From Candidatus Aenigmatarchaeota archaeon (GTDB lineage: Archaea; Aenigmatarchaeota; Aenigmatarchaeia; GW2011-AR5; JACRMX01): 56,175 nt of DNA. Below are positions 1-56,175 of the stretch, one piece after another. How positions within the stretch are numbered: position 1 is the first letter of the stretch; every line of letters starts with the position of its first letter. The translations under genes and the position numbers were made by a program. Under the pieces are notes generated by a model. That model searched no databases, was not told where the DNA came from, and worked only from the letters and a program-made list of their open reading frames with translations. The stretch covers positions 1-56,175 of the forward strand of contig JAGVVW010000002.1 of assembly GCA_018304635.1 (NCBI GenBank), written 5' to 3'.

Positions 1-687
1 AATATCAGCTAACACGCCATTGTCCCCGCCGATTTCCCGCACCCAGTTCACAATCTCCTGACCTCTGCCTGTTTTGATAAGATTTTCAAATGCCTGCTGA
101 GTGGTGATTGGAATTGTAGCGTAACCACGATGCTCAAGATATTGAGACCATGTAGTTATCTGCGGATCATAACGACCTTGATTTATTGCAACTATAGCTC
201 TACCATATTCTTTTTCAAATTCTGTTCTGGTAGGAACCCTTCCAAGATCTTCATTCATTTTATCAAAAACTTCATCTATTTTTTCAGGTGTCCATGTCTG
301 ATGATTTAGTTCATAGCCTCTATGTTTTAAGTACTGGTTCCATGTAGTTATCTGCGGATCATAACGACCTTGATTTATTGCACGAAGGGCTCCTCCATAT
401 TTTTTTTCAAATTCTTTACAAATAAGATTTCTTCTCAACTCTTCCTGCATCTCATCAAAAACTTCATCTATTTTTTCAGGTGTCCATGCCTGTCGGTGTG
501 TTTCACAATTTCTGTGTTCTAAGTACTGGTTCCATGTAGTTATCTGCGGATCATAACGACCTTGATTTATTGCAACTATAGCTCTACCATATTTTTTAGA
601 AAAATTTCTAAGAGTAGGAACCCTTTCAAGCTCTTCATTCATTTTATCAAAAACTTCATCTATTTTTTCAGCTGTCCACTTAACCAT
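1..687 (-). CDS. Partial CDS (3' end leaves the window): tandem 64-aa repeat protein; units resemble homing-endonuclease-associated helical repeats
   Basis: Absent from the ORF track because there is no stop inside the window. The reverse complement is open from ATG (687-685) to position 1, 229 codons: MVKWTAEKIDEVFDKMNEELERVPTLRNFSKKYGRAIVAINQGRYDPQITTWNQYLEHR... It has three consecutive 64-aa units with pattern WTxEKIDEVFDxM..LGRVPT..EF..YG..AINQGRYDPQITTW.QYL.HRGY. The ATG lies 2 nt after the TGA (692-690) of the SNF2 gene. Confidence 0.7.
   Translation of the reverse strand, partial: MVKWTAEKIDEVFDKMNEELERVPTLRNFSKKYGRAIVAINQGRYDPQITTWNQYLEHRNCETHRQAWTPEKIDEVFDEMQEELRRNLICKEFEKKYGGALRAINQGRYDPQITTWNQYLKHRGYELNHQTWTPEKIDEVFDKMNEDLGRVPTRTEFEKEYGRAIVAINQGRYDPQITTWSQYLEHRGYATIPITTQQAFENLIKTGRGQEIVNWVREIGGDNGVLADI
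103..678 (-). repeat. Three in-frame tandem 192-bp (64-codon) coding repeats
   Basis: The core ccatgtagttatctgcggatcataacgaccttgatttattgca recurs exactly at 148, 340 and 532 (period 192). The units at 148 and 532 stay identical for about 60 nt. A second block (aaaaacttcatctattttttcag) also recurs once per period. Confidence 0.9.
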
Positions 688-689
688 CT

Positions 690-3425
690 TCACCACTTTC
701 CAACAGGTCTTAATACAATATCTTCAGCTATGCCATTTGTCGCGTGTTTGTCTTTTTTGTAAATAATTACCTTTTCATATCCAAGTCTTGAAAGAATATC
801 ATCTGGAATATTTTTTGAGCCGTGTTCTCTTGCTAATTGCTCTAGTCTTTTTATGTTGTATGACGCAATAGCTGAGTGTAAAGTTCTTGTATGAACTGTT
901 TCAGGCTCATAAAATGCAAATTCCTTACATATTTGAGGCTCAACCATGGGGTATGTATTGGTTTTCGTACCTTTTTTCCCTTTTGCTTTACGTTCTTCAT
1001 CAATGGCAAATTTGAATGCATTACTGTCAGGTTTCCCGGATGGCTCTATTGCTTTGGCAACTGTAACATGAACCCTGTAATCAGAAGTTTCGGGATTTCC
1101 GTATTCATCTTCAGCATAAGTTGCCATTACAAATCCAGACATTTCCGGAATAACCTCCCATCCTGTGGTTCTCATACCATCAAAGTATCTTCTCTCGTTT
1201 TCTATTACACCTTCAGGTTCTATTGCTATTAAGTACGCGCCATCTTTCGCAACTCTTCTGGCTTCTATAAAACCACGTTCCCTTTCCTGTATTTTGCCTT
1301 TTTTTTTGTCAATGTATTCAAAAGCCAGCTGATGCGGCCCAAGAGAGAATAAAACTAGGTCATATAATCCGTTTCTCAGAGGCATTTCTGCAGCATTTGA
1401 TTGCATATAATTATTAACAGGAATGTTGGAATCATTCTTGCCTTCATTAAGCATATGATAGCATATATCAACAACATCTGTTTCTCTGCCTGTTTGTGTA
1501 GAGAGAACTCCAAATGCTCCGCACATATCAAGCATTTTCCCATCTATTCCAAGCTGCTGGATAATCTGACCATACAACCTTGCAGTCTGTGCTGAATAGG
1601 AATAGTTCCATTCCTTTGAATGAAAATATCCTGCAAGTTCCTGCGAGATTTTTTCATTACTTCTAGTTAGCATTCGCAATGTATCGCCTGCATTCAGACC
1701 ACTCATTCTCAAAAACAATCGCCTGGACATCTGGTTGTCTGTATACATTCTCTTTTCAATATCTTCTAACTTGTAGTATTCACCTTCTCCCAGACCAAAT
1801 GCTTCAGCAACATCTTCGGTCATTTTTTCACCGTGTTCCATAAAATCTATTCCGAGCTCTTTTTTCCCAAGAAGCTTGAAAACACCAGTATCAACCAGGC
1901 TTTCATCCGAAGCAATTAAGTATAAGAATTCCACATTTTCTGTCTGGCCTCTCCTGTGTAATCTTCCCGGCATCTGCCTCCATACACGTGGCGTATATGG
2001 TATATCCAGAGCAATTCCGCACTGTCCTGCTGTAAGGCCTATACCCTCTCCTGCCACTTGTGTTGTTCCTATAAATACCATTACATTCGGATCTTCATTG
2101 AATTTTCTTATCAGATAAGCACGCTGCCATATTCTTTCATTGCCATTCCACTCCATTTCTTTTGTTGCATCTACGGTCCCATCCATAACTACAGGATTAT
2201 ATTCTCTGAACAAGATTTTGAGATAATCAGTAACACCTCTCCTGAGAAGAGGTGAAAATATTACACATTTTTTTCCATGAGTAATTCTTTCATTAACTAT
2301 TTTTTTCAATTCTCTGAGCCTTGCAGAATATGTAAGCCTTGTATCACCTGTTACTAACAATCTGTATTCATCTTCTGTAATTCCTCCAGTATCAAGCCAT
2401 TTGTATGCAATTATTTCATCACTAGCATCTCTCTGGATCTTAAGCAATCGTTCTTTCACTGAAGCATTTTCTATATAATCAGGATTTACAAGTGTTGGGT
2501 CAAGTAAAGCTTTCCGCAGCTGAAGAAGTTTTTCATGACCTTCTAATTCATTATTTTCAAACAAAGCCCTGTATATATCACGCTGAAATCCATCTATATC
2601 TACCTTAACAGGACACGGCTTTGGTCTTGGTGGCAGGTCTTTAACAACATCTTCCTTTAATCTCTTTAGCCGTCTTCTTCTGAACACAGCTCTGACAATA
2701 TCTGGTTTATCCCAATAAGCATATGCAACTGCTTTTGGGTCAGGATATATAAATTCGCCATTTCCATTTATTTCGAGCAAAGATATGGTTCTAAACACAT
2801 CCATTATAGTATTGGGTATATCTGTTCCTGTAAGCATCGCAAGATATTCACTGCGTCTCGCAACTTTATCCACATTATTAGCCTGAAGTCCTGATAAACT
2901 TTTTATGTTATGCGATTCATCTAAAATAGTTAACCTGTAATCAATCCCGGATAGTCTGGATATTATTCTACCAGCAATGTCTCTTCTTCCAAAAACATCA
3001 TAATTAAATATGATAATACCTGAATTCGGTAATGATGCCAATGCTTCATCTGTATAATCATTTAAATTCCATACACGTGGTGGATTTTCACAGTATGTGT
3101 TAATCTCATCAACCCAGTGCTGTTTCACAGTATTTGGACAAATTATTACAGCTTTTGTATTAGGATTTCTATTCCTCAGTTCCTGATACACTCCAATTCC
3201 CTGAAGTGTTTTGCCTGTGCCAACTTCGTCAGCTATTAACCCGCGTTTATTTCTTATTATATGCTTAATGCCCGCTACCTGAAAAAATGCTGGGAAATAA
3301 ATATCATCGTGTTCTTTCATTCTCTCTGCAGTTATTCCATCAATTCCCTTTTCATGTATATCAAACAGGTTTTCAAATTCTTCCAATAGTTCATTCATAA
3401 TACCTTTTGCTAAATCTTCTGACAT
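690..3425 (-). CDS. SNF2/Rad54-family helicase fused to a C-terminal class I SAM-methyltransferase-like domain
   Basis: 911-aa ORF. Helicase motifs: I LIADEVGTGKT, II ILDESHNIK, III MLTGTDIPN, VI GRLHRRGQ. The C-terminal third has Rossmann MTase-like motifs: LDMCGAFG (motif I), VVDIC (II), YDLVLFSL (IV) and AKDGAYLIAIEP. No (D/N)PPY amino-MTase motif was seen. Confidence 0.8.
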   Translation of the reverse strand: MSEDLAKGIMNELLEEFENLFDIHEKGIDGITAERMKEHDDIYFPAFFQVAGIKHIIRNKRGLIADEVGTGKTLQGIGVYQELRNRNPNTKAVIICPNTVKQHWVDEINTYCENPPRVWNLNDYTDEALASLPNSGIIIFNYDVFGRRDIAGRIISRLSGIDYRLTILDESHNIKSLSGLQANNVDKVARRSEYLAMLTGTDIPNTIMDVFRTISLLEINGNGEFIYPDPKAVAYAYWDKPDIVRAVFRRRRLKRLKEDVVKDLPPRPKPCPVKVDIDGFQRDIYRALFENNELEGHEKLLQLRKALLDPTLVNPDYIENASVKERLLKIQRDASDEIIAYKWLDTGGITEDEYRLLVTGDTRLTYSARLRELKKIVNERITHGKKCVIFSPLLRRGVTDYLKILFREYNPVVMDGTVDATKEMEWNGNERIWQRAYLIRKFNEDPNVMVFIGTTQVAGEGIGLTAGQCGIALDIPYTPRVWRQMPGRLHRRGQTENVEFLYLIASDESLVDTGVFKLLGKKELGIDFMEHGEKMTEDVAEAFGLGEGEYYKLEDIEKRMYTDNQMSRRLFLRMSGLNAGDTLRMLTRSNEKISQELAGYFHSKEWNYSYSAQTARLYGQIIQQLGIDGKMLDMCGAFGVLSTQTGRETDVVDICYHMLNEGKNDSNIPVNNYMQSNAAEMPLRNGLYDLVLFSLGPHQLAFEYIDKKKGKIQERERGFIEARRVAKDGAYLIAIEPEGVIENERRYFDGMRTTGWEVIPEMSGFVMATYAEDEYGNPETSDYRVHVTVAKAIEPSGKPDSNAFKFAIDEERKAKGKKGTKTNTYPMVEPQICKEFAFYEPETVHTRTLHSAIASYNIKRLEQLAREHGSKNIPDDILSRLGYEKVIIYKKDKHATNGIAEDIVLRPVGKW

Positions 3426-3572
3426 CTAAATCACTCATACACCATTAACAGAAATAATATCTATAGAAAGGTTTAAATACTTTTGAGTAGTTAAAAAAAT
3501 GAAGGATGGGAAGTATCAAGTTCGCAATGAAATCGATCCGTCATTGGGATATAACGTCCCGGCAAAAATGGT

Positions 3573-4001
3573 TTATTTTATCTCAATCTTCTTCACTTTC
3601 TTCATTTCTTTCTTCGGAACAATGACTTCAAGAACTCCGTTTTTATACGATGCCTTTGACTGCTCTGGAACCACTTTACACGGCAGGCTCATTGTTTTGT
3701 AAAACCTACCAGCCCGTTGTTCCATACTGAAATAATTCTTTTTTTCAACTCGCTTCTCAGCTTTTTGCTCCGCATTTATCTCGATAGTGTCATCAGTTAG
3801 TTTCAGCTGAATATCTTCTTTATTCATGCCGGGCATCTCAAACCTGATTTCTAGGTTTTTTTCTGTTTCTTTTATACTTGTAAAAGGCAGCCTCAAATTT
3901 CCTAAGTCTGAAAAATTCACAGAACTGAAAATTTTATTTATCTCGTCCTGAAACCGCTTCACATCATCAGCCATAAAAACACCCCACAATTTAAATTTCA
4001 C
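3573..4001 (-). CDS. hsp20: Small heat shock protein, Hsp20/alpha-crystallin family
   Basis: Alpha-crystallin domain pattern LEIRFEMPGMNKEDIQLKL...RAGRFYKTMSLP...ASYKNGVLEVIVPKK. The ORF-track start at 4001 is GTG. The ATG at 3974 (MADDVKRF) is a more likely start. Confidence 0.85.
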   Translation of the reverse strand: MKFKLWGVFMADDVKRFQDEINKIFSSVNFSDLGNLRLPFTSIKETEKNLEIRFEMPGMNKEDIQLKLTDDTIEINAEQKAEKRVEKKNYFSMEQRAGRFYKTMSLPCKVVPEQSKASYKNGVLEVIVPKKEMKKVKKIEIK

Positions 4002-4216
4002 ATAGTATACTTTATTTACAATTATAATACGCTAAAATTTAAAGTTTTGAATCAGAATTATCTGTGGAGAATCCACCTGACCATTGCCCGCATTTATAAT
4101 CAATTTATAGCACTGCCTGTACTCATCATCAATAGCCTTGAGTTGAACAGTTATTATCAAGGTATCCAAAAAATGGCGATCCATCATGATTTTAAAACAG
4201 CCATTTCAGTATGTAT

Positions 4217-4624
4217 TTATTCACCAACAGATTCTGGTTTTTTCTGTACAACAGCAGATACTGGAACAAGAGCTTTCTCGCGATGAACTTTTGCAAATTC
4301 AGGGCATATGATAACCCATTCATCAGAAACACCTGCAATATCGCCATTTATGGCAAGGCAGGTCTTTCTTATCCTTTCAATTGCCCTCTTGAGCTCAGTC
4401 ATGTCTTTTTCCTTAAGTCCTTTTATTCCCACAAGAAGAATATTTCCCTCTCTTAGCTTGCGCTGAATTCTGTCAGAATCTGAATAGCTTTCAAGTTTCT
4501 CAACCTGAATTGTTACTTTATTTGCAGAGCTTACAGGCTCAGTCGTACCCAGATCCAGTTCAACATATTCCTCTTCCTTTGAGCTGGAATCAGAAAACTT
4601 TCCAAAAATATTTTTCAGACCCAT
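4217..4624 (-). CDS. sepF: Archaeal SepF-like cell division protein (DUF552)
   Basis: 135 aa. It has an unstructured acidic N-terminus, then VEKLESYSDSDRIQRKLREGNILLVGIKGLKEKDMTELKRAIERIRKTCLAINGDIAGVSDEWVIICP. This matches the SepF core pattern (G-x-IVLV...L.R.ID.L......GGDI..I....L.TP). Confidence 0.75.
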   Translation of the reverse strand: MGLKNIFGKFSDSSSKEEEYVELDLGTTEPVSSANKVTIQVEKLESYSDSDRIQRKLREGNILLVGIKGLKEKDMTELKRAIERIRKTCLAINGDIAGVSDEWVIICPEFAKVHREKALVPVSAVVQKKPESVGE

Positions 4625-4667
4625 AAAATCACTACTATTAATTATATGCTAAGATTTAAATATAGGA

Positions 4668-4779
4668 GACAACCTAACGGTTTTCTCCCTATTACCCTCT
4701 TTCCCTTTTGAAGTTTGTGAAAACGGATTTTGGACAACCTAACGGTTTTCTCCCTATTACCCTCTTCTATTACCCTCTT
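4668..4779. repeat. 34-nt direct repeat x2 separated by 31 nt, followed by a 13-nt partial third copy
   Basis: gacaacctaacggttttctccctattaccctctt occurs at 4668-4701 and 4733-4766, exact. Its last 13 nt (ctattaccctctt) repeat again at 4767-4779. The related accctctttccctt.ttgaa occurs at about 4694 and about 4853. The region lies in the spacer upstream of sepF and downstream of UPF0147. Confidence 0.8.
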
Positions 4780-4879
4780 CAGGAATTTATATATATGATG
4801 TTTGTGTATTTCGTCTAATCAAATACCCCATGAATATTATTTTATTTATTGTAACCCTCTTTCCCTTCTTGAAAGAAGC

Positions 4880-5143
4880 TCATTTATGGTATCGTTGCAT
4901 TGCTTCCATTGATTCCAGCATAGAAACAATATTCCATACTTGTGTTCTGGTGTATATAGGAATGTTGGAGTCGTTCGAGACCTCGTCTAATATAGATACA
5001 CTGGTGCTTATTTTTATATTGTCTTCTACATTAGATTTGCGCAGTGTTTCTATAACTGTCTGAATAAGCTCGCGGACATTTTTCGGAACAGTTCTATCAT
5101 TCTGAATTTCATTCAACATTTGACTAATAACATCTACATTCAT
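4880..5143 (-). CDS. UPF0147-family small archaeal protein
   Basis: 87 aa. Contains DRTVPKNVRELIQ...ILDEVSNDSNIPIYTRTQVWNIVSMLE, which matches my recollection of the conserved UPF0147 pattern (TVPRNIRR...ILDEISNDPNMP.HTRT.IW...S.LE). Confidence 0.65.
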   Translation of the reverse strand: MNVDVISQMLNEIQNDRTVPKNVRELIQTVIETLRKSNVEDNIKISTSVSILDEVSNDSNIPIYTRTQVWNIVSMLESMEAMQRYHK

Positions 5144-5204
5144 AATTTATCGCCACTCAAGTTTATAATTTATCGCCACCCAAGTTTATAATTTATCGCC
5201 CACC
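5142..5204 (-). repeat. 23-nt tandem repeat x3 abutting the UPF0147 start codon; each junction forms an A/T-rich TATA-like box
   Basis: On the plus strand, ataatttatcgccac starts at 5142, 5165 and 5188 (period 23). On the minus strand the unit is AAACTTG(A/G)GTGGCGATAAATTAT. The unit nearest the gene supplies AT of the ATG. The junction ATAAATTATAAA sits about 19-30 nt upstream of the ATG. Confidence 0.85.
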
Positions 5205-5289
5205 ACCAATCATTCATATATCACTAATCTATCTATATTTCTCCTTTCACTTACTCTGCCTTATACTCTTTTTTCATGCCCCTTCAAAT

Positions 5290-5628
5290 TTACCCATTGT
5301 CTGGCAACATTGATTTGAGTGATTTCTGATTGCTTTCCATTCTTTTTTTTACTATTGATTCCTGTTTTTCAATTGTTTTTATTCTGAGTTCAGCCTCTTC
5401 TTTTTGTTCTTCCAAACTTTTTTCAATATCATTTTTATCAGTTTTTATAAGCACAGGACCGAGGGTTTTGAAAATTTCAGTGCTTTCATTTTTCTTTAGC
5501 TCCATCAGAGCAGAATCAATTTCACGGATTTGAATTTCCAGTGTCTGTTTTTGAATCATCAGTGTTTGGATTTGCTGATTTTGCAGCTGTAGTTGTGCAG
5601 CCAATTCCTGCAATTCTTTATTATCCAT
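5290..5628 (-). CDS. pfdB: Prefoldin beta subunit
   Basis: 112 aa, two coiled-coil arms flanking a beta-hairpin region: LQNQQIQTLMIQKQTLEIQIREIDSALMEL...IFKTLGPVLIKTDKNDIEKSLEEQKEEAELRIKTIEKQE. Its position next to rpoP/rpl37ae is the conserved archaeal arrangement. Confidence 0.8.
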   Translation of the reverse strand: MDNKELQELAAQLQLQNQQIQTLMIQKQTLEIQIREIDSALMELKKNESTEIFKTLGPVLIKTDKNDIEKSLEEQKEEAELRIKTIEKQESIVKKRMESNQKSLKSMLPDNG

Positions 5629-5712
5629 ACAAGACCACCTTTTAACCCTTTTTACTAAAATATTACTCTACTTTTAAAACTTCAACTTGTCTTTCAGTCA
5701 TGGTTTTCAGCT

Positions 5713-5856
5713 TTACAGTGCCTTAACTCTTTTTCGGAATTCAGATCTGGATTTTACAAGTATTCTGTAACCACAATAATGGCATCTTATCGGATCATTC
5801 GGATCCAGGTCAACCTCGGTTTTACATTTAATGCATCTGTGCAACACACTCAACAC
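5713..5856 (-). CDS. rpoP: DNA-directed RNA polymerase subunit P (Rpo12)
   Basis: Too short for the ORF track. The minus-strand translation from GTG (5856) is (M)LSVLHRCIKCKTEVDLDPNDPIRCHYCGYRILVKSRSEFRKRVKAL*. It has the CxxC...CxxCGxRIL.K zinc-ribbon signature of RpoP. The start codon is uncertain (GTG/TTG options at 5856, 5853, 5847, 5844). Confidence 0.7.
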   Translation of the reverse strand: MLSVLHRCIKCKTEVDLDPNDPIRCHYCGYRILVKSRSEFRKRVKAL

Positions 5857-6076
5857 CCACTAACCTTTCTTTTGTAAAAGAAAGTTTAAGTTCACCAAAG
5901 AAAACAATTTGGCAACTCGATCGCATATTATTTTCTTTGTTAGCCTCTTCTTTGTCAGTTCTTGTTTTCTGTCTTCCATTTCTGGTTTTCGGCATATTAT
6001 TTGTTTTATTTATCAGCTTCCTTTTAAAACTTTTCTTTTAATCAAATACCCCATGATAAATCATAGGGTATGCATT

Positions 6077-6133
6077 TGCTCAAAGAACCAAAGGTTCTTT
6101 GGCATGTCAGAAAGCGAAGCTTTCTGAACATCA
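6077..6133. repeat. Twin-hairpin element, copy A (57 nt)
   Basis: Sequence tgctCAAAGAACCaaaGGTTCTTTGgcatgTCAGAAAGCgaaGCTTTCTGAacatca. It forms two perfect 9-bp stems with 3-nt loops (6081-6101 and 6107-6127). About 53 of 57 nt are identical to 12526-12582 in the same orientation. Confidence 0.85.
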
Positions 6134-6278
6134 CATTCAAAGTTTTTGAATCCATCCACGTCTTTGAAAACATTAAAATACATGGTATTTTGAATGTAAA
6201 ATAAAAATTTATTCGGTCTCCAATTTCACCACATTATCTTCTTTGTTATCTTTCCTGTCAGGCTTTTTTTCCAATTTA

Positions 6279-6476
6279 TTATTTCACATTGAATTTATAA
6301 GCTCCAGATGCATATCGGGACTTACATTTTTTGCACTCCCATATACCTGCAGCTAATTTCTTGACACGTTTTCGTGAACATGATGGGCATTTGTAAGAAG
6401 ATCGCGCCATATTTTGAATTTTTCTTACTTCTTCATTTATTCGTTTTCCATAACGCGAACCCATAGTTACCACCAA
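6279..6476 (-). CDS. rpl37ae: 50S ribosomal protein L37Ae (eL43)
   Basis: GSRYGKRINEEVRKIQNMARSSYKCPSCSRKRVKKLAAGIWECKKCKSRYASGAYKF, the C4 zinc-ribbon of eL43. The ORF-track start is TTG at 6476. The ATG at 6464 (MGSRYG) is more likely. Confidence 0.9.
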   Translation of the reverse strand: MVVTMGSRYGKRINEEVRKIQNMARSSYKCPSCSRKRVKKLAAGIWECKKCKSRYASGAYKFNVK

Positions 6477-6509
6477 GTTGTATTTAGTATTATAGTATAA
6501 AAATAAGTT

Positions 6510-7295
6510 ATGCAGCTACATATATTTAAGCTTAAGAAGATTGACTTTTTCTTATTTAGTATGCTTCGGTTAATTGGAACAGGCTTAAGCTATCTTGACC
6601 TTACGTTGAGAGCAATAACCAGGATTCAGGAAGCTGATGAAGTTTACATGGACGTTTATACAAACAGAATAAAAGACCTGGATTTAATAGAAAAAACTGT
6701 TAACAGGAAAATTAAAAAATTAGGCAGAAAACAAGTAGAATCTGATTTTTTGCTTCAAAAAGCCCTGAAAAACGATGTTGTTCTGTTAGTCTCAGGCGAT
6801 CCGCTTTCAGCTACAACACATGTAACATTTTTGCTTGAAGCTAAAAAAATGGGTATAAAAACAGAAGTTATTCATGCTGTTTCAATATTTACAGCTGTTG
6901 CTGAATGCGGACTGTCGTTATATAAATTCGGGAGAACAACAACACTTGCTTATCCAGAAGTTGATTACAGACCAACATCACCTATAGATGTGATTAAGCA
7001 GAACCAAAAATCAGGATTGCATACATTACTGCTCTTGGATATTGAAGCCGATGAAAAAAGGTTCATGACAACAAAAGAAGGTGCTGACATCCTTAAACAA
7101 CATGGAATTAAAGACAAAATCATTGCATGTTGCAATGCGGGTACAAATGAAAGGAAATTTGTCTATGGTAGTATTGAAAAAATAGCTAAATCTGGACTAG
7201 AAGATACGCCCGCGTGCATTATAATTCCAGGAGAAATTAGTGAATACGAAAGAGAAGCTATTGAAAAGCTGTGCACTACTAACGAGACAAGATAG
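6510..7295 (+). CDS. dph5: Diphthine synthase
   Basis: MLRLIGTGLSYLDLTLRAITRIQEADEVYMDVYTN...VLLVSGDPLSATTH, the tetrapyrrole-methylase fold typical of Dph5. The likely true start is ATG 6561, because the first 17 ORF-track codons look non-native. Confidence 0.85.
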   Translation: MQLHIFKLKKIDFFLFSMLRLIGTGLSYLDLTLRAITRIQEADEVYMDVYTNRIKDLDLIEKTVNRKIKKLGRKQVESDFLLQKALKNDVVLLVSGDPLSATTHVTFLLEAKKMGIKTEVIHAVSIFTAVAECGLSLYKFGRTTTLAYPEVDYRPTSPIDVIKQNQKSGLHTLLLLDIEADEKRFMTTKEGADILKQHGIKDKIIACCNAGTNERKFVYGSIEKIAKSGLEDTPACIIIPGEISEYEREAIEKLCTTNETR

Positions 7296-7351
7296 TATGT
7301 AATGACATTATCATGTCTCCACTGCTGCAAACCCATAGTTACGATATTAAG

Positions 7352-7390
7352 TTTTTTCATTTCCCTCATCTGATAGGGGGAATGAAAAAA
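7352..7390. terminator. Long hairpin flanked by T/A runs downstream of dph5 (possible bidirectional terminator)
   Basis: ttttttcatttccct-catctgat-agggggaatgaaaaaa. It has a stem of about 14 bp with one small bulge and begins with T6 and ends with A6. Confidence 0.4.
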
Positions 7391-7479
7391 TAGATATACA
7401 CGTGTAGCATAAATAAGTTACGTAATTCACAATATTCCGGGAATTCTTTATTTAAATGGTTTAATGCTAATTTCTGATT

Positions 7480-8277
7480 ATGTTGTTGCATACATCAAAT
7501 ACATTTATAAACTATAATCACAAACTGAAGGAAGCTGACATCATTTTTATAGGCATTCGCTTCTCTGGTCGTGCACTGAATTCCTGTTCTTATTACGGAT
7601 CAACAATTGTCCGAGAATCTTTGAAACTCACAGAAGATTCTGAAAGATTATTTGAAAAATTAAAAATCTGCGATGTAGGTGATATTGAACCCGGAACCAG
7701 CTTTGAAACAATGAGCAGTCAGATAAGAGATACGATTGAGGAAATCAAAAATCAGAACAGTAAAGCAATGCTTTGCCTCATTGGCGGTGACCATTCAATA
7801 ACACTGCCGGTTATTGAAGCTCTTAAGCCGAAAACGATCGTACAGTTTGATGCTCATGCTGACATGCGAAGTGAATTTTTAGGAGACAGATACATGCAAC
7901 AGACATGGGCATATCATGCAGCTCAGAAATGCAAAATTATTCAGGTTGGAGTTCGTGCACAGAGCAGAGAAGAAATTGAAAACGCCAAAAATCTTAACGT
8001 AGTGCAAATGAACCCGGAAGAATTCATTAGAATTTCAAAAAATATCCAAAATCCTGTTCATATAACACTTGACATGGATGTATTTGATCCTTGTTACGTT
8101 GAAACGGGTTTGCCAGAACCAGATGGCTTAACACCCAAACAAGTTCTGGAATGTTTGCAAAAAATAAATCCAGATAGCATTGATATTGTAGAAATTTCTG
8201 ATAATAGATTGCCAAGCAAGACAGGTGCATTGGCAGCTGCATGTTTGGAAAGGATGTGGAATAGTGAAAGATCTTGA
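7480..8277 (+). CDS. speB: Agmatinase/arginase-family ureohydrolase
   Basis: Mn-binding motifs GGDHSIT, DAHADMR and LDMDVFDP, followed by PEPDGLT. Confidence 0.8.
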   Translation: MLLHTSNTFINYNHKLKEADIIFIGIRFSGRALNSCSYYGSTIVRESLKLTEDSERLFEKLKICDVGDIEPGTSFETMSSQIRDTIEEIKNQNSKAMLCLIGGDHSITLPVIEALKPKTIVQFDAHADMRSEFLGDRYMQQTWAYHAAQKCKIIQVGVRAQSREEIENAKNLNVVQMNPEEFIRISKNIQNPVHITLDMDVFDPCYVETGLPEPDGLTPKQVLECLQKINPDSIDIVEISDNRLPSKTGALAAACLERMWNSERS

Positions 8278-8914
8278 AAAAATTTACCAGAAACGTTTTG
8301 GAAAAGACTCTGAATTTCGGAATAATATGTATAAAGTTCTTTGCAAATCATTTTTCCAGAAATATGTACCTGAAAATTCTGTTGTTTTAGACGTGGCTGC
8401 AGGTTATTGTGAATTCATAAATCATATAAAAGCAGGGAAGAAAATTGCTATCGATATAAATACCGATATTAAAAAATTTTCAGGAAATGATGTTGAAGCA
8501 ATTCTTTGCAGTTCAACAAACATGAAAAGTATCAAAAAAGAAAGTATAGACGTGGTTTTTTCCAGCAACTTTTTTGAGCATCTTACAAAACCTGATGTCA
8601 TCAAAACTATAAGCGAAATTCATCGCGTACTAAAGCCCAGTGGCAAACTGCTTGTGCTTCAACCGAATATCCGATATTGTTATAAAGATTACTGGATGTT
8701 TTTCGATCACATAATACCACTGGATGACCGTAGTCTTGTAGAAATACTGGAAATAAACAGATTTAAAATAGTGGAATGCAGGCCGAAGTTTCTGCCATTC
8801 ACCACAAAAAGCAAACTACCTAAATCAATAACACTTTTAAAATTATATCTCAGAATGCCTTTGGCCCAAAAAATCTTCGGTAAGCAGGCTTTTGTTTATG
8901 CTGTTAAAATTTAA
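8225..8914 (+). CDS. Class I SAM-dependent methyltransferase
   Basis: Motif I VLDVAAGYCEF, then DVVFSSNFFEHL and LKPSGKLLVLQP. The in-frame GTG at 8264 (VKDLEKIYQKRFG), which overlaps the speB stop region, is a more likely start than 8225. Confidence 0.7.
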   Translation: MHWQLHVWKGCGIVKDLEKIYQKRFGKDSEFRNNMYKVLCKSFFQKYVPENSVVLDVAAGYCEFINHIKAGKKIAIDINTDIKKFSGNDVEAILCSSTNMKSIKKESIDVVFSSNFFEHLTKPDVIKTISEIHRVLKPSGKLLVLQPNIRYCYKDYWMFFDHIIPLDDRSLVEILEINRFKIVECRPKFLPFTTKSKLPKSITLLKLYLRMPLAQKIFGKQAFVYAVKI

Positions 8915-8948
8915 AGTGGTATTTAAATTTTCGTGATAAGAGTTACAA

Positions 8949-9905
8949 ATGCTGGAATATTTTCTGATAGCTTTTGTTGGCTTCGCCGTAACTGTTGGCA
9001 TAATGCCTGTTCTTTCGAAATTTCTGAAAAAAAAAGGTATTGTATCATATGACAAGCACAAAAACACAGGAGAACAAATTCCTGAATGGGGCGGGCTTGG
9101 GATATTTATCGGGTTTGTTGTTTCAATGCTTGCTGCATCGATGTTAACAGGATTTATTCAGATTATCTGGATTTCGATTTCGATTGTATTTCTTTGCACT
9201 GTAATCGGAATGCTTGATTATATTTTGCACTTGATGGACTTGCAAAAAGTTATGCTTCCATTATTAGTAGCTATACCCTTTGTTATAATTCAGCCTGTAA
9301 GCACTGAAATTGTTTTTCCGTTTATTGGGACGATTGATTTCGGGATATGGTATTATATTGTTTTAGTACCGCTTGCAATTACTGGAGCATGTAATGCAAT
9401 AAACATGCTGGCAGGCCTGAATGGATTAGAAGCTGGAAACAGCCTTGTGATTTTAACAGGAAGCACAATACTTTTCTTGATCGCCGATAACACTAATAGT
9501 CTTGTTTTATCAATAGCCATGATTGGACCGATAATTGGATTTCTTGTCTACAATAAATATCCTGCAAAAATATTTCCCGGAGATGTAGGTACATTTGCAA
9601 TGGGCGGTTTGATAGCTATGGTAGCTATTTTTTCAAAATTGGAATTTTTCATTGCAATAATGATGATTCCACAGTTTATTGAATTCTTCCTGAAGTTGCG
9701 TAGCAGATTCAAGGCTGAAAACTTTGGGAATATAAAAGGAAGTATTTTGACATCGCCGTATACAGCAAAATATTCTCTTACACACTTTTTCTACAGCGAA
9801 AACCGTTTCAATGAAAAAGAAATAGTCTATAAGTTATGGATATTCCAAGCTGTCTTTATTTTGCTTGCAGTTTCACTTTTTATATGGGGCGGATTTAAAT
9901 TATGA
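8949..9905 (+). CDS. Glycosyltransferase family 4 (MraY/WecA/AglH-like) polyprenyl-phosphate GlcNAc-1-phosphate transferase
   Basis: Polytopic membrane protein with NAINMLAGLNGLEAGN and a later FPGDVGT motif, characteristic of the polyprenyl-P HexNAc-1-P transferase family. Confidence 0.8.
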   Translation: MLEYFLIAFVGFAVTVGIMPVLSKFLKKKGIVSYDKHKNTGEQIPEWGGLGIFIGFVVSMLAASMLTGFIQIIWISISIVFLCTVIGMLDYILHLMDLQKVMLPLLVAIPFVIIQPVSTEIVFPFIGTIDFGIWYYIVLVPLAITGACNAINMLAGLNGLEAGNSLVILTGSTILFLIADNTNSLVLSIAMIGPIIGFLVYNKYPAKIFPGDVGTFAMGGLIAMVAIFSKLEFFIAIMMIPQFIEFFLKLRSRFKAENFGNIKGSILTSPYTAKYSLTHFFYSENRFNEKEIVYKLWIFQAVFILLAVSLFIWGGFKL

Positions 9906-10750
9906 AGTTTACAGTCGGCATAGCAGCTTATAACGAGGAAAAAACACTGCCAAAAACAATTCCTTTAATGCTTGAACATCTTGGGAAAAACCATCTCATT
10001 ATATCTGCATGTGGCAGTGATACAATAAGAATTGCAAATGAACTAGCAAAAAAAGATGAAAGAATAATAATTATTGAAGAACATAAAAGAGAAGGTAAAG
10101 CAGCTGCCTTGAATAAAATACTTAAAGCTGCAAAAACCGAAGTAATAATCTTAACTGATGCTGATGTTATTCCGGAAAAGGGTTCTTTTGAACTTATTTC
10201 TGAACATTTCAAAAAACCTAATATTGGATATGTATCAGGTCGTGCGATCGCCTTAAACAACGATAAGTCTGTTTTTACATTTTACGCTAACTTTTCTTAT
10301 GGCACTATGCATGAGCTGCGTTTGAAATGCCATAAGCTGCCAACTGGTTATTTATTTGGAATAAGAAAATCATCTGTCAGTCCAATACCTGACTGCCACT
10401 CAGAAGATGCATTGATAGGTACTATGATTAGTAGCAATGGTTATGAATTTGTTTATGAACCTAAAGCTGTTGTAAAAGTTTTATATCCCACGAACTGGAA
10501 GGATTTTTTTATTCAGAAAACCAGAACAAGACTCGGACACTTGGAAGTAAAGCATAGAATGAAAATGAATTTCAGGGAATTCAGACCAAGAGGAGAAATT
10601 TTAAATATGCTTCGAAAATATAACACCAAAGAAAAGCTTTTGATTGCTTTTTACATGCTTGCAGAAAGCCTTGTATGGATTAAGGCATGGGTTAAGTTTA
10701 AAACAGGCAGAAAAGGATGGGAACGTGTGGAGAGCAGTAAAAAGATATAA
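9902..10750 (+). CDS. Glycosyltransferase family 2
   Basis: N-terminal VGIAAYNEEKTL and LTDADV (DxD) in a GT-A fold. It has a 4-nt overlap with the upstream gene. Confidence 0.75.
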   Translation: MKFTVGIAAYNEEKTLPKTIPLMLEHLGKNHLIISACGSDTIRIANELAKKDERIIIIEEHKREGKAAALNKILKAAKTEVIILTDADVIPEKGSFELISEHFKKPNIGYVSGRAIALNNDKSVFTFYANFSYGTMHELRLKCHKLPTGYLFGIRKSSVSPIPDCHSEDALIGTMISSNGYEFVYEPKAVVKVLYPTNWKDFFIQKTRTRLGHLEVKHRMKMNFREFRPRGEILNMLRKYNTKEKLLIAFYMLAESLVWIKAWVKFKTGRKGWERVESSKKI

Positions 10751-10817
10751 GCCTTTTTCAAGATTTGAAATTTTAGTCTATGAAAAATCCTTGGGAAAAA
10801 TATTATAAAGCCTTTTT

Positions 10818-11570
10818 CTAACGAAATAGAAAGTTACACTTCTTTTTGATGTTTTCAATAATATGCTTTTTATTTATCTCTATGTTTTCAGGAATAAGAT
10901 AATTTATTTCCAAAGGGTCAAAAGATTCAATCTTATCCAAAAATACAGAAATTTCAAATTTTTTGATTCCTACACTGATAAGTTTTTTAATAAACATATC
11001 CTTCATTATTTTCTTGGAAAAATTGAGCTGCATGAGATAAAACACATCTATAATATCTTTCGCATGACCTCTTGTATATAAAGCACGAAGTTTTTCACCC
11101 ACCAACTCCTCAATTTTCATCGCAGAAACTTTAAAATTTTCAATATCTGGATAGAAATGGATTACTTTCTTTTTCACTGGATTCAATAAGGGCCTTTCCC
11201 TGAAACTTAAATCTATTTTAAAAAAGTTTTTGTATCTGAGAGGTCCGATAAATGAAACGGAAAACGATTCGGACTCCTTGCCTTTGAATTTATCCCTGAA
11301 TTCAAGTCGAAACTCATTTCGTTTAAAAATATTCCGGAACACCTGCTCGAAATTTTTCCGTTTTAAAACTGTGAAATCCAGATCTTCTGAAAACCTGAAA
11401 CCTTCGATATACAATTTTTTAATAGCAGTTCCGCCTTTAAAAACCAGCGGCTCATCACGGATTTCATAAAGAAATTTCGTTATCATATAATCTTTTTCAA
11501 TAACACCGGCAGGAACTCCGGACTGTGATGCCAATCTCCTTATGATAACATCATCTAACATCATTAACAA
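10818..11570 (-). CDS. abiEii: AbiEii/AbiGii-family nucleotidyltransferase toxin (type IV TA)
   Basis: GVIEKDYMITKFLYEI...LVFKGGTAIKKLY...FRFSEDLDFT is the DUF1814/AbiEii signature. The gene overlaps the upstream antitoxin gene by 11-20 nt, depending on which Met is used. Confidence 0.8.
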   Translation of the reverse strand: MLMMLDDVIIRRLASQSGVPAGVIEKDYMITKFLYEIRDEPLVFKGGTAIKKLYIEGFRFSEDLDFTVLKRKNFEQVFRNIFKRNEFRLEFRDKFKGKESESFSVSFIGPLRYKNFFKIDLSFRERPLLNPVKKKVIHFYPDIENFKVSAMKIEELVGEKLRALYTRGHAKDIIDVFYLMQLNFSKKIMKDMFIKKLISVGIKKFEISVFLDKIESFDPLEINYLIPENIEINKKHIIENIKKKCNFLFR

Positions 11571-12282
11571 CCATCCACTTTTTATTTTTAAACACGGATT
11601 CGCTGGAAATGTTTAATTTTGTGTAGAATGAAACTTTTTTAACTTTAATAAGCATTTGTCGTTCTGAATGTGAAGGGATTTTAATTTTATTATATTCAAG
11701 AACATATCCCAGTCGTCTGATTAAAGACATGTTATTTATACGAAAAGCATAATTTATCAGCTTTTCAGTATAATATTTATTTTTAAAACAACCAATAACA
11801 TGTCTGATACCGCCGGCATATTTCGGCTTTTCCAGAGAATCCAGCAATGCCCTTTCCCTATCTGCCATAAAAATTTTTGCACCCTGAAATTCAACACATT
11901 TAAATCCGAAAAATTTTTTCTCTGAAATCTTTATCATTTGAATATCAAGAAATCTGCCATATTCTTCCGTTGTAGCAGCTATTTGAATCATGGGAACCTG
12001 ATCTGTTAAACCGTGAAAATTAAGTGCTGTTATAAATGAAAAATAATATTTCTTTATAACTTCTGAAAAAACCGATATGCTGTTTTCTTCCGGTTTTGTA
12101 TAAACTCCTTTTTTAACCCTGATCAGCAGACCCTTTTTTGCCATCCTGTGCAGAATAACAGAAGCCTCATTTTTTGTACATACGAACATGCCTATAACAT
12201 CCAGTACTGATACTGTTCGTTTTTTGTGATCCAGTACAACGCTTTCCATTTTGCTCATGGTTTTCATGAATATATTCATCAC
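11551..12282 (-). CDS. abiEi: AbiEi-family antitoxin / transcriptional regulator
   Basis: The N-terminal winged-helix-like segment ...TKNEASVILHRMAKKGLLIRVKKGVYTKP matches the AbiEi pattern (L.RL.KKG.L.R..RGVY). It is followed by a C-terminal domain of about 150 aa. It sits immediately upstream of and overlaps abiEii. Confidence 0.7.
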   Translation of the reverse strand: MMNIFMKTMSKMESVVLDHKKRTVSVLDVIGMFVCTKNEASVILHRMAKKGLLIRVKKGVYTKPEENSISVFSEVIKKYYFSFITALNFHGLTDQVPMIQIAATTEEYGRFLDIQMIKISEKKFFGFKCVEFQGAKIFMADRERALLDSLEKPKYAGGIRHVIGCFKNKYYTEKLINYAFRINNMSLIRRLGYVLEYNKIKIPSHSERQMLIKVKKVSFYTKLNISSESVFKNKKWMVVNDVR

Positions 12283-12310
12283 AAAGAGTATAAATACTTT
12301 TTTTGTCTAA

Positions 12311-12327
12311 ATTAACAAACTGTTAAT
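12311..12327. promoter_or_regulatory. Perfect 7-3-7 palindrome upstream of abiEi (candidate AbiEi operator)
   Basis: attaaca-aac-tgttaat lies 29-45 nt upstream of the abiEi ORF start. A TATTTATA box (minus strand) lies between it and the start codon. Confidence 0.3.
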
Positions 12328-12525
12328 CTACAGTAAAATTATATTTTAGCAGTTTTTCTTGGGTTGACATCGTTTTGAGCAAAGAGATTCCTTTCGATTT
12401 ATGTATGATTTTTTCAGCCTCCATTTTTGGATGGAGAACCTGAAAAAATCCTTCATATCTTCCACATCTCAATCTGGTCCCAGTTTTCTTTGCCTCCGAT
12501 GAAATCTGGGCAAAGAAAACTTTCA

Positions 12526-12582
12526 TGCTCAAAGAACCAAAGGTTCTTTGGCATATCAGAAAGCATAGCTTTCTGAATATCA
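12526..12582. repeat. Twin-hairpin element, copy B (57 nt)
   Basis: Sequence tgctCAAAGAACCaaaGGTTCTTTGgcataTCAGAAAGCataGCTTTCTGAatatca. The hairpins are at 12530-12550 and 12556-12576. The differences from copy A fall in the second loop (gaa vs ata) and in unpaired flanks. The stems are untouched. Confidence 0.85.
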
Positions 12583-12641
12583 TGCACGTACTGAAAGGAA
12601 TCATACAGCAAAGTTTTCGAAATATATAAAATTATCCGTGA

Positions 12642-13367
12642 ATGATTATTATGCCCCCTGAAATTTCAATAATAATACCTGCAAGAAATGAGGAAGGAAA
12701 TATAGAGTCAACAATAGTGAACTGTTATAAGAAAGTCAGTCCTGAAAAGGAAATTATAGTCATAGATGATCATTCCTCTGATAAAACATATGAAATAGTG
12801 AACTCACTAAAGAAAAAATTCAAATATGTCAGGATTTTTAAAAATGAAAATAATGCAGGATTCGGAAACGCACTCAGGTTTGGATTTCAGAAAGCCAATG
12901 GAAAATATATTGTACCTGTGATGGCAGACCTCTGCGACGATCCGGGCACTATAAATAAAATGTATGAGAAGGCGGAGGAAGGGTTTGACATAGTGTGCGG
13001 ATGCAGATATATGAAAGGTAGCGATATGATTAACTCACCAATCATCAAAAAATTCATCTCCAAAAATTACGGAAAGCTCATAAATATGGTTCTTGGAATA
13101 CCCACAAAAGACATTACAAATGCATTTAAGCTATACAGAAAAACAATATTTGAAAACATAGAAATTGAAAAAAACGATTTTTCAATATCAGTTGAAATCC
13201 CACTGAAAGCGTATTTTAAGAAATATAGAATAACTGATGTACCGACTATTTGGTACGGTCGGAAAAAGGGAAAATCGAAATTCAAAATATTTAAGATGGG
13301 AAAATCTTATTTCAATATGTTTATTTTTGGGCTGAAGAAAAGTATGAACTTTGTCAAAGGTGGTTAA
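12642..13367 (+). CDS. GT2 glycosyltransferase, dolichyl/polyprenyl-phosphate hexose synthase (Dpm1-like)
   Basis: [35 protein letters not shown] and MADLCDDP. The protein is short (241 aa) and has Dpm1-like architecture. Confidence 0.8.
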
Positions 13368-13908
13368 AATGAAAAAAAATGTACACAAAAATGTGTCCAT
13401 AGGTGAATATCCTGAAACGGGTGAAGTGAATGTCGGCAACAATGCTGTAATAAGAGAGGGTTCTATTATTTATTCGGGCGTTAGAATAGGTGATAATCTG
13501 AAAACCGGGCATCATATATTAATAAGAGAAAAAACAGAAATAGGAAACAATGTCCTTGTAGGCACTCATGTTGTGATTGATGGTTATTGTAAAATTGGAA
13601 ATAATGTTTCTATCCAATCAGGAGCTTATATTACAAAAAATACAATAATAGAAGATGATGTCTTTATTGGACCGGGAGTTAAGACATTGAATGATAAATA
13701 TATGAAAAATCCAAGTTTGGGAGAAGAAGCAAAATTAATAGGCCCTGTTATAAAAAAGGGTGCTAAAATAGGTGGCGGTAGTGTTATTTTACCTGGTATT
13801 GAAATAGGAGAAAATGCAATTATCGGAGCTGGATCTGTTGTAACAAGGAACGTTCCTCCGGAAAAAATTTATATTGGAAATCCTGCAAAAGAACTCAAAA
13901 GAGGTTAA
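13351..13908 (+). CDS. Left-handed beta-helix (hexapeptide-repeat) sugar N-acetyltransferase, WbpD-like
   Basis: Consecutive hexapeptide repeats ([31 protein letters not shown]...[13 protein letters not shown]). The likely start is ATG 13369, directly after the upstream stop. It is adjacent to WbpE/B/A-like genes. Confidence 0.8.
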
Positions 13909-13911
13909 CTT

Positions 13912-14976
13912 ATGATATCCATTGCAAAACCCATAATAAGACAGAAAGAACTGGATGCAATTGAGAGTGTCATTGAAAGTGGAAATTTTGCACAAGGACC
14001 GGTGGTAAAAGAATTTGAAAATAAATTTGCAAAATACATAGGAACAAAATATGCTATTGCTGTCAATAGTGGAACAGCAGCTCTGCATGTTGCAATAGCA
14101 GCAGCAGGAATTAAAAAAGAAGTGATTGTACCATCATTTACATTCGGCTCAACAGCAACAAGTGTTATTCATGCAGGAGCAAAACCTGTTTTTGCAGATG
14201 TTTCAGATGATGACTATAATATAAATCCCGAAAGTATAAAACAAAAAATAACAGATAAAACAGAAGCAATACTTCCTGTACATCTTTTCGGTCAGCCGTG
14301 CGATATGGAAAAAATAATCGAACTTGCAAAAGAGAATGATTTAATAATTATTGAAGACTGCTGCCAGGCTCATGGCGCAGAATTCAATGAAAAAAAAGTC
14401 GGGTCCTTCGGAATCGGCTGCTTTTCTTTCTATCCAACGAAAAACATGACAACCTTTGAAGGTGGTATAATAACAACAGATAACTTGGAAATAGCAGAAA
14501 AATCCAGAATGCTGAGAAATCATGGATGTAAAGAAAGATATAAACATGAAATAATCGGTTACAACTTCAGAATGACTGACATCTCAGCTGCAGTAGGAAT
14601 TGTACAGCTGGAAAACCTTGAAAAATGGAATTCAAAAAGAATAGAAAATGCAGGATATTTATCAGAAAATATAAACATTCCTTTCATAGAAAAGCCCGTC
14701 ATAAAAGAGGGGAGAAAACATGTATTCAATCAGTATACAATAAAAGTTAGAAACAATAAAAGAGATGAACTGTCGGAATTTCTTAATAAAAAAGAAATAG
14801 GAACAGGAATATACTATCCAGAACCTTTACACAAACAACCGATATTTAACAACAATTATTTTTTACCGGTCTCCGAATCTCTATGTTTGAAAATTTTATC
14901 TCTGCCTGTACATGCTGCTCTGGAAAAAAAAGACATGGATCATATTATCAACACTTTAAAAGATTTTAGTAGATAA
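13912..14976 (+). CDS. DegT/DnrJ/EryC1-family PLP-dependent sugar aminotransferase, WbpE-like
   Basis: NSGTAALHVA, DCCQAHGA and FSFYPTKNMTTFEGGIITT (PLP lysine context). Confidence 0.85.
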   Translation: MISIAKPIIRQKELDAIESVIESGNFAQGPVVKEFENKFAKYIGTKYAIAVNSGTAALHVAIAAAGIKKEVIVPSFTFGSTATSVIHAGAKPVFADVSDDDYNINPESIKQKITDKTEAILPVHLFGQPCDMEKIIELAKENDLIIIEDCCQAHGAEFNEKKVGSFGIGCFSFYPTKNMTTFEGGIITTDNLEIAEKSRMLRNHGCKERYKHEIIGYNFRMTDISAAVGIVQLENLEKWNSKRIENAGYLSENINIPFIEKPVIKEGRKHVFNQYTIKVRNNKRDELSEFLNKKEIGTGIYYPEPLHKQPIFNNNYFLPVSESLCLKILSLPVHAALEKKDMDHIINTLKDFSR

Positions 14977-14983
14977 TTAAACC

Positions 14984-15958
14984 ATGCTTAAAGCAGCAGT
15001 GATAGGAACAGGTTACATGGGAAAAAACCACTGTAGAATCTACCGCGATATATACGGCATTGATCTTATTTCTGTGTCTGATACAAATTTTGAAGAAGCT
15101 AAAAAGACCTCTGATAAATTTTCATGTAAAGCATATGACAATTCCGCAGAGATGATAAAAAAAGAAAATCCTGATTTTGTTTCCATATGTGTACCAACTA
15201 TATTGCATAAAGACATAGCACTGGAAGTTATAAATTCAGGATGCCACGCATTGATTGAAAAACCAATAGCTGACAGTTCTGAAAATGCAATGAAAATTAT
15301 TAATTCTGCAAAAGAAAAAGATGTGAAATTAATGATTGGACATATTGAAAGGTTTAACCCTGTAATAAAAAAAATATTCCAGTGCATTGAATCAGGCATG
15401 ATTGGAAAGATTTGGTGTATCAACACCGTAAGAAAAAATCCAACTCCGGACAGGATTCGCGATGTGGGTGTTGTGATAGATCTTGCTGTTCACGACATTG
15501 ATATTATGCGATATCTCTTGAAGTCTGAACCAGTTAGAATATCAGCAGAAACAGGAAAATATGCAACAAAAAATGAAGATATCATGAATGCTCTGTTGCG
15601 ATTTGAAAACGGTGTCCTTGGTATTTTAGATGTGAATTGGATAACACCACTAAAAATCAGGGAAATATACATAAATGGAGAAAAAGGCATGTTAAAAGCA
15701 GATTACATTTCACAGAATCTGGAATTTTTTGGAAACAGCGCCTATCCATCGAATGATATAGATTATTCTCAAACACTCATGGGAATATCTCAGGGTGAGA
15801 TTAGAAAAATACCTGTTGACAAGAGAGAACCGCTGAAAGTAGAATTAGAAGCTTTTATTGATTGTATAAAAAATAATAAAGAACCTCCTGTTACAGGTCA
15901 GGATGGTTTAAGAGCTCTTGAAATCGCTGAAACAATATTAAAAAAATCTGCTGAGTGA
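14984..15958 (+). CDS. Gfo/Idh/MocA-family NAD-dependent sugar oxidoreductase, WbpB-like
   Basis: N-terminal Rossmann AAVIGTGYMGKNH, the EKPIA motif, and a C-terminal alpha/beta dimerisation domain. Confidence 0.8.
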   Translation: MLKAAVIGTGYMGKNHCRIYRDIYGIDLISVSDTNFEEAKKTSDKFSCKAYDNSAEMIKKENPDFVSICVPTILHKDIALEVINSGCHALIEKPIADSSENAMKIINSAKEKDVKLMIGHIERFNPVIKKIFQCIESGMIGKIWCINTVRKNPTPDRIRDVGVVIDLAVHDIDIMRYLLKSEPVRISAETGKYATKNEDIMNALLRFENGVLGILDVNWITPLKIREIYINGEKGMLKADYISQNLEFFGNSAYPSNDIDYSQTLMGISQGEIRKIPVDKREPLKVELEAFIDCIKNNKEPPVTGQDGLRALEIAETILKKSAE

Positions 15959-15962
15959 TTGT

Positions 15963-17216
15963 ATGAATGATAAAGTAGCTGTTATAGGCCTAGGAAAGGT
16001 AGGAATTCCAATCGTAGCTCAGTGCTTAAGCAAAGGAATGAATGTAACAGGAATAGATATAAACAATCAAACAATAGAGAATTTAAACAAAGGAATAATC
16101 AATGTAGATGAACCTGAAGCTGAAAACATTATAAAAAAAGCTCTGGAAAGAAAATTCTTCGTAGCCAGTACAAAATTTGAAGATATCTCTGAGTGTGATA
16201 TAGTCATTGTAATAATACCGCTTGTTATTGATGATGATAAAAACATTAAATATGGTCCTATTGAAAATCTGACAGTTACAATTTCAAAATTTGTTAAAAC
16301 AAATAGTCTTGTAATATACGAAACAACTCTTCCAATAGGCGATACTAGACGTTTTTCAGAAATGTTGAGAAAGGAAAAAAATATTTATGTTGCGTACAGC
16401 CCTGAACGGGTATATGCCGGTAGAATCCTGAAAGATCTTGCAACTTACCCAAAAATATTGGGTGGTGTGGATGAGCAAAGCTCAAGAAAGGCAGAAGAAT
16501 TTTATAAAAAATTACTGGATGTTAAGGTATTAGTTGCAAAAAATAGTGAAACAGCAGAAGCTTCAAAACTTTTTGACATGATATACAGGGACACCAACAT
16601 AGCTCTCGCAAATGAATATGCAAAATTTTGCCAGGACACTAACATAGATGTGGATGAAGTTATTGAATTGGCAAATACAAATCCTTTTGTGAACATACAC
16701 CTCCCTGGAATAGGTGTTGGAGGCCACTGCACACCTGTTTATCCATACTTTTTAATAAATAAATCTAAAGTTACAATACCTTCATTTGCTAGAAAAATAA
16801 ACGAGAGAATGCCGGAATTTGGTGTCAATATACTTCAAAAGGAATTGAATAAAATCGGAAAATCTATTTCTGAATCTTCTGTACTGGTTCTGGGTTTGTC
16901 ATTCAGACCGGGTGTTAAGGAACCTGCATTTAGTCCATCTATAAAAGTCATAGAAGAACTTAAAAATCACAATGCATGTGTTTATTTACATGACCCAATG
17001 TTCTCGGAAAAAGAGATAAGAAATTTTTGTGAATATGGGAATCTTAATGCAAACTACGATGCTGTCATACTCTGCACAGCACATCCTGAATACTTAAAAA
17101 TAGATTTTTCAGACATGAAAAATAAAGGCTTGAAAATTATAATTGATGGAAGAAATGTTCTAAAAAAAGAAAAAATAAAAAGTCTCGGTTTAATTTACAG
17201 AGGTATTGGAAAATGA
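15963..17216 (+). CDS. UDP-sugar 6-dehydrogenase (UDP-GlcNAc/ManNAc dehydrogenase, WbpA/WecC-like)
   Basis: VAVIGLGKVGIPIVA Rossmann motif, catalytic Cys context GVGGHCTPVYP, and a C-terminal UDP-binding domain. 417 aa. Confidence 0.85.
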   Translation: MNDKVAVIGLGKVGIPIVAQCLSKGMNVTGIDINNQTIENLNKGIINVDEPEAENIIKKALERKFFVASTKFEDISECDIVIVIIPLVIDDDKNIKYGPIENLTVTISKFVKTNSLVIYETTLPIGDTRRFSEMLRKEKNIYVAYSPERVYAGRILKDLATYPKILGGVDEQSSRKAEEFYKKLLDVKVLVAKNSETAEASKLFDMIYRDTNIALANEYAKFCQDTNIDVDEVIELANTNPFVNIHLPGIGVGGHCTPVYPYFLINKSKVTIPSFARKINERMPEFGVNILQKELNKIGKSISESSVLVLGLSFRPGVKEPAFSPSIKVIEELKNHNACVYLHDPMFSEKEIRNFCEYGNLNANYDAVILCTAHPEYLKIDFSDMKNKGLKIIIDGRNVLKKEKIKSLGLIYRGIGK

Positions 17217-17839
17217 AAGAAAAAGTTCTGGTTTTAAGTCCTCACACAGATGATGGAGAAATCGGAGCTGGTGGAACTATTGCAAAATTTATAGAAAACG
17301 GGGGTGAAGTTTTTTACGCGGCATTCTCAACATGTGAAAAATCAATATCAGAGGAGTTTCCAAAAGATATACTAAAGTCAGAAGTTAGAAAAGCAACAGC
17401 TGTCCTTGGGATTAAGCCGGAGAATTTAAATATACTTGATTATCCTGTACGAGAATTCAGCTCAAGAAGACAGGAAATACTTCAGGAAATGATAGATATT
17501 AATAAAAAAATAAATCCGGATATTGTTTTTACTCCCTGCTCAAATGACACACATCAGGATCATGAAGTAATCTCCAGAGAATCATTCAGAGCTTTCAAAA
17601 AAACCAGCATTCTTGGTTATGAAGAACCGTGGAATTGCCGCGTAATTAAGTCTGATATATTTGTTACACTTTCTGAATCAAATATTAATAAAAAAATCAT
17701 GGCTCTTAAAGAATATGAATCACAGAAAAGGGATTACTTAAATCATGAATTCATACGAAGCCTTGCAAAAGTCAGGGGTACCCAAATTGGAAAGTCATTG
17801 GCAGAAACCTTTGAGGTGATAAGGTGGATAATAAAGTAA
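17213..17839 (+). CDS. PIG-L/LmbE-family de-N-acetylase
   Basis: VLSPHTDDGEIGAGGTIAK and the HQDHEV zinc-binding motifs. Confidence 0.8.
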   Translation: MKEKVLVLSPHTDDGEIGAGGTIAKFIENGGEVFYAAFSTCEKSISEEFPKDILKSEVRKATAVLGIKPENLNILDYPVREFSSRRQEILQEMIDINKKINPDIVFTPCSNDTHQDHEVISRESFRAFKKTSILGYEEPWNCRVIKSDIFVTLSESNINKKIMALKEYESQKRDYLNHEFIRSLAKVRGTQIGKSLAETFEVIRWIIK

Positions 17840-18498
17840 CAATCCATCAACCCAATTACATACCGTGGATTGGATTTTTCAATAAAATAAAAATGTCAGA
17901 CACCTTAATTATCCTTGATACGGTTGATTATAGTAAAAATAGTGTTCATAACAGGAATAAAATAAGGACACCAAAAAGCTGGATGTATTTGACCATACCC
18001 ATACCCAAGATTTATCACAGAAAACCCCTTTACGATGTCAGAATAGAAGATAATAAATGGATGTCCAAACACTGGAAAAGCATCTTGACAAATTACTCAA
18101 ACGCCGAACACTTCAAAAAGTACAAAGATTTTTTTGAAAACCTTTATAGTATGAAACATGAAAGCCTTGTTGAATTGAATGAAAAAATAATACATTATAT
18201 ATGCCAGGAACTTGGATTGAAACCCAGGATAATTAAATCTAGTGATATTGGAGTTGACCAAAATCTGAAAAAAACAGAGATGCTATTGAATATATTGAGA
18301 AAGGTCAATGCAACTACATACATATCCGGATCAGGCGGTAAGAAATATATTGACACGGATACATTCAAAAACATAAAACTCGAATTTCAGGATTTTACCC
18401 ATCCAGTATATAAACAATGTTTTGAAGGATTTATTCCAAACATGTCAATAATAGATATGCTTTTTAATAATGGCAAGGAATCATCAAAAATTATCTAG
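17824..18498 (+). CDS. WbqC-family protein (function unknown, glycan loci)
   Basis: The N-terminal IHQPNYIPWIGFFNKI...LDTVDYSKNSVHNRNKI pattern is typical of WbqC. It has a GTG start and overlaps the PIG-L gene by 16 nt. Confidence 0.7.
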   Translation: MDNKVTIHQPNYIPWIGFFNKIKMSDTLIILDTVDYSKNSVHNRNKIRTPKSWMYLTIPIPKIYHRKPLYDVRIEDNKWMSKHWKSILTNYSNAEHFKKYKDFFENLYSMKHESLVELNEKIIHYICQELGLKPRIIKSSDIGVDQNLKKTEMLLNILRKVNATTYISGSGGKKYIDTDTFKNIKLEFQDFTHPVYKQCFEGFIPNMSIIDMLFNNGKESSKII

Positions 18499-18506
18499 GT
18501 GACTAT

Positions 18507-19601
18507 ATGAAAATTGTATCAGTTATTGGAGCCAGACCGAATTTTGTAAAAATCATACCAATAATTAATGAATCACGAAAACGTGGCCATGAACATATCT
18601 TAGTTCACACAGGACAACATTATGATTTTAGAATGAGCCAGATATTTTTTCAAGAACTGAAACTACCAAAACCAGATTATAATCTTAATATAAAAGCCAA
18701 CCATAAACACGGTGAGCAAACTGCTGAAATTTTGAAAAAAACAGAAAATGTTTTGGAGAAAGAAAAACCTGATGTGGTCATTGTTGTTGGTGATACCAAC
18801 AGTAGTCTTGGCGGTGCTCTGGCTGCAAAAAAATTAAACATTAAGGTGGTTCATGTTGAAGCAGGACTCAGAGCATATGACTTATCAATACCTGAAGAAG
18901 TTAACAGAATATTAATAGATGTGTGTAGTGATTTTCTTTTTTGTCCTACAGACACAGCTGTAAAAAATCTTAAGAATAGTAAAGATATAACTGGAAAATT
19001 TTGGAATGTTGGAAACATTTCAATCGACACCCTAATCCAAAACAAAAACCTAATACCTGAATGGCCTGAAAAAGGATATTGTATTTTTACAACACACCGA
19101 CCTGTTAACGTAGATAGACCAAAACGTCTTGAATTATTAATAGAAATTATAAACAGTGTGTCAGAAATGATTAAAATTATATTTCCAATTCATCCGCGAA
19201 CGAAAAAAATGATGCAAAAATATAAACTTATAAGCAAAATTAAAAAAAATGTAAAAGTCATAGAACCTTTGGGTTATTTGGACTTTCATAGTCTCCTTAA
19301 TAATTCATCAATTGTTATTACAGACAGCGGAGGAATAATAGCAGAAGCATGTTATAGAGGCATACCATGTTTAATAATGCCACAAAGCCTAAAAAAAACA
19401 AATTACAATTTAACTGAATGGACTGAAACACTCGGAAGAAACAGCATTTTCATTGGTCTTGACCAAAAAATAGCAGTTGAAAATGTTAAAAACTTTTTGA
19501 GACAAACTAATAATGGAGAAAGGAAACTTAAAAATCCTTATCCTGGATGGAATGGTAATTCAAGTAAAAAAATTTTTGATATTTTGGAAGGTGAATTATG
19601 A
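18507..19601 (+). CDS. UDP-N-acetylglucosamine 2-epimerase, non-hydrolysing type (WecB/WbpI-like)
   Basis: IVSVIGARPNFVKIIPI, VVGDTNSSLGGALAA, HVEAGLR and ITDSGGIIAEA. Confidence 0.85.
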   Translation: MKIVSVIGARPNFVKIIPIINESRKRGHEHILVHTGQHYDFRMSQIFFQELKLPKPDYNLNIKANHKHGEQTAEILKKTENVLEKEKPDVVIVVGDTNSSLGGALAAKKLNIKVVHVEAGLRAYDLSIPEEVNRILIDVCSDFLFCPTDTAVKNLKNSKDITGKFWNVGNISIDTLIQNKNLIPEWPEKGYCIFTTHRPVNVDRPKRLELLIEIINSVSEMIKIIFPIHPRTKKMMQKYKLISKIKKNVKVIEPLGYLDFHSLLNNSSIVITDSGGIIAEACYRGIPCLIMPQSLKKTNYNLTEWTETLGRNSIFIGLDQKIAVENVKNFLRQTNNGERKLKNPYPGWNGNSSKKIFDILEGEL

Positions 19602-21010
19602 TTGATTGTGCTTTAGTTTATCCAACACCAAGCTTAGATAGTCCTGCAAAGGGACCAGCTCTCAGCATCTTTTATCCGGGTGTTGTTTTAGAAAAATCAG
19701 GATTTGAAGTTGAGTATTCTGACGAGCGATTTGACAATAGACAGCATACTGAAAAATTGATAAAGAATAGTCTTGTTATCGGTGTATCCAGTATGACAGG
19801 ATTCCAACTCGGTGAAGCTCAACGAATACTTAAAACAGCAAAAGAGATAAACCCGAATATTATAACACTTCTGGGCGGCGTTCATCCATCAATGCTTCCC
19901 GACCAGTGTATTAGAGAGAGTTTCATCGATGTTGTCTGCGTTGGTGAAGGAGAAAGAACATTGTTGGAATTTATGAAGTGTATTAAAAAGAAAAAGAGTC
20001 TGAAAAATGTAAAAGGAATATTATGGAAGAATAATGGAAATATTATAAAAAATGAAAAAAGAGAATTGGTTGATATAAATAAAATACCATGGCCCGTCAC
20101 AAAAAAAAACAGGCATTATTTTAAAATAGCAGCAGACGCCAGTCAAATACGTTTGCTCTCAAGCAGGGGTTGCCCTCATAAATGTAGGTTTTGTTATAAT
20201 CAGATATTCAATAGAAGTACATGGAGACCGATGAACATCAAAAAACTGGAAAATGAACTGGATGCATATATCAGTGAATTCAAAATAAAAAAAATAATAC
20301 TGGGTGATGACAATATCGGACCTGTCAAAGAAAGAATCAAGAAAATATGCGGCTTAATGGAAGAACGGGGAATAACATGGCACACAGGAATACGTTGTGA
20401 ATACATAACAGATGAAATAGCCCAGACTCTTGATAAGAGTGGCTGCAGTAGCTTATTCTTTGGAGTTGAAAGTGGATCAAATAGAATATTAAATGAAATT
20501 ATAGGTAAAGGATATCCAGGTGGTGTAGAAAACATCAAGAACTGCGCTAGAATAATGAGCAAAACAAACATCACTGGAATGTATAGTTTCATGTGCGGTC
20601 TTCCTACAGAAACTATAAAAGAACTCATAATGAGTATGGAACTCGCAGACTGGATAAAGGAAACTGATAAAAATGCCAGAATAAGCTTTTATGTTTATGC
20701 TCCTTATCCAGGAACATCTTTATATAAAGAAGCAATTGAACAGGGATTTCAGGAACCATGTACAATTGACGAATGGACAAGAATTACACTTAGCAGCGAA
20801 CGTAACCCTAAAATGGAAAATTTATATTACATATCTGGTCTGAATTTCAGAAAGGATAAAACCGGACAAAATTTTCCAGGTTTGAAAAGATTTAGCATAA
20901 AACCATTTGAACTATCAGCATCATTGAGATGGAAAACCAGAATAACAGGATTTTACTGGGAAAAAAGAATTATAAAATATCTTCTTGCAAAAGCCTCAAA
21001 AGGCGATTAA
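19598..21010 (+). CDS. B12-binding-domain radical SAM protein (paralogue 1)
   Basis: N-terminal Rossmann-like B12-binding region (VIGVSSMTGF...LLGGVHPS...VCVGEGE), then the cluster motif SSRGCPHKCRFCYN. Confidence 0.8.
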   Translation: MIDCALVYPTPSLDSPAKGPALSIFYPGVVLEKSGFEVEYSDERFDNRQHTEKLIKNSLVIGVSSMTGFQLGEAQRILKTAKEINPNIITLLGGVHPSMLPDQCIRESFIDVVCVGEGERTLLEFMKCIKKKKSLKNVKGILWKNNGNIIKNEKRELVDINKIPWPVTKKNRHYFKIAADASQIRLLSSRGCPHKCRFCYNQIFNRSTWRPMNIKKLENELDAYISEFKIKKIILGDDNIGPVKERIKKICGLMEERGITWHTGIRCEYITDEIAQTLDKSGCSSLFFGVESGSNRILNEIIGKGYPGGVENIKNCARIMSKTNITGMYSFMCGLPTETIKELIMSMELADWIKETDKNARISFYVYAPYPGTSLYKEAIEQGFQEPCTIDEWTRITLSSERNPKMENLYYISGLNFRKDKTGQNFPGLKRFSIKPFELSASLRWKTRITGFYWEKRIIKYLLAKASKGD

Positions 21011-22613
21011 AATGACTGGAAAGTGTAAATACAAAAATATAGATAATAAAGCCGTGAGATGGACAAAAGAATTCTCCTGGAAAAAAATAATAGACGGAAA
21101 AAACCTGGTTGAATTTTTAGAATACGAAAACACATCTCTCTGGTGGTCTATTGATATATACAATCTCACAACAAATATAATACGAGCAGTAGAATCTGAT
21201 AGAATAGATGAAATTATAGACAAAAAAAAATATTCCAAAAAAATAAAACCACTGAAACAGTGCAAAAGAAAGTTGAGAAGAGAAATTTCAAAATATATGA
21301 ACATATGTCAGAAAGAAAAGGTAACAAACCGTGAAAAAATTATTTTATTGTCAAACAATTCATTCTGGAGAAGCATAATTACAGAAAACGGCATGAAAAA
21401 ACACGACATCGCCTTTCATTATCTTATAGATAAAATTCAGGAGTATGATATCATAGGCCTGGATTTTGACACAACACGATCAATACCGATTGGAAATCTT
21501 ATAGAGAAAATCAGGGATAAAAAAATATTCTGGAAACTGGAAGAAGGCTACGTAGATAAAGACATAGAACAAAAAACAAACATATGGGAAAATATTCTTA
21601 AAGAAAGATGGAACAGACTGAGTGAAAACATGCATGCAAGAAATTCATTTACATATAATCAGATAAATATTTGGGATTTTATAAAAGGAAGATTGGAATA
21701 TATTTTTCTGATAAAGTTGCCAGAAGCTGTCAGAAACATAGAAATAATGAAAAGAATATTAGAAGAGGAAAATCCTAAAGCTGTCATTCTGAGTTATGAA
21801 ACCGGATCCATTGGAAGGGCAGCTTGTTACGCTTCGAAAATTAAAAAAATAAAGTCCATAGCGCTTCAGCATGGAGAATTGGGCATGTCTGATTATTACC
21901 ATACAAAAAATGAAATATCAGGTAAACTTTCGTGTCCAATACCCGATAAAACATGTGTTTATGGAAGTCTCTATAAAAAAATCTTGTTAAACTGTCTCTA
22001 TCCAAAAAATAAAATAAGCGTGGTGGGAAAACTCCAGTTAGATGCCTTTAAAAATTTACATTCAGACAGAAAACTGTTATGTAAAAAAATGAATCTGGAC
22101 CAGATGAAAAAAATTATCGTTTTTGCGTCTCAGCCACTTAATAAGAATCTGAATAACAAGATTGTGTTCGGAGTTATAAATGCAGTAAATAAAATAAAAT
22201 ATGCTGAACTCGTAATAAAAATTCATCCCGGTGAAAATCAGAATTTCTATGACAACATTATTAAAAACAATTCAAAAAACATATCTCTGGCAAAAGACAT
22301 TGATATACTTGGAATATTATGTCTGTCTGATATTTTAATAACAAAACATTCAACAGTAGCTATAGAAGCTGCTGCACTTGGAAAACCTGTTATAATATTT
22401 AACCCGTCAGGAGAACCTGACCCCATCAGTTATGTAAAGGATGGAATTGCTTTAGGAGCTTACAACGAACTTGAACTGAAAAAAAAACTAACAGATTTAC
22501 TGTATAACAAGAAAATTTCAAACTCATTTGAAAAACAGAGAAATGAAGCAATTAAAAAATATATTTATAAAAATGATGGAAAAACTGCTGAACGCATAGC
22601 TAAATTAATTTAA
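20985..22613 (+). CDS. GT-B-like transferase with an HP motif (TagF/KpsS/sialyltransferase-like); candidate nonulosonic-acid or phospho-sugar transferase
   Basis: The C-terminal half reads IIVFASQPL...AELVIKIHPGEN...DILITKHSTVAIEAAALGKPVIIFN, a Rossmann-like pattern with a conserved His-Pro. The likely start is ATG 21012, just after the upstream stop. The family assignment is tentative. Confidence 0.45.
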   Translation: MQKPQKAIKMTGKCKYKNIDNKAVRWTKEFSWKKIIDGKNLVEFLEYENTSLWWSIDIYNLTTNIIRAVESDRIDEIIDKKKYSKKIKPLKQCKRKLRREISKYMNICQKEKVTNREKIILLSNNSFWRSIITENGMKKHDIAFHYLIDKIQEYDIIGLDFDTTRSIPIGNLIEKIRDKKIFWKLEEGYVDKDIEQKTNIWENILKERWNRLSENMHARNSFTYNQINIWDFIKGRLEYIFLIKLPEAVRNIEIMKRILEEENPKAVILSYETGSIGRAACYASKIKKIKSIALQHGELGMSDYYHTKNEISGKLSCPIPDKTCVYGSLYKKILLNCLYPKNKISVVGKLQLDAFKNLHSDRKLLCKKMNLDQMKKIIVFASQPLNKNLNNKIVFGVINAVNKIKYAELVIKIHPGENQNFYDNIIKNNSKNISLAKDIDILGILCLSDILITKHSTVAIEAAALGKPVIIFNPSGEPDPISYVKDGIALGAYNELELKKKLTDLLYNKKISNSFEKQRNEAIKKYIYKNDGKTAERIAKLI

Positions 22614-22653
22614 GCTATATTTATATTTTTAATTCATTTTTATTTTACATGGG

Positions 22654-23358
22654 GTGATAAAAATGAATAAACCAATAATTCTGGGCATAATACCAGCACG
22701 TGGCGGATCAAAAGGCGTTATTAGAAAAAACCTGAAGCTGTTGGCAGGCAAACCACTTATAACGTATACAATAGAAGCTGCAAAAAAATCCCGGCTTTTG
22801 GACAGGTTTGTTGTTTCAACAGAAGACAAGGAAATTGCGGAAGTATCAAGAATGAATGGCGTAGAAGTTATTAACCGCCCCGTGGAATTAGCATCAGATC
22901 ATACACCGACAGAACCTGTTTTGCAGCATGTTGTAAAAGAATTAGAAAAAAAAGGATTCAAAACGGATATTATAGTAACTCTCCAGCCAACCTCTCCATT
23001 ACGAAAACCAGAAGATATTGATATGGTAATAGAATATCTGATTAAGTCAGATTCTGATTCTGTGATTACTATCAGTAATGTTGATTATCACCCGTGGTGG
23101 ATGAGAAAACTAGAAGGAGATAAAATTCTGCCGTTTATTAAACTGGAAAATGAACCAAAAAGACGCCAGGACCTGCCAAAAGTCTACAAAGAAAATGGTG
23201 CTGTTTTTGTAACAAAAAGAGATGTTCTCATGAATCAAAACAGTATATACGGAAACAATGTAAAAGGAATTATAATGGATGAAATAAGATCAATAGATAT
23301 TGATACAGAAAAGGACTTCATAATAGCTGAAACTATTTTAAAGAAGGGATTGGTTTGA
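22654..23358 (+). CDS. neuA: Acylneuraminate (nonulosonate) cytidylyltransferase, CMP-NulO synthetase
   Basis: ILGIIPARGGSKGVIRKNLKLLAGKPLITYTIEAA, then LQPTSPLR. This is the CTP_transf_3 signature. Confidence 0.85.
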   Translation: MIKMNKPIILGIIPARGGSKGVIRKNLKLLAGKPLITYTIEAAKKSRLLDRFVVSTEDKEIAEVSRMNGVEVINRPVELASDHTPTEPVLQHVVKELEKKGFKTDIIVTLQPTSPLRKPEDIDMVIEYLIKSDSDSVITISNVDYHPWWMRKLEGDKILPFIKLENEPKRRQDLPKVYKENGAVFVTKRDVLMNQNSIYGNNVKGIIMDEIRSIDIDTEKDFIIAETILKKGLV

Positions 23359-24389
23359 AAATAGGTAACAGATACTTAGGAGAAAATAAATCGGTTTTTA
23401 TTGTAGCTGAAGCTGGCGACAATCACAATGGTGATATAGAAATCGCAAAAAAATTAATAGAAGAAGCTCATAGAATAGGCGCAGACGCAATAAAATTTCA
23501 GACATGGAAGACAGAAAGAATAATGACAAAAAAATCTCCAGCAGCTGCTTACCAGAAGAATTTTGCAAAGAATCAATTTGAAATGGCAAAAAAACTGGAG
23601 TTAAGAGAAGATACATTCAGAGAATTGGCAAAATTTACAAAGAAAAAAGGTATTATTTTTCTTTCTACGCCGTTTGATGAAGAAAGCGTGGATTTTTTGG
23701 ATAGTCTGGTTCCTGCTTTCAAAATAGCATCTTCTGAAGTCACAAACACACCACTTTTAGAACACATCGCTAATAAGAAAAAACCAATAATACTTTCAAC
23801 CGGAATGAGCACCATGGAAGAAATTAGAGATGCAGTAGATATTATAAAAACCAGAACAACTGACATTATATTACTTCACTGTATTTCAAGCTATCCAACA
23901 AAAATATCAGATGTCAATATGAGAGTACTGAATACACTCAGGGAAAAATTCAATCTAAATATTGGATATTCAGACCACACAATAGGTATAGAGCCTGTTC
24001 TGATAGCGGTGTCACTTGGCGCAGTGTTAATAGAAAAACACTTTACTTTGGATAAAAATATGCAGGGCCCCGACCACAAGCTTTCATCAGACCCGGATGA
24101 ATTCAGAAAAATGATTGAACTTATAAGAAGAACGGAAAAAATTCTGGGATCTCCGGAAAAAAGAATCATTAATTCAGAAAAAGAAATAAGAAAGATAACC
24201 GGAAGAAGTATAGTAGCAAAAAAACCAATATCCAAAGGAACGGAAATAAGTATAGAAATAATTGATCTTAAAAGACCTTCAGGAGGACTAACAGCAAAAG
24301 ACTTAGAAAATGTATTGGGAAAAATAGCGCTGAAAAATATTGAGCAGGATGAAATAATTACATTTAAAAAATTAGGTGAGAAAAAATGA
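23355..24389 (+). CDS. neuB: N-acetylneuraminate/legionaminate/pseudaminate synthase family (NeuB-like) with C-terminal SAF domain
   Basis: FIVAEAGDNHNGD, DAIKFQT, STGMST, YSDHTIG, and a C-terminal SAF-like segment ISKGTEISIEIIDLKRP. It has a TTG start that overlaps the neuA stop. Confidence 0.85.
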   Translation: MKIGNRYLGENKSVFIVAEAGDNHNGDIEIAKKLIEEAHRIGADAIKFQTWKTERIMTKKSPAAAYQKNFAKNQFEMAKKLELREDTFRELAKFTKKKGIIFLSTPFDEESVDFLDSLVPAFKIASSEVTNTPLLEHIANKKKPIILSTGMSTMEEIRDAVDIIKTRTTDIILLHCISSYPTKISDVNMRVLNTLREKFNLNIGYSDHTIGIEPVLIAVSLGAVLIEKHFTLDKNMQGPDHKLSSDPDEFRKMIELIRRTEKILGSPEKRIINSEKEIRKITGRSIVAKKPISKGTEISIEIIDLKRPSGGLTAKDLENVLGKIALKNIEQDEIITFKKLGEKK

Positions 24390-25537
24390 GAAAAATAGCA
24401 GCCATAACAGGAACAAGAGCTGAATACGGTGTAATGAAAGACCTGTTTCAAAAATTAAACAACGACCCTGATATTGATTTTAAAATTATTATTACAGGAC
24501 AGCATTTGTTGTCTGAATTCGGAAATACTTTCAAAGAAGTTCAGAAAGATTTTCCAAATAATTATAAAGTAAAAAGTCATAGTGAAGAAGACAGCAGGAC
24601 ATCAATGGCTGTAGCACTTGGAAAATGTATAACTGGAATGGTAGGATGCTTTAAAAAAATAGACCCTGAATTTGTTCTGGTCACTGGAGACAGAGGAGAA
24701 GCTCTTGCAGCTGCAATAGCAGCTTCACATATGAATATACCTGTTGCTCATCTGACAGGCGGTGATATAACATCTGGTGGAACTATTGACAATTCCATAA
24801 GAATTGCTATAACCAGTTTTTCACATATTCATTTTCCTCCTACAAAAAAAAGCAGGGAAAATCTGATAAAAATCGGGGAAAGTCCATCAAGAATATTCCA
24901 CTTCGGAAATCCCGGACTTAATAAAAATTCAAATACTGAAGAAGAAATAAGGAAAAAATTCGGACTTGAAAAAAATGAAAGAGTTATTATTGTAATACAA
25001 CATCCTTTAACAACAGAAGCGGATAAATCTGAATATCAGATGAGAGAAACAATGGAAGCAATAAAGGAAATCAATAAGAAAACAATTATATTATATCCAA
25101 ATTCTGACTATGGAAATAGTTCTATTACAAAGGTAATAAAAGAATTTCAAGGATTTCCATTAATTGGAATAGAAAAAAATTTATCAAGAGAATATTTCTT
25201 CAGCCTGTTGAGTATAAGTAGTGTAATGGTAGGAAACTCAAGTGCAGCTCTGGTTGAATCACCAATATTCGGTATTCCTGTAGTAGACATAGGGATAAGG
25301 CAAAAAAACAGGGAAAAATCATTCAATGTAATAAACGTTCCGCATGATAGAAATGAAATAAAAAAAGCAATAGAAAGGTGCTTGTTTGATAAAAAGTTTA
25401 AAGAAAAGTGTAAAAAAGCAAGAAGTCCATATCAGGGTATAGATGTTGAAGATAAAATTATTAAGGTTCTTAAGAGAATAAGATTAGACAGAACTACTAT
25501 AAACAAAACAGAAGAAATAAAGGATGTCATGATATGA
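24386..25537 (+). CDS. neuC: UDP-sugar 2-epimerase, hydrolysing type (NeuC/LegG-like)
   Basis: AAITGTRAEYGVMKDL, VTGDRGEALAAAIAA, VAHLTGGDITSG and GNSSAALVESP. Confidence 0.8.
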   Translation: MRKIAAITGTRAEYGVMKDLFQKLNNDPDIDFKIIITGQHLLSEFGNTFKEVQKDFPNNYKVKSHSEEDSRTSMAVALGKCITGMVGCFKKIDPEFVLVTGDRGEALAAAIAASHMNIPVAHLTGGDITSGGTIDNSIRIAITSFSHIHFPPTKKSRENLIKIGESPSRIFHFGNPGLNKNSNTEEEIRKKFGLEKNERVIIVIQHPLTTEADKSEYQMRETMEAIKEINKKTIILYPNSDYGNSSITKVIKEFQGFPLIGIEKNLSREYFFSLLSISSVMVGNSSAALVESPIFGIPVVDIGIRQKNREKSFNVINVPHDRNEIKKAIERCLFDKKFKEKCKKARSPYQGIDVEDKIIKVLKRIRLDRTTINKTEEIKDVMI

Positions 25538-27123
25538 GTAAAATACTGCTTATTGACCCACCAACTACCAGATCTCTGGACTTTGGATCGGATAAATTAA
25601 GAGTAGGTGCTGTACCGCCTCTGGGACTGGCATATATAGCTGCTGTGCTGGAACAGAAGAAGCATGAAGTGAAAATTTTGGATTGCACTGCTGAAGGCAT
25701 TTTAGACGGTGAAAAAAAAATTGGAAATAAACTCAGATATGGTCTGTCTGATGAGGAAATTAAAAAATTTATTTCTAAATTCAATCCAGATGTTGCAGGT
25801 ATATCTTGCTTATTTTCTAATAAGCATTTTGATACACAAAATGTCGCAAGGATTGTAAAGGAAGTTAGCAAAGATATAGTAACAATAGCTGGAGGAATGC
25901 ACCCGACAGTAGCACCTGAAATGACACTCGAAGATGGCTATGTCGACATTGTGGTTTTAGGTGAAGGTGAATATACTTTCAGGAATTTAGTTAATGCTTT
26001 AAAGAAAAAAAAGGACATTTCAAGAGTTGATGGGATTGCATTCAAAAGAAATGAAAAAATTATAAAGATACCTAAAAAAACTTATATAGAAAATTTAGAT
26101 GAACTGCCGCTGCCTGCAAGACATTTATTGAAAATGGATATTTATTCAAAAATAGCATCTCCTCACAGCGGATTAAAAAGAACGCCATTTACATCAATGA
26201 TTACATCCAGAGGATGTCCAATAGGCTGTACTTTTTGCTCTCTGAGAGAATGTTGGGGAAATAGATTTAGACCGAGATCTCCAGACAAGGTTTTGGAAGA
26301 AATCGAAATACTAATCAGAGACTATGAAATAAAGGAAATACATTTTGAAGATGATAATCTCACACTTGATAGAAAAAGAGCTGAAAAAATATTTGATGGA
26401 ATAATTAGAAGAAACCTGGATATAACATGGAATGTGCCAAGCGGACTTTCAGTATTTGCACTTGATGGAAATCTATTGGAAAAAATGAAAGAGAGCGGCT
26501 GTTATGAAATATCAATTGCAATAGAATCAGGAGATCAGTGGGTTTTGAATACCCTGATGCGAAAACCAGTTGATTTAACCAAAGTTAAGCCTATTGTAGA
26601 TAAAGGAAGAAGCTTAGGATTCAAGGTTAAAGGCTTCTTTATCATAGGACTTCCAGGAGAAACCAAAGAGCATATAGAAAGAACTGTAAAATTTGCAGCA
26701 GAAACAGGACTTGACTGGGCTCATTTTTTTATAGCAACACCCCATCTGGGAACTGACTTATACAGACTATGTAAGGAAAAGGGATATATAGGTAAGTTGG
26801 ATATGGAAAAAAGTTTTTTCAGAGGAATCATAACAACACCGGAATTCAATCCAGAATATCTAGAAAAAGTAAAAGAAAGAGCTAATTATGATATTAATTT
26901 CAGGAATAATGTAAATATGAAAGAAGGAAAATATGACAGAGCAATAGAGCATTTCAAAAGTGTTGTAGATTTGTATCCCAAACTGACTTTTGCACGCTTT
27001 TTCCTGGCAGAAGCATATTTTAAAAAAGGAGATAAAAAGAATGCAATAAAAGAATTTGAAAAGGTTGTTGAACTTGATCCTCAAAATAAAGAAGCTCAGG
27101 AACGAATAAAAGAACTAAGGTAA
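25534..27123 (+). CDS. B12-binding-domain radical SAM protein (paralogue 2) with C-terminal TPR repeats
   Basis: VAGISCLFS...IAGGMHPT...VVLGEGE, then TSRGCPIGCTFCS. The C-terminal GKYDRAIEHFKSVVDLYPKLTFARFFLAEAYFKKGDKKNAIKEFEKVVELDPQNKEA is TPR-like. Confidence 0.8.
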   Translation: MSKILLIDPPTTRSLDFGSDKLRVGAVPPLGLAYIAAVLEQKKHEVKILDCTAEGILDGEKKIGNKLRYGLSDEEIKKFISKFNPDVAGISCLFSNKHFDTQNVARIVKEVSKDIVTIAGGMHPTVAPEMTLEDGYVDIVVLGEGEYTFRNLVNALKKKKDISRVDGIAFKRNEKIIKIPKKTYIENLDELPLPARHLLKMDIYSKIASPHSGLKRTPFTSMITSRGCPIGCTFCSLRECWGNRFRPRSPDKVLEEIEILIRDYEIKEIHFEDDNLTLDRKRAEKIFDGIIRRNLDITWNVPSGLSVFALDGNLLEKMKESGCYEISIAIESGDQWVLNTLMRKPVDLTKVKPIVDKGRSLGFKVKGFFIIGLPGETKEHIERTVKFAAETGLDWAHFFIATPHLGTDLYRLCKEKGYIGKLDMEKSFFRGIITTPEFNPEYLEKVKERANYDINFRNNVNMKEGKYDRAIEHFKSVVDLYPKLTFARFFLAEAYFKKGDKKNAIKEFEKVVELDPQNKEAQERIKELR

Positions 27124-27127
27124 TCTA

Positions 27128-28528
27128 ATGCATAACAACATTGTCGCGGTATATCAGAATAAAAATCTCGATTATTGTTTTAATGATCCATTTAATCCGG
27201 ATAAATATTATCCAGAACTAAAAATAAACAAATTTGACAAAACATATGCAGCTGTTAGGAACTTATTTCATCTGCTAAAACTGGATAACAAAAATTTCGG
27301 AACAAGAACATGGAACCCGTTTGGAAAATTTATAAAACCTGGATATAAAGTAGTTATAAAACCCAACCTTCTTTATCACTACCATCCTCATGGAGATTCA
27401 TTTGTACTAGTAAACATAGTTCATGCATCTATTATAAGACATATAATAGATTATTGCCTTACAGCAATGAAAGGCGACGGAGAAATAATTATAGCAGAAT
27501 CACCAGTAAGACAGGCTAATTTTGAAAAAATAATAGAAATATCAGGAATTAACAACCTTGCTGCCTTTTATAGAGACACGGGAATAAAAATACCCATAAT
27601 GGACCTTAGAAAGAGCAAAATCGTGAGAAATTATGACAAGGTGACATTTGCAAAAACAGTGAAGCTTAAAGGCGACCCTCTTGGTTATAAGAAAATACAG
27701 ATCGAAAACAGTGAAATATCACCTCTTATTAAGCAAAAATCATGTTTCAGGAATTCAATGACAGGAAAACCCAGAGAACCATTATCATATAAAATTCCAA
27801 AAACTATACTGACATCAGATTTTATAGTAAACATATCAAAAATGAAAACTCATTTAATGACAGGAAACACATTATGCATAAAAAATGTTGTTGGTATGTT
27901 CGCGGAAAAAGAAAATCTTCCGCATTATATCAGTGGATATGACGAACACCCTAAACCAAAAACAACCAGACATAAAATAAAACTATTATACACAAAAAAA
28001 ACATTCAAACTTATTAAAACCTTTTATTTTGCTGAAAAAATTAAACCCGTAAAATCTTTTGTGAAGAGGTTATCAGATGGTGAAGAAAATTTATGGGGAA
28101 ATTGGCATGGAAATGACACCACGTGGAGAATGGTTCTTGACCTGAACAAAATAATTTTTTATTATGACAAGGAAGGAAATGTAAATGAAAAGCCCGTAAG
28201 AACAAATCTAAATATAATTGATGCTATACTTGCAGGAGAAGGACAGGGCCCTATGAGATCATCACCAAAAAAATGTGGTATGATCATTGCAGGTTTTAAT
28301 CCGTTATCTGTAGATATTACCGGAACCAGAATTATGGGATTTGATTATAAAAAAATTCCATTAATTAAAAAATCTCATGAAAAGGAAATTTTTGGCAAAC
28401 CGCCAAAAAAAATTATAATAAGGAGCAATATTAAAAAATGGTCCAGACTTTTTGATCTGGATAAGAAATATTTGTTGAACTTTAGACCTCCAAAAAGCTG
28501 GCAAGGCAAGATAGAAATCAGAGACTGA
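27128..28528 (+). CDS. DUF362-domain protein
   Basis: YKVVIKPNLL, KMKTHLMTGNTLCIKNVVGMF and IIDAILAGEGQGP match the conserved DUF362 blocks. No ferredoxin-type Cys cluster was seen. Confidence 0.7.
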   Translation: MHNNIVAVYQNKNLDYCFNDPFNPDKYYPELKINKFDKTYAAVRNLFHLLKLDNKNFGTRTWNPFGKFIKPGYKVVIKPNLLYHYHPHGDSFVLVNIVHASIIRHIIDYCLTAMKGDGEIIIAESPVRQANFEKIIEISGINNLAAFYRDTGIKIPIMDLRKSKIVRNYDKVTFAKTVKLKGDPLGYKKIQIENSEISPLIKQKSCFRNSMTGKPREPLSYKIPKTILTSDFIVNISKMKTHLMTGNTLCIKNVVGMFAEKENLPHYISGYDEHPKPKTTRHKIKLLYTKKTFKLIKTFYFAEKIKPVKSFVKRLSDGEENLWGNWHGNDTTWRMVLDLNKIIFYYDKEGNVNEKPVRTNLNIIDAILAGEGQGPMRSSPKKCGMIIAGFNPLSVDITGTRIMGFDYKKIPLIKKSHEKEIFGKPPKKIIIRSNIKKWSRLFDLDKKYLLNFRPPKSWQGKIEIRD

Positions 28529-28558
28529 TTTTAAATAGATTTTACAGATATAGTTTTC

Positions 28559-29206
28559 ATGAACTCAGATGAAATATGGAATGAAATATATAAAAAACAT
28601 GGTTTCAGGGCAAAATACCCGGATGAGAACTTGATTCGCTTCATATCTACAAAATTCAGAAATGTTCCTGATAAAAAATCCCTGAAAGTGCTTGATCTGG
28701 GTTGCGGCCCGGGAAGACATATAATATTTCTAGCTAACCAGAAATTTTCTGTATATGGAATAGATGCATCAGAAACTGCAATTAAAATGGCAAAAAATTT
28801 TATTGAAGAAAACAATATAACAGCTGATATTAGAATCAGTGAAATGCCGCCATTGCCATATGAAAATGATTATTTTGACTTAATAATCGATTGTGCATCA
28901 ATACAGCATATTAAAGTTGATAAAATGAACAGGATTTTCTCGGAAATTTACAGGATTCTTAAAACCGGAGGTATGTTTTTCTCTATTATCAGGTCAATGG
29001 ATGATTACATTTCCTCATCCAAACAAATTGCTAATAATACATTTTTTAATTTGGATGACAATACGGGTGAAATACATTTATTTGATGAGGCTGAAATAAG
29101 AAGTCTTCTGAAAAATTTTACTGAACTTAATATTGAACACGAAACCAGAACTTTTGAAAACATGTCAAAAAAAAGATGTAATTGGATAATCGCAGCAAAA
29201 AAGTGA
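28559..29206 (+). CDS. Class I SAM-dependent methyltransferase
   Basis: Motif I VLDLGCGPGRH, then VYGIDAS, DLIIDCASIQH and LKTGGMFF. Confidence 0.8.
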   Translation: MNSDEIWNEIYKKHGFRAKYPDENLIRFISTKFRNVPDKKSLKVLDLGCGPGRHIIFLANQKFSVYGIDASETAIKMAKNFIEENNITADIRISEMPPLPYENDYFDLIIDCASIQHIKVDKMNRIFSEIYRILKTGGMFFSIIRSMDDYISSSKQIANNTFFNLDDNTGEIHLFDEAEIRSLLKNFTELNIEHETRTFENMSKKRCNWIIAAKK

Positions 29207-29210
29207 TATA

Positions 29211-30263
29211 ATGACTGAAATAGAGATTCTTACAGTAAATGAAAGCAAAAGGTGGGGAGAATTAATCAATGATCTGCCGCAGAAAGACATACACTTTACC
29301 TCCCAATATGCCCAACTTTTTGAGAATTACTTAAAACACAAAGCTTTGCTCTTTGTATTTAAAGAAAATGATAATGTAATTTTATATCCTTTCTTCATAA
29401 GAAAAATAAATGATATAGAAATATTCAAAGATATTGAAAAAGAAGTTTTTGACATTATTTCGCCGTGGTATTACGGTGGTCCTGTAAGCAACATAACAGA
29501 CAAAAGCAGAGAAAAAGAAATATTCCAAAATTTTACAGCTGAATTTGGAAATTTTTGCAGGAGTGAGAAGATTGTATCTGAATTTTGCAGAATGCATCCG
29601 TTTTTTAAAAATCATGATAATTTTTCAGCCCCTGAACTCGAAATGAACAGGAAAGTTGTCTACATAGATCTAAAAAAAACAAAGGAAGAAATATGGAACA
29701 GTTTTAAAAAAGTTAATAGAAAAGCAATAAGAAAGGCGGAAAAAGGTGGTATAGATATTTCTATAACAAACAACAAATCTGGTATTAAGAAGTTTTATGA
29801 CATCTATACAAATTCAATGGAAAGAAAAGAAGCTGGAAAGTTTTATTTCTTCAATATTGAATTTTTCAATGATATGTTCGAGCTTCTCAAAGATTCAGCA
29901 ACAATATTTTTTGCTGAACATGGGGGTAATGTTATTGTTGCGTCATTGGTTCTGCATAAACACGGAATTGCACATGATTATTTGAGGGGGTCTGATCCTG
30001 AATTTTTACATATGAGACCTAACAACCTGATAGTAAAAGAAATAGCACTCTGGGCAAAAGATAATGGAAATGAGATATTCGACCTGGGCGGCGGAACCAG
30101 CACAGATACAAATGATCCAAAACTAAGATTTAAATCATTGTTCTCAAAGGATAGAAAACGCTTTTTTATTTATAAAAAGATTCACAACAAAAGTGTATAC
30201 GATGAACTCTGTAAAAAACAATGTAATATAACAGGAAATTTTCCTCTGTATAGGTGTGTTTAA
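29211..30263 (+). CDS. FemAB-like / Acetyltransf_6 (GNAT-fold) aminoacyl- or acyl-transferase
   Basis: SFKKVNRKAIRKAEKGGI...FFAEHGGNVIVASLVLHKHGIAHDYLRGSDPEFLHMRPNNLIVKEIALWAKDNGNEIFDLGG resembles the FemX/FemAB-type transferase pattern. Confidence 0.7.
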   Translation: MTEIEILTVNESKRWGELINDLPQKDIHFTSQYAQLFENYLKHKALLFVFKENDNVILYPFFIRKINDIEIFKDIEKEVFDIISPWYYGGPVSNITDKSREKEIFQNFTAEFGNFCRSEKIVSEFCRMHPFFKNHDNFSAPELEMNRKVVYIDLKKTKEEIWNSFKKVNRKAIRKAEKGGIDISITNNKSGIKKFYDIYTNSMERKEAGKFYFFNIEFFNDMFELLKDSATIFFAEHGGNVIVASLVLHKHGIAHDYLRGSDPEFLHMRPNNLIVKEIALWAKDNGNEIFDLGGGTSTDTNDPKLRFKSLFSKDRKRFFIYKKIHNKSVYDELCKKQCNITGNFPLYRCV

Positions 30264-31603
30264 TGAAGGTATTGTTGGTATATCCGAGATTTAAATATGA
30301 AAATTCCGGGGGTCTTCAGGAACCTCTCGGAATTCTTTACATAGCGAGTGTCCTGAGAAAGTCAGGCCACGATGTCTCATTCATAGACCTGACGTTTGAA
30401 AAAGATTTCAGTAAATTAAATAAAGAAACACTTGACGTAGACTTAATCGGAATGAGCTCGACAACAGCGCTCTTCGGAACAGCAAAAGAAGTTTTGAAGC
30501 ATATGAAATCAATAAACCCGGAATTAAAAGTTGCAATTGGAGGACCGCATCCGACAGTAATGACTGATGATGTACTTGACGCTGGATTTGATTATTCAGT
30601 AATTGGAGAAGGTGAAAAAATAATTCTTGAGTTATTGAATGGAATAAAAAAAGGCAAAATAAGTGATGTAAAGGGGATAGCTTATAGAATAAGAAACAAA
30701 ACAAAAATAAACAAATCGTGCGAATTCATAGAAAATCTCGATTCTATACCATTTCCAGCAAGAGATATGATAAACTGGGATGAATATAATATATCTGACA
30801 TGGGACTGATTATAACACGTGGCTGCCCATACAACTGTCTCTATTGTAAGCCTATGCAAAATAAATTGTTCGGAAAAAAAATAAGAAAAAGAAGCTCTGA
30901 AAATGTAGCTGATGAAATAGAAGAAATAGCAAAGATTTATGGAGTAAAAAGTTTTTTCTTTAAGGACGATACATTTAGTGCTTGTGGAGAAGAATGGATA
31001 AAGATATTCGGAAATGAAATTGAAAAAAGAAACCTGAAAATATCATGGACATGTCAGACAAGAGTCAATGAGGTAACTGAAGGATTTTTAAAAGCAATGA
31101 AAGATGCTGGATGCAGGCTCATATCTTTTGGTGTTGAAAGTGGTTCACAGAAAATATTGAATTTTTATAGAAAGGGAATAACAACAGAACAGACAAAAGA
31201 AGCATTTAAGCTATGCAAGAAAGTTGGGATACTAACACATGCATATATCATGCTTGGCGCGCCAATTGAAACAGAAGAAGATATGGAAATGACATATCAG
31301 CTGATAAAGGAAATAAAACCATATAGCGTTCAGGTAAGCATCACAACACCTGCTCCGGGAACGGATCTTGGAGAATATGTAAAAAATCAGGGAATTCTTA
31401 ATATTCATAACAATCTGGAAACGGATTATTATGCAAACGAATATCCCATCAAACTACAATATCTGACACCAGAAAAGTTAAAAATTTACAGGAAAAAAAT
31501 CTATAGGTACATGCTATTTAAAAATGCCTTTTCAAAAAGAGGTATAATCACAGCTATTAGAAATCCTGGAAAAGCATTTAGATATATGAAAAAAAGGCTA
31601 TGA
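30254..31603 (+). CDS. B12-binding-domain radical SAM protein (paralogue 3)
   Basis: LIGMSSTTALF...AIGGPHPT...SVIGEGE, then ITRGCPYNCLYCK. The likely start is ATG 30263, which overlaps the upstream TAA (TAATG). Confidence 0.8.
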   Translation: MCLMKVLLVYPRFKYENSGGLQEPLGILYIASVLRKSGHDVSFIDLTFEKDFSKLNKETLDVDLIGMSSTTALFGTAKEVLKHMKSINPELKVAIGGPHPTVMTDDVLDAGFDYSVIGEGEKIILELLNGIKKGKISDVKGIAYRIRNKTKINKSCEFIENLDSIPFPARDMINWDEYNISDMGLIITRGCPYNCLYCKPMQNKLFGKKIRKRSSENVADEIEEIAKIYGVKSFFFKDDTFSACGEEWIKIFGNEIEKRNLKISWTCQTRVNEVTEGFLKAMKDAGCRLISFGVESGSQKILNFYRKGITTEQTKEAFKLCKKVGILTHAYIMLGAPIETEEDMEMTYQLIKEIKPYSVQVSITTPAPGTDLGEYVKNQGILNIHNNLETDYYANEYPIKLQYLTPEKLKIYRKKIYRYMLFKNAFSKRGIITAIRNPGKAFRYMKKRL

Positions 31604-31621
31604 TTTCGGCAGGGAATTTAA

Positions 31622-32770
31622 ATGAACTGGAAAATACCATTGTTTAAATGTTATTGGGAAGACGATGATATAGAATCAGTAAATAACGTAATTAAAAGAG
31701 GAACATATTGGGCCACTGGACCTGAAATCAAAAATTTTGAAACGAATATAGCCAAATATGTAGGTGCAAAATACGCATTGGTGTTTAATTCAGGAACATC
31801 AGCACTTCATGCGGATATATCGGCTCACGAAATTGGAAAAGACGACGAAGTTATTTTGCCATCATTCACATTTGTGTCCACATCAAATAGTGTTGCATTA
31901 ACTGGTGCAAAACCAGTATTCGCTGAAATTGAAGATCAGTCATATGGTCTGGATCCTGCAGATGTTGAAAGAAAAATAACTGATAAAACCAAAGCCATTA
32001 TTCCTGTTCATTATGCGGGCGCTCCGTGTAAAGAAATAAAAACTTTGAAAAAAATCGCTGATAAAAACGGTCTTATTCTCATAGAAGATGCTGCTGAATC
32101 ATTGGGTTCAAAAATCGGAACCAGATTTGTAGGAACATTCGGCAACTCAGCGATGTTTAGTTTCTGCCAGAATAAAATCATAACCACGGGTGAAGGTGGC
32201 GCTATAGTAACTAATTCAGAAAAAATCTATGAAAAATTAAAGTTAATCAGATCACACGGACGGCTGGAAAGAACTGACGATTATTTTTCAACTACAAAAG
32301 AAATGGACTATATACAGCTAGGATATAATTACAGAATATCTACAATATCAGCTGCTTTAGGAATTTCGCAATTGAAAAAAATAGACAAGATAATAAGTAT
32401 GAGAAGGAAAATTGCAGAATATTTTAACAGGATATTTTCCGAAATTAATGGAATAAAAATACCCGAAACACCAGAAGATCATTTTCACATTTATCAGATA
32501 TACACTATCCGATTAAGAGATAAAAAAATCAGGGATATGATGCAAAAATTTTTAATAAAAAGGGGGATAATGAATAAGGTATATTTTGACTCTGTGCATC
32601 TCAAGACATTTTACAGAAAATTGGGATATAAGGAAGGAAACTTGCCTAAAACCGAGAACATATCCGAAAGGGTACTGTCTCTGCCAATATACCCCAGTAT
32701 GAATCCGGAAGAAATGATATATATAACAAATTCCATTAAGGAATTTTTCAAATTATATATAAAAATTTAA
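31622..32770 (+). CDS. DegT/DnrJ/EryC1-family PLP-dependent sugar aminotransferase (PseC/LegC-like)
   Basis: NSGTSALHA, EDAAESLGS and FSFCQNKIITTGEGGAIVT (PLP lysine context). Confidence 0.85.
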   Translation: MNWKIPLFKCYWEDDDIESVNNVIKRGTYWATGPEIKNFETNIAKYVGAKYALVFNSGTSALHADISAHEIGKDDEVILPSFTFVSTSNSVALTGAKPVFAEIEDQSYGLDPADVERKITDKTKAIIPVHYAGAPCKEIKTLKKIADKNGLILIEDAAESLGSKIGTRFVGTFGNSAMFSFCQNKIITTGEGGAIVTNSEKIYEKLKLIRSHGRLERTDDYFSTTKEMDYIQLGYNYRISTISAALGISQLKKIDKIISMRRKIAEYFNRIFSEINGIKIPETPEDHFHIYQIYTIRLRDKKIRDMMQKFLIKRGIMNKVYFDSVHLKTFYRKLGYKEGNLPKTENISERVLSLPIYPSMNPEEMIYITNSIKEFFKLYIKI

Positions 32771-32803
32771 TTGAAATTATAATAAGCAACATCAGGTGTT
32801 GAA

Positions 32804-33817
32804 ATGGACAATACATTTAGAAATAAAAAAATTCTTGTCACTGGAGGCACAGGCTCCATTGGTAGTGAAATAGTCGTGCAATTATTAAAATATAATCCAG
32901 AAGCCATAAGAATATTCAGTAGGGATGAAACAAAACAATTCAATCTAAAACATGAACTCGGTGAACGTGATAATGTAAGATATTTAATAGGTGATGTAAG
33001 GGATAAAGACAGGTTAAGAAAAGCTGTGGAAGATATAGATATAATTTTCCATGCAGCAGCTCTGAAACATGTTCCTGCTTGTGAATATAATCCCTTTGAA
33101 GCTGTTAAAACAAATGTAATCGGAACCCAGAACATAATTGATGTGGCACTTGACGAAAATGTAGAAAAGGTTATTGCTATAAGTTCTGATAAGGCTTCAA
33201 GCCCGACAAACACAATGGGAGCCTCAAAACTACTTTCTGAAAAAATTGTCGTATCTGCTCACTATCACAGGGGAAAAAAACAAACTGCTTTTTCATGTGT
33301 CAGGTTCGGTAATGTCCTGAATTCTCGCGGATCTGTGGTACCGTTGTTTGTGAATCAGATTAAAAATAAATCAATGATAACAATTACAGATCCTGATATG
33401 ACTAGATTCATGATGACCCTGCCACAAGCTGTTAAACTTGTATTTGAAGCTGCGAGAATTTCCAGAGGTGGAGAAATTTTTATCCTTAAAATGCCTTCAC
33501 TCAGATTAGGTGATCTGGCTGATGTAGTTAAAGAACAAATAGGAATGAAATGCGAGATTCATCCGGAAACAATAAAAACAGAGATTATTGGAATAAGACC
33601 GGGAGAACGTATGCATGAGGATCTGATGACAGAGGATGAATCTAAAATAGCCAAAGAAACTGAAAATATGTTTATAATACCACCAAACCTGGTGGCTTCT
33701 GATTATGTATATGATGGATCCAAACCTGTTATGATTAGCAAATACACTTCAAATCAGCAAACACTGATGTCAAAACAACAAATAATTGACATGCTAAAAA
33801 CAGAGGGCATTATTTGA
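32804..33817 (+). CDS. pseB: UDP-N-acetylglucosamine 4,6-dehydratase, PseB/FlaA1/CapD type
   Basis: ILVTGGTGSIGSE, FSRDETKQ, GDVRD, HAAALKHVPACEYNPFEAVKTNVIGTQN, SSDKASSPTNTMGASKL and RFGNVLNSRGSVVPLF. Confidence 0.8.
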   Translation: MDNTFRNKKILVTGGTGSIGSEIVVQLLKYNPEAIRIFSRDETKQFNLKHELGERDNVRYLIGDVRDKDRLRKAVEDIDIIFHAAALKHVPACEYNPFEAVKTNVIGTQNIIDVALDENVEKVIAISSDKASSPTNTMGASKLLSEKIVVSAHYHRGKKQTAFSCVRFGNVLNSRGSVVPLFVNQIKNKSMITITDPDMTRFMMTLPQAVKLVFEAARISRGGEIFILKMPSLRLGDLADVVKEQIGMKCEIHPETIKTEIIGIRPGERMHEDLMTEDESKIAKETENMFIIPPNLVASDYVYDGSKPVMISKYTSNQQTLMSKQQIIDMLKTEGII

Positions 33818-33831
33818 AAGTAAAAAATTAG

Positions 33832-34725
33832 GTGCATCCAATGGAAATGAGAATAAAGAGACGGGTAAATACAATTAAAAGAAAGTTGTTCATTTCGCAG
33901 CAACCACATGTACTTCATATAGAAATAAATAACACATGCAACCTGCACTGTATAATGTGTCCAAGAGAAAGAATGAATAGAAAACCAGGTATTATGAATT
34001 TTGAAACATATAGAAAAATAATTGATGATGCTGCATCTATAGACGTACCGCATGTCAGGCTTTTTATGTTCGGTGAACCTTTACTGCATCCAAAATTAAT
34101 AGAAATGATAAAATATGCCAAATCTAAAAATATACCAAAAGTTGACTTCAATACAAATGCCACCTTACTTAATAAAAAGATATCACGTGAAATAATAGAT
34201 TCTGGCTTGGATAGGATAATTTTTTCAGTTGATGGCATTAATAAAAAAACATATGAATCTGTAAGGCGCGGTGGAAAATATCAAAAAGTTGTTAAAAATA
34301 TTGAATATTTTATGCAACTTAAAAATAACTTAAGCAGGGGACCGCATACAATTCTCCAGACAATAGTAATGAACCAGACCAAACCTGAAATCACATCATT
34401 TGAAGGTAAATGGAAAAGTGTTGTTGACGAAGTGTCTGTAACTGAACTGAACACCTATGGCGGAATGTATAAATTTTCAAATAAAGAAAAAACCAATAAA
34501 AGACAGGCATGTAATCAATTATGGGACAGACTGATTGTTTTATGCAATGGCGTTGTAACGGTTTGCTGTGAAGATTATAATGGTATGTTAGCTATCGGAC
34601 ATGTGGATGATGGCATCAGGAAACTCTGGAAAAATGAAAAAATAAAACATCTACGGAATCTGCACCTTAAGCAGGATTTCGGTAGTATACCATTATGTGA
34701 TAAATGCGATGCAACATGGATGTGA
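33832..34725 (+). CDS. Radical SAM protein with SPASM-type C-terminal Cys-rich domain
   Basis: EINNTCNLHCIMCPRE (CxxxCxxC). The C-terminal ACNQLWDRLIVLCNGVVTVCCEDYNG...PLCDKCDA is consistent with auxiliary Fe-S cluster (SPASM/twitch) motifs. Confidence 0.8.
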   Translation: MHPMEMRIKRRVNTIKRKLFISQQPHVLHIEINNTCNLHCIMCPRERMNRKPGIMNFETYRKIIDDAASIDVPHVRLFMFGEPLLHPKLIEMIKYAKSKNIPKVDFNTNATLLNKKISREIIDSGLDRIIFSVDGINKKTYESVRRGGKYQKVVKNIEYFMQLKNNLSRGPHTILQTIVMNQTKPEITSFEGKWKSVVDEVSVTELNTYGGMYKFSNKEKTNKRQACNQLWDRLIVLCNGVVTVCCEDYNGMLAIGHVDDGIRKLWKNEKIKHLRNLHLKQDFGSIPLCDKCDATWM

Positions 34726-34731
34726 TAGATA

Positions 34732-35394
34732 TTGAAATTAGTAATAATATCAGATTCCATGGCCATGGAAAGACCGGAAACAGGAAAAACAGAAATATAT
34801 CCACATCTTCTTGAAAAGAATCTATCAAAAAAACGTGTTAAAATAAATATCAAAGTTTTTGCTGAACGTCGGTTCACGACAACAGAAGCTGTCAATATCT
34901 TAGATAGAGTCAAAAAGTTTAAATCTGAAATCATCGTACTTCATCTTGGAATATGTGATTGTGCTGCACGTATTCTTGACCTGAAACAGCGGGAAAAAGT
35001 TGCCAGAATGCCGAAACCTGTCAGATGGATCATTACAAAATTTTTAAGTACATTCAGACGCCAGATACTGCTTATTTTTGGTTCACGTGTATGGGTAAAA
35101 AAGGCGGAATTTGAACAAAACATTCTAAGAATAATAAATGAACTGAAACGAGAAAGTTTTATTCTGATCAATATAGCACCAACTGACAAAAAAACATCCA
35201 CACATTCACCGGGGCTTAAAAGAAATATAGAAGAATACAACAAAATAATTCAGAAAATAGCATTAGAAAGAAGTGTTAAATTAATTCAGATGGAAAATCT
35301 GATAGATTCAGAAAAGCATATGCTGGATGGTATTCATTTAAACAAAATAGGTCATGAAATTTTAGCTAAAGAACTGGCAAAACTAATATCTTGA
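34732..35394 (+). CDS. SGNH/GDSL-like hydrolase (candidate O-acetyl esterase/transferase)
   Basis: Block I-like VIISDSMA and block V DGIHLNKIGHEILAKEL. It has a TTG start. Confidence 0.65.
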   Translation: MKLVIISDSMAMERPETGKTEIYPHLLEKNLSKKRVKINIKVFAERRFTTTEAVNILDRVKKFKSEIIVLHLGICDCAARILDLKQREKVARMPKPVRWIITKFLSTFRRQILLIFGSRVWVKKAEFEQNILRIINELKRESFILINIAPTDKKTSTHSPGLKRNIEEYNKIIQKIALERSVKLIQMENLIDSEKHMLDGIHLNKIGHEILAKELAKLIS

Positions 35395-35409
35395 ATTATG
35401 GAATTAATA

Positions 35410-35484
35410 GTATGTTCAGTTGATTTTTGAACATATATACTGAACATACATTATAGCAGGTTCAAATATTATTCGAACCTACTA
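35410..35484. terminator. Two hairpins in the convergent spacer between the glycan operon and the minus-strand nucleotidyltransferase gene
   Basis: gtatgttcagt(18 nt)actgaacatac at 35410-35449 has an 11-bp stem. tag.aggttc(11 nt)gaacct.cta at 35454-35484 has about a 9-bp stem with one mismatch. Confidence 0.35.
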
Positions 35485-35575
35485 TAAGCATCGATAATTG
35501 AAATGAATAACCTGACATCGCAATACCCGACATTTTGTAGATTTAATAGTTACGCTGTTTTACAGTTATTAATAT

Positions 35576-36322
35576 TTATGATTTTCCAATTTCAGTCATG
35601 TCATAAATCACCTTACCTGCCAGAACATCATTGTTAAACTGGCTGTATCTCTCAGGAACACCTATATCAATATGATATGCATCATTGACAACGAAACCGT
35701 TAATCTTTTGTTCATTGACAAGTTTTGGATAAACATCGCGTTCAAGAGAAAAGAATTTTCCAGATGGTATATAATTCATAATACCTTTGTTTAGGAATAC
35801 AATTGATGTGTTTGTCATATTTCCTATGAATTCTGTCGGTTTCTCAACAAATCTTATTATTTGACTTTTTCCGTTCATTAAAACAACACCCCACTGACTG
35901 GGGTCTTGTTTTTGTATCAGTGCCATTGTCGCAATAGGATTGTTTGTATTATGATTTTTTATAAGTAATGAAAAATCTATATTCATAAAAATATCAGCTG
36001 AAATAAGAAGGAATTCATCATCCAAAAGATTCTCCGCATTTTTTAAAGACCCCGCTGTTCCTAATGATTCAGATTCTTCAGAATATTGAATTGAAACGCC
36101 AAACCTGTTTCCATTCCCAAAAAAATCTCGTATTTGATTGTGCCTATACCCTGTACACATAAGAAATCTGTTGAAACCTTGTTTTTTCAAAACTTCCATT
36201 TGATACTGGACAAAAGGCTTTCCTAAAACAGGAACCATTGCCTTTGTTATATAGTAAGTAAGCGGCCATAATCTCGTGCCTAATCCGCCTGCATTAAAAA
36301 CAACTTGAGTATTATTTTTCAT
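35576..36322 (-). CDS. Sugar-1-phosphate nucleotidyltransferase (NTP_transferase family)
   Basis: VVFNAGGLGTRLWPLTYYITKAMVPVLGKP (GxGTRLxPLT signature), then SLGTAGSL. Confidence 0.8.
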   Translation of the reverse strand: MKNNTQVVFNAGGLGTRLWPLTYYITKAMVPVLGKPFVQYQMEVLKKQGFNRFLMCTGYRHNQIRDFFGNGNRFGVSIQYSEESESLGTAGSLKNAENLLDDEFLLISADIFMNIDFSLLIKNHNTNNPIATMALIQKQDPSQWGVVLMNGKSQIIRFVEKPTEFIGNMTNTSIVFLNKGIMNYIPSGKFFSLERDVYPKLVNEQKINGFVVNDAYHIDIGVPERYSQFNNDVLAGKVIYDMTEIGKS

Positions 36323-36392
36323 AGTTAGTATGAATTAAATATTATATCTTTTTATAATTATGTATAAAAATTTCTGTCACTATCTATAATAC

Positions 36393-37323
36393 ATGAAAAC
36401 ATCACATAAAATCTTTATATCAGTAATTATTATATCTACGAGTTTGTTAATAATATCATTAAATGCACCCAAAACCACGGAATTCCATAATATGGCAAAT
36501 AAAACAGTGGCTATTGAAATCAGAACATCTCCTGATTCATATATTGATGTCTATTCGGATACAAAGCTTACTGGATTCAATGGAACTGATTATAAAATAG
36601 AACTAATTTTTTACCCGAATCATAAGATGGAAACATACGTATACAACGTAAACAATTCTTTGATTAATTATAGCAAACAGGATTTTTCAGGCAGTTTTGA
36701 AAATTTCCATGTTTTATCAAAGAATGCAGTTGTCAATATATCCAATCCTGTTGTTTTTGTCGCTCTGGGTGATTCAAATACTATGGGTGTTCGCGAAGGA
36801 GTAGAGTTAGAAGACACGTGGCCATATAAATTAAGTCAAAAGAATAATGCTGTTGTTGTAAATAGCGGTCTTGGAGGAGATACGATATCCGGAGGCTTAA
36901 GAAGACTAGAAAAAGACGCTTTGAGCTTCAAGCCAGATTCTATTATAATATCATTCGGCCTTAACGATGCAATCTTCCTTGGTATAGATGATCCGAGAGT
37001 CAATAAAACCACATTTCAGTCCAATCTTGAAAGAATGATAAATAGAATTCAGGCAGATAATTCAACCGTAATTTTAACAACAACCACACCGATTAATAAA
37101 AATATTTTCTATAATAAAACAAAAATACCGGAATATTTTTACCAACACATTAATGCCCAGAATGTTTATGATGAATATAATGATATAATAAGAAATTTGG
37201 CAAAGAAAAGAAATGTATTTTTGGCTGATATACGAAAAAAATATCATGGATGATGGCATTCACTTAAACCCGGAAGGTCATACATTATATGCAGAAATTA
37301 TTAGTCAAAGTTTTGGAAGTTAG
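36393..37323 (+). pseudogene. Membrane-anchored SGNH/GDSL hydrolase interrupted by a frameshift at an A7 run
   Basis: Frame 1 (36393-37253) carries an N-terminal TM helix and blocks I VALGDSNTMG, II NSGLGGDT and III ISFGLNDA. It stops at TGA 37251. The catalytic block V, MDDGIHLNPEGHTLYAEIISQSFGS*, is in the +1 frame (37246-37323). Removing one A from A7 (37235-37241) joins them as ...FLADIRKNIMDDGIHLNPEGH. Confidence 0.6.
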
Positions 37324-37326
37324 AAC

Positions 37327-38784
37327 ATGTCTGAAAAAAAAAGGATGATAAAGGACGTTACTGGATATTCCATAAGCAGCATATTAACCCAGTTACTGAG
37401 CATTATCAGAGGTATTGTGGTTGCAAGATTTCTTGGTCCGGCACTCTATGGCATATTCAACCTGTTAAGAATTTTACTTGGCTACAGCCAGTATTCTCAA
37501 CTTGGAATGCTACCTGCAATGAGTAAAGAAATACCATACAGAAAAGGCCGTGGAGAACCAATAGAAAATATAAAAAATATCGTATTTACCATTACCCTTA
37601 TTATATCACTGATTATTGGTCTTGGTGTTATTGTTTTTTCCTTCCTGTTTAGCTCCATGTTCCCGGAAAGTTTAATATCAGGCCTTAGAATTGTGTCTGT
37701 TTTAATTTTATTGCAGCAGATATACTTTTTTTATTCAAATTACCTGAGAGCTGTTAAAGAGTTTATTTTCATAAGTATAATAGAAATCCTGATGACTGTG
37801 ATAAATTTTGCCCTTACGATTTTGTTTTTAATCTATGGCTTTAGCCTGAACGGTATCCTTGTAGCATTAATGATAAGCTATGTTGTTGTGATAATCTATA
37901 TAATCAGAAAAATGAAAATTCCTTTAAAATTATATTTTGAAAAAATCCAGGCTTTTGTGCTTCTGCGCAACGGGCTTCCGTTATTATTGATAGGAATTGG
38001 AAATATTTGTCTGGACAGCATAGACAAACTCATGATAGCAGGATTTTATGGAACAAATGAACTTGGCCTTTATAGTATCTCAGCAATGATCATAGCATTC
38101 ATGTTAAGCTTTTCTTCTTCAGCGGGTTCTGTGATGTTCCCGAGTATGATGGAACAATATGGTAAAAGAAGGAATGAAGAAGACTTAAAAAACTATCTTA
38201 TGAAGCCTCTTGTCATAATCTCATGCGCCACAGCTATATTAATAGGAATTGTTTTCATAGCTATTCCTATGGCTGTTCAGGTTTTTCTTCCAAAATATAT
38301 TTTAGGTGTCGACGCTATCAGAATAGTGATTTTCAGCACGTTCTTTATAGCTATTACAAGTATACTGGGAAATTACATGATAGCTGTAAATAAAGAACGA
38401 ATAGTAATAGCAATTCAGTTTATCAGCATAGGACTGACAATAACACTTAATTATATCACAATTATGCTTGGATACGGATTAACTGGAATTGCAATGGCAA
38501 CAGTTGCCACATTTGCCTTTTATTCAACATGCATTCTGTTCATATCGTTGAGAAAACAACCTGATATGATAAAGATCATTTCAAAGCTTTATTTTCCGCT
38601 GGTGTATGTCATCGGTTTAGTTGTAATAATGGAAAAACTTATTAATCCCGGGAATTTGATATGGACAATTTCAGAACTTGGAATATTCGCAATCCTCTGT
38701 TTGCCGTTGATTATATACATAAACAGGGAAACTTCAGTAATATCTGAAATGTTTAGCATGGCTAAAAAACGTATTAAAATATGA
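37327..38784 (+). CDS. MOP-superfamily oligosaccharide flippase (Wzx/AglR-like polysaccharide biosynthesis protein)
   Basis: 485 aa with about 12-14 hydrophobic segments. It has the typical N-terminal SSILTQLLSIIRGIVVARFLGPALYG pattern of Wzx-type proteins. Confidence 0.75.
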   Translation: MSEKKRMIKDVTGYSISSILTQLLSIIRGIVVARFLGPALYGIFNLLRILLGYSQYSQLGMLPAMSKEIPYRKGRGEPIENIKNIVFTITLIISLIIGLGVIVFSFLFSSMFPESLISGLRIVSVLILLQQIYFFYSNYLRAVKEFIFISIIEILMTVINFALTILFLIYGFSLNGILVALMISYVVVIIYIIRKMKIPLKLYFEKIQAFVLLRNGLPLLLIGIGNICLDSIDKLMIAGFYGTNELGLYSISAMIIAFMLSFSSSAGSVMFPSMMEQYGKRRNEEDLKNYLMKPLVIISCATAILIGIVFIAIPMAVQVFLPKYILGVDAIRIVIFSTFFIAITSILGNYMIAVNKERIVIAIQFISIGLTITLNYITIMLGYGLTGIAMATVATFAFYSTCILFISLRKQPDMIKIISKLYFPLVYVIGLVVIMEKLINPGNLIWTISELGIFAILCLPLIIYINRETSVISEMFSMAKKRIKI

Positions 38785-38800
38785 GTTCATTAATAAAACA

Positions 38801-39886
38801 ATGAAGCTGGTATATGAATCTTTCGGAAGCTGGAAATTCCAGGATAATTCCAGAGCTCATCTGATTTTGAGAAACATGAAAAAATTTGACGATATTACAG
38901 TAATAGACGGACCTGCAGACATAACCAAACCAACAAAAAAATTCGTCAAGTACATCATTGAGGACTCACTGCCATATAAATTTTTATTAAAATCTTATAC
39001 TGAAAGTAACGGGATTAAAGTAAAAAACAGGCCTCTTATTTTTCAGAAACACGGCCTTCCGTGGACAGCAATCAATTCCTTTGTAACAAAAAAAAGAGTC
39101 CTGAGAGAAAATCCCGATGTGTATGTAATAAATCATCCCTTAAATAATTCATGGCTGCTTAATACAAAAACAGATTTCACAACAGTTTTTGATGTGAGAG
39201 ATTGGATACCTGGATATTATTATAGGACAGAAAGAGATAAAGTTAGTAAACTTTTCATCAAAATGCTGAAAAGTGTTGACAAAGTAATAACTGTATCAAA
39301 ACCATTGGTTGAATGGATAGAGAAAGAATCTGGAGTAACAGCAAATCTTATTCATACGCCTGTAAATTTGGATAATTTTAAAAATGCCAGACCTCTTGTT
39401 AAATCCAGTAGACCTATTGTAGGAGCTATTGGTTGTACATATAAAGAATGGTTTAGAGTGGACATTCTCGATGAAATTACGAATTTAATGAAAGATTTTA
39501 CTTTTCTGTATGTTGGACCAAGTGATTATAATTTCAAACCAAGAGACAATGTCATAATGACAGGTAGAGTACCCTTCAAAGACGTCAAAAATTACATAGC
39601 TTCTATGGATATATGTTTAATGCCATTTAAAACATATGATTTTTATACAAGTTGTGCATGCCCTGTAAAGTTTTTTGAATATGCAGCACTCGGGAAGCCA
39701 ATGGTTTCTACAAACTTACCAGGAATTCTGGATGTTACAAAAGAAGTATTTATTGCCAATACATCTGAAGAATTTGTCACAGCAATAAGAAAAGCTGTTA
39801 AAAGAGGCACCAAACCATATCCGTGGATAAAAAATTATGATTGTAAAGTAATTGTTAAAAAGTATGAGGATTTTTTGTTAAATTAG
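38801..39886 (+). CDS. GT-B glycosyltransferase (GT1/GT4-like)
   Basis: The C-terminal sugar-donor domain pattern is ...MTGRVPFKDVKNYIASMDICLMPF...PVKFFEYAALGKPMVSTNLPG. Confidence 0.7.
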   Translation: MKLVYESFGSWKFQDNSRAHLILRNMKKFDDITVIDGPADITKPTKKFVKYIIEDSLPYKFLLKSYTESNGIKVKNRPLIFQKHGLPWTAINSFVTKKRVLRENPDVYVINHPLNNSWLLNTKTDFTTVFDVRDWIPGYYYRTERDKVSKLFIKMLKSVDKVITVSKPLVEWIEKESGVTANLIHTPVNLDNFKNARPLVKSSRPIVGAIGCTYKEWFRVDILDEITNLMKDFTFLYVGPSDYNFKPRDNVIMTGRVPFKDVKNYIASMDICLMPFKTYDFYTSCACPVKFFEYAALGKPMVSTNLPGILDVTKEVFIANTSEEFVTAIRKAVKRGTKPYPWIKNYDCKVIVKKYEDFLLN

Positions 39887-39889
39887 GAT

Positions 39890-40564
39890 GTGATACGATT
39901 GCATAAATATGAAGAAATCTATTTTTCTGAAAGGCGTGATTTTCCTGCAAGATGGAATTTTTGGGCTGATTTTTGCAGAAAACATTCCAGTGGAAAATTA
40001 TTGGATGTCGGCTGCGCCTACGGGCATTTTCTCAGAAAAGCTGAAAAATATTTTGAAACATACGGCACTGATATATCAAAACATGCTATAAACACGGCAA
40101 AAACCACAGCCCCAGAAACCAGGTTTTTTATTCAGGACGCTGAAAAATTGAACTTTGACGATGATTTTTTCAATATCATAACACTTTTTGATATTTTAGA
40201 ACATCTCGAAAATCCGGAAAAATGCCTGAACAAGTGCAGAAAAATCGCTAAAAATAAGGCGCTTGTAATAATTTCTGTTCCAAATATATCAGATAAAAAA
40301 GATGAAGAAAAATGGAAAGTCCTTGATAACACACACAGGTCTTTATTGTATAGGAAAGAATGGATAAAACTTATTGGAAATTACATTAAAATAGAATCTG
40401 TAAATTCAGATGGATTTTACAATAAAAAGATTCATCTCCTACCTGGAAGTCTTAATAAAATGATAGTTTGCATTCCCGGGCTTTTGCAATACAGGATAAA
40501 GAAACTCTTTATTCCGCCTATGGGTGAAAACCTTATAATCATTGGAAGAATGGTGAAACTATGA
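39890..40564 (+). CDS. Class I SAM-dependent methyltransferase
   Basis: Motif I LLDVGCAYGHF, then TYGTDIS, NIITLFDILEHL. It has a GTG start. Confidence 0.75.
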   Translation: MIRLHKYEEIYFSERRDFPARWNFWADFCRKHSSGKLLDVGCAYGHFLRKAEKYFETYGTDISKHAINTAKTTAPETRFFIQDAEKLNFDDDFFNIITLFDILEHLENPEKCLNKCRKIAKNKALVIISVPNISDKKDEEKWKVLDNTHRSLLYRKEWIKLIGNYIKIESVNSDGFYNKKIHLLPGSLNKMIVCIPGLLQYRIKKLFIPPMGENLIIIGRMVKL

Positions 40565-42267
40565 AAAATGCGTTATTGGTTGTATTTTTACTCGCTCTTA
40601 TTATCAGGCTTGCTCCGGGAATAATCTCGGGGTTTCCGGCAGGCGTGGATTCCTATGCACATGCTGTAATAGCAAATGAATTTATTGAAACAAACAGCAT
40701 ACCAATGAGGAATTCAGATGAATACAGACTTTATCCGATGATATATCACGAAGTTGTTGCATCGCTTTCCATTGTTTCAGACACCTCTGTTCTTTTGTGG
40801 CAGATATTTCTGCCTTCATTTATAACAGCATTGACGTGTGTTCTGATATATTTATTATTAAAGCAGAATACCAGAAAAGAAATAGTCAGTCTGGCTGGAG
40901 CATTGTTTTTTGCATTTTCACCGGGAAACATATTATTCTCAGCAAGCGCAGGCATGCCGCAGGTTTTTGGTATTTTCCTATTTTTGCTGATTTTTTATAT
41001 ATTTCTATCCAAAATCGGGTTTACTGAAAAAGCTATTCTGATATTTATTTTATCACTTACCCTTGCTGCAACCCATGTCAGCTCTTCCATGCTTTTCTTG
41101 ATTGTTATTCAGGGGATTTTTTTTATTTTGTTGATTTTTATCTTTCTGGGCTACCCGAAAGTCAGGGCTTCGTATAAATTGATTTTGCTTATTATATCGT
41201 ATATCGGAATTATATTCAGTCATCTTATTTTCAACAATGTCTACAAATATTATATAGGAACAAGCTACTATGCTGCATACTTTACACTATCAGATATAGC
41301 TATTAAGGTATTGATTACATCCTCACCATTTATAGCACTTTTGTTTTTGTATATTTATTTAGCCAATAAAAACATGTGGATTGAAAAAATTAATAAAACA
41401 GCCTCTAATAGATATATAATTTACATTACAGCCATTTCCATAATAGCCATATTTACATCATTAACATTCATTTTTTTTGAACCAAAACCAACAGAATATT
41501 ACCTCACAACTCCTTTATGGTATTTCCCGATATTTGCAGGAATAACAGCAACCATTCTTTCGTATTTTGGAATATATTATGCTCTAAAAAAACATGATTT
41601 ATTTTCCACATTTCTTATAGTATTGCTCTTTCTGAGCTTTTTAATTGCTTTTGCCGGAAAAGGAAATATACGCGAGATGACATTCATAGGACTGCCAATA
41701 TCAATGCTTGGTGCTTTAGGAACTGAATATATTCTATTTATAATAAATAAGTTTATCAGGAGGACTCTCATTATTATCGGAATTATACTAATGGTAATTC
41801 CGGCAATACTTGCAACATCCTATATGACAGTAAACTGGCTAAATAGTGAAGAACGCGACGCCCTGATTTATCTCAATAAAATATCCTATATAAATGAAAG
41901 CGTTGCATGTATCAGCTCATGCCAGTATATTGATTATTTTTTGAATGGAACATCCAGAGATATAATCAACACTGAAGTCTTTGCCACAACGAATATGTCT
42001 AAAAAAGTTGATATAATTAGAAATTATAACATTACGTATTTGTTTCTTGATAAAAGGGATAAGATGATATTTATTAGATCAAAAATGACACCAGTTGAAA
42101 GAGGACTGAATATTGTTTTTGGTTACATGCCAGAACGATTAGAAAACATAACATGTGTTGAAGGGCTATGTAATTTAAACGAAGTAAAATTTTTGTACCA
42201 GATATATGACAAAGATGGGATAGAAATATATAAGGTTAGAAAATCCTATCCATTTTTAGCAACTTAG
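40561..42267 (+). CDS. Large polytopic membrane protein, GT-C-like (first-loop Asp motif), unknown specificity
   Basis: 568 aa with more than 10 hydrophobic segments. The first predicted external loop reads GFPAGVDSYAHAVIANEF, followed by a C-terminal soluble region of about 150 aa. No WWDYG oligosaccharyltransferase motif was found. Confidence 0.5.
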   Translation: MKNALLVVFLLALIIRLAPGIISGFPAGVDSYAHAVIANEFIETNSIPMRNSDEYRLYPMIYHEVVASLSIVSDTSVLLWQIFLPSFITALTCVLIYLLLKQNTRKEIVSLAGALFFAFSPGNILFSASAGMPQVFGIFLFLLIFYIFLSKIGFTEKAILIFILSLTLAATHVSSSMLFLIVIQGIFFILLIFIFLGYPKVRASYKLILLIISYIGIIFSHLIFNNVYKYYIGTSYYAAYFTLSDIAIKVLITSSPFIALLFLYIYLANKNMWIEKINKTASNRYIIYITAISIIAIFTSLTFIFFEPKPTEYYLTTPLWYFPIFAGITATILSYFGIYYALKKHDLFSTFLIVLLFLSFLIAFAGKGNIREMTFIGLPISMLGALGTEYILFIINKFIRRTLIIIGIILMVIPAILATSYMTVNWLNSEERDALIYLNKISYINESVACISSCQYIDYFLNGTSRDIINTEVFATTNMSKKVDIIRNYNITYLFLDKRDKMIFIRSKMTPVERGLNIVFGYMPERLENITCVEGLCNLNEVKFLYQIYDKDGIEIYKVRKSYPFLAT

Positions 42268-42351
42268 ATCCGGCATTTTATTTGCAACATAAAAGGAAAA
42301 CGATCTTTCAAGCGATTCTAACATATGCAGTTTAAAATGACTTCAAACCAT

Positions 42352-43011
42352 TTATGATGTAGCCATTTTCTGAATTTCAACCAGCCACAGGTATGAAAAC
42401 CTTTTTAGAAACCACGGATTTTTAATTCCAATAGAATATTTTCCGCGGCTGAAAGACAAACCTGCGAAAAAACCATCAATATAATTTATTTTAAAGTTAT
42501 TTCTTAGCATCAGTTCGCGGAGTTCTGACTCACTATATTCTCTAAAATGTATGCTATTACCACCCAGATCATGAGGAAACGTAACTGGCCTGCCGATAAT
42601 TTTTCTTATAACAGATGACAGCCTGTTTTTGTTTGGAGTTGTCAAAAAAGCAGTTCCACCAGGCTTCAATACACGATAGATTTCAGCCAGGAATCTACCA
42701 TCATCAGTAACGTGCTCTATTACATCTGTTGTTATAACACGATCAAAATAATTTCTTTCAAATGGAAGATTTAATGCATCAGCAACCTTGAACTCGACCT
42801 GGGTAAGGTGTTTGAATTTTACTTTATTTTTATCAATCTGTTCTTTATCCATATCAACAGCGGTTATCTCGTTGTTATTTTTACATAATTTTATGGTATT
42901 ATTAAAAGTGCCGCAACCTATGTCCAGAATCCTGCCATGAAATTCAGATATTTTCTTAAGGATTACCTTGTTACGGTGAACACCGTATGGATTCAGAATA
43001 TTCCATGTCAC
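42352..43011 (-). CDS. Class I SAM-dependent methyltransferase
   Basis: Motif I ILDIGCGTFNN, then ITAVDMD, RVITTDVIEHV and LKPGGTAFLTTP. Confidence 0.8.
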   Translation of the reverse strand: MTWNILNPYGVHRNKVILKKISEFHGRILDIGCGTFNNTIKLCKNNNEITAVDMDKEQIDKNKVKFKHLTQVEFKVADALNLPFERNYFDRVITTDVIEHVTDDGRFLAEIYRVLKPGGTAFLTTPNKNRLSSVIRKIIGRPVTFPHDLGGNSIHFREYSESELRELMLRNNFKINYIDGFFAGLSFSRGKYSIGIKNPWFLKRFSYLWLVEIQKMATS

Positions 43012-43020
43012 TTTTACACC

Positions 43021-44112
43021 TCACAGACTTTCATACAGTTCTTCGGTTTTTTTTGCAACAAATTCCCATGTATAATTACTTTCAATAAAACTTCTTGAAT
43101 CTACTTTTTGATTCAGATTTTTCTCAATTAAGATTGATAATTCATTTTCGTTTTTAAACATTTCACAAAATTCATCCGGTAAATCAGGTGCTATACCAAC
43201 AGGTGTCGCCAAAACTTTTGTATTACAGGCCAGTGCCTCAATAAGAGTTATTCCAAAGCCTTCTCTTTGTGATGGAGATACATAAACACCTGCCTGCATT
43301 AGGGCTGATATTTTATCCGGTTCAGATATCTGTCCGACAAATATGATATCAACATTTTTTTGTATAGCTATTTTTTTTAGCTGTTCAGCATCACCCCAGT
43401 CTTTGCCAGCTATCACAATGATAGGCTTTTCATCAAGTTTTGAAACAGCTTTGATAATCATATCAAATCTCTTATATCTCGAAATTCTGCCTATTGACAG
43501 AATAAAATCCCCGTCAATGTCATATTTTAGTTTGAAGTTTGATGTTTTTTTAAGGCTATACTTTTTTATATCAACCCCACACGGTATGTGACAAACCGTA
43601 CCGCCAAATTTGTCAAAAAATTCTTTTTGAAGCTTTGTTACTGCAATAACCGTGGAATTTTTTATTATTTTTCTGCCATTAGTCTTGTTGTAAAATGCCT
43701 CTATAACATTTTTTGGGAACTGCGTATGGTAAAATTCATATGGCGTTATAACAATTGGCAGATTTTTATTTTTGGCTACTGAAAACGCAGCTAATACAGC
43801 ATGGCTTCCCCAGCCATGGCCATGAATAATATCAGCACCAGCAGAATTTAGATATTCTCTAAGCTCTTTGGAATAGCAATAACCTCCAATATGATGAAAT
43901 GGAAATCGTCTTATATTAACATTATCAATTTTCTCTATATCATGATCTGAAAATAGTTTTGTTGCTATAATTTCATCTATTGATTTTATTCTAACCGCCA
44001 GATTATAGATATGTTCCTCAATTCCACCCATCGGATAAACAAAATTCCTGGTCACTGATTTTACTATCATAAATAATTTCAACTCTTCTTTACAGACATT
44101 CTCGCGTTCCAT
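43021..44112 (-). CDS. GT4-family glycosyltransferase
   Basis: HGHGWGSH..., GRISRYKRFD, and the E-x7-E region SPSQREGFGITLIEALACNTKVLATPVG. The likely start is Met at 44070 (MIVKSV), which removes the overlap with the upstream gene. Confidence 0.8.
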   Translation of the reverse strand: MERENVCKEELKLFMIVKSVTRNFVYPMGGIEEHIYNLAVRIKSIDEIIATKLFSDHDIEKIDNVNIRRFPFHHIGGYCYSKELREYLNSAGADIIHGHGWGSHAVLAAFSVAKNKNLPIVITPYEFYHTQFPKNVIEAFYNKTNGRKIIKNSTVIAVTKLQKEFFDKFGGTVCHIPCGVDIKKYSLKKTSNFKLKYDIDGDFILSIGRISRYKRFDMIIKAVSKLDEKPIIVIAGKDWGDAEQLKKIAIQKNVDIIFVGQISEPDKISALMQAGVYVSPSQREGFGITLIEALACNTKVLATPVGIAPDLPDEFCEMFKNENELSILIEKNLNQKVDSRSFIESNYTWEFVAKKTEELYESL

Positions 44113-45035
44113 CCGGATTTTCCTTCTTTTATTGCACTTAACTGTGTAATTGGTGCAAAACTTCTGAACATAAGAGACCTGAGCAAAACATCGTTATACT
44201 GTCTCAAAACAAATCTCTGCCATTCCAGTTTCTTTCCCTGATATAGATTTTTCATATAAAAATATGTATGATTTCTATAGTACCAGTAGCACCATTTTTT
44301 AATATCCATTGCAGAAACATTGCCACCAGCATTACTTTCCTTGTGATATAACGATGCTTTTGGATTAAACAAAATTTTCATTCCTAGTTTTTTAATTCGC
44401 GGCCCAAAATCAGTTTCTTCCCTGTAACCGTTACCGCCATAGAATTCATCATAGCCACCTATACGCTTCAAAACATCTGCTCTTATTGACATGTTAGCTC
44501 CAGGCAGACAATCAACCCCCTCCACCTGTTTTTTATACGGACTAAAATTTGAAATAACCTCACCGCTTGAAAGTATCTTACCTGTTACATTTCTCCTCAT
44601 TTTAAACCAGATTTTTCTCATGATACCGGTGCTATAAGGTTTTATTTCGCTGCCACCAACAGCTGCTATATCTTTATCTTTATAGCACCTCATTAATTCA
44701 GACAACCAATTCGGCTCAACAACAACGTCATCATCTATAAAAACAATAACTTCACCACGTGCTTTTTCTATTCCTTTATTTTTAGCACCAGCAGCACCAA
44801 GTTTTTGGGGATAAAAAAAAGAACGTATTGGCAAATCCTTAAAATCACCAAGAACCAGCTTAACTGCTTTATCGTCTTTATTTCCATTGGCTATGACAAT
44901 TATTTCATATTTATTGTTATATTTCAAATTTCTAAAAGATAAGAGGCAATTTCGGAGTTCATTGTATCTTTCATGAGTTGGTATAACTATTGACGCTATC
45001 ATTATAATCTTTTTTTCATAAAGCATAAAAAACAA
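44079..45035 (-). CDS. GT2-family glycosyltransferase
   Basis: ASIVIPTHERYNELRNCL, GAAGAKNKG and VIVFIDDDVVV (DxD). The likely start is the internal Met at 45002 (MIASIVIPT). Confidence 0.8.
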   Translation of the reverse strand: MFFMLYEKKIIMIASIVIPTHERYNELRNCLLSFRNLKYNNKYEIIVIANGNKDDKAVKLVLGDFKDLPIRSFFYPQKLGAAGAKNKGIEKARGEVIVFIDDDVVVEPNWLSELMRCYKDKDIAAVGGSEIKPYSTGIMRKIWFKMRRNVTGKILSSGEVISNFSPYKKQVEGVDCLPGANMSIRADVLKRIGGYDEFYGGNGYREETDFGPRIKKLGMKILFNPKASLYHKESNAGGNVSAMDIKKWCYWYYRNHTYFYMKNLYQGKKLEWQRFVLRQYNDVLLRSLMFRSFAPITQLSAIKEGKSGWNARMSVKKS

Positions 45036-45052
45036 GAATCCTATAATTAATA

Positions 45053-46399
45053 ATGAAAAAACCTGATATATATTTTATTGGCATTCTTGCTATAAGCATA
45101 GTAGTATTAGTTCCTGTTTCTTTTACCAATCAGGGTTATTTCTGGGACGAAGGAGCATATATATCAAGTGCCTTGGCATTATCAGGAAAAGAAAATTACA
45201 ACATATTCACTGATCGTTACCCTTTGATATCCTACGTAACAGCTTTTGGCTTTGTATTAGGAGCAGATCTCGTAACAATAAACATAATTCCAGCATTGAT
45301 TGCAATAGGTTCTGTGTGCATGATATATTTATTAGGATCATTGTTATTTGATCGCAAAACAGGGTTTCTTGCTGCATTGTTCACGACATTTTCATGGTAT
45401 TTCTGGGGCGTGGCTGCAAATATTCTAAGCGACACTATTTCGCTTTTATTTTTCATAACATGCATTTACTTTTTCATGAGATTTTTCAAAACAAAAAGCA
45501 AAATTAATGCAGTCATATCAGGAATTTCACTGGGTATTGCATTTATGGCCAGATCACAGACAATGCTGGCAATACCTATAATATTTTTATTTATCACATT
45601 CATCTGGATTTTGGAAAAAAGGGATTATAAAAAAAATCTGGTTGGTTTGATTATTTTAACATTCATGTCTCTGGTTGTTATATATTTGGAAACTGTTTTC
45701 ACGTGGTTTGATTTTGAACATATTCCAGCTGCAATAACACTGAGCAGCTCACCTGTTGATTTTGACATTATAAGCAACATAACAAAATGGATCCCAAAAA
45801 CTGTCTATTATTTTTCATTTGTTCCAGTAATTTTAGTATTATATTATATAATACTAACTGTGAAAAAAATAGATGAAAATTTCTTACTTCTTTTAATAGG
45901 CCTGTTCGCGACAACGCTTCCTTTTGTTCTGTTCACCAACTGGACTGAATCCCGGTTTTTGTTACTGGCAGTGCCGTTTATTTTTATCATGGCTGCGAAA
46001 TCCATATTTATAATAAAGGAAAAATACAGCTGGAAAATTTTCTATCTGGTCTTGGCAATAGCTTTGTTATCACTTGTTATCAAGCCATCATCTACTGGAA
46101 TTGAAACAGGATGGGACAACCTACAGCGTATCAACAAACCGAATACTGAATTTATAGAATTATGCAACATTGTAAAACAAAACAGCAATGAAAATGAAAC
46201 AATAGGCGTCACATCTATGGCACATCCTGCGATAAATATTCATTGCGAAAGGAAAATTGAATACGCAGATTTAAAGAATCCAGAAAGATTAAAGAATCTT
46301 TCAATAATAATCGATATAACAGAAAATAGAGTGGAGAATATAACAGATTACGACCTGATAGGAATTTCAGGAAGTTATGAAATATACAAAAGAAATTGA
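45053..46399 (+). CDS. GT-C glycosyltransferase, ArnT/PMT_2 (GT39/83-like)
   Basis: Polytopic. The first loop NQGYFWDEGAYISSALAL carries the DE motif typical of the family. It is followed by many TM segments and a C-terminal soluble tail. Confidence 0.7.
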   Translation: MKKPDIYFIGILAISIVVLVPVSFTNQGYFWDEGAYISSALALSGKENYNIFTDRYPLISYVTAFGFVLGADLVTINIIPALIAIGSVCMIYLLGSLLFDRKTGFLAALFTTFSWYFWGVAANILSDTISLLFFITCIYFFMRFFKTKSKINAVISGISLGIAFMARSQTMLAIPIIFLFITFIWILEKRDYKKNLVGLIILTFMSLVVIYLETVFTWFDFEHIPAAITLSSSPVDFDIISNITKWIPKTVYYFSFVPVILVLYYIILTVKKIDENFLLLLIGLFATTLPFVLFTNWTESRFLLLAVPFIFIMAAKSIFIIKEKYSWKIFYLVLAIALLSLVIKPSSTGIETGWDNLQRINKPNTEFIELCNIVKQNSNENETIGVTSMAHPAINIHCERKIEYADLKNPERLKNLSIIIDITENRVENITDYDLIGISGSYEIYKRN

Positions 46400-46451
46400 G
46401 ATGGTTGTAGTAATTATGTCATTCATTATAGTTAGCCCTGACGCTTTCCAT

Positions 46452-47843
46452 TCAACCATTCAATTTATACAAATAAAGCGTTTCCGTACTATCCACAAAT
46501 TCCAATGTAAGGTTATTTTTATCTGAGAGATAGAACTTGCAATCCGGTTTAATACCTAGTAATGGTTTTTGTTTTGCCAGAAAAGATATTTTCTGATATG
46601 TTCCGAAACCGGAAATATCTCTGTCTGTACATAATGTTCCATTCACTTTTTCAAGTATTTGTTCAGTATCTATCTCTTCACTATAAGCATTAACTATTCT
46701 CGGTATTGAGAATTCTGGAGCACTCAATCTGAAATGCTTGTCAACTATAATCAATGGACTTGCTGAACTGACAGATATAAGAGAAACTACCAGAACTACT
46801 GGAAATATGCTGAAATTTTTAATTCTGATTTTTCTTGTTTCATATATTCCAATAGAAACAAATATGAGCAAGAATGGTTCAAGCATGACATTGTAGCGCT
46901 CGTCATGAAGTGGTGTCATTAAGAGCCCTAAAAAAATTATTAATATAGATATCAAAATAAGTGATTTGTTTTTATTCCATGACTTCAGAAACAGGTACAG
47001 TCCGCATATCAGAAATAACGAAATTAGAACAGACAACTGATATAAAAACATTAAAGGATAGAAGAACACACCACCAAAAGATGTTATCACACTCCAGACA
47101 TATCCTTGTTGAGAAACTCCCTGAAAATAAACAGGGGTATCAAAAGAATTGCCTATCATTTGTTTTTGTAATGCAGAAAACGGTGATCCAAGAGTCAGCT
47201 GATTATAAACCAGCCACGGTGTTAGTATAAGAATAAATAAAAGAAATGCCAGCCAAATATTCCTATTTTTTAGCCATGAAAATTTTTCAGTATAGAACAA
47301 ATATATTACAAAAACCGGGATAATGAAAATCATAAAATATTTCATGAGAAACGCAAGACCCAAAACAATTCCCGAAAGCCAGTAGTATTTCCCGGATTCT
47401 CTGCCCTTAATAAAAAGATATGTACATAAAATCATCAATGATGCCACAGGCACATCACTAAGCATCTGGTTGGAATACCACCAGAAATGCCAGTTCAATG
47501 CAAGAAGCAGTGAAGCTATCAGGGCTATTTTTTCACCGAAAAATTTTCTTGTAAGTAAAAACAAGGATATTATTCCTAATATTCCGAATATCGGAACAAC
47601 CAATTTTACAATTCTCCAGTCAGTACTTATTCTAAAAAGGATAGAATAAATAGCAGGAAGAAGTGGGGGCCTGTAATCCAGTTCAGTAGATGTTTCATAG
47701 CCAGCCATTGACAAACCAGTTGTAAGGTATGAAAACTCATCAGGATAATAATCATACGGAGATGAATAATACCCAATCATCAATTTAATTGCGATGATAA
47801 AGAGAAAGATTATCAAAATGTAATGTTTTCGCATATCAAACAT
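46452..47843 (-). CDS. GT-C glycosyltransferase, ArnT/PMT_2 (GT39/83-like), second paralogue
   Basis: The first loop reads YYSSPYDYYPDEFSYLTTGLSMAG (DE motif), then RPPLLPAIY and many TM segments. Confidence 0.7.
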   Translation of the reverse strand: MFDMRKHYILIIFLFIIAIKLMIGYYSSPYDYYPDEFSYLTTGLSMAGYETSTELDYRPPLLPAIYSILFRISTDWRIVKLVVPIFGILGIISLFLLTRKFFGEKIALIASLLLALNWHFWWYSNQMLSDVPVASLMILCTYLFIKGRESGKYYWLSGIVLGLAFLMKYFMIFIIPVFVIYLFYTEKFSWLKNRNIWLAFLLFILILTPWLVYNQLTLGSPFSALQKQMIGNSFDTPVYFQGVSQQGYVWSVITSFGGVFFYPLMFLYQLSVLISLFLICGLYLFLKSWNKNKSLILISILIIFLGLLMTPLHDERYNVMLEPFLLIFVSIGIYETRKIRIKNFSIFPVVLVVSLISVSSASPLIIVDKHFRLSAPEFSIPRIVNAYSEEIDTEQILEKVNGTLCTDRDISGFGTYQKISFLAKQKPLLGIKPDCKFYLSDKNNLTLEFVDSTETLYLYKLNG

Positions 47844-47925
47844 ACATATAATTACATAGTTTATTTTTATATGGATGCAATCTATGTCTTATATTTTCCA
47901 ATAAGTTTTAAAATAGTGGACTTTA

Positions 47926-49086
47926 TCATGTATAGCTCTGTAAAAGAACTGTTCCAAAGGTAATGCTGTCAATAATAACAAATAGTATAAATAATGAAAT
48001 CATCCATTTATTTTTTTCTGCAACTGTTCTGGAAGCCAGAATAATCAAAGGAAATTCAATGAAATAAAGCCATCTGTCAGCAAGACCAATGAAAAATATC
48101 CCGATTGTTGTTAGTATCAAAGAAGATAATAAAAATATCATATCAAACGATTTCCATTCCCTGGTTTTTATGTTAGTTATTATCATGGGTAATGAAAACA
48201 AAAATATTGTCTGCGTCCATATGATAACTCTTACAAGCTCTGGTGTGTTTGTATACGGGTTCATATAATCCGTTATCATGCCTTCATAAGTGTATAGCGA
48301 TGGCAATGCCCAGATAACTAATGGTATGCATGAAATAAACACCAATAGAATAAATTTTTTAATATCTGACACATTTCGTTGTAAAATATAATATATTAAT
48401 CCAGTCAACACGAACAATGTAAATGTCATGATATGCGACAATGCGAGCAGTGAAATAGAAACAACAGTCAGAACTGTGATTCTCTTTGTTTTATTGGTTA
48501 TAAAACATAAAGATGTTAACAGGAAAAAATTAGCAATTACATTTCTGAATAAATCCGCTGAAAATCTTAATTGAAGTGGTGCTAAAGTCAGAATAATTGT
48601 TGCAATAACTGCAACATTGCGGCCAAAAAATCTCTGCGCTAAAAAAAAGAAAGGTATGACAGTCAGTGCTGATATCAAGGGAACTAATATATAGACAATC
48701 TGGATTGATCCAAAAACCTGTGAAAATGGCTTTGAAATCCAGAAAAACAGCGGCTCTAGAATTTTATCATTTTCAGTTGCAGACAGATAAAATGGAACAT
48801 CGTAACCAACTGGACCGCTGTGGTATAAAACCGTAAAAACGCGAAACAAAAATGATACTGCTATAATTATTAAAAAAAACCAGATCAATCGGATCTTGTC
48901 AAAATTAAAATTACTATGCTTCCTCAGCAGAAAATTTGCCAAAACCAGCAATAAACCAAATTCCAATAACCTGTAAGATCCCAGAGCATTGTTAGATATC
49001 AGTCTATACACTCCGATAAAAATAAATAAAACACCAACAATCCAGAAATATTTAATCAGACAATCATAGATTTTTCCAGTATTCAT
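47926..49086 (-). CDS. Polytopic membrane protein (GT-C-like or glycan polymerase-like), unknown function
   Basis: 386 aa and almost entirely hydrophobic segments. There is one loop, HSGPVGYDVPFYLSATENDKILEP, after TM3. No soluble domain is present. Confidence 0.45.
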   Translation of the reverse strand: MNTGKIYDCLIKYFWIVGVLFIFIGVYRLISNNALGSYRLLEFGLLLVLANFLLRKHSNFNFDKIRLIWFFLIIIAVSFLFRVFTVLYHSGPVGYDVPFYLSATENDKILEPLFFWISKPFSQVFGSIQIVYILVPLISALTVIPFFFLAQRFFGRNVAVIATIILTLAPLQLRFSADLFRNVIANFFLLTSLCFITNKTKRITVLTVVSISLLALSHIMTFTLFVLTGLIYYILQRNVSDIKKFILLVFISCIPLVIWALPSLYTYEGMITDYMNPYTNTPELVRVIIWTQTIFLFSLPMIITNIKTREWKSFDMIFLLSSLILTTIGIFFIGLADRWLYFIEFPLIILASRTVAEKNKWMISLFILFVIIDSITFGTVLLQSYT

Positions 49087-49349
49087 ATCTGAATTATCAT
49101 TTTAAAAGTTATAAAACAGCCTTTTTGGAGATTTATGTTTATGAAATTTTCATTTATTATCTACCAAAAATCCTGGGGAAAATATTACACATCCTTTTAT
49201 GTAAATGGGGAACATATACATAACCTTTTTGCAGAATCCGTCACTTTCTTCTTCTCGCTTTCTTTTGCTTCTTCACATCTCCTGCATTCTGACCTGTTGA
49301 TTTCAAAATCTGTAGATGAAATTTAAAATTATATAAAACGAACTAACCT

Positions 49350-50963
49350 TTACTTTCTCTTCTTTTTTCGAGCAGCCTTCTTCACAGCTTCCTGCTTTGC
49401 CTTTTCAACCCTTTCCTCAATCTTCTTTGGCTTTGGCTCCCATGGTTTGAAGTAGAGCAATGCTATGACAATTACTACTATTATCAATATAACCCACAGC
49501 CACGTATAGTTAACTTCTTCTATCGGTTCTGTACCTTTTATTGTAGTTGTCGTTGTCCCTGCCTCAGCTGCTGTAACTTTTCCTGTTATCAGTGACTGAG
49601 ATTCAATTGATGTTAATTTACCTTTTACCTGATATGACATGTCTTTAGTCTGGCCAGCTGACACTGAATCAAATGTCCATTGAACAACTGGATCAGCTTG
49701 TAGTACAGTCGGCTGTTCACCTATGAATGTTATAAGGTTTGCATTGCCTGCAACTGTCTTTGGTATTACTTCTATAATCTGAACATCCTTCATATTGCGG
49801 TCAGCTGTAAAGGAAATTGTAACTACTGAAACACTTACTTTTTTCCCGGTTGTTTTTGATGTGATATCATATACTTCTAATTTCTTGGTTGCTGTTATAG
49901 AAGTTAGTTCATTGGATTCAAGAGCACTCTTTAATTCTCTCAGTGTCTGAAGAACCGTATCATCTGTTGCACTTGCTATTATTGAATCCAGCATACTTGT
50001 TGTTACTGTACTTGAAGATGTTAGAGTTGCTGTCTTTTCAACATCTACATCTGCACTTGATAACAATTCCATACCTAAATCAGCAGGATTTATGGATTTC
50101 AGTAATTTCTCTATTAAAGGTATATCTACAATCTTTAGGGTTGTTGTTGGTGATGTTTCATCACCACCGCTGCCTCCATCTATAACACTGCTGCCGCCAA
50201 CACCTGACAATGTAGTTGTTGTCGAAGCTGTTGTAGTTGTTGTCGAAGACTGAGTAAGTGTGAACGAAGCGGTGCTTATTAATGTATCAGACAGTGAATC
50301 AGCATCGCTACTGTCAGGCATTGTAACTTTAAAAACAGATTTATATGTTCCTGTTGACCATGTACTCGGAACAGTCATCAATATAGTGAATTTCATAGAA
50401 ACATCGCCAACAGAATAACTATAAGCTTCTGCTGTCTCATTCCATTCATAGCCACTATAACCATAACCATTGCCATCATCTCCAAACAATGTATTATCAT
50501 AAGCACTTGACCAATAATATCCATCATAGCCATGATCAAATGAATCAGTTGCATTTGCAAGATAAGCAACATAACCATAAGCATAACCAAAGCCAAATGA
50601 AGTACTGCGTGTCATATTCACAACAAGGCTTACTGTATTATTACTAGAATCAGTACAGTTAACTTGGTTATTCAAATAACCAGCACTGTTTATCGGTATT
50701 AAACAATTATTGATATTAGTCGAACCCTGAATTGTTAATGTCAGATTTTTAATAGGAACATGTTCTCCGTTTGCAATTGAAATGTTAGCTGTTATCAATA
50801 CTGTCTCGCCTGGTTCATAATATCCATCGCCATCGCCATCATTTGCTGTAGCTGTCATTACTATATTTAATGCAGAAACAGGACCTGAAACTATCAGTAA
50901 AGTAAATACAATCAATGCACAAAAGATGCCTATGAGTTTTTTGAGGCGATTATCCAATTTCAT
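49350..50963 (-). CDS. Secreted, C-terminally membrane-anchored surface protein (candidate S-layer/surface glycoprotein)
   Basis: N-terminal signal/anchor KKLIGIFCALIVFTLLIVSGPVSA, an aromatic/Gly-rich segment (GFGYAYGYVAY...GNGYGYSGYEW) and Thr/Ser-rich linkers (QSSTTTTTASTTTT). It ends in a C-terminal TM helix WLWVILIIVVIVIALLYF and a Lys-rich tail. It carries at least seven N-x-S/T sequons. Confidence 0.65.
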   Translation of the reverse strand: MKLDNRLKKLIGIFCALIVFTLLIVSGPVSALNIVMTATANDGDGDGYYEPGETVLITANISIANGEHVPIKNLTLTIQGSTNINNCLIPINSAGYLNNQVNCTDSSNNTVSLVVNMTRSTSFGFGYAYGYVAYLANATDSFDHGYDGYYWSSAYDNTLFGDDGNGYGYSGYEWNETAEAYSYSVGDVSMKFTILMTVPSTWSTGTYKSVFKVTMPDSSDADSLSDTLISTASFTLTQSSTTTTTASTTTTLSGVGGSSVIDGGSGGDETSPTTTLKIVDIPLIEKLLKSINPADLGMELLSSADVDVEKTATLTSSSTVTTSMLDSIIASATDDTVLQTLRELKSALESNELTSITATKKLEVYDITSKTTGKKVSVSVVTISFTADRNMKDVQIIEVIPKTVAGNANLITFIGEQPTVLQADPVVQWTFDSVSAGQTKDMSYQVKGKLTSIESQSLITGKVTAAEAGTTTTTIKGTEPIEEVNYTWLWVILIIVVIVIALLYFKPWEPKPKKIEERVEKAKQEAVKKAARKKKRK

Positions 50964-51029
50964 AATTCTAACTCCTTACAATATTTATCTTTCCAAGAGT
51001 ATATAAACTTTTCTGTGTAAAAATATTCA

Positions 51030-51551
51030 ATGAAAATATTTGATTTTGAAATGCACTTTGCTTATATTTTGATATTTCTTCTGATATTAGCCATAGGAAG
51101 CGCATTTCTCGGATTAATATTTGCACAAGCTATACTTGGTAGTATTTATGTCTTGTTTGTTCCTGGATTTTTTATAACTTATGCCATGTTCCCGAAAAAA
51201 GAAATTGATAAATTAGAAAGAATCATACTTTCCATTGCACTCAGCATTTCAATTGTACCCGTAATAATACTCATGACAAATATAATGTTCGAATTTCTCA
51301 TACGCATAACTACTATATTCCTATATATTGCAATAATTTCATCCATAAGTTTATTCGTTTATTTTCACAGAACTGACAAAAATCTGAACAGTGTCATATC
51401 ACTTGCAGCAGCATTATTTATGACACTTGTTATAATATTCCTGTCAGAACAGATTTTACATATAAGATTTTTCATTGCAATAGCAGGAACAATTGCATTT
51501 TTCACATGGATGTTTTTCATGAGACATAAAAAACATACGAAGGGAAAGTAG
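51030..51551 (+). CDS. Small polytopic membrane protein, DUF1616-like N-terminal module
   Basis: 173 aa with about 5 TM segments. GSIYVLFVPGFFITYAMFPKKEIDKLERIILSIALSISIVPVIIL resembles the conserved N-terminal membrane part of archaeal DUF1616 proteins. It lacks their large extracellular domain. Confidence 0.45.
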   Translation: MKIFDFEMHFAYILIFLLILAIGSAFLGLIFAQAILGSIYVLFVPGFFITYAMFPKKEIDKLERIILSIALSISIVPVIILMTNIMFEFLIRITTIFLYIAIISSISLFVYFHRTDKNLNSVISLAAALFMTLVIIFLSEQILHIRFFIAIAGTIAFFTWMFFMRHKKHTKGK

Positions 51552-51582
51552 AACGAGGTATTTTTTCTTTTGGCAACTCACA

Positions 51583-51606
51583 TTTTCTTTTTTACAAAAA
51601 AGAAAA
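51583..51606. terminator. Perfect 11-bp A/T palindrome between two plus-strand membrane-protein genes
   Basis: ttttctttttt-ac-aaaaaagaaaa lies about 30 nt after the stop at 51551 and is T-rich on the coding strand. Confidence 0.3.
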
Positions 51607-51622
51607 GGCAGAAAGAAAGGGT

Positions 51623-53077
51623 GTGAACATGATTAAAAAATTTTTTGTCAGGCATCATATAGAAATATTTTTGATTCTGATAATTACTTCTATTTTTCTT
51701 CTGAATTTTGGGTTATATCATTATGACTACAGGTTCCCTCTTCATGCAGATGATTGGATACATATCTCGGTTGCAAATGACGTAACAACCGGCAGGACAA
51801 TAAATGAACTTGACCCCTATTTCAATGAAAATATAATGTTTTATCCTCGCGGATTTCATGTAATGTTGGCTGAAATTTCAAAAATGTCAGGCCTTGACAT
51901 GGTTGATATCGCAAGGTTTTTCCCGGCTGTTTTTCAGTCTATACTTGCATTAAGTATATTTTTACTGCTGAAGAAAATAGTTCATCCTTATGCTGGTTTG
52001 TTCGGCGCATTTGCCGTAATTACTTTGCGTACACATCCGACAATTCTCGGGCCTGCTCTTCTTGTTCCATTAAACTTTGGCTTGATTTTAGTTCCAGTAA
52101 TGTTATACTTTTTTATACGGGGATATGAAACCAAGAAGCCAGTGTGGTTTTTTCTCGGAATGAGTATATGGTTCGTTATTTTCAGTTTTCATTTTTCATC
52201 ATTTATAATAACGACATTTATTGGAGTAATAAGTCTGACGGAAATAGCTTTTTTAAAAGAAAGAATGAAAGCTATGAAAGCTATATTAATAAGCGGTGTT
52301 GCATTCGCAGTTTTGATGGCATTGTTTATGATTCGTTTTTACAAGACTGATATAATTAAGACGATTACAGGTCTCGTACAAAGCAGCGGTTCAATCATAA
52401 TATCGCCATTCTCTCCGTTATTTCTTGTAAACTATCTAATAGCTGGTTTTGCATTAATCGGGTTGATTTATTTATTAACACGATATAAAGTAGGCCATGT
52501 TACAATTTTAGGATGGACTATATTTATTTTCTTCGATCTCTATTTATTTTTCCAGAGCGGTGGAACATTTATTTCCTATGAACGCAGCGTGTTTTACGCT
52601 ACAGAGGTTTTAATTATTTTGGGAGCAATCGGATTATACTATGTTGCAGATTTTTTCAGAACATACCCAAAGGGTCTGAAGTATATACCTATAATCATAT
52701 TTTGCAGTGTTCTATTACTGTCGTTTTATGTAAATGTATATGAAGGCAGAACATATATTTATCACCTGATATCAGAAGAACAATTTCAGACATACAAATG
52801 GCTTGGCGAAAATTATGGCGGATCAAAGTTTCTTACTAATCACCTGCATTCGCTTTCACTGCCTTATTTTCATTTAAAGCCGGTTCAGGTATCGCCAATG
52901 CATGCAGTGCCAACTGGTGCATTCAGCGAATTCGGCCAGGACTATTATACACGGGACGTCGATTATCTTTATGAAAAAATGAAAAAATATGATGCCACTT
53001 TGATATATGCTGTTGGCTTGGACCCTGAAAGATTTGAAAAAGTTTATGACAACCCGCCGATATACAGGATTAAGTGA
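51623..53077 (+). CDS. Polytopic membrane protein, GT-C-like (first-loop DD motif), unknown specificity
   Basis: 484 aa. The first loop reads YDYRFPLHADDWIHISVANDV, followed by more than 10 TM segments and a C-terminal soluble region of about 100 aa. The ORF-track start is GTG 51623, with ATG at 51629. Confidence 0.5.
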   Translation: MNMIKKFFVRHHIEIFLILIITSIFLLNFGLYHYDYRFPLHADDWIHISVANDVTTGRTINELDPYFNENIMFYPRGFHVMLAEISKMSGLDMVDIARFFPAVFQSILALSIFLLLKKIVHPYAGLFGAFAVITLRTHPTILGPALLVPLNFGLILVPVMLYFFIRGYETKKPVWFFLGMSIWFVIFSFHFSSFIITTFIGVISLTEIAFLKERMKAMKAILISGVAFAVLMALFMIRFYKTDIIKTITGLVQSSGSIIISPFSPLFLVNYLIAGFALIGLIYLLTRYKVGHVTILGWTIFIFFDLYLFFQSGGTFISYERSVFYATEVLIILGAIGLYYVADFFRTYPKGLKYIPIIIFCSVLLLSFYVNVYEGRTYIYHLISEEQFQTYKWLGENYGGSKFLTNHLHSLSLPYFHLKPVQVSPMHAVPTGAFSEFGQDYYTRDVDYLYEKMKKYDATLIYAVGLDPERFEKVYDNPPIYRIK

Positions 53078-53195
53078 TTAAAATAAGTAGAGGACCTTGA
53101 AAAACTCCTACCGAAGGGAAAGTAGAAAAAATTATGACAGCAAAAATTTTTCAGACGTCAGAGTTAACAATTTTCTCACATTTCTTAGAAATAAT

Positions 53196-53411
53196 TCACG
53201 ACGTCACGCTTTTTTCCACATCGCTCATGTCTTTTTCTATGCCAGCTATATCCTTGTTGATTTCAGATAATTTTTTCTGCGCCTCTTCCTGACTTTGAAT
53301 AGATGTTTTAATAGTAGTGGTTGGCTGGGAAATTTGTTGCTGTGTACATCCAGCTACCAAGACTAAAGAAAACAAAACAAACCCGACCAAAACCAAACCC
53401 GAAACTTTCAT
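53196..53411 (-). CDS. Small lipobox-containing secreted protein
   Basis: The 71-aa protein begins MKVSGLVLVGFVLFSLVLVAGCTQQQ, a signal peptide with an L-V-A-G-C lipobox. The remainder is a hydrophilic, probably helical region. Confidence 0.55.
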   Translation of the reverse strand: MKVSGLVLVGFVLFSLVLVAGCTQQQISQPTTTIKTSIQSQEEAQKKLSEINKDIAGIEKDMSDVEKSVTS

Positions 53412-53458
53412 ATATACCTTCTCTTTAATTTTAAATTATTTTTCCCATCTTTTAAATT

Positions 53459-53508
53459 ATATCTCTCCTTCTATTTAATTGTTATATCTCTCCTTCTATT
53501 TAATTGTT
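53459..53508. repeat. 25-nt tandem repeat x2 (plus a partial third copy at 53531-53543)
   Basis: atatctctccttctatttaattgtt occurs at 53459-53483 and 53484-53508, exact. On the minus strand each unit contains AGAAGGAGAG (Shine-Dalgarno-like). actctccttctat recurs directly after the stop of the Cys-rich gene. Confidence 0.85.
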
Positions 53509-53543
53509 ATAGTTGCCATATTTAATAATTACTCTCCTTCTAT

Positions 53544-55967
53544 CTACCTCATAAGATCTTCATACATTCTGTCATATTCTTCTTTGCTTATCTCGCCGCG
53601 GGCATATCGTTGTTTGAGAATGCTCATCGCATCTGGCTCCTGAGACATCTGAGATTGCTGTGATGGTGGCTGTGATGGCCCGCCAGGACCTTCTCCTGGA
53701 TACATTTCCATAAGCTCTCTTAAAGTTCCTTCACAGTGCGCACTAATCCATTCTTTATTTGGCGGTCCCCCTGCCGGCAGTGTAAAAACACCACGAACAT
53801 TGGGCTGTATTGAACATATCATATCAGCATCTGGCTCCCTGGCATATATTTTAATTTCACAATTTCCATCTTTTAAGCCTATGATAGTTAATGTAGCGTC
53901 CCTGTCCGGATTAGCTGTAACATCTGGTGTGCATTTCATGAAATCTTTTATAAATCGGGCCATATCTGAGCCATAGTTCTTACTTTCTGCTGCTTTACTT
54001 CCAACATCAGCGCCAAACAACGCACCAACAACCCGCTGTGTAAGAGTGAGTTTTACCTCGTCAAATCTTGTAAATATATCATTTAAGTCATTTTTTGTCA
54101 AACCCGGTCTCTGCAATTCTTGTCCAACTGCATCTATCTCAGGTCCGATAGAATCCAAAATACTTGCAGCTAATTTAAAGCGCTCAGCCATTTCTTTATC
54201 ATCTGCACCCTCATAATAACCAGCCAAGTCTATAAGTTTTGGTTTTAATTCATTTTTAAGTTTTGCTTTCAATTCAATTAATTTAAGAGCAGCACTAAGT
54301 ACATCCTCTGAAGAAGGCATTTTATCAAATCTTCTTACATTGTATTCAACAGCCTCATTTTCAAGACCAATACATCTAACAATTTGTATACACGGACTGT
54401 TTTCGTAATTTTGTATAACAAGCTCTCCTCCTCTGTTTTGACAATCTTTTACAACTGAGGGAATTTGTTCATTCAGGTCTTTCAGGCATTTTTTAACACT
54501 ATCCTCATTAAAAGGCTCGCATAAATATTCATCACACTGTCTAGCACCGGCAAAGAAATTAGTAATCATGTTTTTAGAACTACACTCATCAACAGCATGT
54601 TTAACTCTTTCAAATTCAACCCTGCAGGTGCGTAATCTTTGCTCATCATAATTTCCCTCGGATTGAATATAGTTTTCTTGTTCATATGGCTGAGATGCAT
54701 ACTTTCTTTGCTCTTCGCAGCGAATTACTGAGCAGCCATTTGAATCTCTTTCAGACATCGACCGTAAACCACGTTTTTCGCATTCCATGGCATATTTATC
54801 TAATTCAGCCATATTAGGACACATTATTTCAGCTCTTTGAACAGTAGCAGTAGGCTGTAAAGAAAAGATAGGTCTTGCTTCTTCTTCTCTGGATACACAC
54901 ACTAAATGCTCACAGCCATCCTGACCTCGTTCCCGTACAACTTTTAAAGGGCATTCTTTGCTAAACTGTAATTCATAATTTACATCTATTGGCTTGCACT
55001 GAACCTGCTTTCTGGTTTCACAAATAGTTCGTATCATTCCTGTTGATGGATCTACAATATCACGGCATCCATCAGTACGCACTTCACATGATTTGCATTC
55101 ACATTCATTTGTATTTGAATTATAATAGCATGGAACACTGCGACCATCAGAGCACTTTTGCGGCTCACATCCTCGTGGTGCTCCTCCTACAGTCCCTGCC
55201 TGACTATAAGGAGCTGGACCATATGGTTGCTGCCAACCACAATCATCATGACATTGACCACCTGCTTTTTCATTTGCAGTACAATAACCATCACCACACG
55301 AGCCAGTTGACTGAGTTCTGCAGTCAGGATCACCAGGACAGCCTTCAGGACAATAATTATCAGGAATACTGCTGCATGTTATTGGCGGCTGCGGAACAAC
55401 AGACACAGAATCACTGCAATCTCGCGGACAATAAACTCTTCCACTTCTTTCAGCATCATCACACTTTCCATCACCGCACCATTGCTGTTCAGGGTATTCA
55501 GACTTTGCAGAGCATTCAGCATCAGGCGGATTAAAACATCCAGCAGGACAAACACCATCACCAGAAATACATGCTATTGGATTATAAACATTAACGGATC
55601 GTTGAATATCTCTACAATAATATTCAAGACAACCATTAGAATTTGTTCTTGCATCATATCTATCAGGACATTGTTTGTATATTTCTTCTTTTTGTCTTGC
55701 TAACTCTTCTGCATCAGGACATACAACAACAGCAGGTCTTTCAATAATTGTTGTAGTTACATCTGTAATAGTTGTTGTAGTTTCCAAAACAATTGTTATT
55801 GGGGCCTGCGTAGTTGTTGGGGCTTCTGTTGTTGTCGGAGCTTCAGTAGTTGTTGTCTCAGTAGTTGTTGGAGCTTCAGTAGTGGTTGTTTCATCCTGCG
55901 CAAAAACAAGAGTGGAAGAAATAAGCACGAAACAAACAAATAGTATTGAAAAAAACTGTTTTCTCAT
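53544..55967 (-). CDS. Large secreted Cys-rich protein with N-terminal Thr-rich repeats and C-terminal SHOCT-like motif
   Basis: 807 aa. Signal peptide MRKQFFSILFVCFVLISSTLVFA-QD, then (T)TTEAPTTTE repeats. It has many Cys, including CGDG.C...C..DC units and five 4-Cys modules. A Pro/Gln-rich linker follows. The C-terminal ILKQRYARGEISKEEYDRMYEDLMR matches the SHOCT pattern. Confidence 0.75.
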   Translation of the reverse strand: MRKQFFSILFVCFVLISSTLVFAQDETTTTEAPTTTETTTTEAPTTTEAPTTTQAPITIVLETTTTITDVTTTIIERPAVVVCPDAEELARQKEEIYKQCPDRYDARTNSNGCLEYYCRDIQRSVNVYNPIACISGDGVCPAGCFNPPDAECSAKSEYPEQQWCGDGKCDDAERSGRVYCPRDCSDSVSVVPQPPITCSSIPDNYCPEGCPGDPDCRTQSTGSCGDGYCTANEKAGGQCHDDCGWQQPYGPAPYSQAGTVGGAPRGCEPQKCSDGRSVPCYYNSNTNECECKSCEVRTDGCRDIVDPSTGMIRTICETRKQVQCKPIDVNYELQFSKECPLKVVRERGQDGCEHLVCVSREEEARPIFSLQPTATVQRAEIMCPNMAELDKYAMECEKRGLRSMSERDSNGCSVIRCEEQRKYASQPYEQENYIQSEGNYDEQRLRTCRVEFERVKHAVDECSSKNMITNFFAGARQCDEYLCEPFNEDSVKKCLKDLNEQIPSVVKDCQNRGGELVIQNYENSPCIQIVRCIGLENEAVEYNVRRFDKMPSSEDVLSAALKLIELKAKLKNELKPKLIDLAGYYEGADDKEMAERFKLAASILDSIGPEIDAVGQELQRPGLTKNDLNDIFTRFDEVKLTLTQRVVGALFGADVGSKAAESKNYGSDMARFIKDFMKCTPDVTANPDRDATLTIIGLKDGNCEIKIYAREPDADMICSIQPNVRGVFTLPAGGPPNKEWISAHCEGTLRELMEMYPGEGPGGPSQPPSQQSQMSQEPDAMSILKQRYARGEISKEEYDRMYEDLMR

Positions 55968-55990
55968 ATAAAAATAATGGGCACGGGTGG

Positions 55991-55998
55991 TATATAAA
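55991..55998 (-). promoter_or_regulatory. TATA-like box for the Cys-rich protein gene
   Basis: The minus-strand TTTATATA lies 24-31 nt upstream of the ATG at 55967. That spacing is consistent with an archaeal promoter giving a leaderless or very short-leader mRNA. Confidence 0.35.
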
Positions 55999-56043
55999 CG
56001 TTAATCTACAGAAATAAATATTAATTTGATTTTGTCACCTTGA

Positions 56044-56077
56044 ATAAGATACTCTGTTTTATAAGATACTCTGTTTT
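56044..56077. repeat. 17-nt tandem repeat x2 upstream of the Cys-rich protein gene
   Basis: ataagatactctgtttt occurs at 56044-56060 and 56061-56077, exact. It lies about 77-110 nt upstream of the start codon at 55967. Confidence 0.85.
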
Positions 56078-56175
56078 ATAATAGTTAGTTCACTAAATAA
56101 TGGAACATTTTAGGTAAAGACTTTTTATCATTGAATGTTTTACGCAAATGATATTTCATCGCAGGCACATTCATC

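Follow-up and report, generated by a model that had tools for sequence, protein, structure and literature searches.

A SNF2 ATPase–methyltransferase fusion with repeat-array partners and a linked AAG-like protein: a candidate multi-part nucleic acid module of DPANN archaea

Introduction

SNF2 ATPases that are coupled or fused to SAM methyltransferases are found in class 1 DISARM (DrmD with DrmMI) and on conjugative elements; in those settings the methylase modifies N6 of adenine in DNA and has a (D/N)PPY motif. A gene of similar plan lies near the left end of the window analyzed here, a 56,175-nt stretch of a contig from an uncultivated groundwater archaeon (Candidatus Aenigmatarchaeota), but its methyltransferase domain resembles the rRNA-modifying enzymes Rrp8 and Bud23 and lacks (D/N)PPY. 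This raises the question of what such a protein acts on, and with which partners. A sequence-only reading had paired it with the adjacent repeat-protein gene as an uncharacterized two-gene nucleic acid surveillance or mobile-element module. We conclude that the fusion, its repeat-array partners, and often an AAG-like protein form an undescribed multi-part module of DPANN archaea and at least one CPR bacterium; PADLOC, NCBIfam, and the literature yielded no description of it, in keeping with the earlier view that it is uncharacterized.

Results

The Fusion Gene and Its SNF2 ATPase

The features of the locus are summarized in Table 1. The fusion is encoded by a single 911-aa open reading frame, as had been proposed, and a motif search located each of the motifs then named exactly once in the protein: GTGKT (aa 69-73, window positions 3207-3221), DESH (aa 169-172, 2910-2921), TGT (aa 199-201, 2823-2831), and RLHRRGQ (aa 488-494, 1944-1964) in the ATPase, and LDMCGAFG (aa 632-639, 1509-1532), VVDIC (aa 651-655, 1461-1475), and YDLVLFSL (aa 688-695, 1341-1364) in the methyltransferase part. 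The identical 911-aa protein is encoded on 18 public contigs. The stop codon TGA (692-690) is followed by the dinucleotide AG and then by the ATG (687-685) of the first partner gene, B1, confirming the 2-nt spacing reported earlier; an alternative in-frame GTG start of B1, 6 nt farther upstream, would overlap the stop codon. On the other side, the A/T-rich spacer that separates the fusion gene from an Hsp20 gene may hold TATTTAAA-like and GGTG elements.

Table 1. Features of the SNF2-methyltransferase locus, in window coordinates
Feature	Position	Strand	Basis
Partner gene B1, first 229 of 334 aa	1..687	-	Sequence; full gene on L006
Docking-domain start	1..109	-	DNA near-identical to that of B2
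192-nt (64-aa) tandem repeat encoding the B1 repeats	148..678		TRF: 2.8 copies, 81% match
SNF2-methyltransferase fusion gene	690..3425	-	911 aa plus stop; ORF list, Pfam domains
C-terminal alpha/beta tail, aa 793-911	693..1049	-	AF2 secondary structure, pLDDT 65-94; alignment
Class-I SAM methyltransferase core, aa 631-792	1050..1535	-	AF2, Foldseek, Pfam of relatives
Helical segment before methyltransferase core, aa 556-630	1536..1760	-	Helices H2-71 of AF2 model
SNF2 ATPase lobe 2, aa 372-493, with motif VI RLHRRGQ	1947..2312	-	Pfam Helicase_C
SNF2 ATPase lobe 1, aa 60-293, with Walker A GTGKT, DESH, and TGT	2547..3248	-	Pfam SNF2-rel_dom
A/T-rich spacer, 147 nt, Hsp20 gene to fusion-gene start	3426..3572	-	By eye

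Both ATPase lobes are recognized by Pfam (SNF2-rel_dom, 3.8e-20, 72.6 bits against a cut-off of 24.9; Helicase_C, 1.2e-6, 29.1 bits against 23.5), and together they carry motifs I (GxGKT), II (DExH), III (TGT), and VI (R..RxGQ) of the Snf2 family; the generic ResIII helicase domain also matches in Pfam/NCBIfam scans. The top solved relative is the SNF2 core of Sulfolobus solfataricus SSO1653 (PDB 1z63, 79 bits), a double-strand-DNA translocase. The intact motifs and this closest solved core support reading the ATPase as a DNA motor. The relationship to SSO1653, like that to RapA, is confined to the ATPase, at about 24-26% identity, and the domains flanking the core in those proteins are unrelated to those of the fusion.

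The C-Terminal Methyltransferase Domain

Following the ATPase, a helical segment bears a family-conserved W-x-x-S-Y-S-x-N/Q-x-A motif (here WNYSYSAQTA; two alignments), which served as the search pattern for the family. The core beyond it contains motif I (D-M-C-G-A-F-G), an acidic strand-2 end (VVDIC), strand 4 (YDLVLFSL), and a family-invariant ERE...EA.R block; in the tail, which varies in length across the family, a FAFYEPET strand is partly conserved (alignment). Pfam detection in the window protein is borderline: Methyltransf_11 reaches 20.9 bits over the full-length sequence, a little short of the 21.2-bit cut-off, and 22.7-23.1 bits in scans limited to the C-terminal part, and Methyltransf_8 (PF05148) gives no match to the window protein itself. 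Among 35 family members, 34 match Methyltransf_11 and 19 match Methyltransf_8 at E<=1e-3 (best E 2.3e-14), with member P0123 reaching 28.8 bits against a cut-off of 27. An AlphaFold2 model of aa 555-911 (pLDDT 90.2, pTM 0.89) retrieved only class-I SAM methyltransferase folds or close derivatives among the 50 PDB matches listed by Foldseek (50/50; E 3.6e-9 to 1.9e-7). Because the profile matches of relatives and the predicted structure agree, the call is solid, and we are confident that the domain adopts a class-I SAM methyltransferase fold.

Whether the window copy binds SAM is less clear-cut. The family consensus for motif I is D-[LI]-[AG]-[SC]-G-P-[GA] (155 members), and its central Gly is kept in 127 of these but is Ala in the window protein and 16 others (17/155); with motif I so degenerate, SAM binding by this copy is putative. 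This degeneracy and the borderline Methyltransf_11 score both count against the explanation favored below. The acidic strand-2 residue is D, D, E, and D in the four closest proteins (alignment).

A DNA amino-methyltransferase (N6A/N4C) was rejected because its catalytic motif IV, (D/N/S)PP(Y/F/W), is absent: a pattern search found it nowhere in the 911-aa protein and in just one of 155 family C-terminal domains. The earlier remark that no (D/N)PPY motif is visible is borne out, and its assignment of the domain to the small-molecule/RNA/protein class of methyltransferases agrees with Foldseek, with Methyltransf_11 and Methyltransf_8, and with the missing motif IV.

Among the Foldseek matches listed, the best superpositions are with nucleomethylin/Rrp8 (2zfu, TM 0.71-0.73) and Bud23/WBSCR22 (TM 0.66-0.69), and a PDB profile-search match to 2zfu spans the strand 4-6 region. 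Rrp8 and Bud23 methylate purine ring nitrogens in rRNA (m1A and m7G, respectively), and this, together with the missing motif IV, supports ring-nitrogen methylation by the C-terminal domain. The two enzymes share only 12-16% sequence identity with that domain. They are stand-alone RNA methyltransferases, Bud23 requiring Trm112, whereas here the domain is fused to a putative DNA motor and, unlike either of them, is genetically linked to a DNA-purine-binding fold. That Rrp8 and Bud23 act on RNA, so that likeness of fold does not itself point to DNA, counts against the explanation we favor below.

Partner Proteins and Their Docking Domain

B1 encodes three 64-aa three-helix repeats followed by the start of a docking domain, and runs off the left end of the window. 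Contigs extending past that edge carry a second partner gene, B2, with two repeats of a different kind. Both proteins end in a helical docking domain of about 135 aa (about 120-135 aa among partners in general), encoded by DNA of which 419 of 421 nt (99.5%) are common to the two genes. This shared DNA explains why the contig ends where it does: among assembled contigs, those of four runs have a loose end at position 109 that continues into the B2 junction, and depth across the shared stretch is about 2-5x single copy in three of the four. The number of B1 repeats also differs between assemblies, with a two-repeat variant (P0274) and, in one contig of run X13, a joint that goes back 192 nt within the B1 repeat.

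The docking domain forms the C-terminus of every partner, and partners of one locus differ in their arrays while keeping it (59-76% nucleotide identity in other loci). Arrays in relatives reach about 10 repeats, which are HNH_repeat-like, HTH-like, or Myb-like. B1 itself matches HNH_repeat (PF18780) weakly, over one 20-residue stretch (26.4 bits against a cut-off of 26); B2 has no Pfam match to it, and faint precomputed matches occur in the partners of locus L007 and in the fusion P0002. The partners resemble this homing-endonuclease-associated family in having helical units of about 55-64 aa that end in a G-x-W/F...G motif, but they have no attached nuclease domain, and other loci use HTH-like or Myb-like repeats instead. 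A modelled repeat plus docking unit had no structural match in PDB. In relatives the partner arrays have a strongly basic character (pI 8.8-10.4, net charge up to +50), unlike those of B1 and B2, which are short and slightly acidic (pI about 6), so that the case for DNA binding is weakest at this very locus. The missing structural match and the acidic arrays of B1 and B2 count against the explanation favored below; the weak HNH_repeat match and the charge of the arrays in relatives suggest that arrays of this kind may bind DNA.

A Linked AAG-Like Gene without the Catalytic Glutamate

After B2, just outside the window, lies a gene for a 157-aa protein of the Pur_DNA_glyco (AAG-type) family, so the module extends beyond the two genes first assigned to it. 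The protein scores 39.5 bits, and its counterpart at locus L094 60.8 bits, against a Pfam cut-off of 27. An AAG-like gene adjoins a family member in six of 12 loci, compared with none of 80 control SNF2 loci (1.14 Mb). That it is seen at only half of the loci also counts against the explanation preferred below.

The linked proteins share Pfam membership with human AAG/MPG, to which their profile aligns across the VETEAY block (E 4e-6), but differ from it in the catalytic center. None of the six HMM-detected linked proteins retains the general base Glu125 (its position is taken by G, G, G, S, S, and Q), and the V-E-T-E-A-Y block reads METGSY, VETGAY, TEVGAF, AMASAY, IKASAY, and VETQAY. The last of these, from locus L099, has the Q of the engineered dead E125Q enzyme (1EWN). 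A deletion of about 11 aa removes the His136 segment from the other five and spares it in the L099 protein, and Tyr159 and Tyr162 are not retained in the window-locus protein, which is short, or in that of L094. An active AAG/MPG glycosylase would require Glu125, and these residue patterns suggest that the linked proteins are probably binders and not glycosylases. One of them bears a B1-type repeat, and another has the C-terminal motif of the partners.

Family Distribution, Fusion, and Fission

A profile of the C-terminal domain matches 724 representatives at E<=1e-3 and 278 at E<=1e-10 (50%-identity clusters). Nearly all are proteins of 770-1800 aa with the domain at the C-terminal end; the seven that were sampled all combine SNF2 and methyltransferase domains. 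Members with names come from DPANN archaea and, in one case, from a CPR bacterium. Of 59 long members, 36 carry the docking domain ahead of SNF2 in the same polypeptide, compared with two of 60 short members and none of 116 generic SNF2 proteins. Conversely, each of the six short-type loci for which flanks are available has a repeat-array partner next to the fusion gene (docking domain shown in five), with one to three partners in tight operons whose genes overlap or lie no more than 10 nt apart. The linkage to the repeat protein noted from the single locus thus extends to the family, and the fusion of the docking domain in long members supports docking of separate partners onto the motor. The nearest family members are only about 30% identical, and the family is patchy and fast-evolving, with frequent fusion and fission.

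The module had been placed at the margin of a housekeeping block, but core genes bracket it: those for Hsp20 and SepF lie upstream, and TYW1 and the gene of a DsbA-like protein lie downstream.

Comparison with Known Systems

Beyond the methylase itself, DISARM was rejected on two grounds. NCBIfam DISARM_DrmD gives 57 bits against a cut-off of 610, and the neighbors are Hsp20, SepF, B1, B2, AAG-like, and TYW1, with no gene for DrmA, DrmB (DUF1998), or DrmC among them; to our knowledge, DISARM includes neither docking-domain partners nor a dead AAG-like protein. Zorya was likewise rejected: PADLOC ZorD matches with 93.8 bits in the SNF2 region only (aa 54-324), the NCBIfam ZorD model gives 25.6 bits against 1500, and there are no ZorABC neighbors.

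Type I restriction-modification systems (HsdR/HsdM/HsdS) also combine a translocase and a methylase with separate, exchangeable specificity subunits, and in both cases a locus can encode several specificity paralogues that have a conserved segment in common. The motor here is of SNF2 type and is fused to the methylase, however, and the specificity modules are helical repeat arrays; Pfam/NCBIfam scans of the fusion, B1, B2, and the L094 partner revealed no N6_Mtase, Methylase_S, or nuclease domain. Membership in Type I was rejected; the resemblance is one of logic.

Discussion

Proposed Mechanism

The explanation that we prefer, and hold with moderate confidence, is that the module is a modular multi-subunit machine in which an array-targeted SNF2 motor delivers a methyltransferase of the ring-nitrogen type to DNA. 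Its catalytic core would be the SNF2 double-strand-DNA translocase fused to the Rrp8/Bud23-like SAM methyltransferase. Partners (here B1 and B2) would attach to the N-terminus of the motor through their common docking domain, an arrangement that longer relatives would mirror by carrying the same array and docking region fused in front of SNF2. The arrays would determine the binding site of the complex on nucleic acid, most probably DNA; the ATPase would open access to the substrate, which the methyltransferase would then methylate, the favored substrate being a ring nitrogen of a DNA purine. The AAG-fold protein, having lost catalysis, may bind a purine that is flipped or methylated, reading or shielding it without excising it. 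One possible role is that the cell tags its chromosome, whether in regulation or as a sign of self; nucleic acid surveillance, the role first suggested, may be another.

A bolder version, which we put forward tentatively and consider unlikely, would make the module a programmable writer, reader, and remodeller of a non-canonical DNA mark in DPANN and some CPR organisms, the arrays aiming the motor at particular sequences, its Rrp8/Bud23-type domain methylating a purine ring nitrogen in DNA, and the dead glycosylase reading or shielding the resulting m7G-, m1A-, or m3A-like base. We are aware of no enzyme that places a methyl group on a purine ring nitrogen in DNA, which counts against the favored explanation; if this version were true, the mark would be the first enzymatically written N-methylpurine in DNA, and the module would offer a natural modular DNA-targeting scaffold.

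Alternative Explanations

The module might instead be a restriction-modification-like anti-virus system, in which the arrays act as HsdS-type specificity subunits, the methyltransferase marks self, SNF2 translocates, and unmarked DNA is damaged either by the AAG-like protein, through some non-canonical chemistry, or by an unlinked nuclease. One motor-methylase with several exchangeable specificity-like subunits per locus does recall Type I systems, and the apparent polymorphism in repeat number between assemblies, the patchiness and rapid divergence of the family, the toxin-antitoxin genes near some loci (PIN in L007, MazE/PemK in L008), and an AbiEii gene about 7 kb away within the window would all suit such a role. 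The generic SNF2 part also scores against ZorD, DrmD, BrxH, and DpdE models, but these matches are ATPase-only and far under the NCBIfam cut-offs, and PADLOC is null for the methyltransferase domain, the partners, and the AAG-like protein. Neither the fusion nor its conserved neighbors contain a nuclease domain, and the sole candidate effector, the AAG-like protein, lacks the catalytic residue in every one of the six cases. Several loci, moreover, lie inside core operons (e.g., directly after RNAP-L30e-NusA), and viral and plasmid collections contain no relative. We judge the anti-virus reading unlikely.

A transcription or RNP housekeeping factor, with the SNF2 part acting like RapA on RNA polymerase or chromatin and the methyl group going to nascent RNA, rRNA, or a chromatin or polymerase protein in place of DNA, would fit the rRNA methyltransferases found as closest folds, the core genes that flank the window locus, and a relative lying immediately after, and on the same strand as, an RNAP-L30e-NusA operon. 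That position is seen in one lineage only, however. RapA-annotated proteins are among the best non-family matches of the ATPase, but the NCBIfam RapA/HepA model (PRK04914) matches weakly, at 26.5 bits against a cut-off of 576, and membership in that family was rejected. The conserved companion has an AAG fold, which is DNA-purine-binding, and is not an RNA-binding protein, and the family, at 278 clusters in the stricter search, seems too sparse for a universal factor. We consider a housekeeping role distinctly unlikely.

We regard as quite improbable a complex for handling alkylation damage, in which the AAG-like protein senses alkylated purines, SNF2 clears or remodels the site, and the methyltransferase-like domain is, at least here, a non-catalytic scaffold. 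Motif I is degenerate in the window protein and its 17-member sub-clade, the AAG fold is dedicated to alkylpurine recognition, and SNF2 proteins serve in repair in other lineages (the solved relatives of the ATPase include ERCC6 and a yeast DNA repair protein). Most of the family nevertheless keeps the canonical SAM loop and the acidic strand-2 residue, and retention of both indicates that the domain is under selection as an enzyme; a sensor with neither catalysis nor a linked AP endonuclease would be an odd repair design, and sequence-diverse targeting arrays would be unexpected in general repair.

That the module is cargo of a mobile genetic element or provirus, as the sequence-only reading had allowed, is highly improbable and at this locus largely refuted: module GC is slightly raised (0.37-0.40 versus 0.32-0.36 in the flanks) and a 404-aa ORF two genes upstream at L094 is by eye a putative transposase, but the flanking gene tables, including that to the left of the window, list no integrase, the five loci scanned have no tRNA genes, IMG/VR, the INPHARED phages, and the PLSDB plasmids hold no relative, PHROGs matches are insignificant, and the identical locus with its neighbors recurs on the 18 contigs, from several samples.

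Implications

DPANN archaea and CPR bacteria have tiny genomes in which little that is dispensable is kept, and some of them nevertheless keep a 4-6-kb module made of parts not previously seen together: a motor of the chromatin-remodeller type, a methyltransferase of the rRNA type, interchangeable arrays that have a docking domain of their own, and the fold of a DNA-repair glycosylase whose catalytic residue has been lost repeatedly. The pattern of fusion and fission predicts which of these proteins bind each other, and family members with canonical motifs lend themselves to expression and assay. Action on DNA would imply an unknown DNA mark and a novel means of directing enzymes to sequences, whereas action on RNA or protein would connect prokaryotic SNF2 motors with methylation in a new way.

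The fusion protein and its methyltransferase domain

The fusion is encoded in the window as a single ORF, and each of the SNF2 and Rossmann-type motifs named in the earlier, sequence-only reading was located exactly once by pattern search, as was the two-nucleotide gap separating its stop codon from the start of the downstream repeat-protein gene, B1 (see table). The protein matches the Pfam families SNF2-rel_dom (3.8e-20), Helicase_C, and ResIII, and comparison with the PDB gives SSO1653 as the best solved relative of its SNF2 core; this double-stranded DNA translocase core is intact.

The C-terminal part had been assigned to the small-molecule, RNA, or protein class of methyltransferases, with no DNA amino-methyltransferase motif visible, and both statements hold. 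The pattern (D/N/S)PP(Y/F/W) is absent from the 911 residues and occurs in only one of 155 C-terminal domains of the family. For Methyltransf_11 the whole fusion reaches 20.9 bits, against a Pfam cut-off of 21.2, and the C-terminal part alone 22.7–23.1 bits; within a 35-sequence family alignment, 34 sequences match this family and 19 match Methyltransf_8. Profile and structure searches, which the sequence-only reading had proposed as a check, return a class-I SAM fold: an AlphaFold2 model of residues 555–911 built from the 35-sequence alignment has a pLDDT of 90.2 and a pTM of 0.89, and each of the 50 PDB matches listed by Foldseek has a class-I SAM methyltransferase fold or a close derivative of one. 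The model superposes best on nucleomethylin/Rrp8 (2zfu, TM 0.71–0.73) and Bud23/WBSCR22 (0.66–0.69), and a viral structure library yielded generic methyltransferases only. Both Rrp8 and Bud23 act on rRNA, where they transfer methyl groups to purine ring nitrogens, and the methyltransferase of the fusion has this ring-nitrogen-type fold.

The SAM loop of the family has the consensus D-[LI]-[AG]-[SC]-G-P-[GA], and the relative P0003 carries the canonical form G-S-G-P-G. The window protein reads D-M-C-G-A-F-G, with alanine at the central glycine as in 17 of 155 members; the acidic residue that ends strand 2 is retained in the alignment. A PD-(D/E)xK-like nuclease motif was considered in the C-terminal tail and rejected by eye, its candidate residues not being conserved in P0002, a relative from an Aenigmarchaeota metagenome-assembled genome.

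Features of the module, of the rest of the window, and of relatives' loci
Feature	Location	Strand	Details
Fusion ORF	window 690..3425	-	911 aa
GTGKT	aa 69-73
DESH	aa 169-172
TGT	aa 199-201
RLHRRGQ	aa 488-494
LDMCGAFG	aa 632-639
VVDIC	aa 651-655
YDLVLFSL	aa 688-695
Fusion-B1 junction	TGA 692-690, ATG 687-685	-	separated by AG
B1	on contigs past left edge		334 aa; three 64-aa repeats, then ~135-aa C-terminal domain
B2	overlaps B1 stop		about 261 aa; two repeats of other sequence type, then C-terminal domain as in B1
AAG-like gene, window locus	about 100 nt after B2		157 aa; Pur_DNA_glyco 39.5 bits, cut-off 27 (Pfam)
TYW1, DsbA-like gene, others	beyond AAG-like gene
Hsp20, SepF, UPF0147, prefoldin, L37Ae, diphthine synthase	upstream of fusion
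AAG-like gene, L094	10 nt upstream of fusion
AAG-like gene, L096	beside fusion
AAG-like gene, L099	10 nt upstream of fusion
AAG-like gene, L091	overlaps stop of fusion		second copy 5 kb further
Second AAG-like gene, L091	16681-17334		Nanoarchaeota; block IKASAY; five genes downstream of first; followed by Holliday-junction resolvase gene (Hjc)
AAG-like gene, L092	beside fusion		weak match, E 1.6e-5
AbiEii toxin, AbiEi-like antitoxin upstream	window 10818-12282	-	99.9 bits (Pfam) and weak, 21 bits; type IV toxin-antitoxin pair, about 7 kb from module, within glycosyltransferase cluster
Methyltransf_11 protein	window 8225-8914	+	stand-alone, 229 aa, 45.9 bits; beside glycosyltransferase genes; appears unrelated to fusion
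Thr/Ser-rich protein	window 49350-50963		537 aa; C-terminal hydrophobic segment; adjoins 807-aa gene
Cysteine-rich protein	window 53544-55967	-	807 aa; hydrophobic leader, then Thr-rich N-terminal stretch; C-terminal SHOCT domain, 33.8 bits
P0269 (family member)	L092 1-12000		1316 aa; 125 nt after operon RNA polymerase (Rpb5-type subunit, B, A)-L7Ae-type ribosomal protein-NusA, same strand
Fic-domain gene, SET-domain/zf-CDGSH gene	L100 657-2516		just upstream of P0156 (family member), opposite strand
404-aa ORF	L094 2-1216		paired Cys motifs, transposase-like by eye only; two genes upstream of SNF2-methyltransferase, adjoining AAG-like gene

Size and distribution of the family

A profile of residues 555–911, built from the four closest proteins, was searched against 1.84 billion representative sequences and matched 724, 278, and 47 proteins at E-value limits of 1e-3, 1e-10, and 1e-30, respectively. 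With few exceptions these are 770–1800 aa long, the domain lying at the C-terminus. This exhaustive search corrected an impression of extreme rarity given by a word-indexed search with the full protein, which had returned three true relatives. Seven distant members were scanned against Pfam; all contain SNF2-rel_dom, five exceed the cut-off for Methyltransf_11, and one also exceeds that for Methyltransf_8 (the Rrp8 family). Among named organisms, Aenigmarchaeota supply the fusion's nearest relative and Nanoarchaeota a more distant family member; gene content marks the host of the window locus as archaeal.

Scanning metagenome contigs with the C-terminal profile gave two short contigs only, and a scan of viral contigs gave no relative; on the short metagenome contig L097, the C-terminal match is followed by an ORF with the docking domain of the repeat proteins. 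A genome scan by full-length alignment with generic Walker A and DExH patterns yielded 80 ordinary bacterial SNF2 loci, which served as a control. One of these 80, from Ca. Paceibacterota (L090), proved on inspection to belong to the family as a genuine fusion. Our literature searches, which also covered PF18780, PF02245, and the glycosylase, brought up no account of the module in the searchable library, and PADLOC matches nothing past the generic ATPase, in keeping with the earlier description of the module as uncharacterised.

Repeat-array partners share a putative docking domain

Family members fall into a short type and a longer type that often carries a docking region before the SNF2 core. 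The expected co-occurrence with repeat proteins is borne out: each of the six short-type loci whose flanks could be used has repeat-array partners, and in five of them these show the docking domain. In the sixth (L009), the gene after that of P0004 encodes a partner with seven or more repeats, which leaves the contig before its C-terminus. P0004 is one of the three nearest relatives, along with P0002 and P0003. Repeat proteins of 516, 577, and 532 aa surround P0003 (L007), all in a single tight operon; L094 has two docking-domain partners beside the fusion gene, of which one carries some ten repeats of 68 aa, and others adjoin it in two further short-type loci (L096 and L101).

In longer members the same parts are found in one chain. 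An HMM of the docking domain, iterated to convergence, detects it on the N-terminal side of SNF2 in 36 of 59 long and 2 of 60 short members, and in none of 116 unrelated SNF2 proteins, with the domain starting ~170 and ending ~100 residues before Walker A. P0002 has six B1-type repeats and a C-terminal domain of the B1/B2 type fused before its SNF2 core, and a 1529-aa protein of Ca. Paceibacterota (CPR) combines eight repeats, docking domain, SNF2, and methyltransferase. Two long-type loci (L092/L093 and L100) encode separate repeat proteins that have in common a short LLSDIRECFDAYTG-type motif at the C-terminus. The fusion is thus genetically coupled, in a manner that we call obligatory, to variable helical arrays with a common docking domain; arrays vary within one locus while the docking domain is retained. 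This fusion/fission (Rosetta-stone) pattern leads us to infer, from sequence, that the partners bind the motor.

In a model built from the homologous P0002 segment in place of B1, each repeat unit folds into three helices, and helices also make up the entire docking domain (pLDDT 85); Foldseek found no PDB match to this model below E=1. The arrays of relatives' partners, those of L007, L009, and L092 included, are strongly basic (pI 8.8–10.4); the short arrays of B1 and B2 have a pI of about 6. Within the family, the SAM loop of the window copy departs furthest from the canonical form and its arrays are the least basic, which makes this copy's activity the least certain.

A catalytically disabled AAG-like partner

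An AAG-like (Pur_DNA_glyco, alkyladenine glycosylase-type) gene lies directly beside the fusion gene in six of the 12 distinct loci that underlie our context statistics, and none was found in the 80 control loci (1.14 Mb). A single AAG-like sequence gave no PDB match; a profile of three aligns with human AAG (E 4e-6). The catalytic Glu125 of the block V-E-T-E-A-Y is replaced in all six proteins detected by HMM (METGSY, VETGAY, TEVGAF, AMASAY, IKASAY, and VETQAY), the last, from L099, being the same change as in the engineered dead E125Q enzyme (1EWN). A deletion of ~11 aa removes the His136 segment in five aligned proteins; the segment is present in that of L099. Tyr159 and Tyr162 are not retained in the window-locus and L094 proteins. 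The L094 protein also has a B1-type repeat at its end, and the weaker L092 match has the terminal motif of the neighboring repeat proteins. The fusion is thus often coupled to a catalytically disabled alkylpurine-binding fold, whose members we infer to bind purines and not excise them.

The window locus beyond the left edge

Groundwater and soil metagenomes contain the identical 911-aa protein on 18 public contigs. The B1 reading frame, which includes a 192-nt tandem repeat of 2.8 copies (window 148–678), runs off the left end of the window. Contigs extending past this end reveal the remainder of B1, B2, and the AAG-like gene, so that the module is larger than the two-gene unit first described. 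With the Hsp20-side genes upstream and TYW1 and the DsbA-like gene beyond, it is flanked by core genes on both sides and does not sit at the edge of a housekeeping block.

Over their C-terminal domains B1 and B2 are identical at 419 of 421 nt, which accounts for runs of N in those assemblies and for the end of the window contig; in four runs, contigs diverge at window position 109 and enter the B2 junction. Unitig depth over the start of the docking domain (window 1–100) is about 2–5 times single copy in three of four metagenome runs, and since this exceeds B1 plus B2 in some runs, the genome may hold additional genes with this domain at other sites. Across assemblies, B1 has two repeats (P0274) or three, and B2 two (P0278) or three (P0279). 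A contig of sequencing run X13 has a joint going back 192 nt in the B1 repeats, implying one extra repeat. Such differences could reflect real population polymorphism or assembly collapse.

GC content is 0.37–0.40 in the module (window 1–4000; L001 11000–15000) versus 0.32–0.36 in the flanks, and is similarly raised at the right end of the window (52–56 kb). The 807-aa and 537-aa proteins encoded near that end are probably surface proteins. Rfam and ARAGORN detected no RNA genes, and no Rfam family reached gathering score across the 56-kb window.

Proposed mode of action and alternatives

We propose that the arrays would dock on the N-terminus of the motor and pick nucleic-acid sites, that ATP hydrolysis would give access to the target, and that the methyltransferase would modify it. 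A DNA purine is the favored target, since the companion conserved beside the fusion has the fold of a protein that binds purines in DNA; the AAG-like protein would read or shield the methylated product. We give this composite of array-docked SNF2 motor, methyltransferase, and AAG-like reader or shield an even chance of being correct.

A restriction-like defence system is an unlikely alternative, although several specificity-like subunits per locus, repeat numbers that vary across assemblies, nearby toxin-antitoxin genes, and a patchy, fast-evolving family are features that it would explain. No nuclease was found, the sole candidate effector (the AAG-like protein) is disabled, PADLOC matches are limited to the generic ATPase, and several loci lie inside core operons. 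Somewhat less probable again is a RapA-like factor acting in transcription or in RNA or protein methylation: the fold is that of rRNA methyltransferases and one locus directly follows an RNAP-L30e-NusA operon, but the companion has an AAG fold and the RapA score is very weak. The degenerate SAM loop of the window copy could instead point to a complex that handles alkylation damage and whose methyltransferase-like domain is non-catalytic, a reading we consider improbable given that the loop is conserved in most of the family. The mobile-element origin once suggested for the module is largely refuted, and we hold it to be very improbable: gene tables and ARAGORN show no integrase or tRNA gene around the module, including to its left where the sequence-only reading had recommended a search, and no relative was found in the viral contigs scanned.

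Relationship to known systems

The module of motor, methyltransferase, and arrays resembles Type I restriction-modification in joining a motor and a methylase to exchangeable specificity subunits, and class 1 DISARM in pairing SNF2 with a methylase. It differs from both in having no amino-methylase motif, from Type I in the absence of HsdM and HsdS, and from class 1 DISARM in the absence of DrmA and DrmB; equivalog scores of the fusion for DrmD, ZorD, and RapA are 10–60-fold under the cut-offs. By their defining tests, the module is neither a Type I system nor DISARM. We place it among ATP-driven methylation modules with specificity subunits. It may serve to mark the organism's own chromosome for regulation or self-identity. 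Two of its parts may themselves be novel: the docking domain, and the AAG partner that has been disabled repeatedly.

What the first reader, a model, noticed from the sequence alone, without database searches (positions are those of the whole stretch)
19598..35394. Nonulosonic-acid gene cluster loaded with four radical SAM enzymes (three B12-binding paralogues plus one SPASM type): candidate undescribed sugar-tailoring pathway
Seen: interleaved with neuA/neuB/neuC-like and pseC/pseB-like genes are three paralogous proteins.
- They lie at 19598-21010, 25534-27123 (with a C-terminal TPR) and 30254-31603.
- Each has an N-terminal cobalamin-binding-type Rossmann region (GG[VMP]HP[ST], GEGE).
- Each has a CxxxCxxC cluster (CPHKCRFC, CPIGCTFC, CPYNCLYC).
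- A fourth radical SAM protein (33832-34725; CNLHCIMC) has a SPASM-like C-terminal Cys cluster.
- DUF362, a SAM MTase, a FemAB-like transferase and an SGNH hydrolase complete the string.
- All are co-directional, with 1-4 nt overlaps or gaps of a few tens of nt at most, so they are presumably one operon.

Established: B12-dependent radical SAM enzymes methylate or rearrange unactivated carbons, for example in aminoglycoside and phosphonate antibiotics. Radical SAM enzymes also build archaeal lipid rings and the calditol head group. None belongs to the canonical Neu/Leg/Pse pathways.

Inference: the locus probably makes a heavily tailored nine-carbon or diamino sugar (C-methylated, cyclised and/or aminoacylated) for the cell surface. 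I am not aware of a described pathway of this kind.
Basis: partly seen in the sequence, partly recalled or inferred. Interest (0 to 1): 0.8.

Follow-up and report, generated by a model that had tools for sequence, protein, structure and literature searches.

The report
Sialic-acid-like sugar operon with radical enzymes
An archaeal operon for a sialic-acid-like surface sugar carries four radical SAM enzymes, and two of them sit beside the same sugar genes in many unrelated uncultured microbes, which points to an undescribed way of decorating these sugars.

Summary

The region is the distal part of a 23-gene, same-strand glycan operon (12642-35394) in an archaeon, probably DPANN.

The three "paralogues" are about 30% identical. 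They are three separate class B subfamilies, and none reaches any NCBIfam cutoff.
- **rSAM2 (TPR):** in 14 of 18 orthologue clusters it lies beside NeuB/NeuC, against 2 of 120 for more distant relatives (Fisher p = 7e-14). It usually travels with a FemX-like transferase. The hosts range from Pacearchaeota to Planctomycetota. One Woesearchaeota protein fuses it to a DegT domain.
- **rSAM1:** its orthologues follow NeuB-NeuC in three independent loci and travel with WbqC and a PIG-L deacetylase.
- **rSAM3:** its relatives sit in general glycan clusters, two of them next to AglB.
- **SPASM enzyme:** it most resembles the sugar-acting enzymes BtrN and BlsE.

Searches of the held literature found no paper linking rSAM enzymes to nonulosonic acid synthesis.

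Most likely the locus makes a legionaminic-type sugar whose skeleton or N-acyl groups are radically modified, probably C-methylated. The chemistry itself is untested.

The parts
12642..13367 (+). GT2 glycosyltransferase, first gene of the same-strand string
   Evidence: Pfam Glycos_transf_2 118 bits. Gene calls come from identical contigs.
13369..13908 (+). Hexapeptide N-acetyltransferase (WbpD/WlbB-like)
   Evidence: Pfam Hexapep 98.2 bits.
13912..14976 (+). DegT aminotransferase of the diacetamido-uronic acid module
   Evidence: Pfam DegT 418 bits.
14984..15958 (+). GFO/IDH/MocA oxidoreductase, like archaeal UDP-GlcNAc 3-dehydrogenase
   Evidence: NF040723 340 bits, below the 450 cutoff.
15963..17216 (+). 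Nucleotide-sugar 6-dehydrogenase (UDP-ManNAc dehydrogenase-like)
   Evidence: TIGR03026 320.9 bits, above the 189.8 cutoff.
17213..17839 (+). PIG-L family N-deacetylase, a conserved partner of rSAM1
   Evidence: Pfam PIG-L 74.7 bits. It co-occurs with rSAM1 orthologues in L174, L177 and L178.
17824..18498 (+). WbqC-family protein (function unknown), a conserved partner of rSAM1
   Evidence: Pfam WbqC 245.3 bits. It lies directly after rSAM1 orthologues in L172, L174, L177 and L178.
18507..19601 (+). Non-hydrolysing UDP-GlcNAc 2-epimerase (WecB)
   Evidence: TIGR00236 291.3 bits, above the 210.15 cutoff.
19598..21010 (+). rSAM1: class B (B12-binding domain) radical SAM enzyme of a NulO/WbqC-associated subfamily
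   Evidence: Pfam. About 65 orthologues at 40-62% identity. C192/C196/C199 and the GG-H and GEGE motifs are conserved. The AlphaFold model has pLDDT 92.8, with top folds TsrM, OxsB and MgmA. Synteny is shown.
21012..22613 (+). GT-B glycosyltransferase, a distant relative of the Tannerella NulO transferase (BFO_1060 family)
   Evidence: NF046086 94.8 bits (cutoff 200) and TIGR04396 70.9 bits (cutoff 125), both over the C-terminal half only. The role of BFO_1060/Tanf_01245 is taken from PMC5420450.
22654..23358 (+). CMP-NulO synthetase (NeuA/PseF/LegF-like)
   Evidence: Pfam CTP_transf_3 98.2 bits. TIGR03584 PseF 174.8 bits, below the 205.7 cutoff.
23355..24389 (+). NulO synthase (NeuB/LegI type)
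   Evidence: TIGR03569 413.9 bits, above the 399.65 cutoff. PseI 298.9 bits, below the 340.25 cutoff.
24386..25537 (+). Hydrolysing 2-epimerase (NeuC/LegG type)
   Evidence: TIGR03568 387.6 bits, above the 235.9 cutoff.
25534..27123 (+). rSAM2: class B radical SAM enzyme with a C-terminal TPR, from a NeuB/NeuC- and FemX-like-associated subfamily
   Evidence: Pfam. Orthologues are listed. A fusion with DegT (P0013) is shown. The AlphaFold model has pLDDT 93.6 and a class I B12-rSAM fold. The N-domain aligns to TokK. The nearest NCBIfam is Sden_1168 at 282 bits, below the 575 cutoff.
27128..28528 (+). DUF362 protein of unknown role, specific to this strain's cluster
   Evidence: Pfam DUF362 103.6 bits. 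It has no sequence relative in the PDB. It is not found in the other NulO loci.
28559..29206 (+). Class I SAM methyltransferase
   Evidence: Pfam Methyltransf_25 76 bits. Homologues lie next to rSAM2 orthologues in L007, L009, L097, L095, L092 and L011.
29211..30263 (+). FemX-like (FemAB/Acetyltransf_6) transferase, putative N-aminoacyl or N-acyl transferase replacing LegH
   Evidence: Pfam Acetyltransf_6 55.4 bits and FemAB 51.5 bits. PDB FemX E = 3.5e-11 over residues 165-335. It co-occurs with rSAM2 orthologues in 11 of 18 clusters and in 0 of 120 distant ones.
30263..31603 (+). rSAM3: class B radical SAM enzyme of a subfamily found in general and AglB-type glycan clusters
   Evidence: Pfam. 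Homologues reach at most 53% identity. Contexts are L167, L169, L170 and L179. C188/C192/C195 are invariant.
31622..32770 (+). DegT aminotransferase (PseC/LegC-like)
   Evidence: Pfam DegT 381 bits. PseC 313.6 bits, below the 423.5 cutoff. LegC 265.5 bits, below the 420 cutoff.
32804..33817 (+). UDP/GDP-HexNAc 4,6-dehydratase (PseB-like, Polysacc_synt_2)
   Evidence: Pfam 367.7 bits. TIGR03589 364.4 bits, below the 407.75 cutoff.
33832..34725 (+). Radical SAM enzyme with a SPASM/twitch-like C-terminal Cys domain
   Evidence: Pfam Radical_SAM 75.1 bits and SPASM 38.5 bits. CNLHCIMC and six C-terminal Cys are seen. The nearest solved structures are BtrN (E = 2e-12) and BlsE (E = 1e-9). The family is large, with 1647 representatives at E < 1e-30.
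34732..35394 (+). SGNH/GDSL hydrolase (possible O-acetyl esterase or transferase), last gene of the string
   Evidence: Pfam Lipase_GDSL_2 39.7 bits, above the 32.9 cutoff.

Best explanation
**What the region is**

The flagged region is the distal two-thirds of one archaeal surface-glycan operon (12642-35394, 23 genes). The operon contains four kinds of function.
- A module for a UDP-2,3-diacetamido-uronic acid.
- A legionaminic-acid-type nonulosonic acid (NulO) pathway. It comprises a PseB-like 4,6-dehydratase, a DegT aminotransferase, a FemX-like transferase in place of the usual LegH acetyltransferase, the NeuC/LegG hydrolysing epimerase, the NeuB/LegI synthase and a CMP-synthetase.
- A GT-B enzyme distantly related to the Tannerella NulO transferase.
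- Four radical SAM tailoring enzymes.

**What is shown**

rSAM2 and rSAM1 belong to two distinct, so far unnamed class B subfamilies whose orthologues are syntenic with NeuB-NeuC in both archaea and bacteria. Each travels with an N-acyl remodelling partner. rSAM2 travels with the FemX-like enzyme and often a class I methyltransferase. rSAM1 travels with WbqC and a PIG-L deacetylase.

**What is inferred**

- rSAM1 and rSAM2 are cobalamin-dependent radical C-methyltransferases. They methylate unactivated carbons of the NulO precursor, or more specifically of the N-acyl/aminoacyl groups their partner enzymes install, before CMP activation.
- rSAM3 belongs to a subfamily seen in general glycan clusters and may modify another sugar.
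- The SPASM enzyme resembles BtrN/BlsE and oxidises, decarboxylates or epimerises a sugar carbon.
- The SGNH protein handles O-acetyl groups.
- The product is a heavily decorated CMP-NulO that is transferred to the cell-surface glycan.
For: **Domains and motifs**
- Domain assignments.
- Invariant CxxxCxxC, GG-H and GEGE motifs.

**rSAM2 linkage**
- NeuB/NeuC linkage in 14 of 18 orthologue clusters against 2 of 120 for distant relatives, p = 6.6e-14.
- FemX-like co-occurrence in 11 of 18 against 0 of 120.
- The hosts are Pacearchaeota, Nanoarchaeia, Planctomycetales, Thermodesulfobacteriota and Oligoflexia.
- The rSAM2-TPR-DegT fusion P0013 sits in the order NeuB-NeuC-fusion-FemX-like-DegT-dehydratase.

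**rSAM1 linkage**
- L174, L177 and L178 show NeuB-NeuC-rSAM1-WbqC-PIG-L.
- L173 has NeuA/B/C within 10 kb.
- L172 has PglD/DegT/PglF-type genes plus WbqC.

**Legionaminic-type pathway**
- PtmE-like CBS-nucleotidyltransferases, a marker of the Leg pathway, occur in L095 and L013.

**Fold and sequence of the class B enzymes**
- Confident models match class I B12-rSAM enzymes.
- The N-domain aligns to TokK.

**Other components**
- FemX similarity.
- SPASM enzyme nearest to BtrN and BlsE.
- SPASM rSAMs recur beside NeuB in L008, L009, L097 and L177.
- GT2 fusions of relatives of rSAM3 and rSAM1 (P0165, P0319).
- BFO_1060 family members transfer Pse/Leg derivatives onto ManNAcA (PMC5420450). This fits the uronic-acid module upstream.

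**Established knowledge**
- Most characterised class B rSAMs are C-methyltransferases, including the sugar-acting GenK, GenD1 and MoeK5 (PMC9204698 and PMC12931638).
Against: - No biochemical or glycan data exist for this organism or for any orthologue.
- None of the three class B proteins reaches any NCBIfam cutoff, so their chemistry cannot be transferred from a known family.
- The best fold and sequence match of rSAM2 is AprD4. AprD4 does not use cobalamin and is a diol dehydratase (PMC12931638).
- Two rSAM2 orthologues with full 10-kb flanks (L094, L012) lack NeuB/NeuC.
- rSAM3's closest homologues are not NeuB-linked.
- Only six rSAM1 contexts were examined.
- The idea that the N-acyl groups are the targets rests on co-occurrence alone.
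- A DPANN-type host would probably have to import cobalamin (my own knowledge).
Confidence: 0.65

Rival explanations
1. The class B-type enzymes are not methylases. They carry out other radical chemistry on the sugar skeleton. Candidates are AprD4-like 1,2-diol dehydration (deoxygenation), HpnJ/OxsB-like ring contraction, and epimerisation. The result would be a NulO with an altered backbone rather than added methyl groups.
For: - AprD4 with its aminoglycoside substrate is the top sequence and fold match for rSAM2 and the top sequence match for rSAM3.
- HpnJ and BchE are the best NCBIfam hits for rSAM1 and rSAM3.
- An SDR gene sits in the L007 and L087 blocks. It could play the part of AprD3.
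Against: - All those scores are far below the family cutoffs (AprD4 95-99 against 500; HpnJ 124-203 against 577).
- The AprD4 N-domain does not align in sequence, whereas TokK's cobalamin domain does.
- The top folds for rSAM1 are true cobalamin enzymes.
- The window has no SDR next to rSAM2.
Confidence: 0.2
2. Some or all of the rSAM enzymes act on other parts of the same glycan and are near the NulO genes only because the whole glycan is encoded in one locus. Possible targets are the diacetamido-uronic acid, hexoses or the lipid carrier.
For: - rSAM3's best homologues lie in AglB/GT/methyltransferase clusters without NeuB.
- L170 holds six class B rSAMs in a glycan cluster without NeuB.
- In the window, rSAM1, PIG-L and WbqC sit inside the uronic-acid module.
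- L172 and L094 lack NeuB.
Against: - For rSAM2 and rSAM1 the adjacency is specifically to NeuC/NeuB.
- It recurs across phyla in loci that lack the uronic-acid genes, namely L007, L175, L174, L177 and L178.
- Distant relatives do not show the linkage.
Confidence: 0.12
3. The FemX-like enzyme, the TPR-bearing rSAM2 and the methyltransferase build or modify a peptide or protein rather than the sugar. An example would be side-chain C-methylation, as done by MgmA/QCMT or PoyC.
For: - MgmA (9CCB) is among the closest structures.
- TPR domains mediate protein contacts.
- Fem-family enzymes make peptide bonds.
Against: - No precursor peptide or RiPP gene was seen.
- The partner genes are consistently nucleotide-sugar enzymes.
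- The rSAM2 fusion is to a sugar aminotransferase domain.
- FemX itself acts on a UDP-sugar-peptide.
Confidence: 0.03

Closest known systems
Legionaminic acid pathway (LegB/C/H/G/I/F of Campylobacter jejuni; Leg loci of Tannerella forsythia UB4 and Halorubrum sp. PV6)
   Same: - A 4,6-dehydratase, a DegT aminotransferase, a NeuC-type hydrolysing 2-epimerase, a NeuB-type synthase and a CMP-synthetase are all present.
- PtmE-like CBS-nucleotidyltransferases occur in the related loci L095 and L013.
- A BFO_1060-like transferase lies next to the cluster.
   Different: - There is no LegH/PglD-type acetyltransferase in the NulO segment. A FemX-like enzyme stands in its place.
- The dehydratase and aminotransferase score closer to the PseB/PseC models, but below their cutoffs.
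- Four rSAM enzymes, DUF362 and a methyltransferase are interleaved. None of them belongs to the canonical pathway.
Class B rSAM C-methyltransferases of sugar-containing natural products (GenK, GenD1, Fms7, MoeK5, Fom3)
   Same: They share the architecture of an N-terminal cobalamin-type Rossmann domain followed by an rSAM barrel. They also act in a sugar-modifying context.
   Different: - No family-level membership was found. All NCBIfam scores are far below cutoff.
- The known enzymes act in antibiotic pathways of cultured bacteria, not in cell-surface NulO loci of archaea and uncultured bacteria.
SD_1168 (Sden_1168 family, NF038361) of Shewanella denitrificans
   Same: It is the nearest curated family for rSAM2 and for all its NulO-linked orthologues (220-282 bits).
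   Different: - The 575-bit cutoff is not reached.
- SD_1168 lacks a known physiological substrate (PMC9204698).
- Its genomic context could not be retrieved here.
AprD4 (rSAM 1,2-diol dehydratase of apramycin biosynthesis, PDB 6FD2)
   Same: It is the best sequence and fold match of the rSAM2 core, and it acts on an amino sugar.
   Different: - AprD4 does not bind cobalamin (PMC12931638).
- Its N-domain does not align with rSAM2 in sequence.
- NF033070 scores 98.7 against a cutoff of 500.
BtrN and BlsE (twitch/SPASM rSAM enzymes acting on aminocyclitol or sugar carbons)
   Same: They are the closest solved structures to the fourth rSAM enzyme. They have the same layout of an rSAM core followed by an auxiliary Cys domain.
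   Different: Similarity is only 41-50 bits and is confined to the N-terminal core. The BlsE family score is 49.8 against a cutoff of 400.
FemX (Weissella viridescens UDP-MurNAc-pentapeptide:L-alanine transferase)
   Same: The size and double-GNAT layout match. Sequence similarity over residues 165-335 gives E = 3.5e-11. FemX also uses a nucleotide-sugar-linked amine as acceptor.
   Different: NF047883 scores 47.5 against a cutoff of 500. The donor (aminoacyl-tRNA or acyl-CoA) and the acceptor are both unknown.

Membership tests
Class B (cobalamin-dependent) radical SAM enzymes | CxxxCxxC motif for the [4Fe-4S]/SAM site inside a Radical_SAM domain | tested here: met
   PF04055 scores 70.5, 79.9 and 89.4 bits. 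The three Cys are invariant in the orthologue alignments A2, A3 and A4.
Class B (cobalamin-dependent) radical SAM enzymes | N-terminal Rossmann-type B12-binding domain | tested here: met
   - PF02310 scores 64.5, 88.9 and 83.1 bits against a cutoff of 32.1.
- The rSAM2 N-domain aligns to the TokK cobalamin domain.
- Models with pLDDT 93.6 and 92.8 match TsrM, OxsB, MgmA, CysS and TokK.
Class B (cobalamin-dependent) radical SAM enzymes | Actual cobalamin binding and methyl transfer | not testable with these tools
   AprD4 shows that this fold can occur without cobalamin (PMC12931638). Purified protein would be needed.
Sden_1168 family P-methyltransferase (NF038361) | Whole-protein score at or above the curated cutoff of 575 bits | tested here: not met
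   rSAM2 scores 282.2 bits. Nine orthologues or relatives score 223-283 bits.
HpnJ (TIGR03471), BchE (TIGR02026), AprD4 (NF033070), MJ_0865/QCMT (TIGR04014) | Score at or above each curated cutoff | tested here: not met
   The best scores are HpnJ 202.7 against 577.6, BchE 189.1 against 481, AprD4 98.7 against 500, and QCMT 140.4 against 360.
Legionaminic/neuraminic-type NulO pathway | NeuB/LegI-type synthase and NeuC/LegG-type hydrolysing 2-epimerase | tested here: met
   TIGR03569 scores 413.9 against 399.65. TIGR03568 scores 387.6 against 235.9.
Legionaminic/neuraminic-type NulO pathway | LegB, LegC and LegH equivalents (dehydratase, aminotransferase, N-acetyltransferase) | tested here: inconclusive
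   - A dehydratase and an aminotransferase are present, but both fall below every equivalog cutoff. LegB scores 76.7 against 475, LegC 265.5 against 420, PseB 364.4 against 407.75, and PseC 313.6 against 423.5.
- No hexapeptide acetyltransferase lies in 19598-35394. A FemX-like enzyme is present instead.
Pseudaminic acid pathway | PseI synthase and PseG UDP-sugar hydrolase | tested here: not met
   PseI scores 298.9 against a cutoff of 340.25. No PseG was found. A NeuC-type epimerase is present instead.
SPASM/twitch radical SAM enzymes | Radical_SAM core plus a C-terminal auxiliary-cluster Cys domain | tested here: met
   PF04055 scores 75.1 and PF13186 scores 38.5 against a cutoff of 21.5.
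SPASM/twitch radical SAM enzymes | Canonical seven-Cys SPASM pattern (two auxiliary clusters) | tested here: inconclusive
   Only six Cys are present (C-x10-C-x6-CC ... C-x2-C). The number of clusters cannot be decided from sequence.
FemABX aminoacyl-tRNA-dependent transferases | Fem-type double-GNAT fold; aminoacyl-tRNA as donor | tested here: inconclusive
   Domain-level hits are above cutoff (FemAB 51.5 against 24; Acetyltransf_6 55.4 against 22), and PDB FemX gives E = 3.5e-11. The equivalog models are far below cutoff, and the donor cannot be tested.
BFO_1060 family NulO transferase (NF046086) | Score at or above the 200-bit cutoff | tested here: not met
   The score is 94.8 bits and covers only the conserved C-terminal domain. 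This is a functional analogy only.

The most novel reading that the evidence does not exclude
rSAM1 and rSAM2 define two new, widely distributed subfamilies of cobalamin-dependent radical SAM enzymes dedicated to nonulosonic acids. With their partners (a FemX-like enzyme; WbqC plus PIG-L) they would make a class of sialic-acid-like sugars not yet seen in any structure. These would be NulOs carrying C-methylated or otherwise radically modified N-acyl/aminoacyl groups or carbon skeletons. Such sugars would be displayed on the surfaces of DPANN archaea, Planctomycetota, Thermodesulfobacteriota, Chloroflexota and other uncultured anaerobes.
Probability: 0.5. Interest if true: 0.8.

Novelty: new variant of a known kind. 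Interest (0 to 1): 0.7.

Why it matters
- **Biology of these sugars.** Nonulosonic acids are the outermost sugars of many microbial surfaces. They shape recognition by hosts, phages and partner cells. Their known diversity comes from N- and O-acyl variation made by ordinary transferases.
- **A new layer of diversity.** A conserved partnership with radical SAM enzymes would add carbon-level chemistry to that repertoire.
- **Function for unnamed enzymes.** It would assign a biological context to two large unnamed branches of the class B rSAM superfamily, most of which has no known function. It might also hint at the physiological role of the SD_1168 branch.
- **Cofactor dependence.** It suggests that surface glycans of episymbiotic DPANN archaea depend on cobalamin and on anoxic radical chemistry.
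- **Testability.** The compact blocks NeuB-NeuC-rSAM2-FemX-like-DegT-dehydratase (L175, about 8 kb) and NeuB-NeuC-rSAM1-WbqC-PIG-L (L178) are small enough to test directly by heterologous expression.

Tried and rejected
- **Exact-sequence look-up of rSAM3.** Using the long GTG start found nothing. The gene is called from 30263.
- **Family assignment.** NCBIfam placed none of the four rSAM proteins, DUF362, WbqC or SGNH in a curated family.
- **Sden_1168 membership of the NulO-linked clade.** Nine orthologues and relatives were tested. All fall below the cutoff, so this was rejected.
- **SD_1168 primary paper.** Its genomic context could therefore not be checked.
- **Cultured carriers on plasmids.** tblastn of rSAM2 and rSAM1 found only relatives at 33% identity or less.
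- **Literature.** Searches for rSAM together with nonulosonic, legionaminic or pseudaminic acid, neuB or aglB gave only incidental co-mentions. A search for WbqC gave nothing functional.
- **Phosphonate or P-methylation reading.** This was suggested by the Sden_1168 name. It was rejected because no PEP mutase or other phosphonate gene is in the window.
- **Foreign cassette.** GC content is even (0.31-0.34) across 12-42 kb, so there is no compositional sign of insertion.
- **RNA features.** No tRNA and no Rfam match was found in the window.
- **SPASM homologue contexts.** The contexts of the best SPASM homologues could not be fetched with the allowed look-ups.

Full report

Yes. Pfam places a B12-binding domain (PF02310) and a Radical_SAM domain (PF04055) above gathering thresholds in three proteins.

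| Gene | B12-binding (bits) | Radical_SAM (bits) | Other |
|---|---|---|---|
| 19598-21010 | 64.5 | 70.5 | |
| 25534-27123 | 88.9 | 79.9 | C-terminal TPR |
| 30254-31603 | 83.1 | 89.4 | |

The protein of 33832-34725 has Radical_SAM (75.1) and SPASM (38.5).

The quoted motifs are all present (GG[VMP]HP[ST], GEGE, CPHKCRFC, CPIGCTFC, CPYNCLYC, CNLHCIMC). The cluster cysteines, the GG-H motif and the GEGE motif are invariant or nearly so in alignments of 17-24 orthologues of each class B protein.

The neighbours are as described:
- a CMP-transferase;
- NeuB (TIGR03569 413.9, cutoff 399.65);
- NeuC (TIGR03568 387.6, cutoff 235.9);
- DUF362, a class I methyltransferase and a FemAB/Acetyltransf_6 protein;
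- a PseC-like DegT aminotransferase and a PseB-like dehydratase;
- an SGNH hydrolase.

Gene calls on identical metagenome contigs and the ORF table show 4-nt overlaps or gaps of at most about 50 nt throughout.

**2. Corrections to the anatomy**

The same-strand string begins at 12642, not 19598. Upstream lie the following genes:
- a GT2 glycosyltransferase;
- a hexapeptide acetyltransferase, a DegT aminotransferase, a GFO oxidoreductase, a nucleotide-sugar dehydrogenase and WecB, which is the familiar route to a UDP-2,3-diacetamido-uronic acid;
- a PIG-L deacetylase and a WbqC protein.

The gene after rSAM1 (21012-22613) is a GT-B enzyme. Its C-terminal half resembles the BFO_1060 family (94.8 bits, cutoff 200). 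In Tannerella forsythia, members of that family transfer Pse or Leg derivatives onto a ManNAcA residue (PMC5420450).

The three class B proteins are only 28-32% identical to one another (profile-profile identity 27%). Each has orthologues at 50-62% identity in other phyla. They are therefore three subfamilies, not recent paralogues.

The host is an archaeon. Prefoldin beta passes its cutoff, and archaeal Hsp20 and SepF are present. GC content is about 33%. The closest named relatives of the genes are in Pacearchaeota, Nanoarchaeia and Woesearchaeota, so a DPANN host is likely. That is an inference.

**3. Comparative genomics of rSAM2**

I scanned 185,579 species genomes and the JGI metagenome contigs for relatives (160 loci). 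I then searched all window proteins against the six-frame ORFs of each locus.

After collapsing proteins at least 90% identical, 18 clusters carry an rSAM2 orthologue (480 bits or more).
- 14 of the 18 have NeuB and/or NeuC within 10 kb, mostly as a contiguous same-strand NeuB-NeuC-rSAM2 block.
- 11 of the 18 have the FemX-like gene.
- Of 120 clusters with more distant relatives, 2 have NeuB/NeuC and none has the FemX-like gene (Fisher p = 6.6e-14).

Two of the four exceptions are contigs of 3 kb or less. L094 and L012 are true exceptions.

The carriers include Pacearchaeota (L007), Nanoarchaeia (L008), Planctomycetales (L009), Thermodesulfobacteriota (L011) and Oligoflexia (L013).

The recurring block is NeuA-(MTase)-NeuB-NeuC-rSAM2-(short DegT-like)-FemX-like-DegT-dehydratase. 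It has no LegH/PglD-type acetyltransferase.

In a Woesearchaeota contig, rSAM2, its TPR and the DegT-like domain are fused into one 848-aa protein in the same block (P0013).

L095 and L013 carry a CBS-nucleotidyltransferase of the PtmE type. From my own knowledge this is a marker of the GDP-linked legionaminic acid route.

**4. Comparative genomics of rSAM1**

About 65 orthologues at 40-62% identity exist in MAGs of Chloroflexota, Micrarchaeota, Margulisiibacteriota, Patescibacteria and Deltaproteobacteria. Five contexts were read.
- L174, L177 and L178 show NeuB-NeuC-rSAM1-WbqC-PIG-L, followed by a hexapeptide acetyltransferase (L177 and L178 only), a DegT enzyme and a dehydratase.
- L173 has NeuA, NeuB and NeuC 5-10 kb downstream.
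- L172 has PglD-, DegT- and PglF-type genes and WbqC, but no NeuB within 10 kb.

So rSAM1, WbqC and PIG-L form a conserved triad tied to NulO or bacillosamine-type sugars.

**5. rSAM3 and the SPASM enzyme**

rSAM3's best homologues (470-496 bits) sit among glycosyltransferases, class I methyltransferases and sugar epimerases. Two of them lie next to AglB/STT3. None has NeuB nearby. One relative is fused to a GT2 domain (P0165). rSAM3 is therefore glycan-associated but not NulO-specific.

The SPASM enzyme belongs to a large family (1647 representatives at E < 1e-30). Its nearest solved structures are BtrN and BlsE, both of which act on sugar-type carbons.

Weaker SPASM relatives lie between or beside NeuB and NeuC in L009, L097, L177 and L008. 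The contexts of its closest homologues could not be fetched.

No other locus combined rSAM1-type and rSAM2-type enzymes. The window is an unusually loaded composite.

**6. What kind of enzymes are they?**

None of the class B proteins reaches any curated NCBIfam cutoff.
- rSAM2 and its orthologues are nearest to the Sden_1168 family (223-283 bits against 575). The physiological substrate of that family's founding enzyme is unknown (PMC9204698).
- rSAM1 and rSAM3 are nearest to HpnJ and BchE, far below cutoff.

AlphaFold models are confident (pLDDT 93.6 and 92.8).
- rSAM2 matches AprD4, TsrM, MgmA (9CCB), OxsB, CysS and TokK, in that order.
- rSAM1 matches TsrM, OxsB and MgmA ahead of AprD4.

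AprD4 does not bind cobalamin (PMC12931638), so the fold alone does not prove cobalamin use. However, the rSAM2 N-domain aligns in sequence to TokK's cobalamin domain and not to AprD4's N-domain.

The FemX-like protein aligns to Weissella FemX (E = 3.5e-11).

**7. Mechanism**

Shown:
- the gene content of a Leg-type NulO route;
- conserved synteny of rSAM2 with NeuB/NeuC and the FemX-like gene;
- conserved synteny of rSAM1 with NeuB/NeuC, WbqC and PIG-L.

Inferred:
- The dehydratase and aminotransferase make a nucleotide-linked 4-amino-4,6-dideoxy-HexNAc.
- The FemX-like enzyme acylates that amine, possibly with an amino acid.
- NeuC releases the 2-epimerised free sugar, NeuB condenses it with PEP, and the CMP-transferase activates it.
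- rSAM2, with the class I methyltransferase, and rSAM1, with PIG-L and WbqC, modify the sugar or its two N-substituents by radical chemistry. This is most likely C-methylation, the commonest activity of the class (PMC9204698, PMC12931638).
- The SPASM enzyme and SGNH add further changes.
- The GT-B enzyme transfers the product, perhaps onto the uronic acid made by the upstream module.

I put about 0.8 on a NulO-tailoring role for rSAM1 and rSAM2. I put about 0.55 on methylation and about 0.35 on the N-acyl groups being the targets.

**8. Rivals**

- Non-methylating chemistry, either AprD4-like deoxygenation or HpnJ/OxsB-like rearrangement, is the main rival (0.2).
- Action on other sugars of the same glycan is likely for rSAM3 and possible for the SPASM enzyme. 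It is unlikely for rSAM1 and rSAM2 (0.12 overall).
- A peptide substrate is unlikely (0.03).
- A phosphonate reading was rejected because no phosphonate genes are present.

**9. Novelty**

NulO pathways and class B rSAMs are each well known. Their conserved pairing is not described in the 8.3 million papers searched. Two recent reviews of B12-rSAM enzymes do not mention it.

From memory, TIGRFAM notes mention a B12-rSAM in an oligosaccharide cassette (TIGR04295). That is a lead, not a test, and the window proteins score only 56-76 bits against it.

I rate this a new variant of a known kind. It is of real interest to glycobiologists and rSAM enzymologists, and it can be tested directly.

Noticed in passing
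window 10818-12282 (- strand): An AbiEii toxin (PF08843, 99.9 bits) and an AbiEi-like antitoxin gene lie on the opposite strand. They sit between the first glycosyltransferase genes and the long glycan operon.
   Followed up: no
window 45053-49086: There are three PMT_2 (GT-C) membrane glycosyltransferase paralogues. One is on the + strand and two are on the - strand. No AglB/STT3 gene occurs anywhere in the window.
   Followed up: partly
window 36393-42267 (+ strand): A second same-strand glycan string follows the operon. It holds another SGNH protein, a Wzx-type flippase, a GT4 enzyme, a methyltransferase and a 568-aa protein with no family hit.
   Followed up: no
window 53544-55967 (- strand): An 807-aa protein has only a C-terminal SHOCT domain hit. 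Three neighbouring ORFs (49350-50963, 51623-53077, 40561-42267) have no Pfam or NCBIfam hit.
   Followed up: no
L170 1-20498 and L171 (groundwater metagenome): One glycan cluster holds six class B rSAM genes. It also holds a 636-aa fusion of a class I methyltransferase with an rSAM/SPASM enzyme, among GT2, GT4 and PMT_2 genes.
   Followed up: no
L009 5981-13271 (Planctomycetales MAG) and L097: There are tandem duplicate rSAM2 orthologues (605 and 564 bits). A 479-aa rSAM/SPASM gene is inserted between NeuB and NeuC.
   Followed up: partly
L175 3363-5909 (Woesearchaeota, P0013): An 848-aa protein fuses rSAM2, the TPR and a DegT-like domain. In L007 and L087 the DegT-like part is a separate, short (303 aa) ORF that matches only part of the DegT profile.
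   Followed up: partly
L177 1894-6746: A 596-aa NeuB-CMP-transferase fusion lies next to a 697-aa class B rSAM and a 339-aa SPASM rSAM. This locus also has NeuB-NeuC-rSAM1-WbqC-PIG-L, and sulfate-activation and sulfatase-type genes lie downstream.
   Followed up: no
L094 9222-11599: An rSAM2 orthologue (529 bits) has a WbqC gene directly upstream and two DegT genes nearby, but no NeuB/NeuC within 10 kb. WbqC may therefore be interchangeable with the FemX-like partner.
   Followed up: no
literature: Campylobacter fetus CFT03427_1545 and _1558: Phase-variable genes annotated as MoaA/NifB/PqqE/SkfB-family rSAM enzymes are listed among SDR and methyltransferase genes. This may be an unstudied parallel in a cultured pathogen (PMC6321876).
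   Followed up: no
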